DNA of 64,000 nucleotides from a virus (taxonomy: Duplodnaviria > Heunggongvirae > Uroviricota > Caudoviricetes): positions 32,001-96,000 of IMG/VR virus record IMGVR_UViG_2695420521_000002; one strand, given 5' to 3'. A model generated the notes under the pieces. That model saw only the letters and a list, made by a program, of their open reading frames with translations, was not told where the DNA came from and made no database searches. Below are positions 1 through 64,000 of this stretch, piece by piece; positions within the stretch are counted from its first letter, which is position 1; the number at the start of each line of letters is the position of its first letter. The translations under genes were made by a program, and so were the position numbers.

Positions 1-44
1 TTAGGTCCGAAGAGGAGTTTACGTCCAGCTGCGCATAAAAATCA

Positions 45-61
45 AGAATTATTAGAGCAAT
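45..61 (-). promoter_or_regulatory. C1 repressor operator-like 17-mer
   Basis: agaattattagagcaat on + strand; 15/17 to reverse complement of P1 C1 consensus ATTGCTCTAATAAATTT. Confidence 0.6.
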
Positions 62-127
62 AAGTTTTGAGAGAAAAATCCCACTCCACCAGCAAAAAAC
101 TGGATTGTTTTTCATAGTTGTTTGACA

Positions 128-144
128 ATTGCTCTAATAAATTA
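128..144 (+). promoter_or_regulatory. C1 repressor operator-like 17-mer
   Basis: attgctctaataaatta; 16/17 to consensus; faces the 45..61 site, upstream of coi-c1. Confidence 0.65.
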
Positions 145-382
145 TAGTTTTGCCGCCGTTTCGTAATACAACTTGGGATTCACTATTTAATGTGTCTTCA
201 GCGTTGTAGAGCGGCTCAGAAGGAAATGAGCAAACAGGGAAACCTTATACAACGGCATTACAGCTATGCATTGCTCATCTTACACACAGCGCAATGTTGT
301 TAGATTACCCCAGCATGGATCATGGGTGAAACAGTAGGTCAGAGCTCCAGGCTCTGTGTTGTCAATACAGTGAGGCATAATT

Positions 383-592
383 ATGGCTTTCATTCAACCA
401 ACCATCGACGACGTTAGACATTGCTCTAACGCTTTATCTGTAGACCCTGCCGAAACCGACGCAGCCCGCGCCATTGCTGAACACTACTCAAAGATATCCA
501 ATCAGGAGTACCGCATCACCCAAGACGACCTGGATGACCTCACTGACACAATCGAATATCTCATGGCAACTAACCAGTTAGACTCACAATAA
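383..592 (+). CDS. coi: Coi, C1 inactivator
   Basis: 69-aa ORF immediately upstream of c1; size and position match P1 coi. Confidence 0.8.
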   Translation: MAFIQPTIDDVRHCSNALSVDPAETDAARAIAEHYSKISNQEYRITQDDLDDLTDTIEYLMATNQLDSQ

Positions 593-702
593 ATGCACTA
601 ATAAATCTATTATTTTTGTTTGATCCCTCTATAATATAGGTCAGTAATGACCGGTTTTCTCAGCCGGGCGTTATTGACCATGTCAATTCTGGAGGAGGAT
701 CA

Positions 703-1554
703 ATGATAAATTATGTCTACGGCGAACAACTGTACCAGGAGTTCGTCAGCTTCAGGGATCTCTTTCTAAAAAAAGCTGTTGCACGCGCCCAACACGTTGA
801 TACCGCCAGCGACGGTCGTCCTGTACGCCCGGTTGTCGTTCTACCGTTCAAAGAAACGGACAGCATTCAGGCTGAAATTGATAAATGGACTTTAATGGCG
901 CGGGAACTGGAACAGTACCCAGACCTCAATATCCCAAAGACTATTTTATATCCAGTGCCTAACATCCTTCGCGGTGTGCGCAAGGTTACAACTTATCAGA
1001 CAGAAGCTGTGAACAGCGTCAACATGACCGCTGGCCGCATTATTCATCTGATTGATAAGGACATTCGCATCCAAAAAAGCGCGGGGATCAATGAGCACAG
1101 TGCGAAATACATAGAGAACCTGGAAGCAACAAAAGAGCTAATGAGGCAGTACCCGGAGGATGAAAAATTCCGTATGCGTGTACACGGCTTTAGCGAAACA
1201 ATGCTGCGCGTCCACTACATCTCCAGTAGCCCTAACTACAATGATGGTAAATCAGTTAGTTACCATGTACCGCTGTGTGGCGTGTTTATCTGCGATGAAA
1301 CTCTCCGTGATGGAATCATCATCAACGGTGAATTCGAAAAAGCAAAATTTAGCCTTTATGACTCCATAGAACCGATCATCTGCGACCGCTGGCCGCAAGC
1401 AAAAATATATCGCCTGGCAGATATTGAAAATGTAAAAAAACAAATTGCCATCACTCGCGAAGAGAAAAAGGTTAAGTCAGCCGCATCAGTTACGCGCAGC
1501 CGTAAAACCAAGAAGGGGCAGCCAGTAAACGACAACCCCGAAAGCGCGCAATAA
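703..1554 (+). CDS. c1: C1 primary immunity repressor
   Basis: 283-aa ORF recognised as P1 C1 (MINYVYGEQLYQEF...); cognate operators scattered through the window. Confidence 0.9.
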   Translation: MINYVYGEQLYQEFVSFRDLFLKKAVARAQHVDTASDGRPVRPVVVLPFKETDSIQAEIDKWTLMARELEQYPDLNIPKTILYPVPNILRGVRKVTTYQTEAVNSVNMTAGRIIHLIDKDIRIQKSAGINEHSAKYIENLEATKELMRQYPEDEKFRMRVHGFSETMLRVHYISSSPNYNDGKSVSYHVPLCGVFICDETLRDGIIINGEFEKAKFSLYDSIEPIICDRWPQAKIYRLADIENVKKQIAITREEKKVKSAASVTRSRKTKKGQPVNDNPESAQ

Positions 1555-1557
1555 ATT

Positions 1558-1579
1558 ATGCCCGGCATCAACCGGGCAT
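1558..1579. terminator. bidirectional hairpin between convergent c1 and ant
   Basis: 8-bp stem atgcccgg/ccgggcat with 6-nt loop, AT-rich flanks. Confidence 0.5.
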
Positions 1580-1586
1580 TCTTCCA

Positions 1587-2702
1587 TTATTCAGCCGCCA
1601 CCGGTTTTAACAAGCCAGCATCGAGCAGTTTACGCGTCAACCACTGCTGGCCTTTCCCCGTTAATTGAGGCGTCAACCGTATCTGGTAGCCATCTTCATC
1701 ATCCAGCACCACTTCTTTCACCGTGAAATACCCGGCGTTGATGTATTGCTGGAACGGCACATTTTTACGTCCGCCGGACGCAATCAGGATGCCGTTCTCC
1801 CGTAACCAGGCAAACAGCGCGTTTTGCTTAAGTCCAACAACCTTTGCAAAATTTCCAATCAGGATCCCCTTGGCCACTGATACCCGGTCGGCAAAATCGA
1901 CCTTAGGGGCGGCGGCCACCAGCTGCTGATTTAGCTGGTGGGCTTTCTGTTCCAGAAGTTGCTTTTGTTCAGCCAGTTCGGCAGCCAGACGCAGGGCTTC
2001 TGGAAGCGTCTGGGGGATTGTGACCGGTTGCTGTTCTTTTTGTCGGAAGTAGCTGTCTTCCAGTTTTTCAAAGAATGCCCATGCCTGATCGGTTTCGAGC
2101 ATTTTAGCGTGACGGGCAGCGCCGCGTTCTGTCCAGAGAGTGAGTGAGCGGGCTTTGGGTGAGACTGGATTTTGTGAGTAGTTTAAAGCTACCCGCAAAT
2201 TTTTCAGCTCATCGCCAATAACCTTGAAAAAGTGCTTCCCTTCAACAAAGCGCACTTTGTTCTCATGATGATTCTGGCGAATACGGATTGTTTCTGTCCC
2301 ATACCCTTTAGCAAGAGTCTCGGTTGTCACTACACGCACCCCCTGCCACTCCAGAACGGGAATTTCATCAGGCTGATTTTGAGCAACCACCAGCTCCGAT
2401 TCCTGAACTGAAGTTGCATGAATTTTTTCTGATTTAACGTTAGTTGCTTTCATTCTGTGTGCCTCCTTGCATGCTTCGGCTGCGATGGTTGCGTAATTCA
2501 GATGCCCCTGTTCGAGCAGGTATTCGCGGATATCAGACAACAGGATACGGTGAACCGCGTTCTTGTCCTTTCTCCGGTAAAGTTGTTTGGTGATCATGAA
2601 GTAGTTGGCAATAACGCCCGGTATATCCCTGGTACTGATACAGGCAGTGTGCTGTTCAATTGCCTCGATCATCTCTTCACGGGTGACTAATGACGTTCTC
2701 AT
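1587..2702 (-). CDS. ant: antirepressor Ant (full length, KilAC-type C-terminal domain)
   Basis: 371 aa; C-terminal region shared with KilA and with the second ant; internal GGAGG + ATG at Met84 (2451..2453) would give a nested 288-aa product, the Ant1/Ant2 pattern. Confidence 0.75.
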   Translation of the reverse strand: MRTSLVTREEMIEAIEQHTACISTRDIPGVIANYFMITKQLYRRKDKNAVHRILLSDIREYLLEQGHLNYATIAAEACKEAHRMKATNVKSEKIHATSVQESELVVAQNQPDEIPVLEWQGVRVVTTETLAKGYGTETIRIRQNHHENKVRFVEGKHFFKVIGDELKNLRVALNYSQNPVSPKARSLTLWTERGAARHAKMLETDQAWAFFEKLEDSYFRQKEQQPVTIPQTLPEALRLAAELAEQKQLLEQKAHQLNQQLVAAAPKVDFADRVSVAKGILIGNFAKVVGLKQNALFAWLRENGILIASGGRKNVPFQQYINAGYFTVKEVVLDDEDGYQIRLTPQLTGKGQQWLTRKLLDAGLLKPVAAE

Positions 2703-2920
2703 AGCCCCTCCTGAGCCGAAGCGTTAACAGGGAGGCACCAGTAACTGAGAGAATTGCGTGAATCAGTGGAAAAACGGGCAGAGAAAATACATGGGGCGTC
2801 AGGAAGCTGAGAGCGGGCCTCATCTTCTGTTGTTGCGATAACGAAGTGATAGTGACGTTTCTGGCAGGAGTAAAAGCGCCAGATAAATTCAGGGTGAGTT
2901 GGGGTAGGGATAGTAGCCAT
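2699..2920 (-). CDS. icd: Icd-like cell division inhibitor
   Basis: 73 aa, immediately upstream of ant with 4-nt overlap; paralog of 50823..51044. Confidence 0.7.
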   Translation of the reverse strand: MATIPTPTHPEFIWRFYSCQKRHYHFVIATTEDEARSQLPDAPCIFSARFSTDSRNSLSYWCLPVNASAQEGL

Positions 2921-3258
2921 AATGGCAGCCTCCTTTTGCTAACTTAAGGAGCTACCGCGTGAGGTTCCAATCTCAATGGCGGTAGCACTGACTGGGTTGG
3001 AACTACCGGCGCAAAAGGGAACCGGCCTGCCTTTCGGCAGCCCAGCCAGCACTACCATTGATCTCGGAGCTATGTGCTACGTATGGCTGTGCGATGGCAT
3101 GACACAAAAAAAGACGCTTTTGGCGTCTGTGTCGCCTTTTGCATTATCCGGGGTTCCAATCCCGGCACCCGTTTTAATGAGGTGCCTGATAAGCATAAAC
3201 CGAAAATGCCTCAAGGCGCAAGAGGTCAGGTTCAATGTAACACCGGCAGTCAAAAAAC
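2921..3258 (-). ncRNA. leader expected to encode a c4-like antisense repressor RNA (boundaries not determined)
   Basis: non-coding stretch between C1 operator and icd, stem-loops, internal terminator; inferred from P1 immI architecture. Confidence 0.3.
3105..3128 (-). terminator. intrinsic terminator-like hairpin inside the c4-like leader
   Basis: on - strand stem agacgc/gcgtct followed by T7 run; similar GACACAAAAA-hairpin arrangement upstream of the other icd. Confidence 0.45.
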
Positions 3259-3259
3259 A

Positions 3260-3276
3260 CAATTTATTAGAGCAAG
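3260..3276 (-). promoter_or_regulatory. C1 operator-like 17-mer (Op51-like)
   Basis: caatttattagagcaag; 15/17; directly downstream of pacB stop, upstream of c4-like/icd/ant on - strand. Confidence 0.6.
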
Positions 3277-3281
3277 TTTTT

Positions 3282-4766
3282 TTACTCATTAAGCCATGCC
3301 AGAGCTTCATCAACCTGCGCTTCGTCTTCAACGCTAAGCACTTCATCCTGGGGAACATAGTTCGCCAACATAGCGAAACAATATGTATCCCAATGGTCCG
3401 GTGAGTGCAGGTTGAGTTTTTTCTTCATGTCTTCCTTTGACATCACCTTCCATTGACCTGCGGAATTTATCCCTACCGGTATCTTTGATGCTTCCTCTAT
3501 AGTCGCAGCCCCCTTATCAAGCCGCATACGCCCTGATTTTACAGCTTCTGCCGCCTGAATATTCGCGAAAGCGCGCATATCGAAATAAAGGCTTTTATCT
3601 TCGCGGCTGTGCATCTTTTTACCCCAGCGGATACGCTGGACGGTAATACCATAGCGTTCGTACATCAGATCAGCCGTCGATTTCCCCAAGCCATCGCCAT
3701 CAATAGCTATGGTTATGTTCGGGAACCGTTCTGGGTTACATTCTGCGAAAATCTTGGCTGCTAACTGCGTTTCTGTAACGTCTGTGTATTCCAGCATACG
3801 ATAGCTGATTACACGGCGTTTATTTCGCTGGCCGGACACCATCATGATATTGATAACTGACTTATCTCGTCCTGTGCCACCAGCAACGTCAACACATGCA
3901 ACCCAGCCCCATCCTTTGGCAATCTTGACCTTCCGCCGCGTCGCCCGCTCAACCTCATCACGACCAAGAAGAAAGCCATCTTGAGATTTGGGAAATTCAC
4001 CACGTACTTTGATCATGTACATGGGGTTATCACGACCGCCATACTCCGCAAGTTTTGCTCGTATAAATTTTGCATCTACAAGCGGAGATTCTTCACTATT
4101 CAGTATTATCGCAGTAAACAATCCATCAGGATTTCCCGGGCGAATAGCTAGTCTGTGGTGTGAATCGTAGAAATAGCCTGAAGGTCGCGTAGGCTGGGAA
4201 AGAAGCAGAATACGGTTATCCTTACCGGTCAGCGCACCTGTTATCACACTGAATGCTTTATCACTCACACCCGACGCTTCGTCGATGATATACAAGAGAT
4301 GATCGGCGTGTTCACCAGCCAACGCCTCCTCATTTCCGGGGCGACAGGACTTTATCAATATTGTCCAAACACCCTTGCCAGTCACCTCAAAAAAAGACGT
4401 TTCTGTAAGAATGAAATACTTCGACAACCACGGGAATCTGCTAACAGCAGTAGCCCAATTGCTCTTTATGTATTTGAAAATACCATCAAGGACTTGCTGT
4501 CTTTTGTTAGCGACCAGAATGACGCGAGCGCCGGGGAAAAACATGATGAAGAGTATTGCAATGATACTCGTCATATCCGACTTACCAGTACCATGGCCGG
4601 AGGTCACACTTGTCCAACTGCCGTCCTGCTGCGTGGACTCAATGATCTCATCCTGCTGCCAGGTTGGTGTCTTCCCAAACAACACATCAGCGGCCGCAAT
4701 CCAGTCATAACGATATAGCGCCACCAGCTCGCGCCAACGTGGGTCCGTTACGCAACTTCTGGCCAT
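3282..4766 (-). CDS. pacB: terminase large subunit PacB
   Basis: 494 aa, Walker A GHGTGKS, nuclease-like C-terminus; size and position as P1 PacB. Confidence 0.85.
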
Positions 4767-5959
4767 TAATCATCATCCCCGTACAGTTTGCGGGTAACTT
4801 CTTCGTCTTCCTCCTCGTCTTCGTCCAGATCCTGTTCAAGCCATGCTTCGTTTGATATGCCTTCCGCATCGACATCACCATAACCACCTGTATCGACGAT
4901 ATCGGCAATTTCTTCTCTACGATGCTCAATCCACAATGCGGCATCAGCGCGGCGGCTGGCGGCCCGTTCTCGCGCGATTTTATCCAGATCTTCAAGTGAT
5001 GGAGCGCCAGATGCTGTTTGGTTTTCCTCATCATCGGTATTGGTCTTAGGAGCACGCAGATCGGCTTTGATTTGCTCCAGCATCAGGGGCGGCACTTTTC
5101 CGCCATGCGCCTCGATGAATTCAGCAGCTTCCAGCACTGACCAGTTATTTTCACGCTTTCGTTCGTATGCCAGCTTAACAATGCCAGCTTGCCCCATAGA
5201 TAAAGCGTGCTTTTCCGCCTCCCGGCTTTCTTTTCGATAGTTATTCCGGATGCTATAAATGGTGTTGATCAGGCTGCTTATCTGCGCGGAACAGCTGTTT
5301 AGCATGCTCGCGATACGGTATTCAGGCGGAGTACCTTCATCATCGTCTTTTTGCTGATCGCGCATTTCCTGCACCAGGCGAATACACGTATCCCGGGCGT
5401 TCTCCAGCATAAGGAGATGAGAAAGAGACTTTTCAAGAAGAGTGGTTTCCAGAACATCGGCCCCGGACCGACGCAACATAGCGCGCGCGGCCTTCCGCGC
5501 TTCAACGTTATCTATCAGGTAATCGCCAGCTTCGAATTCAAAGCGTTCACCATCATCATCCAGGGTGTCGCGTTCCAGGCGATCACGTAAGGTCCGGTGG
5601 GCGCGGGTGATCACGTCATGATCATCTGAACGATCATTTATGCGCTTATTTTGGCGCTTCGCATTCTCGACTGCGGCACTGATAACGGCATTAACTCTTT
5701 GTTTTTCCGCTATTTCAGCCGCAATGTGATCACCTGCATGTTGATCATTAGAGTGATCAATGATCATGCTTTTTAGTGGCTTCCTGACTGGCTTATTTGG
5801 CTTGCGGCTGTCCGCTGTCCTGGTGTCTTCTTTAAAGGCACGGAGATAACGACGTGCAGTATTAGGGTTAAGATTAAACTCGGCGGCATACTGTGCGATG
5901 GTGTAACCACCATCTCGCGCCAGGCGAGCAAAATTCTTCTTGTGATCGTCCCAGGTCAC
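4766..5959 (-). CDS. pacA: terminase small subunit / pac recognition protein PacA
   Basis: 397 aa; contains the pac hexamer cluster within its coding sequence. Confidence 0.85.
5580..5766. other. pac: pac packaging site: two clusters of TGATCA/G hexamers (Dam sites)
   Basis: hexamers at 5580, 5608, 5619, 5631 and at 5727, 5742, 5754, 5761 flanking a ~90-bp core; matches known P1 pac architecture. Confidence 0.7.
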
Positions 5960-6040
5960 TTATGCTTCCTTTCGTAAAAACTCTTTTTGACGCGAGGGTA
6001 ACGAAAGTCACATGTCAAAAGGCCCGGAACGGGCAAGCAA

Positions 6041-6493
6041 TCAGATACGTGCGGATGTGGCATTACCGTAATGACGGTGCTGACGGGCCACCTTATTGAA
6101 AAGTTGACGCGCCATTACCCAAGGCTGGTGCTCCCGGCGTTCCTTTTCGTCCTGCGTCATATAGAGTTCGTTCTGGAGTTTTTCATCAAACCGGCGCGGC
6201 GCGCGGCTGCGGCGAAAGAATTCAGGATTCAGAGAGTGGATCTGAAATCTGCGTGGGCGTGTACTGTCATCAATCAAAACAGACGAATACTTAGACACAG
6301 CGATAGCCTTTAAGCGCAGATAAACATCGCGCTTATCGACATCCAGATGCGGGTATTCCTTTTCAAGAATTGCTGCGAGTTCTTTCGCTGATAGAAGAGA
6401 TTTAGTGCGGATCATGTAATCCGCAATCTCGTACGATGTTATTCGTGAGTGATTTATTTCCATGAAGTGGCGTCCCTGCCAGTTAAGTAACAT
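6041..6493 (-). CDS. lpa: putative late promoter activator (Lpa-like) by position and size
   Basis: 150-aa basic protein directly upstream of pacA, preceded by a C1 operator; no domain recognised. Confidence 0.45.
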   Translation of the reverse strand: MLLNWQGRHFMEINHSRITSYEIADYMIRTKSLLSAKELAAILEKEYPHLDVDKRDVYLRLKAIAVSKYSSVLIDDSTRPRRFQIHSLNPEFFRRSRAPRRFDEKLQNELYMTQDEKERREHQPWVMARQLFNKVARQHRHYGNATSARI

Positions 6494-6563
6494 CCTGTCA
6501 CCTACTGATTAGCCCATGTCAACTAATCAACGTGGAATATAATACCCTCGATTAAAGAAATAG

Positions 6564-6580
6564 CAATACATTAGAGCAAT
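6564..6580 (-). promoter_or_regulatory. C1 operator-like 17-mer
   Basis: caatacattagagcaat; 14/17; upstream of lpa-like/pacAB operon. Confidence 0.5.
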
Positions 6581-6581
6581 T

Positions 6582-7625
6582 TTATCTAACGTTCGACGAG
6601 TGACTTGTGATAGCGCCGACTCCAAGCGCGTAATCAAAGAACAATCGTTGATGCATCGCCAGCCTACCGTGCGTCTTCTCCCAATTATCGCGGTCACGCT
6701 CAATATCACGCTGGCATGACTGGCACAGAGGAATAGCATAAATGTCATGCGCGCATAATCGACTATGACGAACGATATAAGGCGTAATGTGAGCGCCAGC
6801 TCCCGCAGCTCCACACCCACAGCATGGACGGGAAGCAACAAAGTCCATGTACTCAGGTAATTTTAGCGATTGCAGTTTTGGTATTTTGAAATGCGCCATA
6901 CCTGGGTCGGAGTCAACATCCACTGGACATACTTTTGCGCGCATCGGCGCGGCACGTTCTTCCATCATCTGAACATATGCTGTAGCGCGATCGTCATACG
7001 GGCGAATATCCGCCTCTTTCAGAGGTCCGCTATCCTGCGTTGCTGCCTTAATCTTATTTATTGATATACGGCAGACTTCTTCCGGCATCAAGTGCATCAT
7101 GTCGCGCATGAAAGCCCACCAGCACAGTTCCTGAATACTTAAATCATGGCCATCTGAAAGCCCCATTTCCTGACGGGCGACATCCAGTATCCAGTTAACG
7201 CGATTATTATGCAGCGTTTCTTTCAGCTCATTAAAACCACGCATCCTGTAATGGTTATCGTGATGCCAGCACAACAACACCGCGCTATTGTCTCGTTCTG
7301 CGTGGACAATATGGTTGTCACACCAGCTACGATCTGCGGCCTGGCATTGCCCCTCTTTCCTGCGCAACCACGCCACCAGCGCGTCAATTCCACCAATACG
7401 GCGAAACAGTTCATCGCTGTTAAAAAACGGCTGCAACGCCTCATTTGTTGCCATAGTTTGCTCGGAAACAACGAGGCCGTCGTCCATGTGCTCGATTAAC
7501 TCACGCGGCACCGGCTCCATAATAAATTTACGGCCAGCCTCCACCAGCTTTCTGACTTCCTGATCCACTTTGAATGTGGCGACGCCAAGCTCTTTTTGTA
7601 CAAAGGGAGTAATTACGGCTTTCAC
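6582..7625 (-). CDS. hypothetical protein with C-terminal Cys-rich cluster
   Basis: 347-aa ORF between doc and lpa-like gene; motif PCCGCG...C..C near C-terminus. Confidence 0.5.
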
Positions 7626-7652
7626 ATCACACCTTTCATCACTGATTGGGCT

Positions 7653-7832
7653 TTATCTGCTGCCCGGCATTCTCTGTTTAAGCACAACCATTTCCTGACG
7701 GCATAACACAGCAATAGCAGTCCTGGCTCCAATTTGCTTACCAACCAGGTATTGCTTTACCTCGCGGCGACTCACGCCATCAAGAAGCATCTTTAACGCT
7801 TCACGGGACAATTTGTTGTATTTACGTGCCAT
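7653..7832 (-). CDS. small basic hypothetical protein
   Basis: ORF track 7653..7853; start moved to in-frame ATG at 7832 preceded by GGAG, avoiding overlap with doc. Confidence 0.3.
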   Translation of the reverse strand: MARKYNKLSREALKMLLDGVSRREVKQYLVGKQIGARTAIAVLCRQEMVVLKQRMPGSR

Positions 7833-7836
7833 TAAT

Positions 7837-8217
7837 CTACTCCGCGGAACCATACAATCTACGTAACGTGTCGGCGACAGAAGATACAGATATCTCGCCA
7901 GTTGCAGCGCCTACGGTAAGGTCTGCCAGTTCAGGTGAATCAAATACCTGCACCCCGTTACGGCGTAGAAATAGCAGCGCACTGTTTAGCGCGGTACGCT
8001 TATTGGCATCATTGAATATATGCCCTCTCGCTGTAGCCACCAGGTAGGTGGCGGAGACTTCGAAAAGGTCGGTGATCTCTTCGTAGGCAACTCTGGCCTG
8101 AACTCTCCCGATAATGGCCTCTGCCCTACCCGGATCAGACATTCCCGGCAGGCCGCCGTAGCGGCTTATATTCGCATCATGAAGCGCAATAAGTTCTTCC
8201 GGTGATATATGTCTCAT
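7837..8217 (-). CDS. doc: Doc toxin (Fic-fold kinase)
   Basis: 126 aa, recognised as P1 Doc ([22 protein letters not shown]...). Confidence 0.95.
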
Positions 8218-8438
8218 TATCGGTTAACCAGTTCCTTGTTGGTGGAGTCCAGGGTGTCAAACAGGGATGCAAATTCAGCATCCAGCGCCGCTTTTTTGTA
8301 GGCTTCGAAAGTAGCCTTGCTGACAATTACTGCTGGCTCACGGCCTCTGCGGGTGATTTCAACCTCTTCCCCGGCTTCAACATTGTTGAGCACTTCAGAA
8401 AGGTTGCCACGCGCGGTACGGAAGTTAATGGATTGCAT
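8217..8438 (-). CDS. phd: Phd antitoxin
   Basis: 73 aa from [19 protein letters not shown] track start 8444 is two codons too long; overlaps doc start. Confidence 0.95.
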
Positions 8439-8444
8439 AAACAC

Positions 8445-8476
8445 CTCGTGTACTCGTTATGTGTACACAATTATAA
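8445..8476 (-). promoter_or_regulatory. phd-doc promoter/operator with palindromic Phd-binding sites
   Basis: palindrome tgtgtacaca (8460..8469) and related site at 8445..8456, adjacent to a TATAAT on - strand. Confidence 0.6.
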
Positions 8477-8851
8477 ACTTCACAGGCATAAAGCACCAGC
8501 ACTTTGCAGCTTAAATAACCGGACAATAATCAAATTCCCCACTTCGGGCATCATTGATGACATGAGTGATCACACCAAAAACAGCATTACTGCCCGTACA
8601 TCCTAGTGTTGACGTGGATACATCCACTATCTTTGGCTATCCGCTGCCCACATGAAGTAGCTCACTGATGGATATCGAAGTAACCTTGCTGAAAATTACC
8701 GCTAGTTATTCATACTCCGCCATTCCTCCTATGCTTCCATACACCGAGTTCATGTGTTTTTAATCGACAGTAACCATCTGAAACATAGATAAGAGAATCT
8801 AAAACGAAGGTCTACTCTATGCTAAATAGAAAGGGAGGCTCAATAGAATAA

Positions 8852-8875
8852 TGGCGTTGAGGAAGTCAACGCCAT
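8852..8875. terminator. hairpin terminator downstream of adhesin gene
   Basis: 9-bp stem tggcgttga/tcaacgcca with AT-rich flanks on both strands. Confidence 0.5.
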
Positions 8876-8909
8876 TATTATTTAAGATTGAGTCATTCTA
8901 AGCAAAAAA

Positions 8910-11900
8910 TTATTCCGCTTCCTTATCATTCGCCTCTACAGCATTAATGGTTATTGTTACCGGTTCCATTTCGTATCCTCCATAGTTTAGAGAGTTGAAT
9001 GTTAATGTATATTTTCCTGGCTTAGTGGTGCTAAATTTGCGTGTAATTTTACCGTTTACAAAATGGTCGGATTTAGAAGGCAGGAATTCATAATCCTCTT
9101 CTTTCACATTGTCAGGTGCCTGAATCTCAACCCACATAGTGCCCCCGACAGGATTATTTTCCGCCATAAGAGTAATCTCCAACGTTGCGGTTGTTGTCCC
9201 ATCCGCCACCAGAGATGTAACATCAGACGATGCGGCAAGCACTGCGTTTTTGTAATCCACAACGAATCTGGACTCAGCTGTTTTAGTCGATGTTTGACCA
9301 TTAGTCTGCTTAACTGTAGCCGTCACTGTATACGTCGCAGCCGTTGTTGTTGTAGCAGTGAAAACAGCCAGCCCTTGCTCATCTGTTGTAGCCCCCCCGT
9401 CAGGTGACAGAGTTAATTCTCCCGGACTGGTACTAGCACTGGCACTCAACGTAACCTCACTCCCTTTCAGGAGGTTGTTATTAGCATCAGTTACCGTAAT
9501 CTTGTATGTTTGTTTATCTTTACCATTTGCCAGAGCATTGTTATTAATCACCTCTATGCTAGAAATGGTTGCTGTAGCTTTGTCAGCCACAAACGTAATC
9601 GTCTTGGTATCTGAAGGCTGCTCATTTTCTGTTGATGCCGTGACCTCATACGATCCAGCAATCACGGAAACTACTTGTAGTTCCGCTTTACCCTCATCGT
9701 TGGTCCTCACCCAAATGTGTTTCCCAGTAATAGGTCTGACCCCCTTTGGTAGATTAAACGTCACCAACTCTCCAGGAACTGCATTGCTATTTTTATCCTT
9801 AACAATAGCCGTCAGCGTAAAGGCATCACTGCCATTTGCTGCTCTTTGAGAGCTATCGTCAACCTGAAGGCTTACCTGCCCAGAACTGGCATCCGCACTG
9901 AACGTCACCGTAACCGTCTTCTGAGCACCATTCACCGAAGCAGTAATATTGTGTTCCCCAGCAACCGTTGACATCAACTCAATATCAGCTTTACCCGCCG
10001 CATTAGTTGTTACCGTATTCCCTGTCTTGCTGGTCACACCCTGCGGTAAAGTCAGCGTGACATTTTGCCCCTGTAACGGGTTGCCATAGGTATCCACGAC
10101 GGTCAGAGTTATCTGGTTAGCAGACTGTCCATTAGCCAGTTGGTTGTTAACCTTCACTGTCATATCACTGATTACTGCCTGAGATGTGTCACCTGCAACA
10201 TTCAGCACCAGAGGCTGGGCAACGGCATTTTGGCCGTTCACTCGCGGCATCACGATTAATTCACCCGCCGTAGTACCCAGAGAAATCTGCGCAGTCCATG
10301 TTCCATCGCCATTATCTGTCCAATCTGATACCGACGACCCCGTAGAGGCTGCGCCCGATAATGACGGCGCTTCCGGGGTGATACCTGTTACTGGGTTGTC
10401 ATTGGCATCTTTTGCTGACCAGATTGCCGTAAGCGTACCGCCAACCACAGGTTTATCCGAGGTCAGAGTGATAGTTGAGTGTTTGGCATCAATCGGCCCG
10501 GCAACAAACTTCAGCGTTTGTTGCAACAAGCCCAACTGATACTGCTCACTAAAGACACGCACAACAACATCTCCGGCACTGGTCGAAGAAACCGTGGCGC
10601 TGTAAATCCCAGGTTTTATCTCCGAAATAGTGCCAACGGTAACTCCGTTGTTGTCCTGCGGAACAAAGCGCAGACGGCTGGCTTCTCCCGTCACAGCGTT
10701 GCCATCGGTATCTACCGCTGTAAGCGTCAGCGTGTAGGATTGCTGACCATCAGCAGTCACATCATCTGAAAGCTCACTCACACTCAGAGTGGACTTTGTC
10801 ACATCCATCATTGTGGCACGCAAATCGGCAGTAACGGTTTTGCTCATACCATCAATGCTCACAGTAATGGTTGCTTCACCTGATTGCGTACCAGTAGTGA
10901 AGACTGACTGATACACCCCTGCTTCAGTTTCGGTGAACTCACCTAATGTTGGCTGTGTCTGTGATTTAGCAGACCTAAGAGCCCGCGTTACAATGTTTCC
11001 GGCAGGTTTAAACGTCAGCTCAGTCTTGATCTGATCTTTCATACCCGTGATTGGTTGTCCCTCGGCATCGCGGAGAGACAGCGCCAGCGTTTTTTGCGAG
11101 CTACCATTAGCAAGCATCTGGATACTGTCCTGTCCGTCAAGCGTTAGCGCAGAACGATCGGCACTCATACTCGCACCGGTAATGACCACCTGTGTCTTTA
11201 CACGCTTCGAGGCATTGCCTTTGTTATCATATGCTACCGCAGAGATCGCGTAATAATTGTCTTTGCCTGCCTGATAAGCCGGGAGCGTCACTTGCCACTG
11301 GTTGCCCTGCCCGGTAATTTTACCGCCCGCAGCCAGCAAAGACGGCGCCTCCCACTGCACATTTTTTAGACCGTGGGTTGCTTTACTGACCACAAGCCCC
11401 AGGGATACCGTCTGCCCGCTCTTACCTTCAATACGCTCAGGCAGAGCAATACGGATCACTTCAGATTTGCGGTATTCAAGAACGATGTTGTTATTACGCT
11501 CAACCAGGTCATAGCGGCTGCCTGTCAGCACACGGCGCTCGCGAATGCTATCCGTATCGAGTTGTTTTTCCAGAGGTTCGCCAATCCGGTAGTTAATTTC
11601 CAGGCCCAAACGGGTGTCATTCTGACCGCTCTTGCCCTGCTTATGCTCTGCGCTCAGGGTCAGAAGAGGTACAGGCGTGTAGTTCACCCCAGCTGAAATA
11701 GCATGTGGGTTTTTCTGGCGTTTATCTTTACCAAACAGTCCTACCTCATCGCCGTAATACTGTTCATACATCAGGCTTGCGCCAAGCTGTGGCCAGGCCG
11801 GTAAATAGCCCTCAGCACGGATATCCCAGCCATTCGCCGGACGTTCCTGATAATCCTCAACATCCGGCGATTTTTTCCAGCCAGAAGCCCGGATATAACC

Positions 11901-12545
11901 ATTGGCGCTCAGTTTAAGATAATCACGCCAGTATTCCGTACCAATACCAATGCGGGTATGACTACGGGATAAATCATGGTCAATGAAGGTATTCACCCCC
12001 GCCATCCAGTCATTACCTGAGAAATGGCGCCAGCCGAAACCAATATTTGACTGAGTGCGATCGTCAGTGCGATGTATTGCCCCCTGAGTGAACAGCATAT
12101 TTGTCGGCGTGTCATATATCGGATAAAGCATTTCCAGCGAAGAATCCTTCAGCGAGAAATCTTTATCGGCATTCAGTTTGACGCGCGCGGTGCCATATTT
12201 CCCGAGCCACTCCTGGATTTCCTGGGTGGCCTTAGCAGTAGCCATTCCGGTAACAAAGTTGCGAGTCGCATCGCTATCCGGCTGACTGCTTAAAAATTTA
12301 CCGGCATTCGCGGCAACCGACGCGATATTTTTTTCTGCATTATTGTCAGTAGCAACCGCAGTATTTTCCGTAGTTAGACGTGGCAAAGTCGCATTATGCG
12401 CCCGCGCTGCCATTGTCGGTGTAAAAGTGACAGCCAATGGAAAAAGAACCTGAACAGAGATGTTTGCCCATGCCACACATCTAGCCAAGGCGGAATAGCG
12501 GAAACGTTGTTGTTTATAAGTTTTATTTAAACGTAACATTGACAT
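8910..12545 (-). CDS. intimin/invasin-family inverse autotransporter adhesin with tandem Ig-like domains
   Basis: 1211 aa; N-terminal signal, beta-barrel region with family motifs (GIGTEYWRDYLKLSANGY, ERPANGWDIRAEGYLP, LMYEQYYGDEVGLF, TGSRYDLVERNNNIVLEYRK), then repeated T/S/V-rich Ig-like segments; AT-rich upstream region. Confidence 0.8.
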   Translation of the reverse strand: MSMLRLNKTYKQQRFRYSALARCVAWANISVQVLFPLAVTFTPTMAARAHNATLPRLTTENTAVATDNNAEKNIASVAANAGKFLSSQPDSDATRNFVTGMATAKATQEIQEWLGKYGTARVKLNADKDFSLKDSSLEMLYPIYDTPTNMLFTQGAIHRTDDRTQSNIGFGWRHFSGNDWMAGVNTFIDHDLSRSHTRIGIGTEYWRDYLKLSANGYIRASGWKKSPDVEDYQERPANGWDIRAEGYLPAWPQLGASLMYEQYYGDEVGLFGKDKRQKNPHAISAGVNYTPVPLLTLSAEHKQGKSGQNDTRLGLEINYRIGEPLEKQLDTDSIRERRVLTGSRYDLVERNNNIVLEYRKSEVIRIALPERIEGKSGQTVSLGLVVSKATHGLKNVQWEAPSLLAAGGKITGQGNQWQVTLPAYQAGKDNYYAISAVAYDNKGNASKRVKTQVVITGASMSADRSALTLDGQDSIQMLANGSSQKTLALSLRDAEGQPITGMKDQIKTELTFKPAGNIVTRALRSAKSQTQPTLGEFTETEAGVYQSVFTTGTQSGEATITVSIDGMSKTVTADLRATMMDVTKSTLSVSELSDDVTADGQQSYTLTLTAVDTDGNAVTGEASRLRFVPQDNNGVTVGTISEIKPGIYSATVSSTSAGDVVVRVFSEQYQLGLLQQTLKFVAGPIDAKHSTITLTSDKPVVGGTLTAIWSAKDANDNPVTGITPEAPSLSGAASTGSSVSDWTDNGDGTWTAQISLGTTAGELIVMPRVNGQNAVAQPLVLNVAGDTSQAVISDMTVKVNNQLANGQSANQITLTVVDTYGNPLQGQNVTLTLPQGVTSKTGNTVTTNAAGKADIELMSTVAGEHNITASVNGAQKTVTVTFSADASSGQVSLQVDDSSQRAANGSDAFTLTAIVKDKNSNAVPGELVTFNLPKGVRPITGKHIWVRTNDEGKAELQVVSVIAGSYEVTASTENEQPSDTKTITFVADKATATISSIEVINNNALANGKDKQTYKITVTDANNNLLKGSEVTLSASASTSPGELTLSPDGGATTDEQGLAVFTATTTTAATYTVTATVKQTNGQTSTKTAESRFVVDYKNAVLAASSDVTSLVADGTTTATLEITLMAENNPVGGTMWVEIQAPDNVKEEDYEFLPSKSDHFVNGKITRKFSTTKPGKYTLTFNSLNYGGYEMEPVTITINAVEANDKEAE

Positions 12546-12993
12546 AATTTCTTGATGAACGCGTTAACGAACATTTGCAACTGCGAGTAAAAACATTTGC
12601 TTTCAGAAATTTCCGAGAGAAAACTCCTAGGGGGCGCGGATGCTATCACAAACCAAAAAGTGTAACAATACATGAACCAGAGAATTAATGCTTGTTATTT
12701 ATCTGTCACCAATATGTTGTGATTGGTTAGCGTCAATGTTATTGGTTATGTTTACCAAATAATAAGAGGGAGTATTTCAATACATGAGAGGATGATTTTT
12801 TTAACATGGGAAGTGAAATCTTTTCCATTATTACATGGTTTATAAATTATAAAAAATGCCCCAATCCATGAATAACGCCTTTAGAGAAATACCCCCCCAT
12901 TTCTATATAATAACTTTGATGTAATGGACGATATATTAGAGCATGTGGCACGCAATCAGATAATAACAATCTTTTCCTTGGATAAATTAGAGA

Positions 12994-13140
12994 TTAATAG
13001 TGCGTCATATTCACGACATAATGGCACACAAGGATTTCTAGATTATTGTTTATTACAATCGATACTATTAAGGTTTTTTTGTTGATAGAGAACAGCCAGA
13101 AATAGATCGCGGCCATAATGATTTTGAATGCCGTGTTCAT
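12994..13140 (-). CDS. possible small hydrophobic peptide
   Basis: 48 aa from internal ATG (MNTAFKIIMAAIYFWLFSINKK...) preceded by AGGAGC; AT-rich region, weak support. Confidence 0.2.
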   Translation of the reverse strand: MNTAFKIIMAAIYFWLFSINKKTLIVSIVINNNLEILVCHYVVNMTHY

Positions 13141-13167
13141 ATTTTCAGCTCCTGTGATTGATTGGAA

Positions 13168-13199
13168 ACATGCCGCGCCTTGCGGCATGTTTTTATTTT
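13168..13199. terminator. GC-rich hairpin with T-run
   Basis: acatgccgc-gcct-gcggcatgt followed by ttttatttt on + strand; just downstream of the HAD-like operon. Confidence 0.4.
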
Positions 13200-13222
13200 C
13201 ACTTTCTCTGTTTTAAAAATCA

Positions 13223-13239
13223 AGATTTATTAGAGCAAT
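13223..13239 (-). promoter_or_regulatory. C1 operator-like 17-mer
   Basis: agatttattagagcaat; 16/17; overlaps stop of HAD-like gene. Confidence 0.6.
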
Positions 13240-13745
13240 TATTGTTGATAAAGAAGCGCATTTTCATACTCCCTGACCATTAACGTAAGCACGCCGTGCC
13301 TCCTGAAAACACGCGCCACTTCAATCTTATCTTCCAGCGCGAACGCGATTTTACTTAGACCAATTTTCTTAAGGAGATCAATCTTTGCTGGGCCGTCATT
13401 TCTGTCATCGGTGGCAGGACGCATAGATAGCAAAGGCTCAGCCCCGTTTGTTACGTACTTCCGCAGCCAGGCTCGTGTTTTATCCCTTGCGATCTCACAG
13501 CGCCCGGTTACAAACCAGACCGTGTAAACGTTAAATAACTGGCGCACCATATCAATAACTGGAGTGATGGGAGCATCAGTGTCACAGGCAAGGTTAAACT
13601 CGTTCCAGTGCTCTGTTAATGCACCTTTGCCAGGTGGTGGAAGCAAATGCAGCCTGTCTTCCGTTGCCTCTGATATCGTCCCATCAATATCGACTATGAC
13701 GATATACGGACGTTCCTGGTGTGCGTGTTTATTGAAAATACTCAA
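13239..13745 (-). CDS. HAD-superfamily phosphatase-like protein
   Basis: 168 aa with N-terminal DxDGT motif (IVIVDIDGTIS). Confidence 0.55.
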   Translation of the reverse strand: MSIFNKHAHQERPYIVIVDIDGTISEATEDRLHLLPPPGKGALTEHWNEFNLACDTDAPITPVIDMVRQLFNVYTVWFVTGRCEIARDKTRAWLRKYVTNGAEPLLSMRPATDDRNDGPAKIDLLKKIGLSKIAFALEDKIEVARVFRRHGVLTLMVREYENALLYQQ

Positions 13746-13818
13746 ATGCCCTCCTCATTGGACGAAAAAAATGCTGGTGGGACGCACTCCACCAGCATTA
13801 AAAGTGACACTGTAACTA

Positions 13819-15081
13819 TCAGCGAACGTAAATAGTGCCGCCGTTCTCTTTTTCCCATGCATCGCTACGTGCATAGCAAACATCGAGAAGTCTTCTTGCC
13901 GCTGTTTCCTCTAAACCCAATTCGACAACCAACTGCTCATGACGGCGGGTAACCACATCAAACAGGGTATGCAGCCCTTTATTGGCCAGTTCATCAATGA
14001 ATTCCGGTTCGAACGGCAGCTCTGCCTCTGCCAACATAACCTCTTGCGCCCACTCAACTCGACGGACCAGTTCCGGGCGGCGGCTTTCCATCTCTTTACA
14101 GATCAATTCATGGAAGAACTCTACCCAACCTTCCGGCTGGAACTCGCGGAAAATGGCCAACGGCTGGAAGTTTGGCATCAACCATTCGTTGATCCGGATA
14201 TCAATGGCATAGCCCATGTCGCAGCAGAACTGATAAGCAAAGTCCAGCTTAGAAACGATATAAGGACGCTCGTTATTGAACTCTTTAGGCGATGAGATCC
14301 CATAAGCCAGGAGGCGCGGGAAGAATGAGATTTGCCCTAACGTCGGATGGAGTTTGCTTGCAGGGAAACGGCGCTCAGTAATGCCATACATTTCCTTCTT
14401 GAGCGTCGCAAATTTGGCATTCTCATTAACCAGCGCGGCAACCTCTGCTTTTTTATTAGCAAATGCCACGCGCGCCTCGCTTGCATCTTTAATAGTTTTT
14501 TTGAGCTGTTGGTTAAGGTCGGCGACCTGCTTACGCAGTTCCTGTCGCTCGCTTTTAGCTTTGTTATAGCGTTTCTCAAGGTTAAAAGGATCAAGTTTCA
14601 TGATCTCTTTATATTGAGATTTTAGCGTTGAAATCTGTGAGTTCCGCAGTTCAACCATCGCGGTCATTTCATTGAGTTTTGTTTCCAGCTCAATGCTTAT
14701 ACGTTCGGCTTTATCAGCACGCTGGTTGGCATCATGCGTCGCATCGTCGATCGCGTCCTGTTGCTGGCGTTTCAAATGTTCAATTTGCAGCTGAAGCTCT
14801 TCAATTTCTTTACCCTTCAGACCGAGATCCAACTGCATATTTTCAGCTGCATCTACCAGGGAGTTATGGCTATCAGCTTCTGCGTTATAAACATCAATAA
14901 GCTGTGCGTGAAGCATCTCCGCTGACTGAACCGCATTATCAAAAAAACGTGCTGTGAGGTCATCACAACTAACGCGGCGTTGCGCGGCCCGGATGTTCTG
15001 GATAATGGCCGGGATACCGGCATTCAGGACGTCAGGGATAGATACATTTTCGATTGATTGGTTTTGTGCTGAAGTGCTCAT
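13819..15081 (-). CDS. hypothetical protein, N-terminal coiled coil
   Basis: 420-aa ORF, heptad-rich central region, no recognised catalytic motif. Confidence 0.5.
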   Translation of the reverse strand: MSTSAQNQSIENVSIPDVLNAGIPAIIQNIRAAQRRVSCDDLTARFFDNAVQSAEMLHAQLIDVYNAEADSHNSLVDAAENMQLDLGLKGKEIEELQLQIEHLKRQQQDAIDDATHDANQRADKAERISIELETKLNEMTAMVELRNSQISTLKSQYKEIMKLDPFNLEKRYNKAKSERQELRKQVADLNQQLKKTIKDASEARVAFANKKAEVAALVNENAKFATLKKEMYGITERRFPASKLHPTLGQISFFPRLLAYGISSPKEFNNERPYIVSKLDFAYQFCCDMGYAIDIRINEWLMPNFQPLAIFREFQPEGWVEFFHELICKEMESRRPELVRRVEWAQEVMLAEAELPFEPEFIDELANKGLHTLFDVVTRRHEQLVVELGLEETAARRLLDVCYARSDAWEKENGGTIYVR

Positions 15082-15082
15082 T

Positions 15083-15301
15083 TCAAAGTTCCGTATTAGC
15101 TTGTGCTTCGGTCATTTTTCCTAAGTATGAAGGTGGAAGGACTACGCAATTTGTATCCAGTCCCTCACCTATGGCAGCCTGTAAAATTCTGGCTAAGGTG
15201 AGTCTCTTGTTGCGATACCTGGTGATGACATGCCTGATACCGCCGGTCGGCGTAACAAAGGCGATCAGCCAGTAGTGATATTTCCGTCGGAATGGCCACA
15301 T
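15083..15301 (-). CDS. hypothetical small protein
   Basis: 72-aa ORF, first gene downstream of operator pair, tightly packed with next gene. Confidence 0.35.
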   Translation of the reverse strand: MWPFRRKYHYWLIAFVTPTGGIRHVITRYRNKRLTLARILQAAIGEGLDTNCVVLPPSYLGKMTEAQANTEL

Positions 15302-15315
15302 AGTGCACCTTATGG

Positions 15316-15332
15316 ATTGCTCTAATAAAAAA
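15316..15332 (+). promoter_or_regulatory. C1 operator-like 17-mer
   Basis: attgctctaataaaaaa; 14/17; inverted partner of 15365..15381. Confidence 0.5.
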
Positions 15333-15356
15333 CGTGATGAGTGTACATCACGTTTT
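15327..15356. terminator. perfect palindrome / bidirectional terminator between two operators
   Basis: aaaaaacgtgatg-agtgta-catcacgtttt with A/T runs on both sides; core gtgtaca resembles phd operator core. Confidence 0.5.
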
Positions 15357-15364
15357 AAAAATAT

Positions 15365-15381
15365 GGAATTATTAGAGCAAT
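15365..15381 (-). promoter_or_regulatory. C1 operator-like 17-mer
   Basis: ggaattattagagcaat; 14/17. Confidence 0.5.
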
Positions 15382-15382
15382 A

Positions 15383-16084
15383 TTATTCTGATTCTCGCTC
15401 AAAAAACGAGCTAATGAGGGGAAGCCAATCCTCTGACACTTCGCGAGGCCGCGGTTTGCCGTGGAAAAAGATTATTCGGCAGTCCTTTGGTAATGTCCCG
15501 TTCCCCCTGGAGTAACGCGCGCTCGCATATTTTGAACCAGGTTCCACAACATCGGCCTTGTAACTTACAAACCATCCTGGATACAGATCCTGAAATGCTG
15601 GTGTATCATCGCCCATAACCTTCCGTAAGAACCCCTGATCACCCCAGCATTCAGTAGTAACACAACGAGCAATCCAACCTTCTGGATCTTGCCAGAATGA
15701 ACTCCAGATATGTGCTTTTACACTATTTGGTATCCACAGGGCACCGCTACCACGATATTGTGGATGGTAAAAATCCCTAAGCATGGTGAAGCTGGTTGGT
15801 GGATTCTCAAGGATTGGGCGTATATCACCGGCAATAACTGTGTCCAAATCCAGATAGAACAGATCATCGGTTATATCCGGTCGGAACAACTCGATTTTCG
15901 CCCACCAGCCACGGCACTTTTGCCACTGGTTGATCAATGGGACAACTTTGACGCCAGGCACATGTAAACGCTTCAGATCTGTCAGGCAAATAATTTCATA
16001 GCCTTTTGGCAGTTGATTAACCAGCCACTGCACATCGGAAGCGTTATAGTCGCCACCAGAGCGAAGAACTAAAGCAATCTTCAT
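15383..16084 (-). CDS. hypothetical protein (possible nucleotide-sugar transferase-like, DxD motif)
   Basis: 233-aa ORF overlapping start of phosphatase gene; LDLDTV motif only. Confidence 0.4.
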
Positions 16085-16773
16085 GCTGCACCATCACCTT
16101 TCACTTTCATCAATGTCAGGTTTCCGCAAAATACGGCACCAGTGTCGATATAATGCTGATTCCAGAATGTCTTCGGGCTTTTCACCGGAGTGTGACCAAA
16201 GATAAAACGATCTGCGCCCGAAATTTCGCCACCAATATCATCCATCGAATCACTGATACGCTCGCGCGCCCAGACAACGTTGAAAAGCGGCACCTCCTTA
16301 CCGAATTGATATTCATTATCCGGATAGTCGGCATGGGCTATAACGATAGTTTCTTGCCCGGTGTTCAACTCAATGATATAGGGCAGACGTCTTACCAGCT
16401 CCACCAGCGCCCTGGCTAATATTTCCTGATCAGTGTCCAACATGAAGAACCATTGTCCACCATTCATTAGCCAGTTATTCACGTTGCCATCAGGACTTAA
16501 CGCATCGAGCATCAACCGCTCATGGTTCCCCATCACTGCCCTGAACCAGGGCATCTGCAATAGTTCCAGACATTCGACATTTTCAGTACCGCGATCGATA
16601 AGGTCGCCGACCGATATCAGTAAATCCTGCGCCGGGTCAAAATCCACACGATGGAGTTCGGACATCAGTCTGGTGTAGCAACCATGCAGATCACCAACAA
16701 CCCAGACATTCCTGTATTTGGTACCGTCGATACGGTGATAAATTGTGGGTGCCATCATGTATTCTTCAGCCAT
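16081..16773 (-). CDS. Ser/Thr protein phosphatase, lambda-PPase-like metallophosphoesterase
   Basis: 230 aa with GDLHG, GDLIDRG, GNHE motifs; probably the P1 ppp equivalent. Confidence 0.8.
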
Positions 16774-17381
16774 TCTTTAAGAGTCATCTGCGGAATACCT
16801 CCCATTTTCCCGCATGAAACAACGTCAATCTGTTCACGCGCAGACTGGAATAACAAAGGCAGGTGACTTAGATTTTTTGGCGTGCCGCCGGAGTGAACGC
16901 GTGGTTCTTGCGTAGCGTCAACGCCCACCAGGGCTACATGTTTGAATCCGATATGGAAAGCCAGGTTCAGAGCACCATATGCACTATTGCCGCTGGCAAT
17001 TTCATTCTCATCTTCGCAAAGGCCGAAATGTGCGGACCAGCGCCACGCCCACCACTCGGGAGAATTCGTATTTTTTGGCTCCATGCCGCGTTCAGCCACA
17101 CGACGGAAGCACAGAACGCCATCGCTGACTTCACGTTCTTTAACATCGGGTAGTGCCATGCAATAACAAACACCACGGCGACGGCGGCCACGACCAACGC
17201 GCCGCATATTGTCTGGCGATGGATCAAGTGTGAAAAAATAAGAAGCGCGGTTAAGCCAGTCGATGGCCCCATTGACCGCTATAATCGGCACTCCGCGCGG
17301 CGCAACAAAGTTTGCGGCGCTTGGGCCACTGCCGACGATAATAACGCGATCACTGCCTCTAAATTTATTCTTGGGAAACAT
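16755..17381 (-). CDS. hypothetical protein, GSGPS-motif family (paralog A)
   Basis: 208 aa; shares IVGSGPS...IIAVN and central region with the adjacent upstream ORF. Confidence 0.5.
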
Positions 17382-17941
17382 TGAATTGCACTGCTCCTAC
17401 TTGCATTCAAAATATGTAAATCTGCGTGTTTTTTGCGGGTATCCAGGAACTGCTGTTGCCATTTTGAAATAGACACCTGCGTTGGATTCCGTAGTGCTTG
17501 AGGGTGCGCGCCATGCCAATGAAGGCCGTTTTGCAGAGAACAGTCATAGCCGACTAATACCACTACTTCAGCCCCTGATTCAGCAGCCAGACTGATAGCC
17601 TGCGCGCCGCTATTTACCCCTTCCGCCGGTCCACAATATCGCCTGTACTCCAACGAAAATGATTTCGCCGCCGCCAGGTTGGCTGTCACTTTGCGGAACC
17701 TCCCTCCCGGTATGGTGGAACCGTATTGCTTCCACCATGACAAATCACCGGCGTATAAGGCATAAATGTCATCGAACATCTGCCAGGAATTGTTAACCGC
17801 GATGATTGAACAGCCAGTTTTTTCTATAGCAGCACAGTCCTCACGAGTGAGTGAAGGACCGCTACCGACACAAAAAACAGTCCTAGTCGCCCTGGGTGGT
17901 ATGTTCATTCTCAGCTGCAAATTCAGCCTCCAGGCGAGCAT
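17279..17941 (-). CDS. hypothetical protein, GSGPS-motif family (paralog B)
   Basis: 220 aa; CVGSGPS...IIAVN; 3' end overlaps paralog A by ~100 nt. Confidence 0.5.
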   Translation of the reverse strand: MLAWRLNLQLRMNIPPRATRTVFCVGSGPSLTREDCAAIEKTGCSIIAVNNSWQMFDDIYALYAGDLSWWKQYGSTIPGGRFRKVTANLAAAKSFSLEYRRYCGPAEGVNSGAQAISLAAESGAEVVVLVGYDCSLQNGLHWHGAHPQALRNPTQVSISKWQQQFLDTRKKHADLHILNASRSSAIQCFPRINLEAVIALLSSAVAQAPQTLLRRAECRL

Positions 17942-18104
17942 TCATTTCAGCGATTACAGGGTCCACTACAGCATCTGTTTCCTGTTCATTACGCGGCATG
18001 ACCGATGCCAGCGACTCATAATTAATCTTGGATGACACGATTATTCTCCCGACGTTAAGGTGCACTACCACAAAGAGCGTATATGCACTAATTAATTTAT
18101 TATT

Positions 18105-18683
18105 TTAAGCAGCATATAACCACTTATCGCCGTTCAATACATGCTCAATAGCCTCACCCTTTTTAAGGCTTATGTATTCCAGGATGGCGGTAATCGCTTG
18201 TTCTGCACCATACGCAAGAACAACGTAGTAACCTTCCTCTCTAAGCCTGCGCATCCAGGCGATCTGCTCTTTCGTCGGGGCTTTACCATTTGGTTCTTTA
18301 AGCTCAATTCGCATGCCGTGATAAATACCGCATGCTTTATCGAGACTCATGTCCGGATAACCTTTTTTCTGCCCTTCAGCCTTCATTTTCCCGGCGGTTG
18401 CTTTTGAACGCTTCCCTCCGTTAGGCGTTGCATGCAACAGCTCATAAATTTCAGGGTAATTGCGCTCGAAGTAATCAAAAATGAAAACCTGTTCGTAGTG
18501 CTCGCAATTTCCTACTCGCAGATCAGGATTTTTTGCCAGTGCTGCAAGCGCCTTCGCATGTGGCGAAACTTCTTTTACCGGGGCAAGTGATAAGAACGGA
18601 TCCTTTTTGGGCTTTGGCTTAACCCATCCTTTCTTTCTGCGCTTACTGAAAGCCAGATACTCTTGCTCAGTAAAGCGCAACAC
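18105..18683 (-). CDS. VRR-NUC domain nuclease-like protein
   Basis: 192 aa with GYPD...ELK PD-(D/E)xK-type motif. Confidence 0.6.
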   Translation of the reverse strand: MLRFTEQEYLAFSKRRKKGWVKPKPKKDPFLSLAPVKEVSPHAKALAALAKNPDLRVGNCEHYEQVFIFDYFERNYPEIYELLHATPNGGKRSKATAGKMKAEGQKKGYPDMSLDKACGIYHGMRIELKEPNGKAPTKEQIAWMRRLREEGYYVVLAYGAEQAITAILEYISLKKGEAIEHVLNGDKWLYAA

Positions 18684-18685
18684 AA

Positions 18686-18931
18686 TCAGTCAAATCCTGC
18701 CGGTCGCATGCCATATTTACGCTGTTTTGCGGCCTGCTCTTCCCTGTGCCATTGCGCACACTCAGCGTCACAATAGATGCCTGATTCAATCGGTTCATTG
18801 CAGTAACGACACTTCCCTGTAAATACCTGACTCACGACCTGTGCCTGCTTTCTGATGTTATCAATGGCCATGTCTTTGAGAGCTTCTAACTGATTCATGC
18901 TCAGCTCTGCATCATCAACACGTTCTGCCAA
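18686..18931 (-). CDS. TraR/DksA-type C4 zinc-finger protein
   Basis: 81 aa with CRYC...CDAEC four-cysteine motif. Confidence 0.6.
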   Translation of the reverse strand: MAERVDDAELSMNQLEALKDMAIDNIRKQAQVVSQVFTGKCRYCNEPIESGIYCDAECAQWHREEQAAKQRKYGMRPAGFD

Positions 18932-18988
18932 TTTTGTTTCCTCATGAAGAACCTACTTAAGGGCAGAATGATACATTTCACAACAAAA

Positions 18989-19005
18989 ATTGCACTAATA
19001 ATTTT
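18989..19005 (+). promoter_or_regulatory. C1 operator-like 17-mer in divergent promoter region
   Basis: attgcactaataatttt; 15/17. Confidence 0.55.
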
Positions 19006-19028
19006 CTTTTATTGAGTTAAATAATCAA

Positions 19029-19049
19029 CAAATGACTAGCGGTAGAATC
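19029..19049 (+). promoter_or_regulatory. late-promoter-like motif CAARTGACT-N5-TARAATC
   Basis: caaatgact-agcgg-tagaatc; same motif and spacing at 40707 and 53016; 29 nt upstream of operon start. Confidence 0.5.
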
Positions 19050-19077
19050 ACCATCATCTATTTCTGGCAGGCTGACT

Positions 19078-51471: not shown

Positions 51472-52110
51472 ATGAGAAAACTATTACTACCGTTATTATT
51501 TATGGCTGGGACTGTTAATGCAGCATCAAGTGTAAAGGAGATTTGTACCGACTACACGAAATACCTTGGGCACGTTTACGGTTTCACTGTCAGTCAAGAC
51601 GGCAAGATGAAAAAAGCTCTCCAGAATGATATGACGCGCTTAAGTTTGTCTGAAGCAATGGTTCAGCAAGAAATATATAAGGTTGCGACAGATGATGCTG
51701 CAAAAATGTATTATTCGAAATTTCTTAATCCTAATCTTAATGAATATAACCGTTCGGCTTTTAATCAGATGGTAGCGTATTGTGAAACTGCACCAGATAT
51801 GATGATTCCTAGTTGGGCTGTATTAGTGGCTAATGGAAAAATTCGCAAAGAAGACCAAGGAAAATCTTTAAGTAGCTATATAAATAGCGAACAATTTCTG
51901 AATGCGCGTGGCATGCGCACTCAAAATACTCAAGGTGCGCTTGAGCGGAGGGCTTTAGGGAGTGCTGATGCAAATGATACTGATAATTTGACCCCAGGAA
52001 TAAAAAAATGTGTTGAAACTAAGTTAGCTCTAATGAAACGGGACAGCCCTAACATTCCTGTTTCACAACTTACCGCTACGGCAACTAGTCTCTGCAAAGA
52101 CGGGCTTTAA
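51472..52110 (+). CDS. secreted protein, candidate Sim-like superinfection exclusion factor
   Basis: cleavable signal peptide MRKLLLPLLFMAGTVNA; start at ATG 51472 with GGTGAGG RBS; AT-rich; positional analogy only. Confidence 0.45.
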   Translation: MRKLLLPLLFMAGTVNAASSVKEICTDYTKYLGHVYGFTVSQDGKMKKALQNDMTRLSLSEAMVQQEIYKVATDDAAKMYYSKFLNPNLNEYNRSAFNQMVAYCETAPDMMIPSWAVLVANGKIRKEDQGKSLSSYINSEQFLNARGMRTQNTQGALERRALGSADANDTDNLTPGIKKCVETKLALMKRDSPNIPVSQLTATATSLCKDGL

Positions 52111-52139
52111 ATGTAAAGATATTCGAAGGATAGTGATAA

Positions 52140-52922
52140 GTGAAAAAATTAATGTTTAAACTATTGTTGCCGTTTGCTTTTGTTAGCAGCTATTCATTTG
52201 CAAATTCAATAGCTATTCCTAATGAGTATTCTGTTTCCGAGAAGGACTATAATTTAGTCAGAAACTATATGGTATCTGCTTCGCTTGCATATACTATGAA
52301 TACGAAAGCTACTGTTTTTAGCTTGCCATCAGATATTGTTGATTCATTCAAGAAAAATGAAATAGCAGCCTTAGATGAATGGAGTCAAACTTCTAGAATT
52401 TGGGGTAAGATCGAAAGAATAACATTGTCTAATGGGTATCCTGTTATTGAGCTTGTAAGCCCAGGACAAGCAAAATCGTCTTTGAACTATATAAGATTAG
52501 AAGATACGACTGGCAACAGTCACATAGTAAAAGAACTAACAAAAGAACAAGAAATTTATTCATTATGTTCTGGTGTTAAATTTAGACAAATTCCCACATT
52601 TCAGTATTGCTCATTCTATCTTAATCCTATTGAAGCAAATCTGGAATATGTTGGTAACTATTTCATTCCTCAATATAAAGATAATTTAATAAAGACAGTA
52701 GCCGAGAATAGAACGCTACCGATTGGCGCGTTGACAACAAGATTTATCGGGTACATTATGCTTGTTGGTATTTCTAAAAATAAAAACGATATGGAAAAAA
52801 TAAATTCGTGCACTCCATGGAAGAAAGAATGCAAATCGTATTATGAGTCAATAATAGTAAATGCAACAAAATACTATGCCGATAATGCGAAAGGCTTGGC
52901 TGATTATCTTGAAAAGCTTTAA
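52140..52922 (+). CDS. secreted protein of unknown function
   Basis: 260 aa, GTG start after AAGGA, signal peptide, AT-rich. Confidence 0.45.
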   Translation: MKKLMFKLLLPFAFVSSYSFANSIAIPNEYSVSEKDYNLVRNYMVSASLAYTMNTKATVFSLPSDIVDSFKKNEIAALDEWSQTSRIWGKIERITLSNGYPVIELVSPGQAKSSLNYIRLEDTTGNSHIVKELTKEQEIYSLCSGVKFRQIPTFQYCSFYLNPIEANLEYVGNYFIPQYKDNLIKTVAENRTLPIGALTTRFIGYIMLVGISKNKNDMEKINSCTPWKKECKSYYESIIVNATKYYADNAKGLADYLEKL

Positions 52923-52956
52923 TGCAACATAATATATCTCAAGTCATATACAGAAT

Positions 52957-52990
52957 GCGCCCGTTTGTGGGCGCTGTAGTTATTTTATCT
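52957..52990 (+). terminator. terminator-like hairpin
   Basis: gcgccc-gtttgt-gggcgc followed by T-rich tract. Confidence 0.5.
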
Positions 52991-53015
52991 AATGGCAATA
53001 TTGTTACACGATGAA

Positions 53016-53036
53016 CAAATGACTACTCGTAGAATC
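53016..53036 (+). promoter_or_regulatory. late-promoter-like motif
   Basis: caaatgact-actcg-tagaatc; -10-like hexamer inside 9-bp inverted repeat cgtagaatc/gattctacg. Confidence 0.5.
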
Positions 53037-53042
53037 GGTTAA

Positions 53043-53633
<591 letters not shown>

Positions 53634-53643
53634 GAGGGCTGAT

Positions 53644-54255
53644 ATGGGGTTTAATGTTGCTTCAGTAAAGTCTTATGTATCTTCGGCATTAACGACGACA
53701 TTATTTGGCTCCGGCGTTGGTGAACGGGAAGTTGGTAAGCTGACGTCAGTCATCATGAACAAAATGCTGTTTGCGCAAGGATGGCAGTTCTCTGTCGAAG
53801 TTGATGGACTGGAGGGGGCAGACTTCTTTGCCAAAGATATTACCTACCACGATTACAGCATCGAATATGAAACGATTAAAATCGGCGGAGGGAATATCCT
53901 TCAACCAACGGAGCGTTCGCCTGGGCAGATAACAATGATGGTCAGGGATACCGTTGATGGCCTCGTTTTGGACTGGTTTAAGACGGCAAAAAGTCGGGTG
54001 ATCAATCCGGACGGTACCGGGAATATACCGTCTAAATATTTGCTCAATGTGCGTATTTATCGGTTGCTGTCTTCCGGCTTAACCAAACTGGAAAATGAGA
54101 TGACGGTATTCCCGGTCACTACCGGCGATATCACCTATGCGCGAGATCAGGTTACTGAATTTAAGTCATTCCCAATGACCTTCGCATTGCACAGCACGTT
54201 TAACCAATCCTCAAGTTCTTTGGCTTCCCTTCTGGGCTTTAGTTTTTCTCTTTGA
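53644..54255 (+). CDS. putative tail tube protein (positional)
   Basis: 203-aa ORF in the operon position of the P1 tube gene. Confidence 0.35.
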   Translation: MGFNVASVKSYVSSALTTTLFGSGVGEREVGKLTSVIMNKMLFAQGWQFSVEVDGLEGADFFAKDITYHDYSIEYETIKIGGGNILQPTERSPGQITMMVRDTVDGLVLDWFKTAKSRVINPDGTGNIPSKYLLNVRIYRLLSSGLTKLENEMTVFPVTTGDITYARDQVTEFKSFPMTFALHSTFNQSSSSLASLLGFSFSL

Positions 54256-54269
54256 ATTAAGGAGCAAGG

Positions 54270-55151
54270 ATGCTTTTACCCCTTTTCCCGTTACCATCGC
54301 GGCCAACTGAATTGATCCAGTTTCGTCAGCCAAATATTGCTGATGCGATGCGTTTCAACTCGATAACACCGGAGGAACAAGAACAACAGACAACGGCGTA
54401 TTTAAAAGCCTTGCTGGCTGAACCCGCGAAACATGATCCACTGACATGGACGGCGCAGGACCGGATTACCGCGTTATGGTGGATATTTACCGGCTCCCGT
54501 GAAACACCGGTCGAGACATTCACCTACACCTGTAAACATTGCGGTAAAGAGCATTATTACGATTGCGATATGAATGCCCTGGCTGAAGATATCCAGGTCC
54601 TGGAAGTGGAACCGTTCATTGACGATATTGAGGTGTCTGTAGAGGGAGTGCCTTATCAATGGCGTATCGTGCCGCTTGATGGTTGGGCAATGGAAATGCT
54701 GGAGATGCGCCGTGCAGCATTGCCACCTGAAGACGACGCGGAATTCAAAGAAGCGATCGTTGATTTGCGTTTTTGGGAATTCGCTTATCAGTGTGAGCTT
54801 TATAACGATGTTAGCGGTACTCGTGAAGATCAGGCTGAGCGTCGTTATGAAACGATTAAACGGATGGCCATTGATACTGAATTTATGAAGCTGGCGGCAC
54901 ACATCCGACTGGCTCATGAAAAGCTCGTACATGGTTTGCCGTGCTACATCGATAAAGGTGAAATGCGTCTTCGTCTCCCGCCGCATAAATGCCCAAATCA
55001 GGATAAAAAGGAGTCCACAGAGGGTGCATATACCCGTCTGTGGGTGCCCTTTCGGGCTACCGACTTCATTCCACAGGTGGGGATTGAAAAGCTATCAGAC
55101 CTTAGTGTCCAACCTGGTTTTGTATGGGGGTATACCGATTCAGGACGCTGA
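54270..55151 (+). CDS. hypothetical tail-operon protein with Cys cluster
   Basis: 293 aa; CKHCGKEHYYDC motif. Confidence 0.45.
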   Translation: MLLPLFPLPSRPTELIQFRQPNIADAMRFNSITPEEQEQQTTAYLKALLAEPAKHDPLTWTAQDRITALWWIFTGSRETPVETFTYTCKHCGKEHYYDCDMNALAEDIQVLEVEPFIDDIEVSVEGVPYQWRIVPLDGWAMEMLEMRRAALPPEDDAEFKEAIVDLRFWEFAYQCELYNDVSGTREDQAERRYETIKRMAIDTEFMKLAAHIRLAHEKLVHGLPCYIDKGEMRLRLPPHKCPNQDKKESTEGAYTRLWVPFRATDFIPQVGIEKLSDLSVQPGFVWGYTDSGR

Positions 55152-55232
55152 AAGGCTTACTGAATCCTATGCGTTTTTCCTGTTGGAGAAACTGGAAGAA
55201 AAACTTAAACCGAAACGGTAGGCGATAAGATC

Positions 55233-58200
55233 ATGGAAAGAAAAAACGCCAACATTGACGATGTTATAAGGACAGTTGAAACCGCCAGCGCAAAAGAGCT
55301 GGAAGAGCTTGCAGGTATCCGGGAAGCTGTTGAAGATTTGAAAGGGGGACGCGTTGCAACTGTTGATCCTGTCTCTCGCAGCGTGTCGGCATTAAATCGC
55401 ACAATCGAAAATTCCCGGCCTGACTTTGTGGCCAAAGCGCCATCCGTAGACCCTATTGTTGACGCAATGAAACGGCTTAATTTAGGGGACGTTTCTCGTG
55501 TAGTTCAGGAAGATGTTGCTCAACAGGAACAGCGGGCCAAATCAACCACACCAAAGGGAAAAAAACGACGCAGGAAGGCTATACCAGAGGATGTAAAGGC
55601 ACAACGGACCGAAGCAGCCGAACACGCTCGCGAAATGTTCGGTCAAAAAGGCGGTGCGCAAAAAAGCCAAAACCAACGCGATGCGCGTGGTCGTTTTATT
55701 GGGAAGTCAGGGAGTAAGGCCGCAGCGGAAGATGCCCGTGCTGAACGTGCTGAAAAAGCCAGGCGCAAAGAGGATGATGAGCGTCTAAATGCTGAATCGG
55801 GTTTATTAAAAAAACTGTCAAAAGTAGCTGAAGGCATAGGTAACCCTTCAGAGACTCGTGCCGTCGATGCTTTAGGTTATGCCGTTGCTGGTCCATTGTG
55901 GGCAGCAGGAAAGGAGCTTGGCGGAATATCAAAAGAAGTTGGCGGTTCGCTTAATGGTGCCAGAAAGTCAATTGCCGATGTGATTCGTGGCAATGACGAT
56001 AACAGCCGTAGAAAAGGTTTTTTTAGGCGTAAATCGCAAAGTAGTGCCGATGTCGTTCAGGTTAACACCCAAAAACGGACGGTTCAGGAACTTCAGGATC
56101 AGACCAGCGAAATTAAAGAAGGCAATGACAAGATTCTCAGCGCCCTTGATCAGATAGCCAAAAACACCGGGAAAAAGAAGGGCGGCTTGCTGTCCAAATT
56201 ATTTAGCCTGTTAGGGAAGGGGGCCGGTGGTATTGCTTCCCTTATTTTTGGCCGTGGGGCACTAAAGAAAGTTGGCTCGATGGCACTAGGCGCTTTAGGT
56301 ATAAAAAAAGTTGCAAGCTTATTGGGCTTTGGTGGGAAAAAAGCTGCTGCCAAAGAAGCTGGCGAATTGGCTACTCGCGGTGCCGGAAAACTTGCAACTA
56401 AGGGATTGGGGAAACTAGGTGTTAAGGCTCTTGCAAAGGGGGCTTTACGCGCAATTCCGCTAGTCGGCACGGTGGCTGGAGGTATCTATGATGCGGTAAC
56501 CGGTTGGAATGATACAGAAGCACAACGTCGGACCTTTGGGCTTAAGGATGGGGAAGATCCATCTTTTCAGCAAAAAGCGGCTTATACACTGGCTAACGTT
56601 CTCGATATGGGAGGACTGGTATCTGGTATTAGCAGTGCCATTGGTGGCGTTCTCAAATCACTTGGATTTGAGGATATCGGCAATATGTTGCAATCATTTT
56701 CGACGGAAAGTATTGCACAGGCCATTGATAGTGGGATTACCAATTTAGAAACATACATTTCTAACCTTGGTGACACCATATCCACAACATTCAACGATTA
56801 CACAGCCAAGATTGGCGATGCTATTTCAGCTTGGTTCAGTGACACAACCAAGAGTCTGAACGAAAAATTAGACGCCATCAAAGACTTCTTTACTGTCGAT
56901 AACCTGAAAAAGGTTTTCAGTGATTCAATTGATAGTGCAATTGATTTCATTAAGAACCCTGGGAAATACATTAAAGAGGCTGGCAGTAATTTATGGCATA
57001 CCGTAAAAGAACATGCGGGCGAGGCAATGGATAAGACAGCAGATGCTGTTATTCAGAGTACCCCTCTTGGCTTAGTTGCATCAACATTAGTCAATAAAGC
57101 GAATGCGAAAGAGGTCACGCCTGAATTAAAAACACCTGCTAAAGAAAGTCAGGAGAGGAATACTCCTAAGTCTGAAGATATCCCTAAAAAGGCTAATATT
57201 GTCACTCGTGTTGTAAATGCATCCCTGGATACGGCTCAGAATGGCAATAAAATAGTTAAAGAGACAGCCAATCAGATTATCAATGCAAATGCCGTAGAAA
57301 CAGGAAATAAAGCGGCACAAACAATTGATGCTGCTTTGGGCCAGTCTGCTACAGGCAAGGAGGAAGCATTAAGTGCATATGAGATAGATAAACGTCGATT
57401 TAACAACGGCAAGGATGTTTCTTTGCCAAAATTAAATGCTGCCGGATACCAATGGATTTCTGACAATGCCGATTATTTTGATGAGCTTGAACGTAAGTAT
57501 GGGCTTGAAAAAGGGATTCTGTCAGCAGTTGCATCCGCAGAGTCTAGTGCTGGCCAGAGAACTGGAAATCCAGTAGACAAAAACGGAAACAAACTTTCAT
57601 CTGCCCTTGGGGCTTTTCAGATCACTAAAGGTACAAGGGAGGATCTTGGACTCAGCGATGCTGATGCCATGGATACACGAAAAGCAGCTGATGGTGCCGC
57701 CAGATACCTAAGTATGCTGATGAACCGTTATAACGGTGATCAGGGGCGTGCAATAGCTGCCTATCATGCTGGTATGGGGCATGTTGATAAGGGGAGAGTA
57801 GTCGCCGGTACCGGCGAATATGTGACTCGTGTCAGAGGGTATCAGCAGATGCTCAATAATGGTGCCGTTTATGGCTCTAAGGTAGATCATAGCGCACCAG
57901 CAATTTACGAAAAGATACCTGATAACGCCGTTATCGATCAGTCTACTGGTCTGGCGTTTACCCCTGGTGATAGCCCGTTTGAGAAAGGCGGTCTGGTAGA
58001 CAAAATCGGCAATGCTGTTGGCGTTAACGATCTGGTCAACAAATTCATGAATGGCCGGGGGATGCGTCGGGAAGTCGTCCAGGGAACCCTCGAAGAACGT
58101 GCACGAGGAAGGGGAACCGCAACGGCAGCTGGCAATGTGTATGTTGACACACCTATGCCAGTTGAAGAGGCACGTCCGGTGGCCAACAACTCAAGTTACT

Positions 58201-58625
58201 TTGACCAGCTCGGCGCACAAATGGGGATTGATGGACTGTATGACAAACTCATTAATGCCCGGGGAATGCGCTCAAATAATTCTCCTCAACCAGCTTCCAC
58301 GTCCCAGATGACGACTGTCGCCAACGATTTGCAGCAACCAACCGGTCGTATGCAGATAGACGGGCAGGTTATTAGTGACCTTGGCGGTTCCGGTGCCAAG
58401 CCGACAATGCAGTTGGCTGATAATACCGTTTCACTTGATGGTGAAACGAAGCGGCTGTTTGCGCAGATGACCTCATTGCTTGCCAGGATTGAAGAGCACA
58501 CCAAAGACTCGGCGAAAGGCCAGGGAACTGTCGTAAAGGTCAGCACGCCTCAGCCGGGCGTTATGCGCACGGTACCACTGTCAATTGATGATCCGTTGAT
58601 GAATGACTACGCGAGAGTTGATTGA
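55233..58625 (+). CDS. sit: Sit-like tape-measure / injection protein with lytic transglycosylase domain
   Basis: 1130 aa; central coiled-coil and Gly-rich segments; SLT-like motifs AESSAG...GAFQI...AYHAG near residues 760-850. Confidence 0.8.
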   Translation: MERKNANIDDVIRTVETASAKELEELAGIREAVEDLKGGRVATVDPVSRSVSALNRTIENSRPDFVAKAPSVDPIVDAMKRLNLGDVSRVVQEDVAQQEQRAKSTTPKGKKRRRKAIPEDVKAQRTEAAEHAREMFGQKGGAQKSQNQRDARGRFIGKSGSKAAAEDARAERAEKARRKEDDERLNAESGLLKKLSKVAEGIGNPSETRAVDALGYAVAGPLWAAGKELGGISKEVGGSLNGARKSIADVIRGNDDNSRRKGFFRRKSQSSADVVQVNTQKRTVQELQDQTSEIKEGNDKILSALDQIAKNTGKKKGGLLSKLFSLLGKGAGGIASLIFGRGALKKVGSMALGALGIKKVASLLGFGGKKAAAKEAGELATRGAGKLATKGLGKLGVKALAKGALRAIPLVGTVAGGIYDAVTGWNDTEAQRRTFGLKDGEDPSFQQKAAYTLANVLDMGGLVSGISSAIGGVLKSLGFEDIGNMLQSFSTESIAQAIDSGITNLETYISNLGDTISTTFNDYTAKIGDAISAWFSDTTKSLNEKLDAIKDFFTVDNLKKVFSDSIDSAIDFIKNPGKYIKEAGSNLWHTVKEHAGEAMDKTADAVIQSTPLGLVASTLVNKANAKEVTPELKTPAKESQERNTPKSEDIPKKANIVTRVVNASLDTAQNGNKIVKETANQIINANAVETGNKAAQTIDAALGQSATGKEEALSAYEIDKRRFNNGKDVSLPKLNAAGYQWISDNADYFDELERKYGLEKGILSAVASAESSAGQRTGNPVDKNGNKLSSALGAFQITKGTREDLGLSDADAMDTRKAADGAARYLSMLMNRYNGDQGRAIAAYHAGMGHVDKGRVVAGTGEYVTRVRGYQQMLNNGAVYGSKVDHSAPAIYEKIPDNAVIDQSTGLAFTPGDSPFEKGGLVDKIGNAVGVNDLVNKFMNGRGMRREVVQGTLEERARGRGTATAAGNVYVDTPMPVEEARPVANNSSYFDQLGAQMGIDGLYDKLINARGMRSNNSPQPASTSQMTTVANDLQQPTGRMQIDGQVISDLGGSGAKPTMQLADNTVSLDGETKRLFAQMTSLLARIEEHTKDSAKGQGTVVKVSTPQPGVMRTVPLSIDDPLMNDYARVD

Positions 58626-58981
58626 TGGCCAACAATAACGAAATTGATCCTTTGCTGACGCTGGAGTTATCCGGCGTAAAAACGTATGAGTCCCAGGAGG
58701 AGGCCTGGGGCGCTCGTTTATATGAGTGGCTAAACACTTATCAGGGTGAGGTATACGGAGATCCGTCATGGGGCAATGTTTTACCGCAGTTTAAACACGA
58801 ACCGACCAACTTGTCGCATGTTCAAATTGCGGTTGAGGCAATGCTTTTGCAAAAACTGACGGTAGATTTACCCGACATACCGATTTCTGGCTTGTCAGTA
58901 GCCGAGGGAGATGCTTTTGATAAGTTGAAAATATCCATTCGTATCAGGGATATAACTATCACACAGGACGTGGTGCTATGA
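58622..58981 (+). CDS. baseplate wedge protein (gpW/gp25-like)
   Basis: 119-aa ORF coupled between sit and baseplate gene. Confidence 0.4.
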   Translation: MMANNNEIDPLLTLELSGVKTYESQEEAWGARLYEWLNTYQGEVYGDPSWGNVLPQFKHEPTNLSHVQIAVEAMLLQKLTVDLPDIPISGLSVAEGDAFDKLKISIRIRDITITQDVVL

Positions 58982-60411
58982 GTAAAACAACACCGACTAA
59001 AGACAGTATTCGTGCAGAGTTTGAAGAGCTTGTCGAGAAAGATTCATTCTGGTCGAAGTTTGTCGGCTCTCAATTTGTCTCGATGCTGACATTGTTTATT
59101 ACCCAGATTGTCTACAGGTGCTTTCAGTATGCCGATGCGGCGCTGGCTGAAGGCTTTATATCGACCGCGACGCGGCGTTCCTCTATCCTGGCTGCGGCAG
59201 AAACGAACAGTTATGTTGGTACCAAGCCAACACCGTCATCGGGGATGATTGAGATCACCGCCACAAGTGAAGATGCCCCAGCAGTAATTCCCAAAAACAT
59301 GCCTTTAATATCTGACGACCAATACCCTTACATGACTATGGATGTATGCCGGTTGGTAGACGGCACCGGTACGGTAGAAGTGGCACAGTTGGAAATTCAG
59401 GAGGTGACATATACCGTTACGGCTGCCAAAGAATTTCTGGAAGTCGTGTTATCAAAGGCTCTCACTGCTGTCTGCTATAAGCTGGAAGTATTCGTGACGA
59501 CCGATGGTAAGACCACGCAGTGGTCTTCCAGCACTATGTTCCGGTTAGCCGGTAGTAAAAGCCAGGTCTACGTTGAGTTTTATAAACCATCCGAACAGTT
59601 GGGTGTCCGATTCGGCGATGGGCTAATTGGGCAAATACCGCCAGAAGGCTCGACAATTACGCTTAAGGTATGGTGCACCAACGGCGATATAACCCTGGTT
59701 GCTGGCCAAAACCTGACGCCTGTCGATTCTGCGGCTAATTTAGCTAATTTGATTTCAGTTAAGACAACGACACCTATAACCGCAGGTACCGATGCTGAAA
59801 CAACGGAGATCACACGTAACCGTGCACAATATTACCTTGCCTATGATGATCAGGTCGTATGGGGCGGGGACTATACGTATTTTCTGGTTCGTAACATCCC
59901 GGGGCTGTCCTGGGTAAAGGCATGGGGCGAAGGCCAGCAAGAGAAATTAGATGGTGCTTATAATGTTCAGAATATCAATAAGATATTTATTTCAGGATGG
60001 CATCCAAATAAAAGCCAGTCAGAGCTTGAAGAAATGATCCTGACTGCCTTTAAGAAGGTACCGAATGAACTGAACAAGAAATTCTCTTATAAAGAGGTCA
60101 GAAAACTACCATTTAAGATAACCATCACCGGACGGATATCGGCAAGCCTGACCATTGAGAATGTGACCGATGAGCTGAAGTCGGCACTGGAAACAAAATT
60201 TGGGCGCGACTCAACTTTCTTTGATCCGAATCGCGTCGGAAAGTACATCCTGATTAAGAAAAAAGACGTTTGGGCTTTTATAGAAACGCTGGGTTATTTC
60301 CGCGACTTTTATCTGGAATTTGTCGAGTGGAATGAGTCCAACGGCTTTTACGATTTCGTTTATCTGGATACAGAAAACTCCACCTTTAATATTTCGTATG
60401 AGGAGGAGTGA
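58978..60411 (+). CDS. putative baseplate protein (gpJ-like)
   Basis: 477-aa ORF, translationally coupled. Confidence 0.4.
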   Translation: MSKTTPTKDSIRAEFEELVEKDSFWSKFVGSQFVSMLTLFITQIVYRCFQYADAALAEGFISTATRRSSILAAAETNSYVGTKPTPSSGMIEITATSEDAPAVIPKNMPLISDDQYPYMTMDVCRLVDGTGTVEVAQLEIQEVTYTVTAAKEFLEVVLSKALTAVCYKLEVFVTTDGKTTQWSSSTMFRLAGSKSQVYVEFYKPSEQLGVRFGDGLIGQIPPEGSTITLKVWCTNGDITLVAGQNLTPVDSAANLANLISVKTTTPITAGTDAETTEITRNRAQYYLAYDDQVVWGGDYTYFLVRNIPGLSWVKAWGEGQQEKLDGAYNVQNINKIFISGWHPNKSQSELEEMILTAFKKVPNELNKKFSYKEVRKLPFKITITGRISASLTIENVTDELKSALETKFGRDSTFFDPNRVGKYILIKKKDVWAFIETLGYFRDFYLEFVEWNESNGFYDFVYLDTENSTFNISYEEE

Positions 60412-61247
60412 TGCAGCGTTCCTGGTTTAATAACCGGCTTACATCAGCTAAGCAAAAGTCATTGCTCTATAAATCATTGGCTGATTTGGTTCAGTCAATG
60501 ATGGATACCTTTGTTGACCCATGGTTGGAGCGAATTACCAACCGGAAGTCTATTTTTTCCATGAGCAAGGAGGATCTGGAGACCAAGACAAATGAACTTG
60601 GCCAGTTCTTTACTATCAGAACGTCGAACTCATCTTCCGTTCCGATGTTGTTACAACAGCGTCTTGATGAGATTCACTTTAAGGGGACTGAACGCCCTAT
60701 AAACCAGACAATTTACCGCGAATTTAACGGTATTTCTGTTTTATGGGATCCGATATATGCACCGGTGGACCTTGAGCGTCATCCCTATGGCACGGTTCTA
60801 ATACCAGAAAGCACACTGGAAACTACCGGCGGCACATTCGGCGAGATGTTTCTGACTTCCAGAGGGATGATCAGTATTCCCATAAACGACCTGGCCCGGA
60901 CAATGGGGATTACTGGCACGATAGATCAGTCCGCAATTACAGAAGAAATTCTCAGAAAGTTTAATCAGTTCGTAAAGCCTCTACTGCCACTGCATATAGT
61001 GTTTGATGGGCTTACGCTCTATTTGTCGGTTGTTGTAAATGAAAAGGCCGACATGATCACTTTGAACGAGATTTCTGATACCGAAAAAGCGTACTGCTGG
61101 TTTGAAACTTCGGATACAACTTCGCTTACTGGAGTTACGTCGATTAGCGCTCCGATCACTGCAACGCCGGGCGGCACTATTGTGAAAGCAACGCCTACGT
61201 TTGATCGCACCCGCGCAGATGATTTGCTGCTGGATAGCGATGCCTGA
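60408..61247 (+). CDS. putative baseplate/tail protein
   Basis: 279-aa ORF, coupled. Confidence 0.4.
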   Translation: MMQRSWFNNRLTSAKQKSLLYKSLADLVQSMMDTFVDPWLERITNRKSIFSMSKEDLETKTNELGQFFTIRTSNSSSVPMLLQQRLDEIHFKGTERPINQTIYREFNGISVLWDPIYAPVDLERHPYGTVLIPESTLETTGGTFGEMFLTSRGMISIPINDLARTMGITGTIDQSAITEEILRKFNQFVKPLLPLHIVFDGLTLYLSVVVNEKADMITLNEISDTEKAYCWFETSDTTSLTGVTSISAPITATPGGTIVKATPTFDRTRADDLLLDSDA

Positions 61248-61325
61248 TAATCACCCCGTCCGCAGGGCGGGGTGACAAGTTACTTCTCTTACAATGAGGC
61301 TTCACAACATTGATTAGGGAAAATC

Positions 61326-61760
61326 ATGTCTGACGTCTCAACAAACCTCTATAAGAGTCAGTTGTTGGACTATTACTATCAGCGGCGCGCTGAATCGTCC
61401 ATTAACAAAGGCTCTCGATTTTTAATCAGCAAGGCCGTTTTCGGTACCAGTTCACTGGTTACTAAGAAAGGAGATGGCACTTATGAGATTGGAGAACTGC
61501 CAAAGGATTTCGATCTGGCAGAACTGACCAGTCAATTTTGCACCATTAACCTCGTCCCAACCTACTCTGGCGGGATAATTACTGTCCGAATGGACCTTGA
61601 TCAAAGCCAGTTGCAGGAAGGGAAAAACTACCCATTCAACACTCTGGTTGTTCTGGATAACGAGAACAAGCCAATCGCCATTATTTGTGTCCAGGAAGAC
61701 TCGCTGTATGTGGGCAAAACATATACCGCAGTTATGGCCATAAACACGACTACAGCATAA
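61326..61760 (+). CDS. small tail protein immediately upstream of tail fibre gene
   Basis: 144-aa ORF with GGGAAAATC..ATG context. Confidence 0.4.
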   Translation: MSDVSTNLYKSQLLDYYYQRRAESSINKGSRFLISKAVFGTSSLVTKKGDGTYEIGELPKDFDLAELTSQFCTINLVPTYSGGIITVRMDLDQSQLQEGKNYPFNTLVVLDNENKPIAIICVQEDSLYVGKTYTAVMAINTTTA

Positions 61761-61771
61761 GGATATGCTTG

Positions 61772-64000
61772 ATGAATGACGTTACAGTTGTTACATCAGT
61801 TACTTACCCATCGCCCGAGTCACTGGCTCTGGTGGCTGATGTGCAATACCACGAACCATATCTGTCAGCCGCGCTAAACCGAAAATTCAGGGGAATTGTT
61901 GACCCTGGATTTTATGCAGGTTTCTTGCCGAAGCCTGGCGGTGGGATGAACCTGTTAATCACCTCAGTGGATGGTGATAAAACTGCTGGCGCTGCGTCAG
62001 TGGATATTGGTGAATTCTACCAGGTAACTATTCAGCACCGTAAGGATATTTCTCTTGCACTTAGTGCAGGCAAGAAATATGCAATTGTGCTGAAGGGAAG
62101 ATACCTCCTTGGAGAGGATACCTATCAGGTTAATACCGCGTCACATATTCATGCGGCTGAATTTGTTGCCAGAACCTATACCGATTCATATCAGTTAGGA
62201 GATGGGGAGCTGCTTGTTTGTACGGTGAATATCCCTGCTGGCGTATCAGCCATTACCCAGGAGATGATTGATACATCCGAGCGTATTAACCGCACGATCG
62301 GCATTGATATTTCAGACTCTGTAACCAGTAGCAGAAGTGATGTTGCGGCAAGTTCGCTGGCAGTTAAAAAAGCCTACGATCTGGCGAAAAGTAAGTATAC
62401 GGCGCAGGATGCAAGCACAACGCAAAAGGGATTAGTTCAGCTCAGTAGCGAAACTAACAGCGACAGCGAAACAATGGCTGCTACCCCTAAAGCAGTTAAG
62501 TCTGTAAAAGATCTTGCTGATACCAAAGCGCCAATAGAAAGCCCGAGTCTGACAGGAACGCCAACCGCGCCGACGGCAGCGCAAGGTACAAATAGCACGC
62601 AGATCGCAAATACAGCCTTTGTTAAGGCAGCTATAACGGCACTTATCAACGGCGCACCTGGCACACTGGATACGCTTAAAGAAATAGCTGCTGCGATCAA
62701 TAACGACCCGAATTTCAGCACAACTATCAACAATGCTCTGGCTCTTAAAGCTCCTTTAGCAAGTCCTGCATTAACGGGAATACCTACTGCGCCTACCGCT
62801 GCACAGGGTACGAATAACACGCAGATTGCTACGACCGCTTATGTAAGAGCTGCCATATCCGCATTGGTTGGTTCATCACCAGAAGCTCTTGATACCCTGA
62901 ATGAGCTTGCCGCAGCACTTGGTAATGACCCTAACTTTGCGACAACAATGACAAATGCGCTGGCAGGCAAACAGCCTCTGGATGCAACTTTAACCGCGCT
63001 TGCTGGTCTTGCGACAGGCGCAAATAAATTGCCGTACTTTACCGGTACAGACACTGTTTCTCAGACAGACTTAACGTCAGTCGGTCGCGATATTCTGGCC
63101 AAAACAAGCGTTCTTGCTGTTATCCAATACCTTGGTTTAAGAGAACTCGGTACCAGCGGTGAAAAGATCCCCCTGTTGAGCACGGCTAACACATGGAGTG
63201 CACGCCAGACTTTCAACGGCGGGATCACCGGCGCACTGACGGGGAACGCCGACACCGCAACGAAATTAAAAACAGCGCGGAAGATTAACAACGTTTCATT
63301 TGACGGTTCTGCGGACATAACGCTGACTCCTGCGAACCTTGACGTATACAGCAAAAGCGAAATAGACAATAAAAAAGGGATGCGTAAATACACGCTTACT
63401 GCACCATCTGGTGCAGTAAGTGGTAAGTGGTATCCCGTAGTTTTTCGTCGTTCATCTGGCGGTAATAGCGAGCTGGCATCGAGAGTGGTTATCACGACGG
63501 CATCAACCACTGGTAATTTCGCAATGAATAACTGCGAATTTAACGGGATGGTTATGTCCGGTGGCTGGTCAGACAGGGGGTCATATGCTGCTGGTTATTT
63601 CTGGACGTATCAGGCGGATGAGCGGGCTATTCACTCCATCATCTCAGGTGTTAAAGATGATGACAGGAGCTGCGTTTTTTACGTTGAAGCCAGAGCATTC
63701 CCGATACAGGTCTTTGCCGAAGAAGGTCTGAGCGTTGTACTTCCGACAGAAGATTACACGCTCGGACAGAGCACGTACAAATGGGGTGTAACAGACCCGG
63801 CGGCGGAAAGCACAAACGTACAGACGATTCTGGATTTTAAAGATGGGCGTGGTTATTACTGCTCGCATCCGTTTATTTCAAGCCTTTCAGGGAATGCAGC
63901 AACCGCAACGAAACTTGCAACGGCAAGAAAGATTTCAGGTGTGGCTTTTGATGGTTCTGCCGATATTACATTAACTGCTGAACATGTATCAGCATTTGCT
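61772..64000 (+). CDS. tail fibre protein, 3' end outside window
   Basis: open frame from ATG 61772 to window end (743 codons, no stop); tandem ~70-aa tail-fibre repeat and repeated FDGSADITLT motif. Confidence 0.8.
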   Translation, partial: MNDVTVVTSVTYPSPESLALVADVQYHEPYLSAALNRKFRGIVDPGFYAGFLPKPGGGMNLLITSVDGDKTAGAASVDIGEFYQVTIQHRKDISLALSAGKKYAIVLKGRYLLGEDTYQVNTASHIHAAEFVARTYTDSYQLGDGELLVCTVNIPAGVSAITQEMIDTSERINRTIGIDISDSVTSSRSDVAASSLAVKKAYDLAKSKYTAQDASTTQKGLVQLSSETNSDSETMAATPKAVKSVKDLADTKAPIESPSLTGTPTAPTAAQGTNSTQIANTAFVKAAITALINGAPGTLDTLKEIAAAINNDPNFSTTINNALALKAPLASPALTGIPTAPTAAQGTNNTQIATTAYVRAAISALVGSSPEALDTLNELAAALGNDPNFATTMTNALAGKQPLDATLTALAGLATGANKLPYFTGTDTVSQTDLTSVGRDILAKTSVLAVIQYLGLRELGTSGEKIPLLSTANTWSARQTFNGGITGALTGNADTATKLKTARKINNVSFDGSADITLTPANLDVYSKSEIDNKKGMRKYTLTAPSGAVSGKWYPVVFRRSSGGNSELASRVVITTASTTGNFAMNNCEFNGMVMSGGWSDRGSYAAGYFWTYQADERAIHSIISGVKDDDRSCVFYVEARAFPIQVFAEEGLSVVLPTEDYTLGQSTYKWGVTDPAAESTNVQTILDFKDGRGYYCSHPFISSLSGNAATATKLATARKISGVAFDGSADITLTAEHVSAFA

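Follow-up and report, generated by a model that had tools for sequence, protein, structure and literature searches.

The DNA stretch analyzed here in its full length of 64,000 nucleotides, hereafter the window, very probably represents some 64 kb of a P1-like (Punavirus) phage-plasmid totalling roughly 99 kb, whose differences from P1 reflect modular exchange without any new architecture. All the differences from textbook P1 lie at spots already described as variable, and the sole uncommon one is a gene for an FdeC-like adhesin. The sequence originates from a draft assembly of Escherichia coli (GCA_001286565.1), in which contig CYGK01000014.1 (99,399 bp) is P1-sized and displays a c1-loxP-cra-cre adjacency like that of circular P1. 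The window covers about two-thirds of the element, the res/mod region, dar, the portal and lysis genes, cin, and the rest of S being located outside it.

A P1-family plasmid-prophage backbone had been proposed by the initial annotation, and this is borne out by a blastn comparison of the whole window with complete P1 (NC_005856, 94.8 kb). Indeed, P1 and the window run collinearly in opposite directions (P1 94784→36295): ten blocks account for 79.9% of the window and 50.3 kb of alignment, with block identities of 91.7-98.3% (weighted mean 96.9%). The landmarks named at that stage (C1, Coi, PacA/PacB, Phd/Doc, Ban, Dmt, RepA, ParA/ParB/parS, KilA/RepL, and Sit) are all present in reversed P1 order (Table 1). 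By tblastn, nearly all P1 proteins represented in the window align from end to end with 77-100% amino acid identity; dbn and upfB are slightly short (residues 9-326 of 332 and 1-279 of 281), and ant1 aligns in full yet carries an amber codon. No difference from the P1 protein is seen in RepA, ParB, Phd, Doc, or Lpa (100% identity). Iterons, DnaA box, parS, pac, six late promoters, and 11 C1 operators stand at the expected places with 0-2 mismatches, and scans retrieved nine iteron matches and 15 C1-operator matches where 0.03 and 0.36, respectively, are expected by chance.

Table 1. Features of the window (positions in window coordinates; identities refer to P1 unless stated otherwise; G1 to G8 designate modules differing from P1).
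Feature	Position	Strand	Basis or remark
loxP	from 1 outward		exact 34-mer in overlapping source locus L010
immC control region	45..608		operator scan; C1-operator-like sites 45-61, 128-144, 592-608
coi	383-592	+	sequence
c1 repressor, 283 aa	703-1554	+	98.9% aa; Pfam Phage_P7_repressor_C1 on source contig
G1, second immI-like module between c1 and pacB	1554..3281	-	absent from P1
G1 Ant-like ORF, 371 aa, ORF6N+KilAC	1587-2702	-	Pfam ANT and ORF6N
G1 Icd-like ORF	2699-2920	-	
G1 C4 antisense RNA	2975-3062	-	Rfam C4, 76.7 bits
G1 isrK/a1b1-like leader	3107-3185	-	Rfam isrK, 62.4 bits
G1 C1-operator-like site	3260-3276		
pacB, pacA, lpa, pdcB, pdcA, doc, phd	3282..8438	-	96-100% aa; LPpac, Olpa, Pphd with 0 mismatches
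PacB	3282-4766	-	
PacA	4766-5959	-	
pac site within pacA	~5618-5788		1 mismatch in 171 bases
Doc	7837-8217	-	100%
Phd	8220-8438	-	100%
humD remnant, last 30 codons	8514..8603	-	tblastn, humD aa 100-129
G2, adhesin island	8598..13082	-	replaces pmgT-pmgU-pmgV-upfMNO-hot-lxr-humD; variable region 8
FdeC-like inverse-autotransporter gene, 1,211 aa	8910-12545 (annotated start 12539)	-	Pfam, PDB
AT-rich region upstream of adhesin gene	12546-13024		
OpmgT (C1 operator)	13223..13239	-	0 mismatches to P1 OpmgT
pap, pmgS-pmgL, genes 26, 25, 7, 24, 6, 5	13242..23829		98.3% nucleotide identity over 10.8 kb; 92-100% aa
G3, YeeE/YedE (Sulf_transp) membrane-protein gene insertion	23858..25238 (gene 23971-25134)	+	Pfam, 2.9e-40
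dbn, G4, ban	25195..27850	-	
G4, 101-aa ORF insertion	26178-26483	-	phrog_12809
Ban	26483-27844	-	
tRNA region	28130..30201	-	ARAGORN
tRNA(CAT)	28130-28205	-	ARAGORN
G5, SPFH/Band7 gene in place of tciABC	28233-29060	-	Pfam Band_7, 1e-30; variable region 7
G6, extra tRNA-Ser(UGA)	29540-29626	-	ARAGORN
tRNA-Thr	30048-30123	-	ARAGORN
tRNA-Asn	30126-30201	-	ARAGORN
dmt, hrdC, uhr, upfC, upfB, ppfA, mlp, upfA	30875..36601		92-100% aa; Oban, Odmt with 0 mismatches
Dmt	30878-33139		
Plasmid maintenance region	36643..40639	+	oriR with DnaA boxes, GATC cluster
incC iterons, five, in oriR	36760-36863		
RepA	36920-37780	+	100%
incA iterons, nine	37780-38064		
ParA	38338-39534	+	99.7%
ParB	39551-40552	+	100%
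parS	40557-40639		
genes 23 (capsid), 22 (sheath), 21, pmgG, bplB	40757..46098	+	94-99.8% aa
G7, in place of pmgF-rlfB-rlfA	46141..48014		variable region 5
G7 210-aa ORF	46234-46866	+	identical to SJ46 gp016; N-terminus weakly PmgF-like
G7 83-aa ORF	47046-47297	-	
G7 Ail/Lom outer-membrane protein	47357-47872	-	
repL/oriL, kilA, canonical immI	47955..51375	-	
RepL	47955-48797	-	
KilA	48827-49627	-	
Canonical ant1/ant2	49792-50826	-	amber codon at 50203-50205
Canonical icd	50826-51044	-	
Canonical c4 RNA	51095-51171	-	
Canonical a1/b1 leader	51246-51298	-	
Oc4	51359-51375		
G8, divergent sim locus	51445..52995	+	tblastn, PHROGs; GC 0.355; variable region 4
G8 221-aa ORF, SimA-like N-terminus	51445-52110	+	
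G8 260-aa SimC-like ORF	52140-52922	+	34% identity
pmgC, tub, pmgB, sit, pmgA, bplA, 16, R, S constant part (tail/baseplate)	52996..64000	+	
Sit, divergent centre	55233-58625	+	77% aa
S variable tip, unlike P1	from 63319	+	variable region 3

Replication, partition, lysogeny, and lytic mechanisms are established for P1, and they are expected to operate here because of the near-identity of the components. Low-copy upkeep would rely on the P1/IncY machinery, with RepA binding the five origin iterons and the nine incA control iterons, an arrangement correctly counted by the initial annotation. Partition would be ensured by ParA, ParB, and parS, in which the ParB boxes are intact and changes are confined to the central spacer. 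Cells losing the element would be killed by Phd/Doc, and dimers would be resolved by loxP/Cre, located just beyond the window. Lysogeny would be held by C1 on its dispersed operators, the lytic switch passing through RepL/oriL, Lpa-dependent late promoters, and PacAB headful packaging.

A plasmid lifestyle had previously been deduced from the lack of an integrase. The conclusion is well founded, being supported by the intact IncY-type RepA/iteron replicon, ParAB/parS, and Phd/Doc, by the P1-sized source contig with its c1-loxP-cre adjacency, and by a closed circular Escherichia albertii plasmid having the same junctions. The weak step is the reasoning from a missing integrase. Cre is routinely annotated as 'integrase', and its absence is a window-edge effect, since an exact loxP starts at position 1 and cra/cre lie just outside.

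Ten stretches of the window have no P1 counterpart, and by blastn none of them finds a match at any position of the complete P1 genome; the extra cargo already suspected is confirmed by alignment and family searches. With respect to P1, the window lacks pmgT to humD (bar the last 30 humD codons), tciABC, rlfAB/pmgF, and simB, whereas it adds G1, G3, G4, and an extra tRNA-Ser. Beyond those first listed, departures also affect rlfAB/pmgF, simABC, the S tip, and the middle of sit; in addition, immI is of the P7 type and ant1 carries an amber codon. In agreement with the initial annotation, tblastn finds no tciA, tciB, or tciC in the window; pmgT, pmgU, pmgV, rlfA, rlfB, and simB are also missing, and their loss is probably tolerated, given their absence in many other P1-like plasmids. 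These departures are not peculiar to this element; they map to regions of P1-like phage-plasmids already published as variable (PMC9603915, PMC6906374). Variable regions 3, 4, 5, 7, and 8 are listed by Wang 2022 (PMC9603915), and the same low-GC hot-spots are described by Venturini 2019 (PMC6906374).

Five of the differences are allelic replacements located at known hot-spots (pmgT-humD, tciABC, rlfAB-pmgF, simABC, and the S tip), and three are intergenic insertions (the second c4–icd–ant immunity module, the YeeE/YedE transporter, and the 101-aa ORF); the modules were very probably exchanged with other P1-like elements and unrelated phage-plasmids. The inserts are low in GC (0.355-0.375), and every module recurs in other P1-like plasmids, G2 and G4 being found together in E. 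albertii p2RM9976. IS elements and long inverted repeats are absent from the window, and the differing segments are bordered by neither IS elements nor long repeats; homologous or short-homology recombination in the conserved flanks is therefore the probable route.

The replacement of the hot/lxr/humD region by an adhesin island, as initially annotated, is real but larger than stated, running from pmgT to humD with its left boundary at P1 87887. The encoded protein includes an IAT_beta domain (6e-109) plus Big_1/Invasin_D3 repeats according to Pfam, matches the FdeC crystal fragment PDB 4E9L (3e-138), and displays 66% amino acid identity to E. coli FdeC over about 1,140 residues, although it reaches none of the NCBIfam equivalog cut-offs. 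The PpmgT promoters are retained with OpmgT, upstream of the adhesin gene and in the same orientation. Elsewhere, the pap-phd locus carries hsdMSR in pET6.1-IncY or narUZHWI in an E. fergusonii plasmid. In PLSDB, the island occurs in one plasmid only, E. albertii p2RM9976 (97.9% protein identity for the adhesin), and the allele was found in 0 of 5,426 complete E. coli genomes. This adhesin allele is thus rare.

Canonical immI, with c4 loops and all four targets identical to P7, is the P7 allele, whereas rep and par are P1 alleles. In G1, the C4 loops match their own targets and are distinct from those of the canonical module (recognition sequences a, TTGGAAC, and b, GCAAAAGG), so that both systems are probably orthogonal. 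G1 is common in P1-like plasmids, its Ant cluster having 555 members, and is annotated at the same position elsewhere. The frequency of the other modules varies widely. G5 and G6 are found in 740 plasmid records (188 full-length) and G7 in 32 full-length records, among them the SJ46 type. G3, inserted directly after the terminator between gene 5 and dbn (GC 0.374), occurs in only two PLSDB records, both from E. fergusonii; G8, a sim locus in which tblastn finds no simB, has one full-length plasmid match, and the Sit allele clusters with no other sequence at 90%. From its gene content, a lysogen is predicted to gain two surface factors (the FdeC-like inverse-autotransporter adhesin and the Ail/Lom protein), along with a YeeE/YedE-type transporter, a membrane protein of the SPFH family, and a fourth tRNA. 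It would also acquire a variant allele for superinfection exclusion (sim) and a second antirepressor module under antisense-RNA control, probably orthogonal to the canonical module.

Examples of defective P1-like plasmids have been described (PMC6906374), and the element could be a domesticated P1 derivative that replicates and partitions as a plain cargo plasmid, its phage cycle being lost. The amber codon in canonical ant1/ant2, the loss of pmgT, pmgU, and pmgV ('putative morphogenetic') and of rlfA and rlfB ('lytic-replication-linked'), the isolated Sit allele, and the about 35 kb located outside the window would fit this scenario, which is nevertheless unlikely. Indeed, the structural, packaging, lytic-replication, and late-activator genes of the window are full-length relative to P1 and free of internal stops, the pac site and late promoters are conserved, no IS has inserted, and the missing genes fall in regions variable among P1-like elements. 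One such element, JL22, gave phage-like particles after mitomycin C (PMC9603915), and P1-like elements are quoted as averaging roughly 96 kb (PMC9600943), a size close to that of the 99.4-kb contig.

Affiliation to the P7 or D6 lineage, by which the comparison with P1 would overstate the departures, is considerably less plausible. P7 shares the immI loops and targets, and the tRNA-Ser/Thr/Asn set and second icd-ant module are D6-like traits, but RepA and ParB (100%) and ParA (99.7%) follow P1, the middle segment is covered at 74% by P7 versus 85% by P1, and only four short segments are at least 88% identical to D6. The element belongs to P1 subgroup 1 and combines P1-type and P7-type parts as a mosaic. 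Least credible of all, to the point of being nearly dismissed, is an assembly chimera in which chromosomal fdeC reads were mis-joined into a P1-like contig, as might be feared with a draft assembly and a gene present on E. coli chromosomes. The island and both junctions are found again at 98% identity in the closed, circular E. albertii plasmid, and P1 homology resumes cleanly on both sides. Moreover, the adhesin gene is not the host's own fdeC copy, because it shows only about 82% DNA and 66% protein identity to chromosomal fdeC.

Gene order, iterons, oriR, parS, pac, C1 operators, and late promoters are common to the window and P1, the type Punavirus phage-plasmid. RCS47, JL22, SJ46, pET6.1-IncY, and E. 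fergusonii p18B226LT3 share the same backbone and plastic loci. G1 stands at the same place in pET6.1-IncY and p18B226LT3, SJ46 has the G7 allele, and p18B226LT3 has G3, whereas other cargo (hsdMSR, narUZHWI, or P1 genes) occupies their pap-phd locus and some of them include resistance genes and IS elements, both lacking in the window. Within PLSDB, the same island at the same position is found nowhere but in p2RM9976 (E. albertii RM9976, NZ_CP043264.1, IncY, 85.8 kb), which shares both junctions and shows 98.2% DNA identity over the island. It lacks G1, G3, G5/G6, G7, and G8, keeps tciA/tciB-like genes, and carries hokD in place of Ail/Lom. Identity does not exceed about 91% across its c1-pacA region, and it offers no match for part of the phd region of the window.

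Like chromosomal E. coli FdeC/EaeH (4E9L), the adhesin combines an N-terminal IAT beta-barrel with tandem Big_1/Invasin_D3 Ig-like domains, but it is plasmid-borne, lacks the chromosomal neighbours of fdeC, and with 1,211 rather than 1,417 aa falls short by about 205 aa, corresponding to two Ig-like domains. Related adhesins are carried by SSU5-supergroup Escherichia phage-plasmids (phage Cyrano type; p108_MLI108-3). Identity is 92-95% for two draft contigs, from E. coli and E. albertii, and 70% for p108_MLI108-3, which also has SPFH, TerB, and DUF3927 genes. Homology starts in the MarR-adhesin intergenic region and ends about 100 bp after the stop, and a humD-like remnant lies downstream of the adhesin in several of these contexts (L006, L012, L013). 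Their backbone is unrelated (siphovirus tail genes, dnaE, a different replicon), and their adhesin adjoins MarR and PerC regulators, apbC, and metG, none of which is present in the window element. For immunity, P7 immI shows the same a'/b' loops and matching a1, b1, a2, and b2 targets as the canonical module. G1 resembles isrK/C4-type antirepressor modules (operator, leader, C4 RNA, icd-like gene, and ant-like gene) and differs from P7 immI by its recognition sequences and its ORF6N+KilAC antirepressor. The tRNA-Ser/Thr/Asn set is the same as that of phage D6.

Aligned over its whole length with the complete P1 genome (NC_005856) by blastn, the window resolves into ten collinear blocks in reverse orientation, with P1 94784-36295 corresponding to window 1-63318. 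Identity within these blocks is 91.7-98.3% (weighted mean 96.9% over 50.3 kb), and together they account for 79.9% of the window. When the 75 P1 proteins from the matching arc are searched by tblastn, counterparts are found for every backbone gene, most of them 97-100% identical and nearly all aligning at full length, the exceptions being dbn, aligned over aa 9-326 of its 332, and upfB, over aa 1-279 of its 281. RepA, ParB, Phd, Doc, Lpa, PmgA, PmgO, PmgR, gp26, UpfC and Uhr are 100% identical to their P1 counterparts, ParA 99.7% and C1 98.9%, and the structural genes of the myovirus tail, baseplate and capsid lying within the window are full-length.

The annotated sites of P1 also map to their expected positions with 0-2 mismatches. 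In the IncY replicon, RepA stands between the incC and incA iterons, accompanied by DnaA boxes and a GATC cluster; oriR is identical to P1, and all 14 iterons, five incC (origin) and nine incA (control), are where expected with 0-2 mismatches. The oriR DnaA box, Pphd, LPsit, LP23, LP26, LPpmgL, LPpac and LPs are all mapped, LPpac, LP23, LP26 and LPsit with 0 mismatches to P1, while the pac region has 1 mismatch in 171 bases. Eleven P1 C1 operators are mapped in the window, and an operator scan found 15 C1-operator-like sites against 0.36 expected. The partition and addiction modules (ParA/ParB/parS and Phd/Doc) are complete; all ParB boxes of parS are kept, differences from P1 being confined to the central spacer. 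Together, the collinear blocks, the protein matches and the mapped sites bear out the P1-order landmarks listed in the initial annotation, far beyond chance. Judged from its sequence, the element is classified as a P1-like phage-plasmid (Punavirus, P1 subgroup 1). By exact-sequence matching and a homology search, the window was traced to E. coli GCA_001286565.1, contig CYGK01000014.1 (99,399 bp). The absence of an integrase claimed in the initial annotation holds inside the window but is a window-edge effect, because an exact 34-bp loxP starts at window position 1 and runs outward, followed by cra and then the start of cre beyond the window; the overlapping source locus (L010, 22539-23630) reaches 1,091 bp past that position.

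Near-identity suggests that the mechanisms of P1 carry over to this element. It would replicate at low copy number through RepA and iterons, be partitioned by ParAB/parS, and rely on Phd/Doc for addiction and on Cre/loxP for resolution. Lysogeny would be held by C1 with a P7-type immI, and the lytic cycle would run via RepL, Lpa and PacAB.

Ten stretches of the window (G1-G10) have no counterpart anywhere in P1. The whole-window alignment, called for by the initial annotation, thus places the claimed cargo outside P1. PmgT/U/V, upfM/N/O, hot, lxr, tciA/B/C, rlfA/B and simB are not found in the window by tblastn with P1 proteins, and of humD just the final 30 codons are left, so that the missing tciABC and the replaced hot/lxr/humD region are confirmed. 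GC content is low in the three smallest cargo pieces (G3 0.374, G4 0.375, G8 0.355; window 0.471).

Features of the window discussed in the text (window coordinates)
Feature	Position	Strand	Description	Occurrence
G1, second c4-icd-ant-type module	1554-3281	-	insertion in the c1/pacB gap	common
G1 Ant	1587-2702	-	ORF6N+KilAC antirepressor	
G1 Icd-like ORF	2699-2920	-		
G1 C4 antisense RNA	2975-3062	-	Rfam 76.7 bits, above canonical copy	
142-aa ORF	2976-3404	+	regarded as spurious	
G1 leader	3107-3185	-	matches Rfam isrK	
G1 C1-operator-like site	3260-3276	-	from operator scan	
G2, adhesin island	8598-13082		replaces pmgT-pmgU-pmgV-upfMNO-hot-lxr and most of humD	rare
48-aa hydrophobic ORF	12994-13140	-	crosses island boundary at 13082	
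G3	23858-25238		insertion past terminator between genes 5 and dbn	rare
G4	26182-26469		101-aa ORF in the ban/dbn gap	also in p2RM9976
G5+G6	28215-29302, 29445-29632		replace tciABC and upl	common
G7	46141-48014		replaces pmgF-rlfB-rlfA	moderately common
Canonical ant1/ant2	49792-50826	-	antirepressor	
Amber codon in ant1/ant2	50203-50205	-	in-frame, Ser208 TCG to TAG	
Canonical immI	51095-51298	-	P7 allele	
G8	51581-52995		replaces simB, simC	rare
Sit	55233-58625		injection transglycosylase/tape measure	
G9	57330-57917		divergent sit centre, unaligned to P1	
G10	63319-64000		S variable tip	

The product of G2 is a 1,211-aa inverse autotransporter. Its IAT_beta barrel (residues 78-352, Pfam 6.1e-109) matches the invasin and intimin structures 4E1T (8e-84) and 4E1S (2e-73), its passenger consists of tandem Ig-like domains (Big_1 9.8e-69; Invasin_D3 3.6e-67 in 7 stretches), and among solved structures its closest match is the FdeC fragment PDB 4E9L (3.1e-138). 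The label "adhesin island" is therefore a fair description, adhesion itself being predicted. The protein shares 66% aa identity with E. coli FdeC, whose full-length form has about 1,416 aa, and is about 205 aa shorter. It does not qualify as an ortholog of chromosomal fdeC, being shorter, encoded at a phage-plasmid locus instead of ykg/rcl, only about 82% identical in DNA and below any NCBIfam equivalog cut-off, hence the name FdeC-like. Upstream of the adhesin gene, and in the same orientation, the C1 operator OpmgT and the PpmgT promoters are retained. Within the island, a promoter/terminator scan performed no better than on shuffled sequence, which gives no ground for naming a promoter there. 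Beginning downstream of OpmgT in DNA homologous to P1, a hydrophobic ORF of 48 aa runs into the island; at the equivalent position, between hsdR and pap, a small ORF is annotated in pET6.1-IncY.

Together with its junctions, the island is absent from the 5,426 complete E. coli genomes searched. Both G2 and G4 occur in p2RM9976, a plasmid of E. albertii RM9976 (NZ_CP043264.1), whose protein is 97.9% identical to the G2 adhesin. No inverse autotransporter or FdeC on a P1-like phage-plasmid came up in the literature searches. The adhesin allele is the only uncommon feature of the element.

Several origins were weighed for the element and its cargo. Capture of the islands by insertion sequences or transposons is rejected because the window carries neither a transposase nor long inverted repeats nor flanking direct repeats; insertion sequences play no part in the differences from P1, which consist of modules exchanged as alleles at loci already known to be plastic. 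Derivation of the adhesin from the chromosomal fdeC of the host is rejected at 82% DNA and 66% protein identity, and derivation from the chromosomal homologue of E. albertii likewise, that homologue being reported as only 27.6% identical to EaeH. An origin of the whole element in the D6 lineage was also rejected. The closest non-P1 relatives of the adhesin are 92-95% identical and stand in a different gene context, Dam...TerB-DUF3927...DUF4942-(PerC)-MarR-adhesin-ApbC-MetG, on a backbone belonging to the SSU5 supergroup of phage-plasmids (96.8% match to phage Cyrano, 81% to SSU5). A more distant adhesin (70% identical) is carried by p108_MLI108-3 along with siphovirus tail genes and dnaE. This plasmid also encodes SPFH, TerB (tciA-like) and DUF3927 (tciB-like) proteins, which makes several accessory modules common to the P1 and SSU5 families.

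Homology to the SSU5-like loci extends over window 8812-13024 at 91.4%, from just past the MarR stop to about 100 bp beyond the adhesin stop, and a humD-like remnant follows the adhesin in several of these loci (L006, L012 and L013) as it does in the window. These limits and the shared remnant indicate that the regulators did not accompany the cassette when it entered, or departed from, the P1 backbone, the transfer probably involving one crossover in humD.

The remaining cargo is named at family level only, since no NCBIfam equivalog cut-off is reached by the adhesin or by the YeeE/YedE, SPFH or Ail/Lom protein. G3 encodes a predicted membrane protein that clearly belongs to the YeeE/YedE family (Pfam Sulf_transp 2.9e-40); it matches no characterised subfamily, the NCBIfam TsuA and YedE models scoring 33-73 bits against cut-offs of 350-645. 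Its insertion point comes directly after the terminator hairpin common to the convergent genes 5 and dbn. G5 codes for an SPFH/Band7 protein and G6 for an additional tRNA-Ser(UGA). In G7, one ORF is identical to gp016 of SJ46, another has 83 aa, and a third encodes an outer-membrane protein of the eight-stranded Ail/Lom/OmpX barrel family (Pfam OMP_b-brl 9e-25, Ail_Lom 1e-22); at 114 bits against a cut-off of 176 for the OmpX equivalog, it is an Ail/Lom family member and not OmpX itself. In G8, the N-terminus of the first ORF resembles SimA (90% identity over 50 aa) and the second ORF is 34% identical to SimC, the stretch as a whole being read from these similarities as a divergent sim allele and not as foreign cargo. 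A PADLOC scan of the unannotated cargo ORFs returned no defence system, its only match being a weak one to PDC-S05 in the ORF6N of the second Ant; G7 and G8 are consequently not called defence systems. Sit is 77% identical to its P1 counterpart and stands alone in its 90%-identity cluster of the protein collection. The variable C-terminal part of S also differs from P1, the window stopping inside the invertible C-segment.

Besides the canonical immI antirepressor module, the element carries a complete second one, G1, which is common in P1-like plasmids; both pET6.1-IncY and E. fergusonii p18B226LT3 have it annotated at this position. Both C4 copies exceed the RF01695 gathering score of 45 bits (69.6 and 76.7 bits). 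In each, the a'/b' loops show complementarity to their own module's a1/b1 and a2/b2 sites, with sequences that differ between the modules; the G1 recognition elements (a = TTGGAAC, b = GCAAAAGG) complement the C4 loops of G1 and are distinct from the canonical ones. The 142-aa ORF on the opposite strand is regarded as spurious because it is antisense to the C4 and isrK-like RNAs. C4 RNAs of the G1 type are frequently mis-annotated as "ash family protein" in P1-like plasmids. The canonical immI matches P7 exactly in its two C4 loops and in its four mRNA targets, loops and targets co-varying relative to P1. As immI is of P7 type whereas rep/par are P1 alleles (RepA and ParB 100%), the element is a P1/P7 mosaic. 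The canonical ant1/ant2 is interrupted by an in-frame amber at Ser208, a TCG codon in both P1 and P7, which cuts the antirepressor ahead of its KilAC domain and leaves a 207-aa product. Since this product is on record from the source contig only, the amber is taken as a private mutation or, less probably, a miscalled base.

A more far-reaching reading of the adhesin and, separately, of the immunity modules can be sketched, although as a whole it is unlikely. The adhesin of about 1,210 aa would be a dedicated phage-plasmid cassette moving between SSU5-like siphoviruses and P1-like myoviruses. Having landed in the P1 backbone without MarR/PerC, directly behind the C1-repressed pmgT promoter and in its orientation, it might tie adhesin expression and host adhesion to the repression state of the prophage or deliver them by lysogenic conversion. 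The two apparently orthogonal c4-icd-ant modules, one with an amber, could let the element sense or resist co-resident P1/P7-type elements.

Set against known systems, the finding is mostly ordinary: P1-like phage-plasmids are abundant in Escherichia, their plastic loci have already been mapped, and the departures described here fall on them. About 1,400 PLSDB plasmids match the first 25 kb of the window, and each cargo module turns up in other elements. G5+G6 are found in 740 records (188 full-length) and in phage D6, G7 at full length in 32 records, G3 in two E. fergusonii plasmids and G8 at full length in one plasmid. In the records inspected, the pap-phd interval holds hsdMSR, narUZHWI or P1 genes. 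Eight highly variable regions have been described among P1-like phage-plasmids, namely res-mod, isaA-IS1-isaB, lydC-cin-S/U, simCBA, rlfAB-pmgF, repA-upfA, tciABC and pmgT...humD (Wang et al. 2022, PMC9603915), of which regions 3, 4, 5, 7 and 8 correspond to G10, G8, G7, G5 and G2, respectively. Venturini et al. 2019 (PMC6906374) reported these low-GC hot-spots too, among them an hsd system in place of pmg genes.

The modest addition made here is to document surface/virulence-type cargo, an FdeC-like adhesin and an Ail/Lom protein, on a P1-like element. Resistance genes are the more familiar load of such elements, and P1-like elements with the virulence genes cnf3 and stb/eltAB have been reported (10.1101/2025.09.12.675607). 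It also provides evidence that, in E. coli and E. albertii, one adhesin cassette circulates between phage-plasmids of the P1-like and SSU5-like kinds. This fits the published view that phage-plasmids swap accessory genes and that colonisation traits can spread with them through infection.

Follow-up and report, generated by a model that had tools for sequence, protein, structure and literature searches.

Phage P1 immunity is usually presented on the basis of the reference genome, in which there is one immI. The immI regions of P1 and P7 are located between sim and kilA, and in these phages c4 represses ant by antisense pairing (reviewed in PMC12197685). A related arrangement is the isrK-orf45/STnc1160-anrP region of the Salmonella prophage Gifsy-1, in which read-through of IsrK gives rise to a processed RNA of ~80 nt that is complementary to IsrK, orf45 overlaps the processed RNA STnc1160, and IsrK acting in trans turns on translation of the antirepressor AnrP (PMC4825925). 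The Gifsy-1 authors read this system as IsrK activation through orf45 translation and not as C4-type repression, and they call IsrK a homologue of seqA (PMC4825925). More than one such region in a single element has also been described, since D6-like elements carry two c4/icd regions (PMC6799933).

Here we analyze a cassette between pacB and c1 in the window (the whole stretch of DNA under study, 64,000 nucleotides). The cassette is confirmed as an extra copy of the immI type, and judging from its sequence it looks functional. We favor the view, with a probability of roughly 0.7, that it serves a P1-like phage-plasmid as a second immI-type switch for immunity and the antirepressor, complete in itself.

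The cassette follows the order and spacing of P1/P7 immI, with an operator, ~115 nt to a1/b1, c4, and a2/b2 with b2 placed on the icd Shine-Dalgarno sequence. It also shares with them a 73-aa icd that overlaps ant, an Ant2 start at codon 84, homologous Ant N- and C-termini, and specificity placed in two short loops. It differs from them in its map position (pacB-c1 and not sim/kilA-repL, the classical position, where the window has a separate module), in its IsrK-type leader with an intrinsic terminator, in its recognition sequences and in its central Ant domain, which is ORF6N. The likeness to Gifsy-1 lies in an IsrK-type RNA with a terminator, a small ORF within an RNA complementary to IsrK (of ~80 nt, as predicted for the cassette) and an antirepressor downstream whose translation these RNAs would control; unlike the cassette, Gifsy-1 is a lambdoid chromosomal prophage without a C1 operator, and its antirepressor follows the RNA without an intervening icd. 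The IsrK-C4-icd leader of the cassette shares 93% nucleotide identity with that of phage D6 and D6-like plasmid prophages (orf82-83). The D6 region differs in its location close to ref/simB/mat, in having no P1-type operator that aligns upstream and in encoding another type of Ant (Rha/Roi/KilA-like). The resemblance to P4 immunity (seqA-CI RNA-seqC) is in layout only, in that a small RNA processed from the leader pairs with sites up- and downstream of itself. The P4 CI RNA acts through premature transcription termination of replication genes, and P4 has no icd or ant.

The cassette at the pacB-c1 junction

When the P1 junction is compared with the window by blastn, homology stops at 3282 (the pacB stop) and resumes at 1553 (the c1 stop), which places the inserted block at 1555..3281. 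The first-pass annotation had placed c1 directly after pacB in P1; this is correct, as only 24 bp separate the two stops in reference P1, and the cassette is absent from this site in the references of both P1 and P7. The same annotation had described a complete operator, leader, icd and ant cassette between c1 and pacB, and we find every one of these elements at or near the place it had assigned to them. All four parts of its interpretation are supported. The minus strand of the block contains an operator-like site, an IsrK-type leader with its terminator, a C4 RNA, icd and ant, as follows.

1555..3281, minus strand: whole cassette, 1,727 bp, in place of the 24-bp pacB-c1 spacer of reference P1
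3260..3276, minus strand: C1-operator-like site CTTGCTCTAATAAATTG, 15/17 match to the consensus ATTGCTCTAATAAATTT
3234..3263, minus strand: candidate C1-controlled promoter, P51a-like; -35 ATTGTG/TTGTGT overlaps the operator 3' end
3192..3221, minus strand: candidate constitutive promoter, P51b/PisrK-like; TTGCGC, 18-nt spacer, TATGCT
3107..3185, minus strand: IsrK-like leader RNA; Rfam RF01394, 62.4 bits (gathering score 50)
3159..3153, minus strand: a1 UUGGAAC, loop of leader hairpin 2
3142..3135, minus strand: b1 GCAAAAGG, single-stranded linker of the leader
3128..3112 plus T run, minus strand: intrinsic terminator of the leader, also found by a terminator scan
2975..3062, minus strand: C4-type antisense RNA; Rfam RF01695, 76.7 bits (gathering score 45), E = 3e-13
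3018..3011, minus strand: b' CCUUUUGC, loop of C4 hairpin 2
3003..2997, minus strand: a' GUUCCAA, 3' single-stranded bulge of C4
2939..3058, minus strand: 39-aa ORF inside the C4 gene; Pfam PF10554 Phage_ASH, 32.4 bits (cut-off 26)
2929..2970, minus strand: region of the downstream C4 targets a2/b2, exact complements of a' and b'
2970..2964, minus strand: a2 UUGGAAC, complement of a'
2939..2932, minus strand: b2 GCAAAAGG, overlapping the icd Shine-Dalgarno AAGGAGG (2935..2929)
2699..2920, minus strand: icd-like gene, 73 aa; NCBIfam NF033153, 50 bits; PHROG 1426
1587..2702, minus strand: ant (Ant1-like), 371 aa; PHROG 63 'anti-repressor Ant', 1.4e-132
1587..2453, minus strand: nested Ant2-like frame, 288 aa, from Met84; AGGAGG 2467..2462, 8-nt spacer, ATG 2453..2451
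1558..1579, no strand assigned: GC-rich hairpin separating the convergent stops of ant and c1; 9 pairs (6 G-C) in a terminator scan

The hairpin at 1558..1579 is likely a bidirectional terminator.

The cassette is common in natural P1 relatives and is not new, contrary to what the first-pass annotation had implied. In phages RCS47, JL22 and 673R5 the same block occupies the same site, as it does in 321 plasmids of PLSDB and in 226 of the 5,426 complete genomes of E. coli, and an insertion between pacB and c1 has already been mentioned (Venturini et al., 2019; PMC6906374). The blocks of RCS47 (NC_042128, gp039), JL22, vB_EcoM-673R5 and pTZ20_1P share their junctions and are 90-97% identical at the nucleotide level, with 96.8% being the best database identity to the window cassette. 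Related pacB-c1 blocks are annotated as antirepressor, Icd-like or 'ash family protein'. In the papers searched we found no description of the RNA anatomy and reassorting specificity alleles of the cassette; the original RCS47 paper may describe the module. No repeats were seen by eye at the cassette ends. Copies of the cassette occur on two pacB backbones, 88% and ~100% identical to the PacB of the window, and spread through homologous recombination in the flanking pacB and c1 sequences would suffice to account for its distribution.

The site at 3276..3260 is a candidate C1 operator. Both of its mismatches to the consensus fall on the outermost positions, its core TTGCTCTAAT is kept in nearly all cassette copies in a P1 context, and the window as a whole has 15 such sites at ≤3 mismatches against 0.36 expected from shuffles. 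Its orientation along transcription is that of P1 Oc4/Op51, and so, nearly, is its distance to a1 (117 nt in the cassette, 115 nt in P1). Two putative promoters follow. The upstream one is placed by its position and by analogy with the annotated P2c4 of P1, and its -10 hexamer (TACATT at 3239..3234) is kept in 67/68 IsrK-type leaders. The downstream one is placed likewise by analogy with P1c4 of P1; its predicted start at ~3185 falls on position 1 of the isrK match in Rfam, and its hexamers are kept in 59-60 of the 68 leaders. Both are weak matches to the consensus, the TACATT promoter being too weak for a scan, and as a consensus promoter scan of 1500..3400 returned no promoter in the leader, their assignment is positional.

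Leader RNA, C4 RNA and their target sites

The leader runs from hairpin 1 through hairpin 2 and a single-stranded linker to the intrinsic terminator. Rfam assigns it to the IsrK type and not to the P1 a1b1 type; the P1-type a1b1 element (RF03163) stays below threshold in the cassette (23.1 bits at 3198..3145, gathering score 46.7) versus 62.4 bits for RF01394. The c4-like RNA has to be moved. It had been predicted from 3105..3258, an interval that holds the IsrK-like leader (3185..3107) with a1 and b1, and C4 itself lies at 3062..2975. The a' and b' sequences of this C4 are exactly complementary, over 7 and 8 nt, to two pairs of sites, namely a1/b1 in the leader and a2/b2 at the icd ribosome-binding site. 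IsrK corresponds to the a1b1 leader plus terminator, and STnc1160/orf45 corresponds to c4. The comparison thus joins two RNAs (IsrK/a1b1 leader and STnc1160-orf45/c4) that recent reviews handle separately.

The complementarity is maintained through sequence change. In 28 distinct leaders from related elements, all proposed pairs are kept (100%) by compensatory changes. Standard pairs fill 100% of 1,176 and of 420 pair cells, with double changes in 16 and 7 pairs, respectively, although independent events are fewer than these cell counts suggest because five haplotypes underlie them. Controls in which the partner was slid by 1-3 columns gave only 26-56% standard pairs. All 27 internal pairs of C4 are kept as well; nine have undergone compensatory changes, a sign that selection acts on a folded RNA. 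The a'-a2 and b'-b2 pairs are kept at 100% with seven covarying. The five haplotypes are specificity haplotypes of the a and b sites of IsrK-type leaders, and their a and b alleles reassort: the window cassette is H1 (GUUCCAA/CCUUUUGC), 673R5 is H2, RCS47 is H3, and JL22 and D6 are both H5. H4 and H5 each have one site in common with H1. This strict covariation of three sites offers a natural allele panel for asking how many base pairs, and which site, set antisense specificity.

The covariation bears on a reading drawn from Gifsy-1, which we consider decidedly unlikely here, that the IsrK-like RNA is an activator and the C4-like species a processing by-product. The IsrK-like RNA would then open an inhibitory mRNA structure, leading to translation of the 39-aa Ash/orf45-like ORF and, by coupling, of the downstream genes. 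Such a role is consistent with the isrK match and its terminator, with the Phage_ASH match of the 39-aa ORF within C4, with the whole-leader minimum-free-energy fold, in which a1/b1 pair in cis with a'/b', and with the Gifsy-1 experiments, which favor IsrK activation in trans. It does not, however, require that a2/b2 covary with a'/b' as strictly as a1/b1 do, or that b2 lie on the icd Shine-Dalgarno sequence, and the compensatory changes that maintain the C4 internal helices likewise argue against it. The 39-aa ORF corresponds to Gifsy-1 orf45 and to the RefSeq 'ash family protein'; unlike orf45, it is not directly coupled to the antirepressor gene, as it ends before the icd Shine-Dalgarno sequence with no overlap with icd, and it is icd that overlaps ant. 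The Gifsy-1 authors further note that the nucleotide sequence of orf45 is conserved while its amino-acid sequence varies, and the 39-aa ORF is probably not an independent protein gene. The other ORFs of the leader (3289..3080, 70 aa; 3358..3077, 93 aa; and 2976..3404 on the plus strand, 142 aa) have no Pfam or NCBIfam match and are treated as non-coding overlaps of the RNA genes. The activator model and C4 repression are largely compatible if IsrK is a decoy for C4.

Under C4 repression, the weak constitutive promoter would transcribe the leader in the lysogen, and most transcripts would end at the intrinsic terminator as a short IsrK-like RNA bearing a1 and b1. Read-through transcripts would be processed into a C4-type RNA of ~80 nt, whose free a' and b' could pair with a2/b2 on the icd ribosome-binding site and leave icd untranslated. 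Since ant appears coupled to icd, we propose that neither Ant1 nor Ant2 would be made while icd is silent.

The icd and ant genes and the target of Ant

The proposed coupling is based on the icd stop, which overlaps the ant start as ATGA. The cassette Icd is identical to P1 Icd at 54 of 73 positions. The cassette Ant comprises an Ant1-type N-terminus (1-90), an ORF6N domain (116-201; PF10543, 3e-20) and a KilAC domain (259-360; PF03374, 4.7e-32); a PDB sequence search with it gave no match. Conservation with P1 Ant1 covers the N-terminus (~90 aa) and the last ~140 aa, the latter at ~90% identity, on either side of an unrelated middle. P1 ant2 starts 249 nt (83 codons) into ant1, so the nested start of the cassette falls on the same codon. 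With AGGAGG ahead of the Met84 ATG, and this motif kept at codon 84 in 67/68 homologues, the nested 371- and 288-aa products predicted earlier probably do represent Ant1 and Ant2. The cassette ORFs are intact in about 60 independent copies, and ant encodes 370-372 aa in most of them.

These conservation patterns make it very improbable that the cassette is a recombination passenger with no role in immunity, an incidental operator-like site and silent or decaying genes. It is true that P1 and P7 are fully functional without the block, that it is a mosaic of a D6-like leader, a lambdoid-like ant middle and a P1-like ant 3' end, and that rearranged or truncated copies exist (L061 and L011). A passenger would not, however, be expected to keep intact ORFs and conserved RNAs in about 60 sampled copies on two pacB backbones, to maintain complementarity through allele changes, to conserve its operator or to reach 226 complete E. 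coli genomes.

In the immI-type switch that we favor, the upstream promoter overlapping the C1 operator would couple the module to the main repressor. In the absence of C1, as upon fresh infection or induction, transcription would rise, and a1/b1 sites in cis and in trans would titrate C4, allowing Icd and the two nested Ant proteins to be made. Ant would then antagonize C1.

The target of Ant could differ from that of P1 Ant1, because its ORF6N middle is unrelated to P1 Ant1 and lambdoid-like. We therefore considered that the regulatory logic has been kept while Ant is aimed at a heterologous repressor, such as that of a co-resident lambdoid or D6-like prophage, in which case the module would mediate cross-induction or competition between elements and not the lysis-lysogeny decision of P1 itself. 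The ORF6N segment, absent from P1 Ant1, is nearest to lambdoid antirepressors (78% nucleotide identity to CP-1639 ant), c4/icd-like segments occur in Stx phages at 77%, D6 pairs the same leader with a Rha/Roi/KilA-like Ant, and AnrP, the homologue in Gifsy-1, works in a lambdoid prophage. We nevertheless regard a heterologous target as unlikely: both ends of Ant are clearly P1-Ant-like over ~90 and ~140 aa, the Ant2 start is kept, and the module has a P1 C1 operator-like site, almost all of its occurrences being in P1 backbones, adjacent to c1.

Two immI modules in one phage-plasmid

The separate module at the classical position in the window has the following features.

49792..51375, minus strand: kilA-linked immI, with operator, c4-a1b1, C4, icd and an ant with an amber codon
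51375..51359, minus strand: operator
51298..51246, minus strand: c4-a1b1; Rfam RF03163, 55.5 bits
51177..51092, minus strand: C4; Rfam RF01695, 69.6 bits
51044..50823, minus strand: icd

All six specificity sites of this module are identical to those of P7. The suggestion that two c4-like RNAs of different specificity could coexist is in line with the sequences, which are GUUCCAA/CCUUUUGC in the cassette versus CUGCUAA/CACAAUC in the kilA-linked module (P7 type), and the predicted cross-pairing between the two meets 3/5 and 2/5 mismatches at the a/b sites. Eight haplotypes obey the same pairing rule at the kilA-linked site, where 78 of 79 loci have exact matches at all four target sites. We also noted that the a' region of the P7-type C4 is complementary to GUUAGCA at 2943..2937, beside the cassette icd Shine-Dalgarno sequence; this 7-mer occurs in the allele group of the window only, and since it is not conserved in other haplotypes the match is probably due to chance. 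The a/b recognition sequences of the cassette are not those of the co-resident P7-type c4, and we therefore propose that the cassette may form an independent immunity channel, in which its C4 could silence incoming relatives with the same allele and its Ant would escape residents with other alleles.

Extending this tentatively, one can picture a combinatorial RNA 'immunity barcode' in P1-like phage-plasmids, which we consider possible but somewhat doubtful. Each would have two or three immI-type modules in kilA-linked, pacB-c1 and cre-side slots, and a pair of short sites that reassort independently would give each module its specificity; at least five IsrK-type and eight P1-type haplotypes of the a/b sites were observed. 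Which incoming relatives are silenced, and which can express Ant and so displace or induce the resident, would then depend on the C4 alleles present in the cell, with the IsrK-like leader RNA as a dedicated sponge for its own C4. The two-allele heteroimmunity of P1 and P7 would thereby widen to a recognition system operating across the population. In nature, P1-like plasmids commonly carry resistance genes in E. coli and Salmonella, and many have a further antirepressor switch of different RNA specificity. If the module works as proposed, it would affect which P1-like elements coexist, superinfect and induce one another, and hence their spread.

The kilA-linked ant is broken, as the first-pass annotation had held, by a single in-frame amber TAG at 50205..50203, which replaces the TCG of Ser208 found at this codon in P1 and RCS47. 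A working cassette would explain the tolerance of this mutation. As a general compensation for loss of the classical ant, however, the cassette does not fit the IMG/VR loci listed, where that gene is mostly intact with or without the cassette; among these matches, a few truncations occur in both the cassette-positive and cassette-negative groups, with no association. In RCS47, a deposited phage genome, both immI modules are annotated as intact, including the kilA-linked ant that carries the amber codon in the window, which supports the view that the two can coexist in a working phage. The closest complete plasmid to the window is pNJS001-1, at 98.2% over 6 kb, which has many frameshifted genes.

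A second immI-type module between pacB and c1

Judged by sequence comparison, the window is part of a P1-like phage-plasmid, in which c1, pacB and pacA are ~98% identical to their P1 and P7 counterparts. The first-pass annotation proposed that a complete icd-ant cassette with its own operator and leader lies between c1 and pacB, and placed c1 straight after pacB in P1. Both points are confirmed. The pacB and c1 stops are 24 bp apart in reference P1, and P1 homology in the window breaks off precisely where pacB stops (3282) and restarts at the c1 stop (1553). The 24-bp spacer has thus been replaced by a block of 1,727 bp (1555..3281, minus strand) that holds the cassette. The same cassette was looked for between pacB and c1 of reference P1 and is not there; compared with the window, P7 lacks the block as well.

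Features of the pacB-c1 junction (window coordinates)
703..1554, plus strand: c1
1579..1558, between convergent ant and c1: GC-rich hairpin, from a terminator scan
2920 (start), minus strand: icd, 73 aa, 74% identical to P1 Icd
2939..2932, minus strand: b2, downstream of C4, complement of b', overlapping the icd Shine-Dalgarno
2970..2964, minus strand: a2, downstream of C4, complement of a'
2939..3058, minus strand: 39-aa ORF, Pfam PF10554 (Phage_ASH), above cut-off
3062..2975, minus strand: C4 antisense RNA, Rfam 76.7 bits (gathering score 45)
3128..3112, minus strand: terminator hairpin followed by a T run, 3' end of isrK RNA
3142..3135, minus strand: b1, in the IsrK-like RNA, complement of b'
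3159..3153, minus strand: a1, in the IsrK-like RNA, complement of a'
3185..3107, minus strand: isrK RNA, Rfam 62.4 bits (gathering score 50)
3276..3260, minus strand: C1-operator-like site CTTGCTCTAATAAATTG, 15/17 match to the C1 operator consensus
3282..4766, minus strand: pacB

The operator-like site begins five bases past the pacB stop, and its two mismatches to the 17-bp consensus are both at the outermost positions; the window holds 15 such sites with at most three mismatches, against 0.36 expected. In the isrK RNA, UUGGAAC lies in the loop of the second hairpin and GCAAAAGG in the single-stranded linker; the P1 a1b1 element model scores a sub-threshold 23 bits on this stretch. The icd start is preceded by AAGGAGG, and the stop codon of icd and the start codon of ant share the sequence ATGA. 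Ant (371 aa) resembles the Ant1-specific N-terminus of P1 over residues 1-90, carries an ORF6N domain, absent from P1 Ant1, at residues 116-201, and is ~90% identical to P1 Ant1 over its last ~140 residues, KilAC included. The nested 371- and 288-aa frames that had been predicted from an internal Shine-Dalgarno and ATG at Met84 are borne out. Met84, which follows AGGAGG and an 8-nt spacer, is the codon where P1 ant2 begins, and 67 of 68 homologues retain the motif.

The 39-aa ORF lies wholly within the C4 RNA gene and is the counterpart of Gifsy-1 orf45. The RefSeq 'ash family protein' calls in the cassette (hundreds of plasmids) are probably this ORF, and what the Phage_ASH family describes may be an RNA gene in translated form.

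We note that a single hairpin separates convergent ant and c1, where read-through from a de-repressed cassette would enter c1 antisense. The cassette promoter region begins 5 nt past pacB across a terminator-free gap, and late pac transcription could enter it. The window also has three tRNA genes (28133..28205, 30051..30123 and 30129..30201, minus strand), in line with a P1-like genome.

Covarying pairing sites and a proposed circuit

Two parts of the C4 RNA stay unpaired, b' (CCUUUUGC, hairpin loop) and a' (GUUCCAA, 3' bulge), and each is the exact complement of two sites. P1 immI has the same part order and spacing (operator to a1, 117 nt in the cassette and 115 nt in P1); the remainder of the cassette leader is ~25 nt longer, roughly the length of the added terminator.

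We compared 79 related IMG/VR loci, D6 and deposited phages, and built an alignment of the IsrK-type leaders, 28 of them distinct. In the C4 internal helices, a'-a2 and b'-b2, every one of the 1,176 pair cells is a standard pair, with double changes in 16 pairs; in a1-a' and b1-b' all 420 cells pair, and seven pairs covary. With five haplotypes, the number of independent events is smaller than these cell counts imply. With the partner slid by 1-3 columns, 26-50% of the cells of the first set pair. This comparative evidence argues strongly that base-pairing with the two pairs of sites is how the C4 RNA acts. The five specificity haplotypes (H1-H5) combine three alleles at a (GUUCCAA, AGGCCAA, GUCUCAA) with three at b (CCUUUUGC, CCUUGGAC, CCUUUGAC), and the a and b alleles reassort; the window has H1, 673R5 H2, RCS47 H3, and JL22 and D6 H5. 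This specificity-allele system, exposed by comparison, is the main interest of the cassette.

In P1/P7 immI it is experimentally established that c4 blocks the ribosome-binding site of icd and hence ant (PMC12197685). In Gifsy-1, transcripts that read through the terminator are processed to an RNA of ~80 nt with complementarity to IsrK; IsrK in trans turns on antirepressor translation (PMC4825925). For the cassette, whose anatomy, homology and covariation are demonstrated by the sequences, we infer promoters, RNA processing, C1 binding, a decoy role and an Ant target as follows. In a lysogen, a constitutive promoter (TTGCGC-N18-TATGCT), its start at the first base of the isrK model, would make the IsrK-like RNA; read-through transcripts would be processed to C4, which would occlude the icd ribosome-binding site and prevent synthesis of Icd, Ant1 and Ant2. 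Loss of C1 would open an operator-overlapping promoter; surplus a1/b1, both in cis and carried by the short RNA, would titrate C4, and Icd and Ant would be made, with Ant antagonising C1. The predicted whole-leader fold, in which a1/b1 pair in cis with a'/b', is consistent with this scheme. The main rival is that the cassette Ant, whose ORF6N middle is lambdoid-like, targets the repressor of another element.

The co-resident kilA-linked immI

The window's other module, at the canonical map position, has the following features.

Features of the kilA-linked immI (window coordinates)
51375..49792, minus strand: kilA-linked immI, P1-type a1b1 leader and C4 RNA
50203..50205, minus strand: amber codon in ant, Ser208 TCG to TAG, a single C-to-A change

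All six specificity sites (a1, b1, a', b', a2 and b2; 51025..51375) have exactly the P7 sequence (a UUAGCAG, b GAUUGUG), not that of P1 (a UUGACAG, b GUUAGUG). The backbone is equidistant from P1 and P7 (~98%), yet the classical immI has P7 c4 specificity. The earlier suggestion of two leaders of different specificity stands: their a/b sites differ, and predicted cross-pairing of each C4 with the other's targets shows 3/5 and 2/5 mismatches, by which the two C4 RNAs should act independently. Separately, GUUAGCA (2937..2943, minus strand) adjoins the cassette icd Shine-Dalgarno and complements UGCUAAC, the a' region of the P7-type C4. It could permit cross-repression by that RNA, or may be a chance match, since the full 7-mer occurs only in the window's allele group.

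The kilA-linked ant is broken, as had been noted, by the single amber, which ends the protein before its KilAC domain; codon 208 is TCG in P1 and RCS47 (the latter 98.5% identical). The rest of this module (c4, icd and operator) is intact. The element retains a P7-type immunity RNA, and Ant would come from the second module unless the host carries an amber suppressor.

Among 79 kilA-linked-type loci from IMG/VR (L089-L168), two a' and five b' alleles form eight haplotypes, and in 78 of the 79 each of the four targets is an exact match. Specificity polymorphism is therefore general in immI of natural P1 relatives; within this sample, few loci (4/79) have the allele pair of reference P1. Several natural P1-like plasmids in PLSDB carry IS1 inside the classical immI region (split matches, IS1 transposase annotated), which suggests that this module is recurrently disrupted.

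Relatives and distribution

The cassette would work like P1/P7 immI and has most features that define it; it departs from it in map position and a1b1 leader type. It resembles Gifsy-1 IsrK-AnrP in leader and small ORF, but not in the direct coupling of orf45 to the antirepressor. The description that fits the module best is a variant of immI with an IsrK leader, placed in a second slot. The original observation is confirmed, and its interpretation as immI-type is supported.

This variant is already present in deposited genomes. Phages RCS47, JL22 and vB_EcoM-673R5 carry the block at these junctions too (90-94% identity), and at least 80% of it is found in 321 PLSDB plasmids. Among complete E. 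coli genomes, 226 of 5,426 cover at least 80% of window 1..6000, a cut-off below which a cassette-free element stays, reaching 71% at most. About 60 sampled IMG/VR copies lie between pacB and c1, in two pacB backgrounds. Venturini et al. mention the insertion, with RCS47 (PMC6906374), and a D6-like prophage study notes a second c4/icd region (PMC6799933). In the literature covered, which excludes the D6 paper and the original RCS47 paper, we found no description of the cassette's operator, IsrK/C4 circuit or specificity alleles. The window adds a further allele, H1 (best cassette identity 96.8%), and the amber-inactivated classical ant.

Cassette and kilA-linked module share a contig in at least 16 cases, and RCS47 has both, annotated intact. 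The kilA-linked slot itself holds an IsrK-type leader in some elements (loci L040, L047 and L079-L084). In a third slot (L069-L078, L083 and L085), which in the two placeable cases lies a few kb off on the contig that also holds the cassette, a P1-type c4 leader precedes an Ant 94% identical to that of the cassette. One locus (L011, at 2501 and 4067) has a tandem icd-ant-icd-ant of the same allele in the pacB-c1 slot, possibly an assembly artefact. D6 (L006) has two icd-like loci, one with an IsrK-type leader (93% to the cassette) and another at 20806..21177 with 86% identity to the icd region of the P1 type, so that dual modules also occur outside P1 proper.

Follow-up and report, generated by a model that had tools for sequence, protein, structure and literature searches.

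This locus raises the question of how a gene for an inverse-autotransporter adhesin came to lie between phd (8220-8438) and pap (13242-13745) of a phage-plasmid, and what it could do for the lysogen there. The window (the whole 64-kb stretch of the record that was analysed) is, by its sequence, a P1-like IncY phage-plasmid of E. coli, apparently complete within these 64 kb of the 99-kb contig. DNA identity to P1 is 95-98% in nearly all matching blocks, and the blocks span all but the known variable regions. RepA, ParB, Lpa, Phd and Doc match their P1 counterparts at 100% identity and ParA at 99.7%, and the remaining backbone genes are full length and mostly 92-100% identical to P1, with the lowest value (77%) in Sit, the tape measure protein. 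An operator search of the window found 15 C1 operator-like sites, against 0.36 by chance. The C1 operators, the backbone proteins and the DNA identity to P1 place the element among the P1-like phage-plasmids (Punavirus, IncY), in agreement with the preliminary description, which had put the adhesin gene on a phage-plasmid.

Comparison with P1 (blastn against NC_005856) shows that 4485 bp of foreign DNA (8598-13082, a segment to which no strand is assigned) take the place of 3437 bp of P1. Lost in the exchange are lxr, hot, upfO, upfN, upfM, pmgV, pmgU and pmgT as well as the greater part of humD, and blastn and tblastn find none of these nine genes elsewhere in the window. The whole of 8445-13238 had been described as an accessory island; it is accessory with respect to P1, but only 8598-13082 is foreign, and the outer parts (8445-8597 and 13083-13238) are P1 backbone. 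The comparison of flanks with P1 that had been suggested thus defined the boundaries, although of a replacement of nine genes and not of a pure insertion.

Each junction carries a trace of the genes that were joined. The left one (8597/8598), where the P1 homology (97.6%) stops, falls inside a 3' remnant of humD/umuD' of about 30 codons (8514-8603, minus strand), which tblastn with P1 HumD matches at 90% identity and 23% coverage; the umuD-like protein of SSU5-like elements has 87% amino acid identity to the same stretch, and the evidence includes a multi-way alignment as well. The right one (13082/13083) lies at the end of a fragment of a donor MarR-family gene, of which the last ~12 codons (13045-13082, minus strand) are recognised by alignment with the MarR 3' ends of three loci (L005, L007 and L003); the donor gene itself matches the MarR family in Pfam (PF01047, E = 2e-12). 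Across this junction runs a hybrid leader ORF of 48 aa (12994-13140, minus strand; sequence reading), called as a gene in a public contig, whose first 19 codons come from an unannotated P1 ORF upstream of pmgT and whose remainder is cargo DNA. It gave no match in a Pfam search and is probably a by-product of the junction.

The slot, which in P1 runs from pmgT to humD, has been published as variable region 8 of P1-like phage-plasmids (PMC9603915). Its borders are phd-doc and, at the opposite end, Op88/pap, as in the window, and it is known to hold differing cargo in different elements. The P1 record notes that the EcoDXXI hsd locus of a conjugative plasmid is bordered by the same two P1 sequences. 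The window differs in that its cargo is an outer-membrane adhesin; the words adhesin and virulence are absent from the paper that surveys the P1-like elements (PMC9603915). The lost genes other than upfM were scored as non-essential in a CRISPRi screen (PMC10695390); upfM lies outside the screen and is non-essential only by a study cited in that paper.

The adhesin gene (8910-12545, minus strand) has a maximal ORF of 1211 aa. As read from the sequence, translation probably begins at the second ATG (12539), which leaves 1209 aa, because the first position is ATC in chromosomal fdeC and public annotations begin at MLRL. The protein is 100% identical to an E. coli protein (P0001) encoded on a contig of 99,399 bp. 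Its N-terminus, read by eye, consists of a basic N-region, the hydrophobic stretch VAWANISVQVLFPLAVTF and an AARA|HN motif, and is nearly identical to that of FdeC. The profile searches proposed earlier return the beta-barrel translocator domain IAT_beta (PF11924) at residues 78-352 (11490-12314, minus strand; E = 6.1e-109, profile positions 3-279 of 279), followed by a passenger (residues ~360-1211; 8913-11468, minus strand) of tandem Ig-like domains, matched by Big_1 in four stretches (E = 9.8e-69) and by Invasin_D3 in seven (E = 3.6e-67). Among PDB structures the barrel matches invasin (4e1t, E = 7.9e-84) and intimin (4e1s, E = 1.9e-73), and the passenger matches 4e9l, a crystallised fragment of FdeC (E = 3.1e-138). 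In an AF2 model, the C-terminal 322 aa (pLDDT 92.7) fold into three all-beta Ig-like domains, for which the best Foldseek matches are invasin, intimin D0-D1, FdeC and InvD; no lectin cap is seen in these modelled residues, and neither LysM nor Intimin_C has a Pfam match in the adhesin. By per-block identities, variability within the passenger is highest in its distal third. With an IAT barrel N-terminal to a passenger of tandem Big domains, the protein is an inverse autotransporter (type Ve), and its earlier description as an intimin/invasin-family adhesin of 1211 aa with a barrel and Ig repeats stands.

Ig-like domains are also common on phage virions, and pmgT, pmgU and pmgV, which the cargo replaced, are labelled "putative morphogenetic", so the protein could be read as a structural or host-range protein, an Ig-domain decoration or fibre conserved in the phage family. 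Against this speak the outer-membrane beta-barrel and the FdeC-type N-terminus, together with the distribution of the gene, which neither P1 nor P7 nor any of the 26 P1-like phage records matching its flanks contains and which has its closest relatives in chromosomal fdeC. Among 50,697 records there is no genuine phage match to the adhesin gene. We regard a conserved phage structural gene as effectively refuted and give this reading next to no weight.

The relatives of the cargo point instead to another group of phage-plasmids. An adhesin with 97% protein identity (P0004) is found on SSU5-like backbones, whose identity is 96% with phage Cyrano and 82% with SSU5. It lies next to a MarR gene, in some copies also to a PerC gene, and in some to an intact umuD-like gene. 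The cargo DNA is homologous to two such SSU5-like loci, L007 (13024-8812, 94%) and L005 (up to 13080). The PerC-MarR-adhesin-umuD module of SSU5/pHCM2-like phage-plasmids, for example in p108_MLI108-3 (NZ_CP117002) and contig DADRRT010000016, resembles the cargo in its adhesin (92-97% identical at the protein level), in the AT-rich upstream region, common to both up to the MarR stop codon, and in the umuD-like gene downstream, decayed or intact. It differs in that the P1-like element has neither MarR nor PerC, only the ~12 MarR codons being left, and in that the P1-like element has phd and pap as flanks and a C1-controlled promoter upstream. From the junctions, we infer that the cargo is a copy from such a module. 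The left crossover would have taken place within the humD/umuD' homologue common to both elements, and the right one would be an illegitimate join of the end of the donor MarR gene to the small leader ORF upstream of P1 pmgT; nine P1 genes dispensable for lytic growth would have been lost in this event, and the donor MarR and PerC left behind.

The regulatory region that came with the gene (12546-13044, minus strand) is assigned to the donor by composition and a six-way alignment. G+C content is 33% in 12546-13082 versus 47% for the whole window, as expected from the very AT-rich upstream region reported earlier. The six-way alignment shows that the proximal ~170 bp are kept in all phage-plasmid copies, in both plasmid families. 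Within this invariant block we find by eye a candidate weak promoter on the minus strand, with a -35 element TTGTTA (12663-12668), a 17-nt spacer and TGn-TAGCAT (12640-12645). It agrees with the consensus at only 8 of 12 positions, which is below the threshold of the consensus scan, and the number of sites that a promoter scan finds in the upstream region is no higher than in shuffled sequence. At the other end of the gene, 33 nt past the stop codon, RNA folding gives a terminator-like hairpin with a 14-bp stem and a 5-nt loop (8847-8879, minus strand; dG = -18.6 kcal/mol, z = -5.86). Its U-tract is weak and it does not pass the consensus scan; the folding energy nevertheless bears out the claim that the gene has its own terminator, and the same hairpin is present 3' of chromosomal fdeC (SMS-3-5). 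For the control of fdeC by H-NS and temperature, PMC11143625 cites its reference 46.

Neither a MarR nor a PerC regulator gene was found in the 64-kb window, and the adhesin gene may therefore be silent in this element. It could then be hitch-hiking cargo, captured recently and intact for that reason, never expressed without MarR/PerC under H-NS silencing and without a phenotype. The low G+C content of the upstream region and the weakness of the promoter-like signal fit such a reading, as does the rarity of the element: none of 5426 complete E. coli genomes carries the segment at 95% identity or more (5026 of them have chromosomal fdeC genes, the closest relatives of the adhesin), and only three P1-like copies of the cargo were found, from which it follows that any benefit may be small or niche-specific. 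These three copies are also little diverged (dS 0.03-0.04). However, dN/dS is ~0.27 (range 0.18-0.29) between the adhesin and four other copies, remaining at ~0.27 even among the P1-like ones (21-31 non-synonymous versus 23-36 synonymous changes), and the full-length ORF is kept in every copy; these substitution patterns indicate that the gene is under purifying selection. The conservation of the proximal 170 bp across both plasmid families likewise argues against silence. Moreover, E. albertii p2RM9976 and an IMG/VR contig share both junctions with the window, and this occurrence in E. coli, E. albertii and the IMG/VR contig speaks for persistence and spread. We consider silent cargo unlikely, although it deserves to be kept in mind.

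A different source of transcripts lies farther upstream. The preliminary description had the adhesin gene without a C1 operator in front of it, and in this respect it has to be corrected. The P1 annotation, carried over through a gap-free alignment, puts two promoters (P1pmgT and P2pmgT) and the C1 operator OpmgT/Op88 at 13195-13239 on the minus strand. The operator, ATTGCTCTAATAAATCT (13223-13239, minus strand), has one mismatch to the consensus. Both Op88 and the PpmgT promoters (13195-13238) are identical to P1, and they are directed at the adhesin gene, on the same strand, from ~650 nt upstream. Between 13195 and 12546 the consensus scan finds nothing resembling a terminator on the minus strand, where the leader hairpin at 13150-13192 also lacks a U-tract. 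All of this would suit an adhesin produced mainly from the C1-repressed PpmgT on derepression, for instance one that clumps cells and so favours the infection of neighbours. However, the donor SSU5-like elements have the same gene and upstream region without any C1 operator, so that the P1 promoter appears to be a positional accident of the junction site, and a large outer-membrane protein made shortly before lysis would bring no obvious benefit. Expression coupled mainly to induction is accordingly a reading to which we attach very little probability. We are also doubtful that the cassette with the adhesin serves as a dedicated cargo module, exchanged between the unrelated SSU5-like and P1-like phage-plasmid families through a umuD'/humD portal, and that it has been rewired to the C1-repressed PpmgT, a proposal with perhaps a slim chance of being correct. 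If it were true, the loss of MarR/PerC and the placement behind PpmgT would tie adhesin production to the lysis-lysogeny switch, and the PpmgT-rewired cassette would show a new way of regulating a virulence or colonisation factor carried by a phage.

The interpretation that we consider probable is that of an intact type Ve adhesin gene of the FdeC lineage, carried as cargo in variable region 8, with an SSU5-like origin, a function at the cell surface and a weak promoter of its own. From what is known of the family, the adhesin would be exported by Sec, the 12-stranded barrel (residues 78-352) would go into the outer membrane, and about eight or nine Ig-like domains would be threaded outward and make up a surface rod. 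With this rod the lysogen would have a further FdeC-type adhesin, antigenically distinct, for use on host tissue or in biofilm. Expression would probably come from the weak conserved promoter ~95-125 nt 5' of the start codon, in 33%-G+C DNA of the kind silenced by H-NS, as reported for fdeC; read-through from the C1-repressed PpmgT promoters on prophage derepression may occur as a second route. The suggestion of a lysogenic-conversion adhesion factor is, as far as sequence evidence goes, a reasonable hypothesis.

The closest named system is FdeC/EaeH, an inverse-autotransporter adhesin encoded on the E. coli chromosome and reportedly described by Nesta et al. in 2012. Colinearity of the two proteins extends from the N-terminus through the last Ig domain, with 82.7% identity over aligned columns and 93-97% in the barrel, and LysM domains and C-type lectin caps are absent from both; the genes share the hairpin 3' of the coding sequence, and their homology begins ~30 nt before the start codon. 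In contrast, the window adhesin is 208 aa shorter, owing to a single gap that corresponds to FdeC 766-973 (two Ig repeats), its distal domains are only 72-74% identical, and its regulatory region is entirely unlike that of fdeC, with no homology beyond about -30. The chromosomal neighbours of fdeC are an HTH regulator gene on one side and aldo/keto-reductase genes on the other, whereas the window gene lies between phd and pap. According to Goh et al. (PMC6714894), the place of every IAT orthologue on the chromosome is conserved, and because the flanks here are P1 phd and pap and not the conserved fdeC locus, the sequence context indicates that the window adhesin is a paralogue of FdeC and not an orthologue. 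An FdeC model is absent among the NCBIfam matches of the adhesin, hence no curated FdeC cut-off was applicable, and public annotations are split between FdeC for some close relatives and the generic "inverse autotransporter beta domain-containing protein" in p2RM9976 and others. A study of APEC found that deletion of fdeC raised adhesion (PMC11143625), and the term adhesin may therefore oversimplify even FdeC.

Intimin (Eae) and Yersinia invasin share with the window adhesin the IAT beta-barrel and the tandem Big domains, and the passenger structurally matches 1cwv and 6tpl, but the window adhesin is without LysM and without a C-terminal lectin-like receptor-binding domain. Identity with intimin itself is rejected, since the NCBIfam model intimin_all gives 397 bits against a cut-off of 1400, and LysM and the lectin-like D3 are missing. 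Prophage morons, including Lom and Bor of lambda, are outer-membrane proteins as well. The window adhesin differs from Lom and Bor in belonging to another protein family and in being far larger (3.6 kb); it resembles them as an extra gene in a temperate phage, preceded by AT-rich DNA and followed by a terminator of its own, that codes for a predicted bacterial surface protein and not for a part of the virion. As phage-borne cargo an adhesin of this type is rare, but it is not a fundamentally new kind of phage cargo.

Homology to phage P1 stops at 8597 and restarts at 13083, and between these positions 4485 bp of cargo, including the adhesin gene, stand in place of 3437 bp of P1. Comparison of the flanks upholds the preliminary description in that the DNA is foreign to P1, but the accessory island it had placed at 8445-13238 spans 8598-13082 and is a replacement. 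The P1 genes lost are most of humD, together with lxr, hot, upfO, upfN, upfM, pmgV, pmgU and pmgT; we regard them as truly lost, because blastn, tblastx and tblastn find no copy of the pmgT-to-humD genes elsewhere in the window. The swap should leave the phage working, since eight of the nine lost genes were scored as non-essential in a genome-wide CRISPRi study of P1 (PMC10695390), and upfM, which fell outside that test, is non-essential in a study cited in the same paper. The slot coincides exactly with what PMC9603915 defines as "variable region 8" in P1-like phage-plasmids, and the GenBank record of P1 describes a conjugative plasmid with the EcoDXXI hsd locus between these two flanks. A 48-aa hybrid ORF (12994-13140, minus strand) spans the right junction, and the public contig annotates it as a gene. 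It starts as an SD-preceded ORF just upstream of pmgT, which is unannotated in P1 and has 27 codons there, and past codon 19 it runs into donor DNA.

The surrounding element was also compared with P1. The window matches contig CYGK01000014.1 (99,399 bp) of the E. coli assembly GCA_001286565.1 at 100% identity, and apart from a few short segments it mostly shows 95-98% identity to P1. The P1 backbone genes inside it (virion, replication, partition, lytic-replicon and late-activator genes) are all full length, the RepA, ParB, Lpa, Phd and Doc proteins are 100% identical to those of P1, and there are 15 C1-operator-like sites against 0.36 expected by chance. Because of these features the element is apparently a complete P1-like IncY phage-plasmid over the 64 of 99 kb seen, in agreement with the earlier suggestion that the adhesin gene sits on a phage-plasmid.

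The adhesin ORF (8910..12545, minus strand) comprises 3636 nt and 1211 codons. Residues 78-352 form a full-length inverse-autotransporter beta-domain (Pfam PF11924, E 6.1e-109), and Pfam further identifies four stretches of Big_1 and seven of Invasin_D3, with no LysM domain; a candidate signal peptide was assessed by visual inspection. Every NCBIfam match is to a model of inverse-autotransporter adhesins (IatC, Ilp, intimin, SinH, invasin), and each lies far under the curated cut-off of its model. The family is therefore certain, yet none of these subfamily names is applicable. Among solved structures the FdeC crystal fragment 4E9L matches best by sequence (E 3e-138), followed by the barrels of invasin (4E1T) and intimin (4E1S). 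Modelled with AlphaFold2 from a 19-sequence alignment (pLDDT 92.7), the last 322 residues form three all-beta Ig-like domains, whose closest structural matches are invasin, intimin D0-D1, FdeC and InvD; the model has no helix-containing lectin cap. The stop codon is followed by a 14-bp hairpin (dG -18.6 kcal/mol, z -5.9), and the 537 bp upstream of the gene have 33% G+C versus 47% for the window. The domain, G+C and hairpin results thus agree with what had been read from the sequence at the outset, namely an intimin/invasin-family adhesin with a barrel and Ig repeats, a very AT-rich upstream region and its own terminator. An exact look-up of the 1211-aa form returned no record, and the 1209-aa form beginning at the second ATG is on record. 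Since the position of the first ATG is ATC in chromosomal fdeC and public annotations begin at MLRL, the true start is probably at 12539, giving a product of 1209 aa.

The closest relatives of the adhesin (92-98% identity, 1209-1213 aa) are found on contigs of about 97-147 kb and fall on two backbones. Two are P1-like and share both junctions with the window: the E. albertii plasmid p2RM9976 and an IMG/VR contig of 96.7 kb, colinear with the window across 19.6 kb. In p2RM9976 an unannotated IS-like insert of about 1.15 kb (6060-7211) lies exactly at the left junction, in the humD remnant; the island is otherwise identical, and the phd-doc region of this plasmid is also altered. The remaining close relatives have a backbone with metG, apbC, rnhA and terB-like genes, which is assigned to the SSU5/pHCM2-like phage-plasmids because it shares 96% identity with two phage records, Cyrano and CMS-2020a, and 82% with SSU5. 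There a MarR-family gene stands before the adhesin gene, joined in some copies by a PerC-family gene, and some copies have a umuD-like gene after the adhesin gene. In phage Cyrano the slot holds Ea22/Eae/Eaa-type genes instead, so the adhesin module is accessory in SSU5-like elements too.

The homology of the window cargo to the SSU5-like locus extends from about 100 bp past the adhesin stop codon up to the MarR stop codon. At the right junction, the last ~12 MarR codons are fused to codon 19 of the small unannotated P1 ORF upstream of pmgT. The left junction lies inside the humD/umuD' homologue, where DNA identity between the two plasmid families is about 80-83%; the closest donor locus (L007) also has a decayed humD/umuD' copy, with an internal deletion similarly placed. 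Because fragments of donor genes remain at the junctions, the junction anatomy at this handful of loci argues for transfer from an SSU5-like to a P1-like element, in which one crossover was probably homology-assisted and the other illegitimate. That the junctions are shared argues for a single event, with later spread between E. coli and E. albertii.

Every copy of the adhesin gene has an intact ORF. By the Nei-Gojobori method, dN/dS is 0.27-0.29 when the gene is compared with the two other P1-like copies, 0.27 with two SSU5-like copies and 0.18 with one that is more distant, and divergence falls mostly within the distal 300 residues. The intact frames and these ratios indicate purifying selection on a protein that works and whose tip varies, as the tips of adhesins usually do.

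The adhesin gene had been described as having no C1 operator in front of it, and this does not hold. The stretch above 13083 that contains both predicted PpmgT promoters (13195-13238) and the C1 operator OpmgT/Op88 is identical to P1; the promoters and the operator (13223-13239, minus strand, ATTGCTCTAATAAATCT) are all on the adhesin strand, about 650 nt upstream of the gene. A consensus scan found no terminator-like site on that strand between PpmgT/Op88 and the gene, and a leader hairpin at 13150-13192 has no U-tract on the adhesin strand. With these promoters retained and no such site between, read-through into the adhesin gene upon derepression is possible. The gene presumably also has its own promoter, because SSU5-like elements use the same gene without any C1 operator. 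The proximal ~170 bp upstream are strongly conserved in all six aligned phage-plasmid copies, and this block holds a weak candidate promoter (TTGTTA, 17 nt, TGn-TAGCAT; 12640-12668) that is under the scan threshold; the consensus promoter scan of the region was uninformative (8 sites versus 8.9 expected from shuffled sequence). Given the low G+C content upstream, silencing of the adhesin by H-NS is plausible. RovA, a regulator of the MarR/SlyA type, counteracts H-NS at the Yersinia invasin promoter, a parallel we offer as an analogy; the 64-kb window has no homologue of MarR or PerC, although the donor adhesin has both genes alongside. Control by H-NS and temperature is reported for fdeC (Easton et al. 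2014, as cited in PMC11143625). Beyond about 30 nt, however, the upstream regions of the cargo and of chromosomal fdeC share no homology, so published fdeC promoter data are not directly transferable.

Other segments of the window also vary relative to P1. A gene for an Ail/Lom-family outer-membrane protein (47357-47872, minus strand; 171 aa; PF06316 E 1e-22, OMP_b-brl E 9e-25), within a non-P1 segment (46141-48014) in the rlfA/rlfB/pmgF variable slot, is a second surface-protein cargo gene of the same phage-plasmid. Between P1 gene 5 and dbn, an insertion of 1.4 kb (23858-25238) encodes a YeeE/YedE-type sulphur-transport protein (ORF 23971-25134, plus strand; 387 aa; PF04143, E 3e-40). The tciA/tciB/upl slot of P1 is replaced at 28215-29632, where the largest ORF (28233-29060, minus strand) encodes an SPFH/Band-7 protein of 275 aa (PF01145, E 1e-30) whose N-terminus resembles that of a lipoprotein. 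The sim (superimmunity) slot (51445-52922, plus strand) has one ORF of 221 aa and another of 260 aa, both with N-termini resembling signal peptides and neither with a Pfam match; SimC is matched at just 34% identity and SimB is unmatched. The homologue of the tape-measure/transglycosylase Sit (55233-58622) is full length and 77% identical to P1 Sit, and its DNA falls into blocks that either do not match or are about 80% identical, a pattern suggestive of a mosaic tail gene. In the c1-proximal region, a short stretch at 1603-1937 matches a portion of P1 ant at 85% identity; the window's ant1 locus lies far away, at 49795-50826.

The cargo is rare. A tblastn search of 50,697 deposited phage records matched nothing but a 2-kb fragment and a Salmonella chromosome contig that had been misfiled, and no genuine phage record among them encodes a relative. 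None of the 5426 complete E. coli genomes has the segment at >=95% identity, only 11 of the 5035 matching places in these genomes are plasmid-borne, and in PLSDB p2RM9976 alone covers the island. The protein family, the exchangeable slot and cargo exchange among phage-plasmids are already established, and the gene is annotated in public records. Full-text literature searches gave no paper tying inverse autotransporters or FdeC to phage-plasmids, including P1-like, SSU5 and pHCM2, and neither adhesins nor virulence come up in a survey of P1-like elements (PMC9603915).

Discussion of phage-plasmids like P1 mostly centres on their carriage of antibiotic-resistance genes; this one bears a large colonisation-type adhesin, and its junctions suggest that the gene passed from one phage-plasmid family to another, unrelated one. 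With both breakpoints resolved within a few bases, this is a clean natural example of cargo exchange at variable region 8. Were the gene to be expressed, a strain infected by such a transducing, plasmid-forming phage would acquire a second FdeC that differs antigenically. This would be relevant because FdeC is described as eliciting protection against urinary tract infection and both E. coli and the emerging pathogen E. albertii harbour the element.

We weighed a virion-protein reading of the adhesin as a rival explanation and rejected it, as we did membership in the intimins. The E. fergusonii IncFII conjugative plasmid pEF45-3 carries a 1001-aa relative adjoining the aerobactin operon, with 87% DNA identity over the N-terminal two thirds; about 15 similar E. 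fergusonii and Salmonella plasmids have the same match, plasmid type and gene context having been established for pEF45-3. The FdeC lineage has thus reached three or more kinds of extrachromosomal element. The six E. coli inverse autotransporter genes that Goh et al. analysed in detail are all described as chromosomal (PMC6714894), and we find chromosomal fdeC, at about 82% DNA identity to the adhesin gene, in 5026 of the 5426 complete E. coli genomes; this homology begins about 30 nt 5' of the start codon and takes in the terminator hairpin. In a global alignment, chromosomal FdeC (1417 aa) is colinear with the adhesin at 82.7% identity over aligned columns (barrel 93-97%, distal domains 72-74%), with a single 208-aa gap in the adhesin that corresponds to FdeC residues 766-973, or two Ig repeats. 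In being without LysM and lectin cap the adhesin resembles FdeC as described by Goh et al., unlike YeeJ, IatC and IatD (PMC6714894). The colinearity, the single gap and this shared architecture identify it as a shorter paralogue of FdeC, neither an intimin nor the chromosomal orthologue.

Follow-up and report, generated by a model that had tools for sequence, protein, structure and literature searches.

Relationship to the pmgR-pmgS-pap region of phage P1

The closest described system is the pmgR-pmgS-pap region of bacteriophage P1, for which the GenBank annotation (AF234172, positions 82152-84309) lists the genes pmgR, pmgS and pap together with the C1 operators OpmgRa, OpmgRb and OpmgT. Phage P7 has the same layout, wherein the genes are named shtA-shtB-pap. 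Published deletion analysis indicates that pmgR is essential: ΔpmgR gives no plaques and leaves heads and tails unjoined, a defect that is complemented in trans (PMC9024508). Deletion of pmgS yields normal plaques and restriction phenotype, Δpap also plates normally, PmgS is absent from the LC-MS/MS virion proteome, and Pap is likewise not in the virion proteome (PMC9024508, PMC10695390). In a set of 77 P1-like phage-plasmids, the 21 best-conserved genes include both pmgR and pmgS (PMC9603915).

The DNA analysed here (hereafter ‘the window’) is a stretch of 64,000 nucleotides corresponding to positions 32,001 to 96,000 of IMG/VR virus record IMGVR_UViG_2695420521_000002. The locus of interest (~2.4 kb) is 98.5% identical at the nucleotide level to P1 positions 82034-84432 over 100% of the query, and its gene order, gene lengths, operators, hairpins and spacing are the same as those of P1. 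The proteins differ from their P1 counterparts by six amino acids (PmgS), three (Pap) or none (PmgR). The arrangement of pmgQ, the Op86 operators, pmgR, pmgS, pap and the Op88 operator is common to all 80 P1-like loci collected from IMG/VR. Only the flank differs from P1, in that the pmgT-humD block located past Op88, which is a known variable region of P1-like phages (PMC9603915), has been swapped for the gene of a 1211-aa FdeC-like inverse-autotransporter adhesin. An FdeC-like adhesin is found in the same flank position in the E. albertii plasmid NZ_CP043264.

The locus is the early, C1-repressed pmgR-pmgS unit of bacteriophage P1, with pap downstream, residing on a P1-like phage-plasmid. 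As such it is already known, with its P1 operators, genes and essentiality data published and annotated, and the locus itself adds nothing new; the modest value of the present analysis is corrective. An initial annotation made from the sequence had described a three-gene unit of unknown function, expressed on induction under C1 control. Its three minus-strand ORFs of 72, 420 and 168 amino acids and its C1 control agree with the P1 record, in which pmgR and pmgS are annotated as Op86-controlled, and with the presence of c1 in the window. The description ‘unknown function’ is outdated for pmgR, given the head-tail joining defect of its deletion, and for pap, which encodes a recognizable PNKP-type domain. 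We have good confidence in the overall account given below, which combines the identity of the locus, its regulation and the roles of its proteins.

The first gene, pmgR (15083-15301, minus strand; phrog_3177), encodes 72 amino acids. In every one of the 80 P1-like loci from IMG/VR, the gene immediately before pmgS is pmgR-like, as it also is in relatives whose identity is as low as 25-28%. Only 1 nt separates the two genes (TGAAATG), an arrangement through which they are probably translationally coupled. A profile search of the PDB with PmgR returned no meaningful match (best E-value 2.7), and neither PmgR nor Pap matches any NCBIfam or PADLOC model.

C1 operators and the predicted pmgR promoter

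C1 operators conform to an asymmetric 17-bp consensus, ATTGCTCTAATAAATTT. Two such sites precede pmgR, both of which are annotated in P1 and P7: Op86a (OpmgRa; ATTGCTCTAATAATTCC) at 15365-15381 on the minus strand, and Op86b (OpmgRb; ATTGCTCTAATAAAAAA) at 15316-15332 on the plus strand, inverted relative to Op86a. Each matches 14 of the 17 consensus positions (three mismatches) and has a perfect core, ATTGCTCTAATAA; the inverted operator pair reported in the initial annotation is thus present, and its 13-nt cores are perfectly inverted. The 66-bp geometry of the pair is retained in relatives, including L005 and L007, whose PmgS proteins are 52-71% identical. In the entire window, 15 operator-like sites are found where 0.36 are expected, and none of 100 shuffled sequences reached this number.

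A third site, Op88 (OpmgT; ATTGCTCTAATAAATCT), is located at 13223-13239 on the minus strand, where it abuts the stop codon of pap; the conserved block ends with this site. L005 and L007 likewise have an operator in this position behind pap. The window also contains c1 (703-1554, plus strand), coding for the cognate repressor of 283 amino acids that is 99-100% identical to C1 of P1-like phages. On the basis of the operator sequences and the P1 annotation, we infer that this C1 protein binds Op86a and Op86b in trans.

The predicted σ70 promoter PpmgR (15352-15380, minus strand) is composed of a −35 element, TTGCTC, at 15375-15380 and a −10 element, TAAAAC, at 15352-15357; its position is a prediction obtained by transferring the P1 annotation with an offset of 10100. 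An alternative −10 candidate, TACACT, occupies 15340-15345, and the corresponding hexamer in relatives is TATTAT. L005 and L007 have promoter-like sites whose −10 lies at this alternative location. The promoter is thus bracketed: Op86a overlaps its −35 element; Op86b is just past the predicted transcription start, between it and the ribosome-binding site of pmgR. C1 would occupy both inverted 17-bp operators in a lysogen, and induction would permit transcription of pmgR and pmgS. No late (Lpa-type) promoter box (AAGTNACTT) is present within 13200-15400.

Other multi-operator C1 promoters of P1, such as the bivalent overlapping pair at 30857-30884 of the window, each have two or more copies of the same asymmetric 17-bp operator, and the other C1-controlled promoters of P1 likewise keep early lytic functions repressed. 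The Op86 pair differs from the pair at 30857-30884 in that its two operators are monovalent, inverted and non-overlapping, with centres 49 bp apart, and in that they enclose both a promoter and a terminator-like hairpin.

A terminator-like hairpin nested between the operators

The initial annotation had described a perfect palindrome between the two operators. We find instead an inverted repeat (15329-15356) whose perfect 11-bp arms, at 15329-15339 and 15346-15356, flank an asymmetric loop of 6 nt; this non-palindromic spacer is AGTGTA, which reads TACACT on the minus strand. The −10 candidates of PpmgR both lie within this hairpin. On the minus strand, TTTTTTATT follows the stem, and the T-run after the hairpin reads UUUUUUAUU. 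When the operator arms are included, the predicted folding energy is −26.9 kcal/mol (z-score −7.7). The hairpin is located 27 nt past the stop codon of pmgQ, has the features of a Rho-independent terminator, and is probably where the preceding operon, pmgN-pmgQ, is terminated.

Conservation of the stem bears on whether it acts as RNA. In the alignment, 3 of the 11 base pairs carry compensatory double changes, G-U wobbles occur, and 97.7% of cells can pair, although only four distinct sequences are represented. Pairing is kept in diverged relatives through compensatory and G-U changes, and on this ground we read the element as a probable terminator. The same repeat could be a protein-binding palindrome at the DNA level, or a by-product of promoter constraint, with no terminator function in RNA. 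Such a reading draws on the overlap of the hairpin with the predicted −10 element and transcription start, on the weak covariation statistics that four sequences afford, and on the failure of a simple terminator scan to call the hairpin. We nevertheless judge it unlikely. Two positions pair only through G-U (G·T) wobbles, which preserve an RNA helix but not the dyad symmetry of DNA, a coding-strand T-run follows the stem in all lineages, and the position shortly past the stop codon of pmgQ is as expected for an operon terminator. Moreover, the scan missed the hairpin because the stem continues in an A/T extension that takes in the T-run.

As a terminator, the hairpin would prevent transcription of the pmgN-pmgQ operon from running on past it. 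Transcripts initiated at PpmgR would have their start within the 5′ arm of the hairpin or past it, and would therefore escape termination. The nesting of operator, terminator and promoter at Op86 thus offers a compact example of an early promoter that is insulated from the operon preceding it.

Part of the repeat had also been likened to the phd operator, with a hint at possible cross-talk; on such a reading, Phd (or Phd-Doc) would bind here and couple the unit to the phd-doc addiction module. The resemblance itself exists: of the 10 bases in the phd operator palindrome TGTGTACACA, located at 8460-8469 of the window, GTGTACA (15341-15347) shares seven. However, this 7-mer occurs eight times in the window where 4.65 occurrences are expected, and 15 of 100 shuffled sequences did as well. 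The phd operator consists of the 10-bp palindrome TGTGTACACA and an adjacent second palindromic site (GAGTACAC) overlapping the promoter; the corresponding Op86 sequence, AGTGTACATC, is not itself palindromic and has no such second site beside it. Relatives that retain the operators and the stem have TATTAT in the loop, and therefore selection acts on the stem and on a −10-like hexamer rather than on GTGTACA. Given this chance frequency and lack of conservation, we reject cross-talk with Phd as highly improbable.

The junction between pmgS and pap

Whether pap belongs to the same transcription unit as pmgR and pmgS is less straightforward than the initial annotation of a three-gene operon implied. 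A second terminator-like hairpin with a T-run is located at 13763-13799 on the minus strand (stem at 13770-13799), 20 nt past the pmgS stop codon and ahead of the site where ribosomes bind for pap. It comprises 11 bp, six of them GC, with an 8-nt loop and a U7 tract, and it is conserved in the Salmonella relative L007. These are the features of a Rho-independent terminator, and we predict that it serves as one. The presence of a strong and conserved hairpin at this position makes a tight three-gene operon doubtful. Most transcripts would probably stop after pmgS, in which case pap would be expressed by read-through.

The alternative is a single, uninterrupted C1-controlled operon, with pap on a par with the other two genes and all three products serving one pathway. 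That the genes share a strand and that pap lies downstream are both correct, no promoter-like site is evident between pmgS and pap, and in 79 of 80 P1-like loci the distance from pmgS to pap is 73 bp. In L005, L007 and L009, the pmgS homolog has a HAD_PNKP gene next to it or one to three genes downstream; in L013 such a gene lies four genes upstream. In addition, pmgS and pap change together in published Δhfq RNA-seq data, which fits co-transcription through the hairpin. Beyond the hairpin itself, the opposing evidence includes the P1 annotation, which lists Op86a as controlling only pmgR and pmgS, and the loci L004 and L010, where the pmgR-pmgS pair has no pap beside it. The knockouts also differ, with pmgR essential and both pmgS and pap dispensable (PMC9024508, PMC10695390). 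On balance we consider the uninterrupted operon doubtful, and favour a pmgR-pmgS unit followed by pap. We also considered Pap as a conserved partner of PmgS, but this holds only in P1-like elements: in the 96 distant loci, no Pap homolog lies at a distance of 6 kb or less from the PmgS homolog.

A predicted stand-alone PNKP-type phosphatase

The pap gene (13239-13745, minus strand) uses a TTG start codon following GAGGAGG and encodes a protein of 168 amino acids. The assignment of this protein to the HAD phosphatases in the initial annotation is borne out by a match to Pfam HAD_PNKP (PF25109) of 45.9 bits, where the cut-off is 27.6. Profile matches were also obtained to bacterial Pnkp1 (2.6e-11) and to the phosphatase domain of T4 Pnk (1.3e-9 and 9.4e-9). 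Catalytic motifs I to IV are all present, namely D19-I-D21-G-T23 (DxDxT), T80, K121 and E138-D139, and residues D19, D21, T23, T80, K121 and D139 are invariant in five homologs down to 25% identity.

Pap belongs to the same HAD fold family (PF25109) as T4 Pnkp (PDB 1LTQ, 5UJ0) and bacterial Pnkp1 (4XRP), and has their motifs DxDxT, T, K and (E/D)D. Unlike these proteins, it consists of the phosphatase domain alone, with no 5′-kinase and no adjacent ligase. No N-terminal P-loop 5′-kinase domain is found in Pap, whose matches to PHROG and PDB profiles are confined to their phosphatase part, and thus the GenBank label ‘3'-phosphatase, 5'-polynucleotide kinase’ overstates its composition, the kinase part being unsupported. 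Judging from homology and the intact catalytic motifs, Pap would function as a stand-alone PNKP-type 3′-phosphatase that removes 3′-phosphates from DNA or RNA ends.

Architecture, family and possible role of PmgS

The new elements of this study concern PmgS, for which a C-terminal (HhH)2 domain and the recombination-type genetic context of distant homologs provide the first structural and contextual hints of function. These hints make DNA-binding, recombination and transduction phenotypes worth examining. The pmgS gene (13819-15081, minus strand) codes for 420 amino acids, comprising N-terminal helices and a coiled coil (residues ~41-232), an orphan α/β domain (~235-345) and the (HhH)2 domain (~355-412). 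The coiled coil reported in the initial annotation agrees with the AlphaFold2 (AF2) model, which has long helices at 41-160 and 168-232, and with the P1 annotation, which places it at residues 75-220. The initial annotation saw no recognizable function in this protein and proposed remote homology searches and structure prediction; these revealed the (HhH)2 domain through the family profile and the predicted fold, partly overturning that statement, and left the α/β domain with no structural match in the PDB or BFVD.

The five helices of the C-terminal domain form two helix-hairpin-helix units, as in the (HhH)2 fold. All 50 aligned family members match phrog_1660, while 14 match HHH_5 and 11 match RNA_pol_A_CTD. 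The family profile matches the N-terminal domain of RAD51 with an E-value of 9e-8 and the RNA polymerase α-subunit C-terminal domain (αCTD) with 7e-6; P1 PmgS alone falls below the Pfam HHH_5 threshold, and a PDB search with the single sequence returned nothing meaningful. PmgS differs from the related domains of RAD51, RAD51C and RadA-N, αCTD, and NusA AR1 and AR2 by the fusion of its (HhH)2 domain to a long coiled coil and an α/β domain.

In canonical (HhH)2 domains, G-h-G hairpin loops make the contacts to the DNA backbone. The second hairpin carries KGIGxKTA in distant family members, and KGIG is intact, for example, in the p13 product of Aeromonas phage phiARM81mr. In the P1 clade, it reads LGLEE (P1), HSLQP and similar sequences, and thus these members lack the G-I-G of canonical (HhH)2 domains. 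Given this loss, DNA binding by P1 PmgS is not assured, and the domain could instead mediate protein contacts, as do αCTD and NusA AR2. We consider PmgS most likely to be a dimeric coiled-coil protein that uses its (HhH)2 domain to bind DNA or a partner in the DNA machinery, a view derived from its architecture and family context.

Other functional readings were set aside. The nearly invariant columns of the family (P165, P303, L338, R341, W344, L365 and W409) include no acidic residue, and an enzymatic role was dropped for this reason. Similarity to SMC, Rad50 or LmuB proteins and to defence systems amounts to coiled-coil noise, with NCBIfam and PADLOC scores of 17-19 bits against cut-offs of 300-729, and neither the Pfam search nor the model contains a Walker A/B ATPase domain.

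A role in morphogenesis is suggested by existing names. PmgS might assist PmgR in completing heads, as its partner or its chaperone, or might be a sheath factor, with the loss of PmgS masked under laboratory plating. In P7, ShtA is annotated as ‘sheath structure’ and ShtB as ‘sheath contraction’, and phrog_1660 is labelled ‘PmgS-like head morphogenesis’. The adjacency of pmgR and pmgS, with its 1-nt gap, is invariant in all P1-like loci and in relatives to ~25% identity, which could mean that PmgS assists PmgR, and both genes belong to the highly conserved set noted above. However, the published data show PmgS to be dispensable for plaque formation and not present in the virion. It also carries an (HhH)2 domain, and its 96 distant homologs, gathered by using clade-specific alignments, occur without PmgR, near integrases and not among structural genes. 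The ‘morphogenesis’ names themselves go back to a P1 placeholder, ‘putative morphogenetic function’. PmgS is thus probably not a virion assembly protein, and we consider a role as morphogenetic helper or sheath factor quite unlikely. The widely propagated labels ‘PmgS-like head morphogenesis’ and ‘ShtB sheath contraction’ find no support in the domain, knockout or context evidence.

As a tentative proposal, to which we give somewhat less than even weight, the PmgS family may represent dimeric coiled-coil accessory proteins with an orphan α/β domain and a RAD51-N-like (HhH)2 domain that belong to recombination and DNA-metabolism modules of temperate phages, alongside RecT, exonucleases, RdgC and methylases. 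In the P1 lineage, such a protein would have been captured beside the head-completion gene pmgR, lost the canonical glycine hairpin and changed its role. The recombination-module setting is a property of the distant homologs only, as P1 has no RecT. A gene for RecT, YqaJ or a PDDEXK nuclease is found at most four ORFs upstream in 61 of the 96 distant loci, a count that rises to 71 when RdgC is included, and Dam and MT-A70 methylases adjoin distant homologs. Independent support comes from the GenBank annotation of Aeromonas phage phiARM81mr, in which exoVIII and RecT are followed by the PmgS homolog and then by Dam.

Identity of the locus

The locus is the long-annotated, already known pmgR-pmgS-pap cluster of phage P1, carried here by a P1-like phage-plasmid that is not P1 itself. 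Positions 13100-15500 of the window match 82034-84432 of P1 (AF234172) over their full length at 98.5% identity, and P7, RCS47, SJ46 and other P1-like phages are similarly close. The three ORFs that the initial annotation had placed in 13239-15381 lie on the - strand and are pmgR (15083-15301, 72 aa), pmgS (13819-15081, 420 aa) and pap (13239-13745, 168 aa, with a TTG start after GAGGAGG), named shtA, shtB and pap in P7; their products differ from those of P1 at 0, 6 and 3 amino acids, respectively. That annotation was largely correct in its observation. Its description of the genes as being of unknown function does not hold for pmgR, which single-gene deletions show to be essential in P1 (PMC9024508), nor for Pap, discussed below. 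The sole new leads concern PmgS: an (HhH)2 domain of two helix-hairpin-helix units, an orphan domain, and relatives in recombination modules. Both pmgR and pmgS are among the 21 most conserved genes of P1-like phage-plasmids (PMC9603915).

C1 operators

The inverted operator pair proposed upstream of the 72-aa ORF is present. Op86b, ATTGCTCTAATAAAAAA (15316-15332, + strand), and Op86a, ATTGCTCTAATAATTCC (15365-15381, - strand), are both C1-type sites whose 13-nt cores are perfect inverted copies of each other. The 66-bp span of the pair recurs in two related loci, L007 from Salmonella (PmgS 71% identical) and L005 (52%). A third C1-type operator, Op88, ATTGCTCTAATAAATCT (13223-13239), abuts the pap stop codon. 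The reading of C1 control is right at the level of sequence and annotation: operator-like sites number 15 in the window against 0.36 expected (15 was reached in 0 of 100 shuffles), the c1 repressor gene itself lies at 703-1554, and the P1 annotation agrees. The latter gives the same gene names, lists the operators as OpmgRa and OpmgRb (formerly Op86a/b) and OpmgT (formerly Op88), and has the predicted σ70 promoter PpmgR flanked by the two Op86 operators.

Elsewhere in the window, two overlapping C1 operators in opposite orientations occupy 30857-30884, one of them matching the consensus at 17/17 positions; together they make a bivalent operator, a kind that P1 uses at other early promoters. 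In the related locus L004, where PmgS is 27% identical and C1-type operators are lacking, two copies of a different 15-mer, AAGATACTAATTTAT, stand in perfect inverted orientation ahead of the pmgR homolog (5704-5750; three copies in the locus versus 0.09 expected). Possibly these two are operators for a repressor with a different specificity, set in the same bracket architecture.

The hairpin between the Op86 operators

The element between the operators had been called a perfect palindrome. Its 11-bp arms (15329-15339 and 15346-15356) are indeed perfect, but the 6-nt spacer is asymmetric. Along the coding (-) strand, the stem comes 27 nt after the stop codon of pmgQ, the next gene upstream, and is followed by TTTTTTATT. 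Pairing-preserving changes maintain the stem in L007 and L005: 3 of the 11 pairs carry compensatory double changes, and 2 further pairs change only to G-U. Paired cells amount to 97.7%, versus 39-70% when partner columns are slid, although only four distinct sequences underlie these weak statistics. Even so, the G-U wobbles speak for an RNA helix rather than a DNA dyad. Predicted folding that includes the operator arms gives a ΔG of -26.9 kcal/mol (z -7.7).

The annotated -10 element, TAAAAC (15352-15357), lies inside the 5' arm; the relatives have a better promoter-like site, in which the loop hexamer TATTAT serves as the -10. With either -10, predicted PpmgR transcripts would begin within the 5' arm or past it and could not form the hairpin, and a pmgN-pmgQ read-through transcript would form it. 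For these reasons, the best explanation of the palindrome is, we infer, a pmgN-pmgQ terminator nested in the pmgR promoter.

Cross-talk with Phd, which had been suggested for this site, is unsupported. The phd operator, TGTGTACACA...GAGTACAC (8445-8470, - strand), shares only GTGTACA with the Op86 loop, a 7-mer that the window contains 8 times (4.65 expected). The loop site has neither symmetry nor a second site as in the phd operator, and its hexamer is TATTAT in relatives that otherwise keep the operators and stem.

Gene coupling and flanking cargo

The proposed three-gene operon is uncertain, with support for its first two members. A gap of 1 nt (TGAAATG) separates pmgR from pmgS, a PmgR-like gene immediately precedes the PmgS gene in 80 of 80 P1-like IMG/VR loci and also in relatives whose PmgS identity is as low as 25-28%, and the P1 annotation has Op86a controlling both. 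In contrast, pap is loosely attached: it neighbours pmgS in L007, is separated from it by one gene in L005 and by three in another related locus, L009, and was not found near pmgS in L004 or L010. It also sits behind a hairpin with a T-run (13799-13770; 11 bp, 6 GC) that is conserved in L007. No promoter-like site or late-promoter box was found ahead of pap, and expression of this gene therefore probably depends on read-through. In one RNA-seq study, pmgS and pap are reported to change together.

Just past Op88, and convergent with the pap unit, a hairpin with a 15-bp stem is followed by a T-run (13163-13195, + strand); it may serve as a terminator for rightward transcription out of the cargo region. 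There, in the interval from Op88 to the phd promoter, the pmgT-humD block of P1, which counts among eight regions known to vary in P1-like phage-plasmids (PMC9603915), is swapped for a gene encoding a 1211-aa FdeC/intimin-like inverse-autotransporter adhesin (8910-12545, - strand; flanks 8500-13238). The best match of the adhesin flank is the E. albertii plasmid NZ_CP043264 (98.1%). Homology to P1 reaches ~13083 and includes the C1-controlled PpmgT promoter region, and thus the adhesin gene lies ~650 bp downstream of a promoter under C1 repression. At 8440-8475 (- strand), the phd promoter and operator, TATAATTGTGTACACATAACGAGTACACGAGG, precede the phd ATG and are identical to P1 in the compared stretch; the phd-doc addiction module therefore adjoins the adhesin cargo.

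Pap

The call of a HAD-type phosphatase for the 168-aa ORF is borne out by a match to Pfam HAD_PNKP at 45.9 bits (cut-off 27.6). A five-sequence Pap profile finds Pnkp1 (2.6e-11) and the phosphatase domain of T4 Pnk (1.3e-9), and residues D19, D21, T23, T80, K121 and D139 are invariant. Pap has no kinase domain, and PHROG polynucleotide-kinase families match it by their phosphatase part only. Upstream of the operators, 15383-16773 (- strand) holds pmgQ (a PHROG 'glycosyltransferase' without a Pfam match) and ppp, a lambda-type Ser/Thr phosphatase gene; ppp and pap thus place two unrelated predicted phosphatases within ~3.5 kb.

PmgS and its relatives

The statement that the 420-aa protein has no recognisable function stands insofar as PmgS alone matches no Pfam family; the family profile, however, matches the RAD51 N-terminal domain (8.7e-8), RNAP αCTD (7e-6) and also NusA AR. 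An exhaustive profile search yielded 122 family representatives, mostly of 360-470 aa. All 50 aligned members match phrog_1660, with 14 matching HHH_5 and 11 RNA_pol_A_CTD. A caveat to the (HhH)2 domain is that the G-I-G of its second hairpin is lost in P1-clade members. The structure prediction proposed alongside remote-homology searches gave a full-length AF2 model (pLDDT 72) with helices at 41-160 and 168-232, and a model of residues 225-420 from a 32-sequence alignment reached pLDDT 91.3. For the α/β domain (~235-345), neither PDB nor BFVD yields a match, and the domain has no conserved acidic residues. Two database sequences of PmgS (P0002 and P0016) are fused to, or mis-called with, cytosine-methylase (480 aa) and metallophosphoesterase (463 aa) domains; errors of gene calling or assembly in P1-like contigs probably account for both.

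Distant homologs were examined in 96 IMG/VR loci, corresponding to 12 lineages at 80% identity; within 6 kb of the PmgS homolog, none of these loci encodes a relative of PmgR or Pap. RecT, YqaJ exonuclease or a PDDEXK nuclease is encoded no more than four ORFs upstream in 61 of the 96 (71 when downstream RdgC is included), and genes for Dam or MT-A70 methylases, for an Rv2179c-like exonuclease and for integrases often lie nearby. The PmgS family therefore belongs to early recombination and DNA-metabolism regions. Independent support comes from Aeromonas phage phiARM81mr in GenBank, with the order exoVIII-RecT, PmgS homolog, Dam. The 'morphogenesis' name of PmgS is a propagated placeholder. Two genes downstream of the PmgS homolog in one distant locus, L159, a phage RdgC carries an FtsK-gamma (KOPS-binding) domain fused at its C terminus (8058-9209); RdgC-family proteins take the same position in 25 of the 96 loci, L159 being the sole one checked for the fusion.
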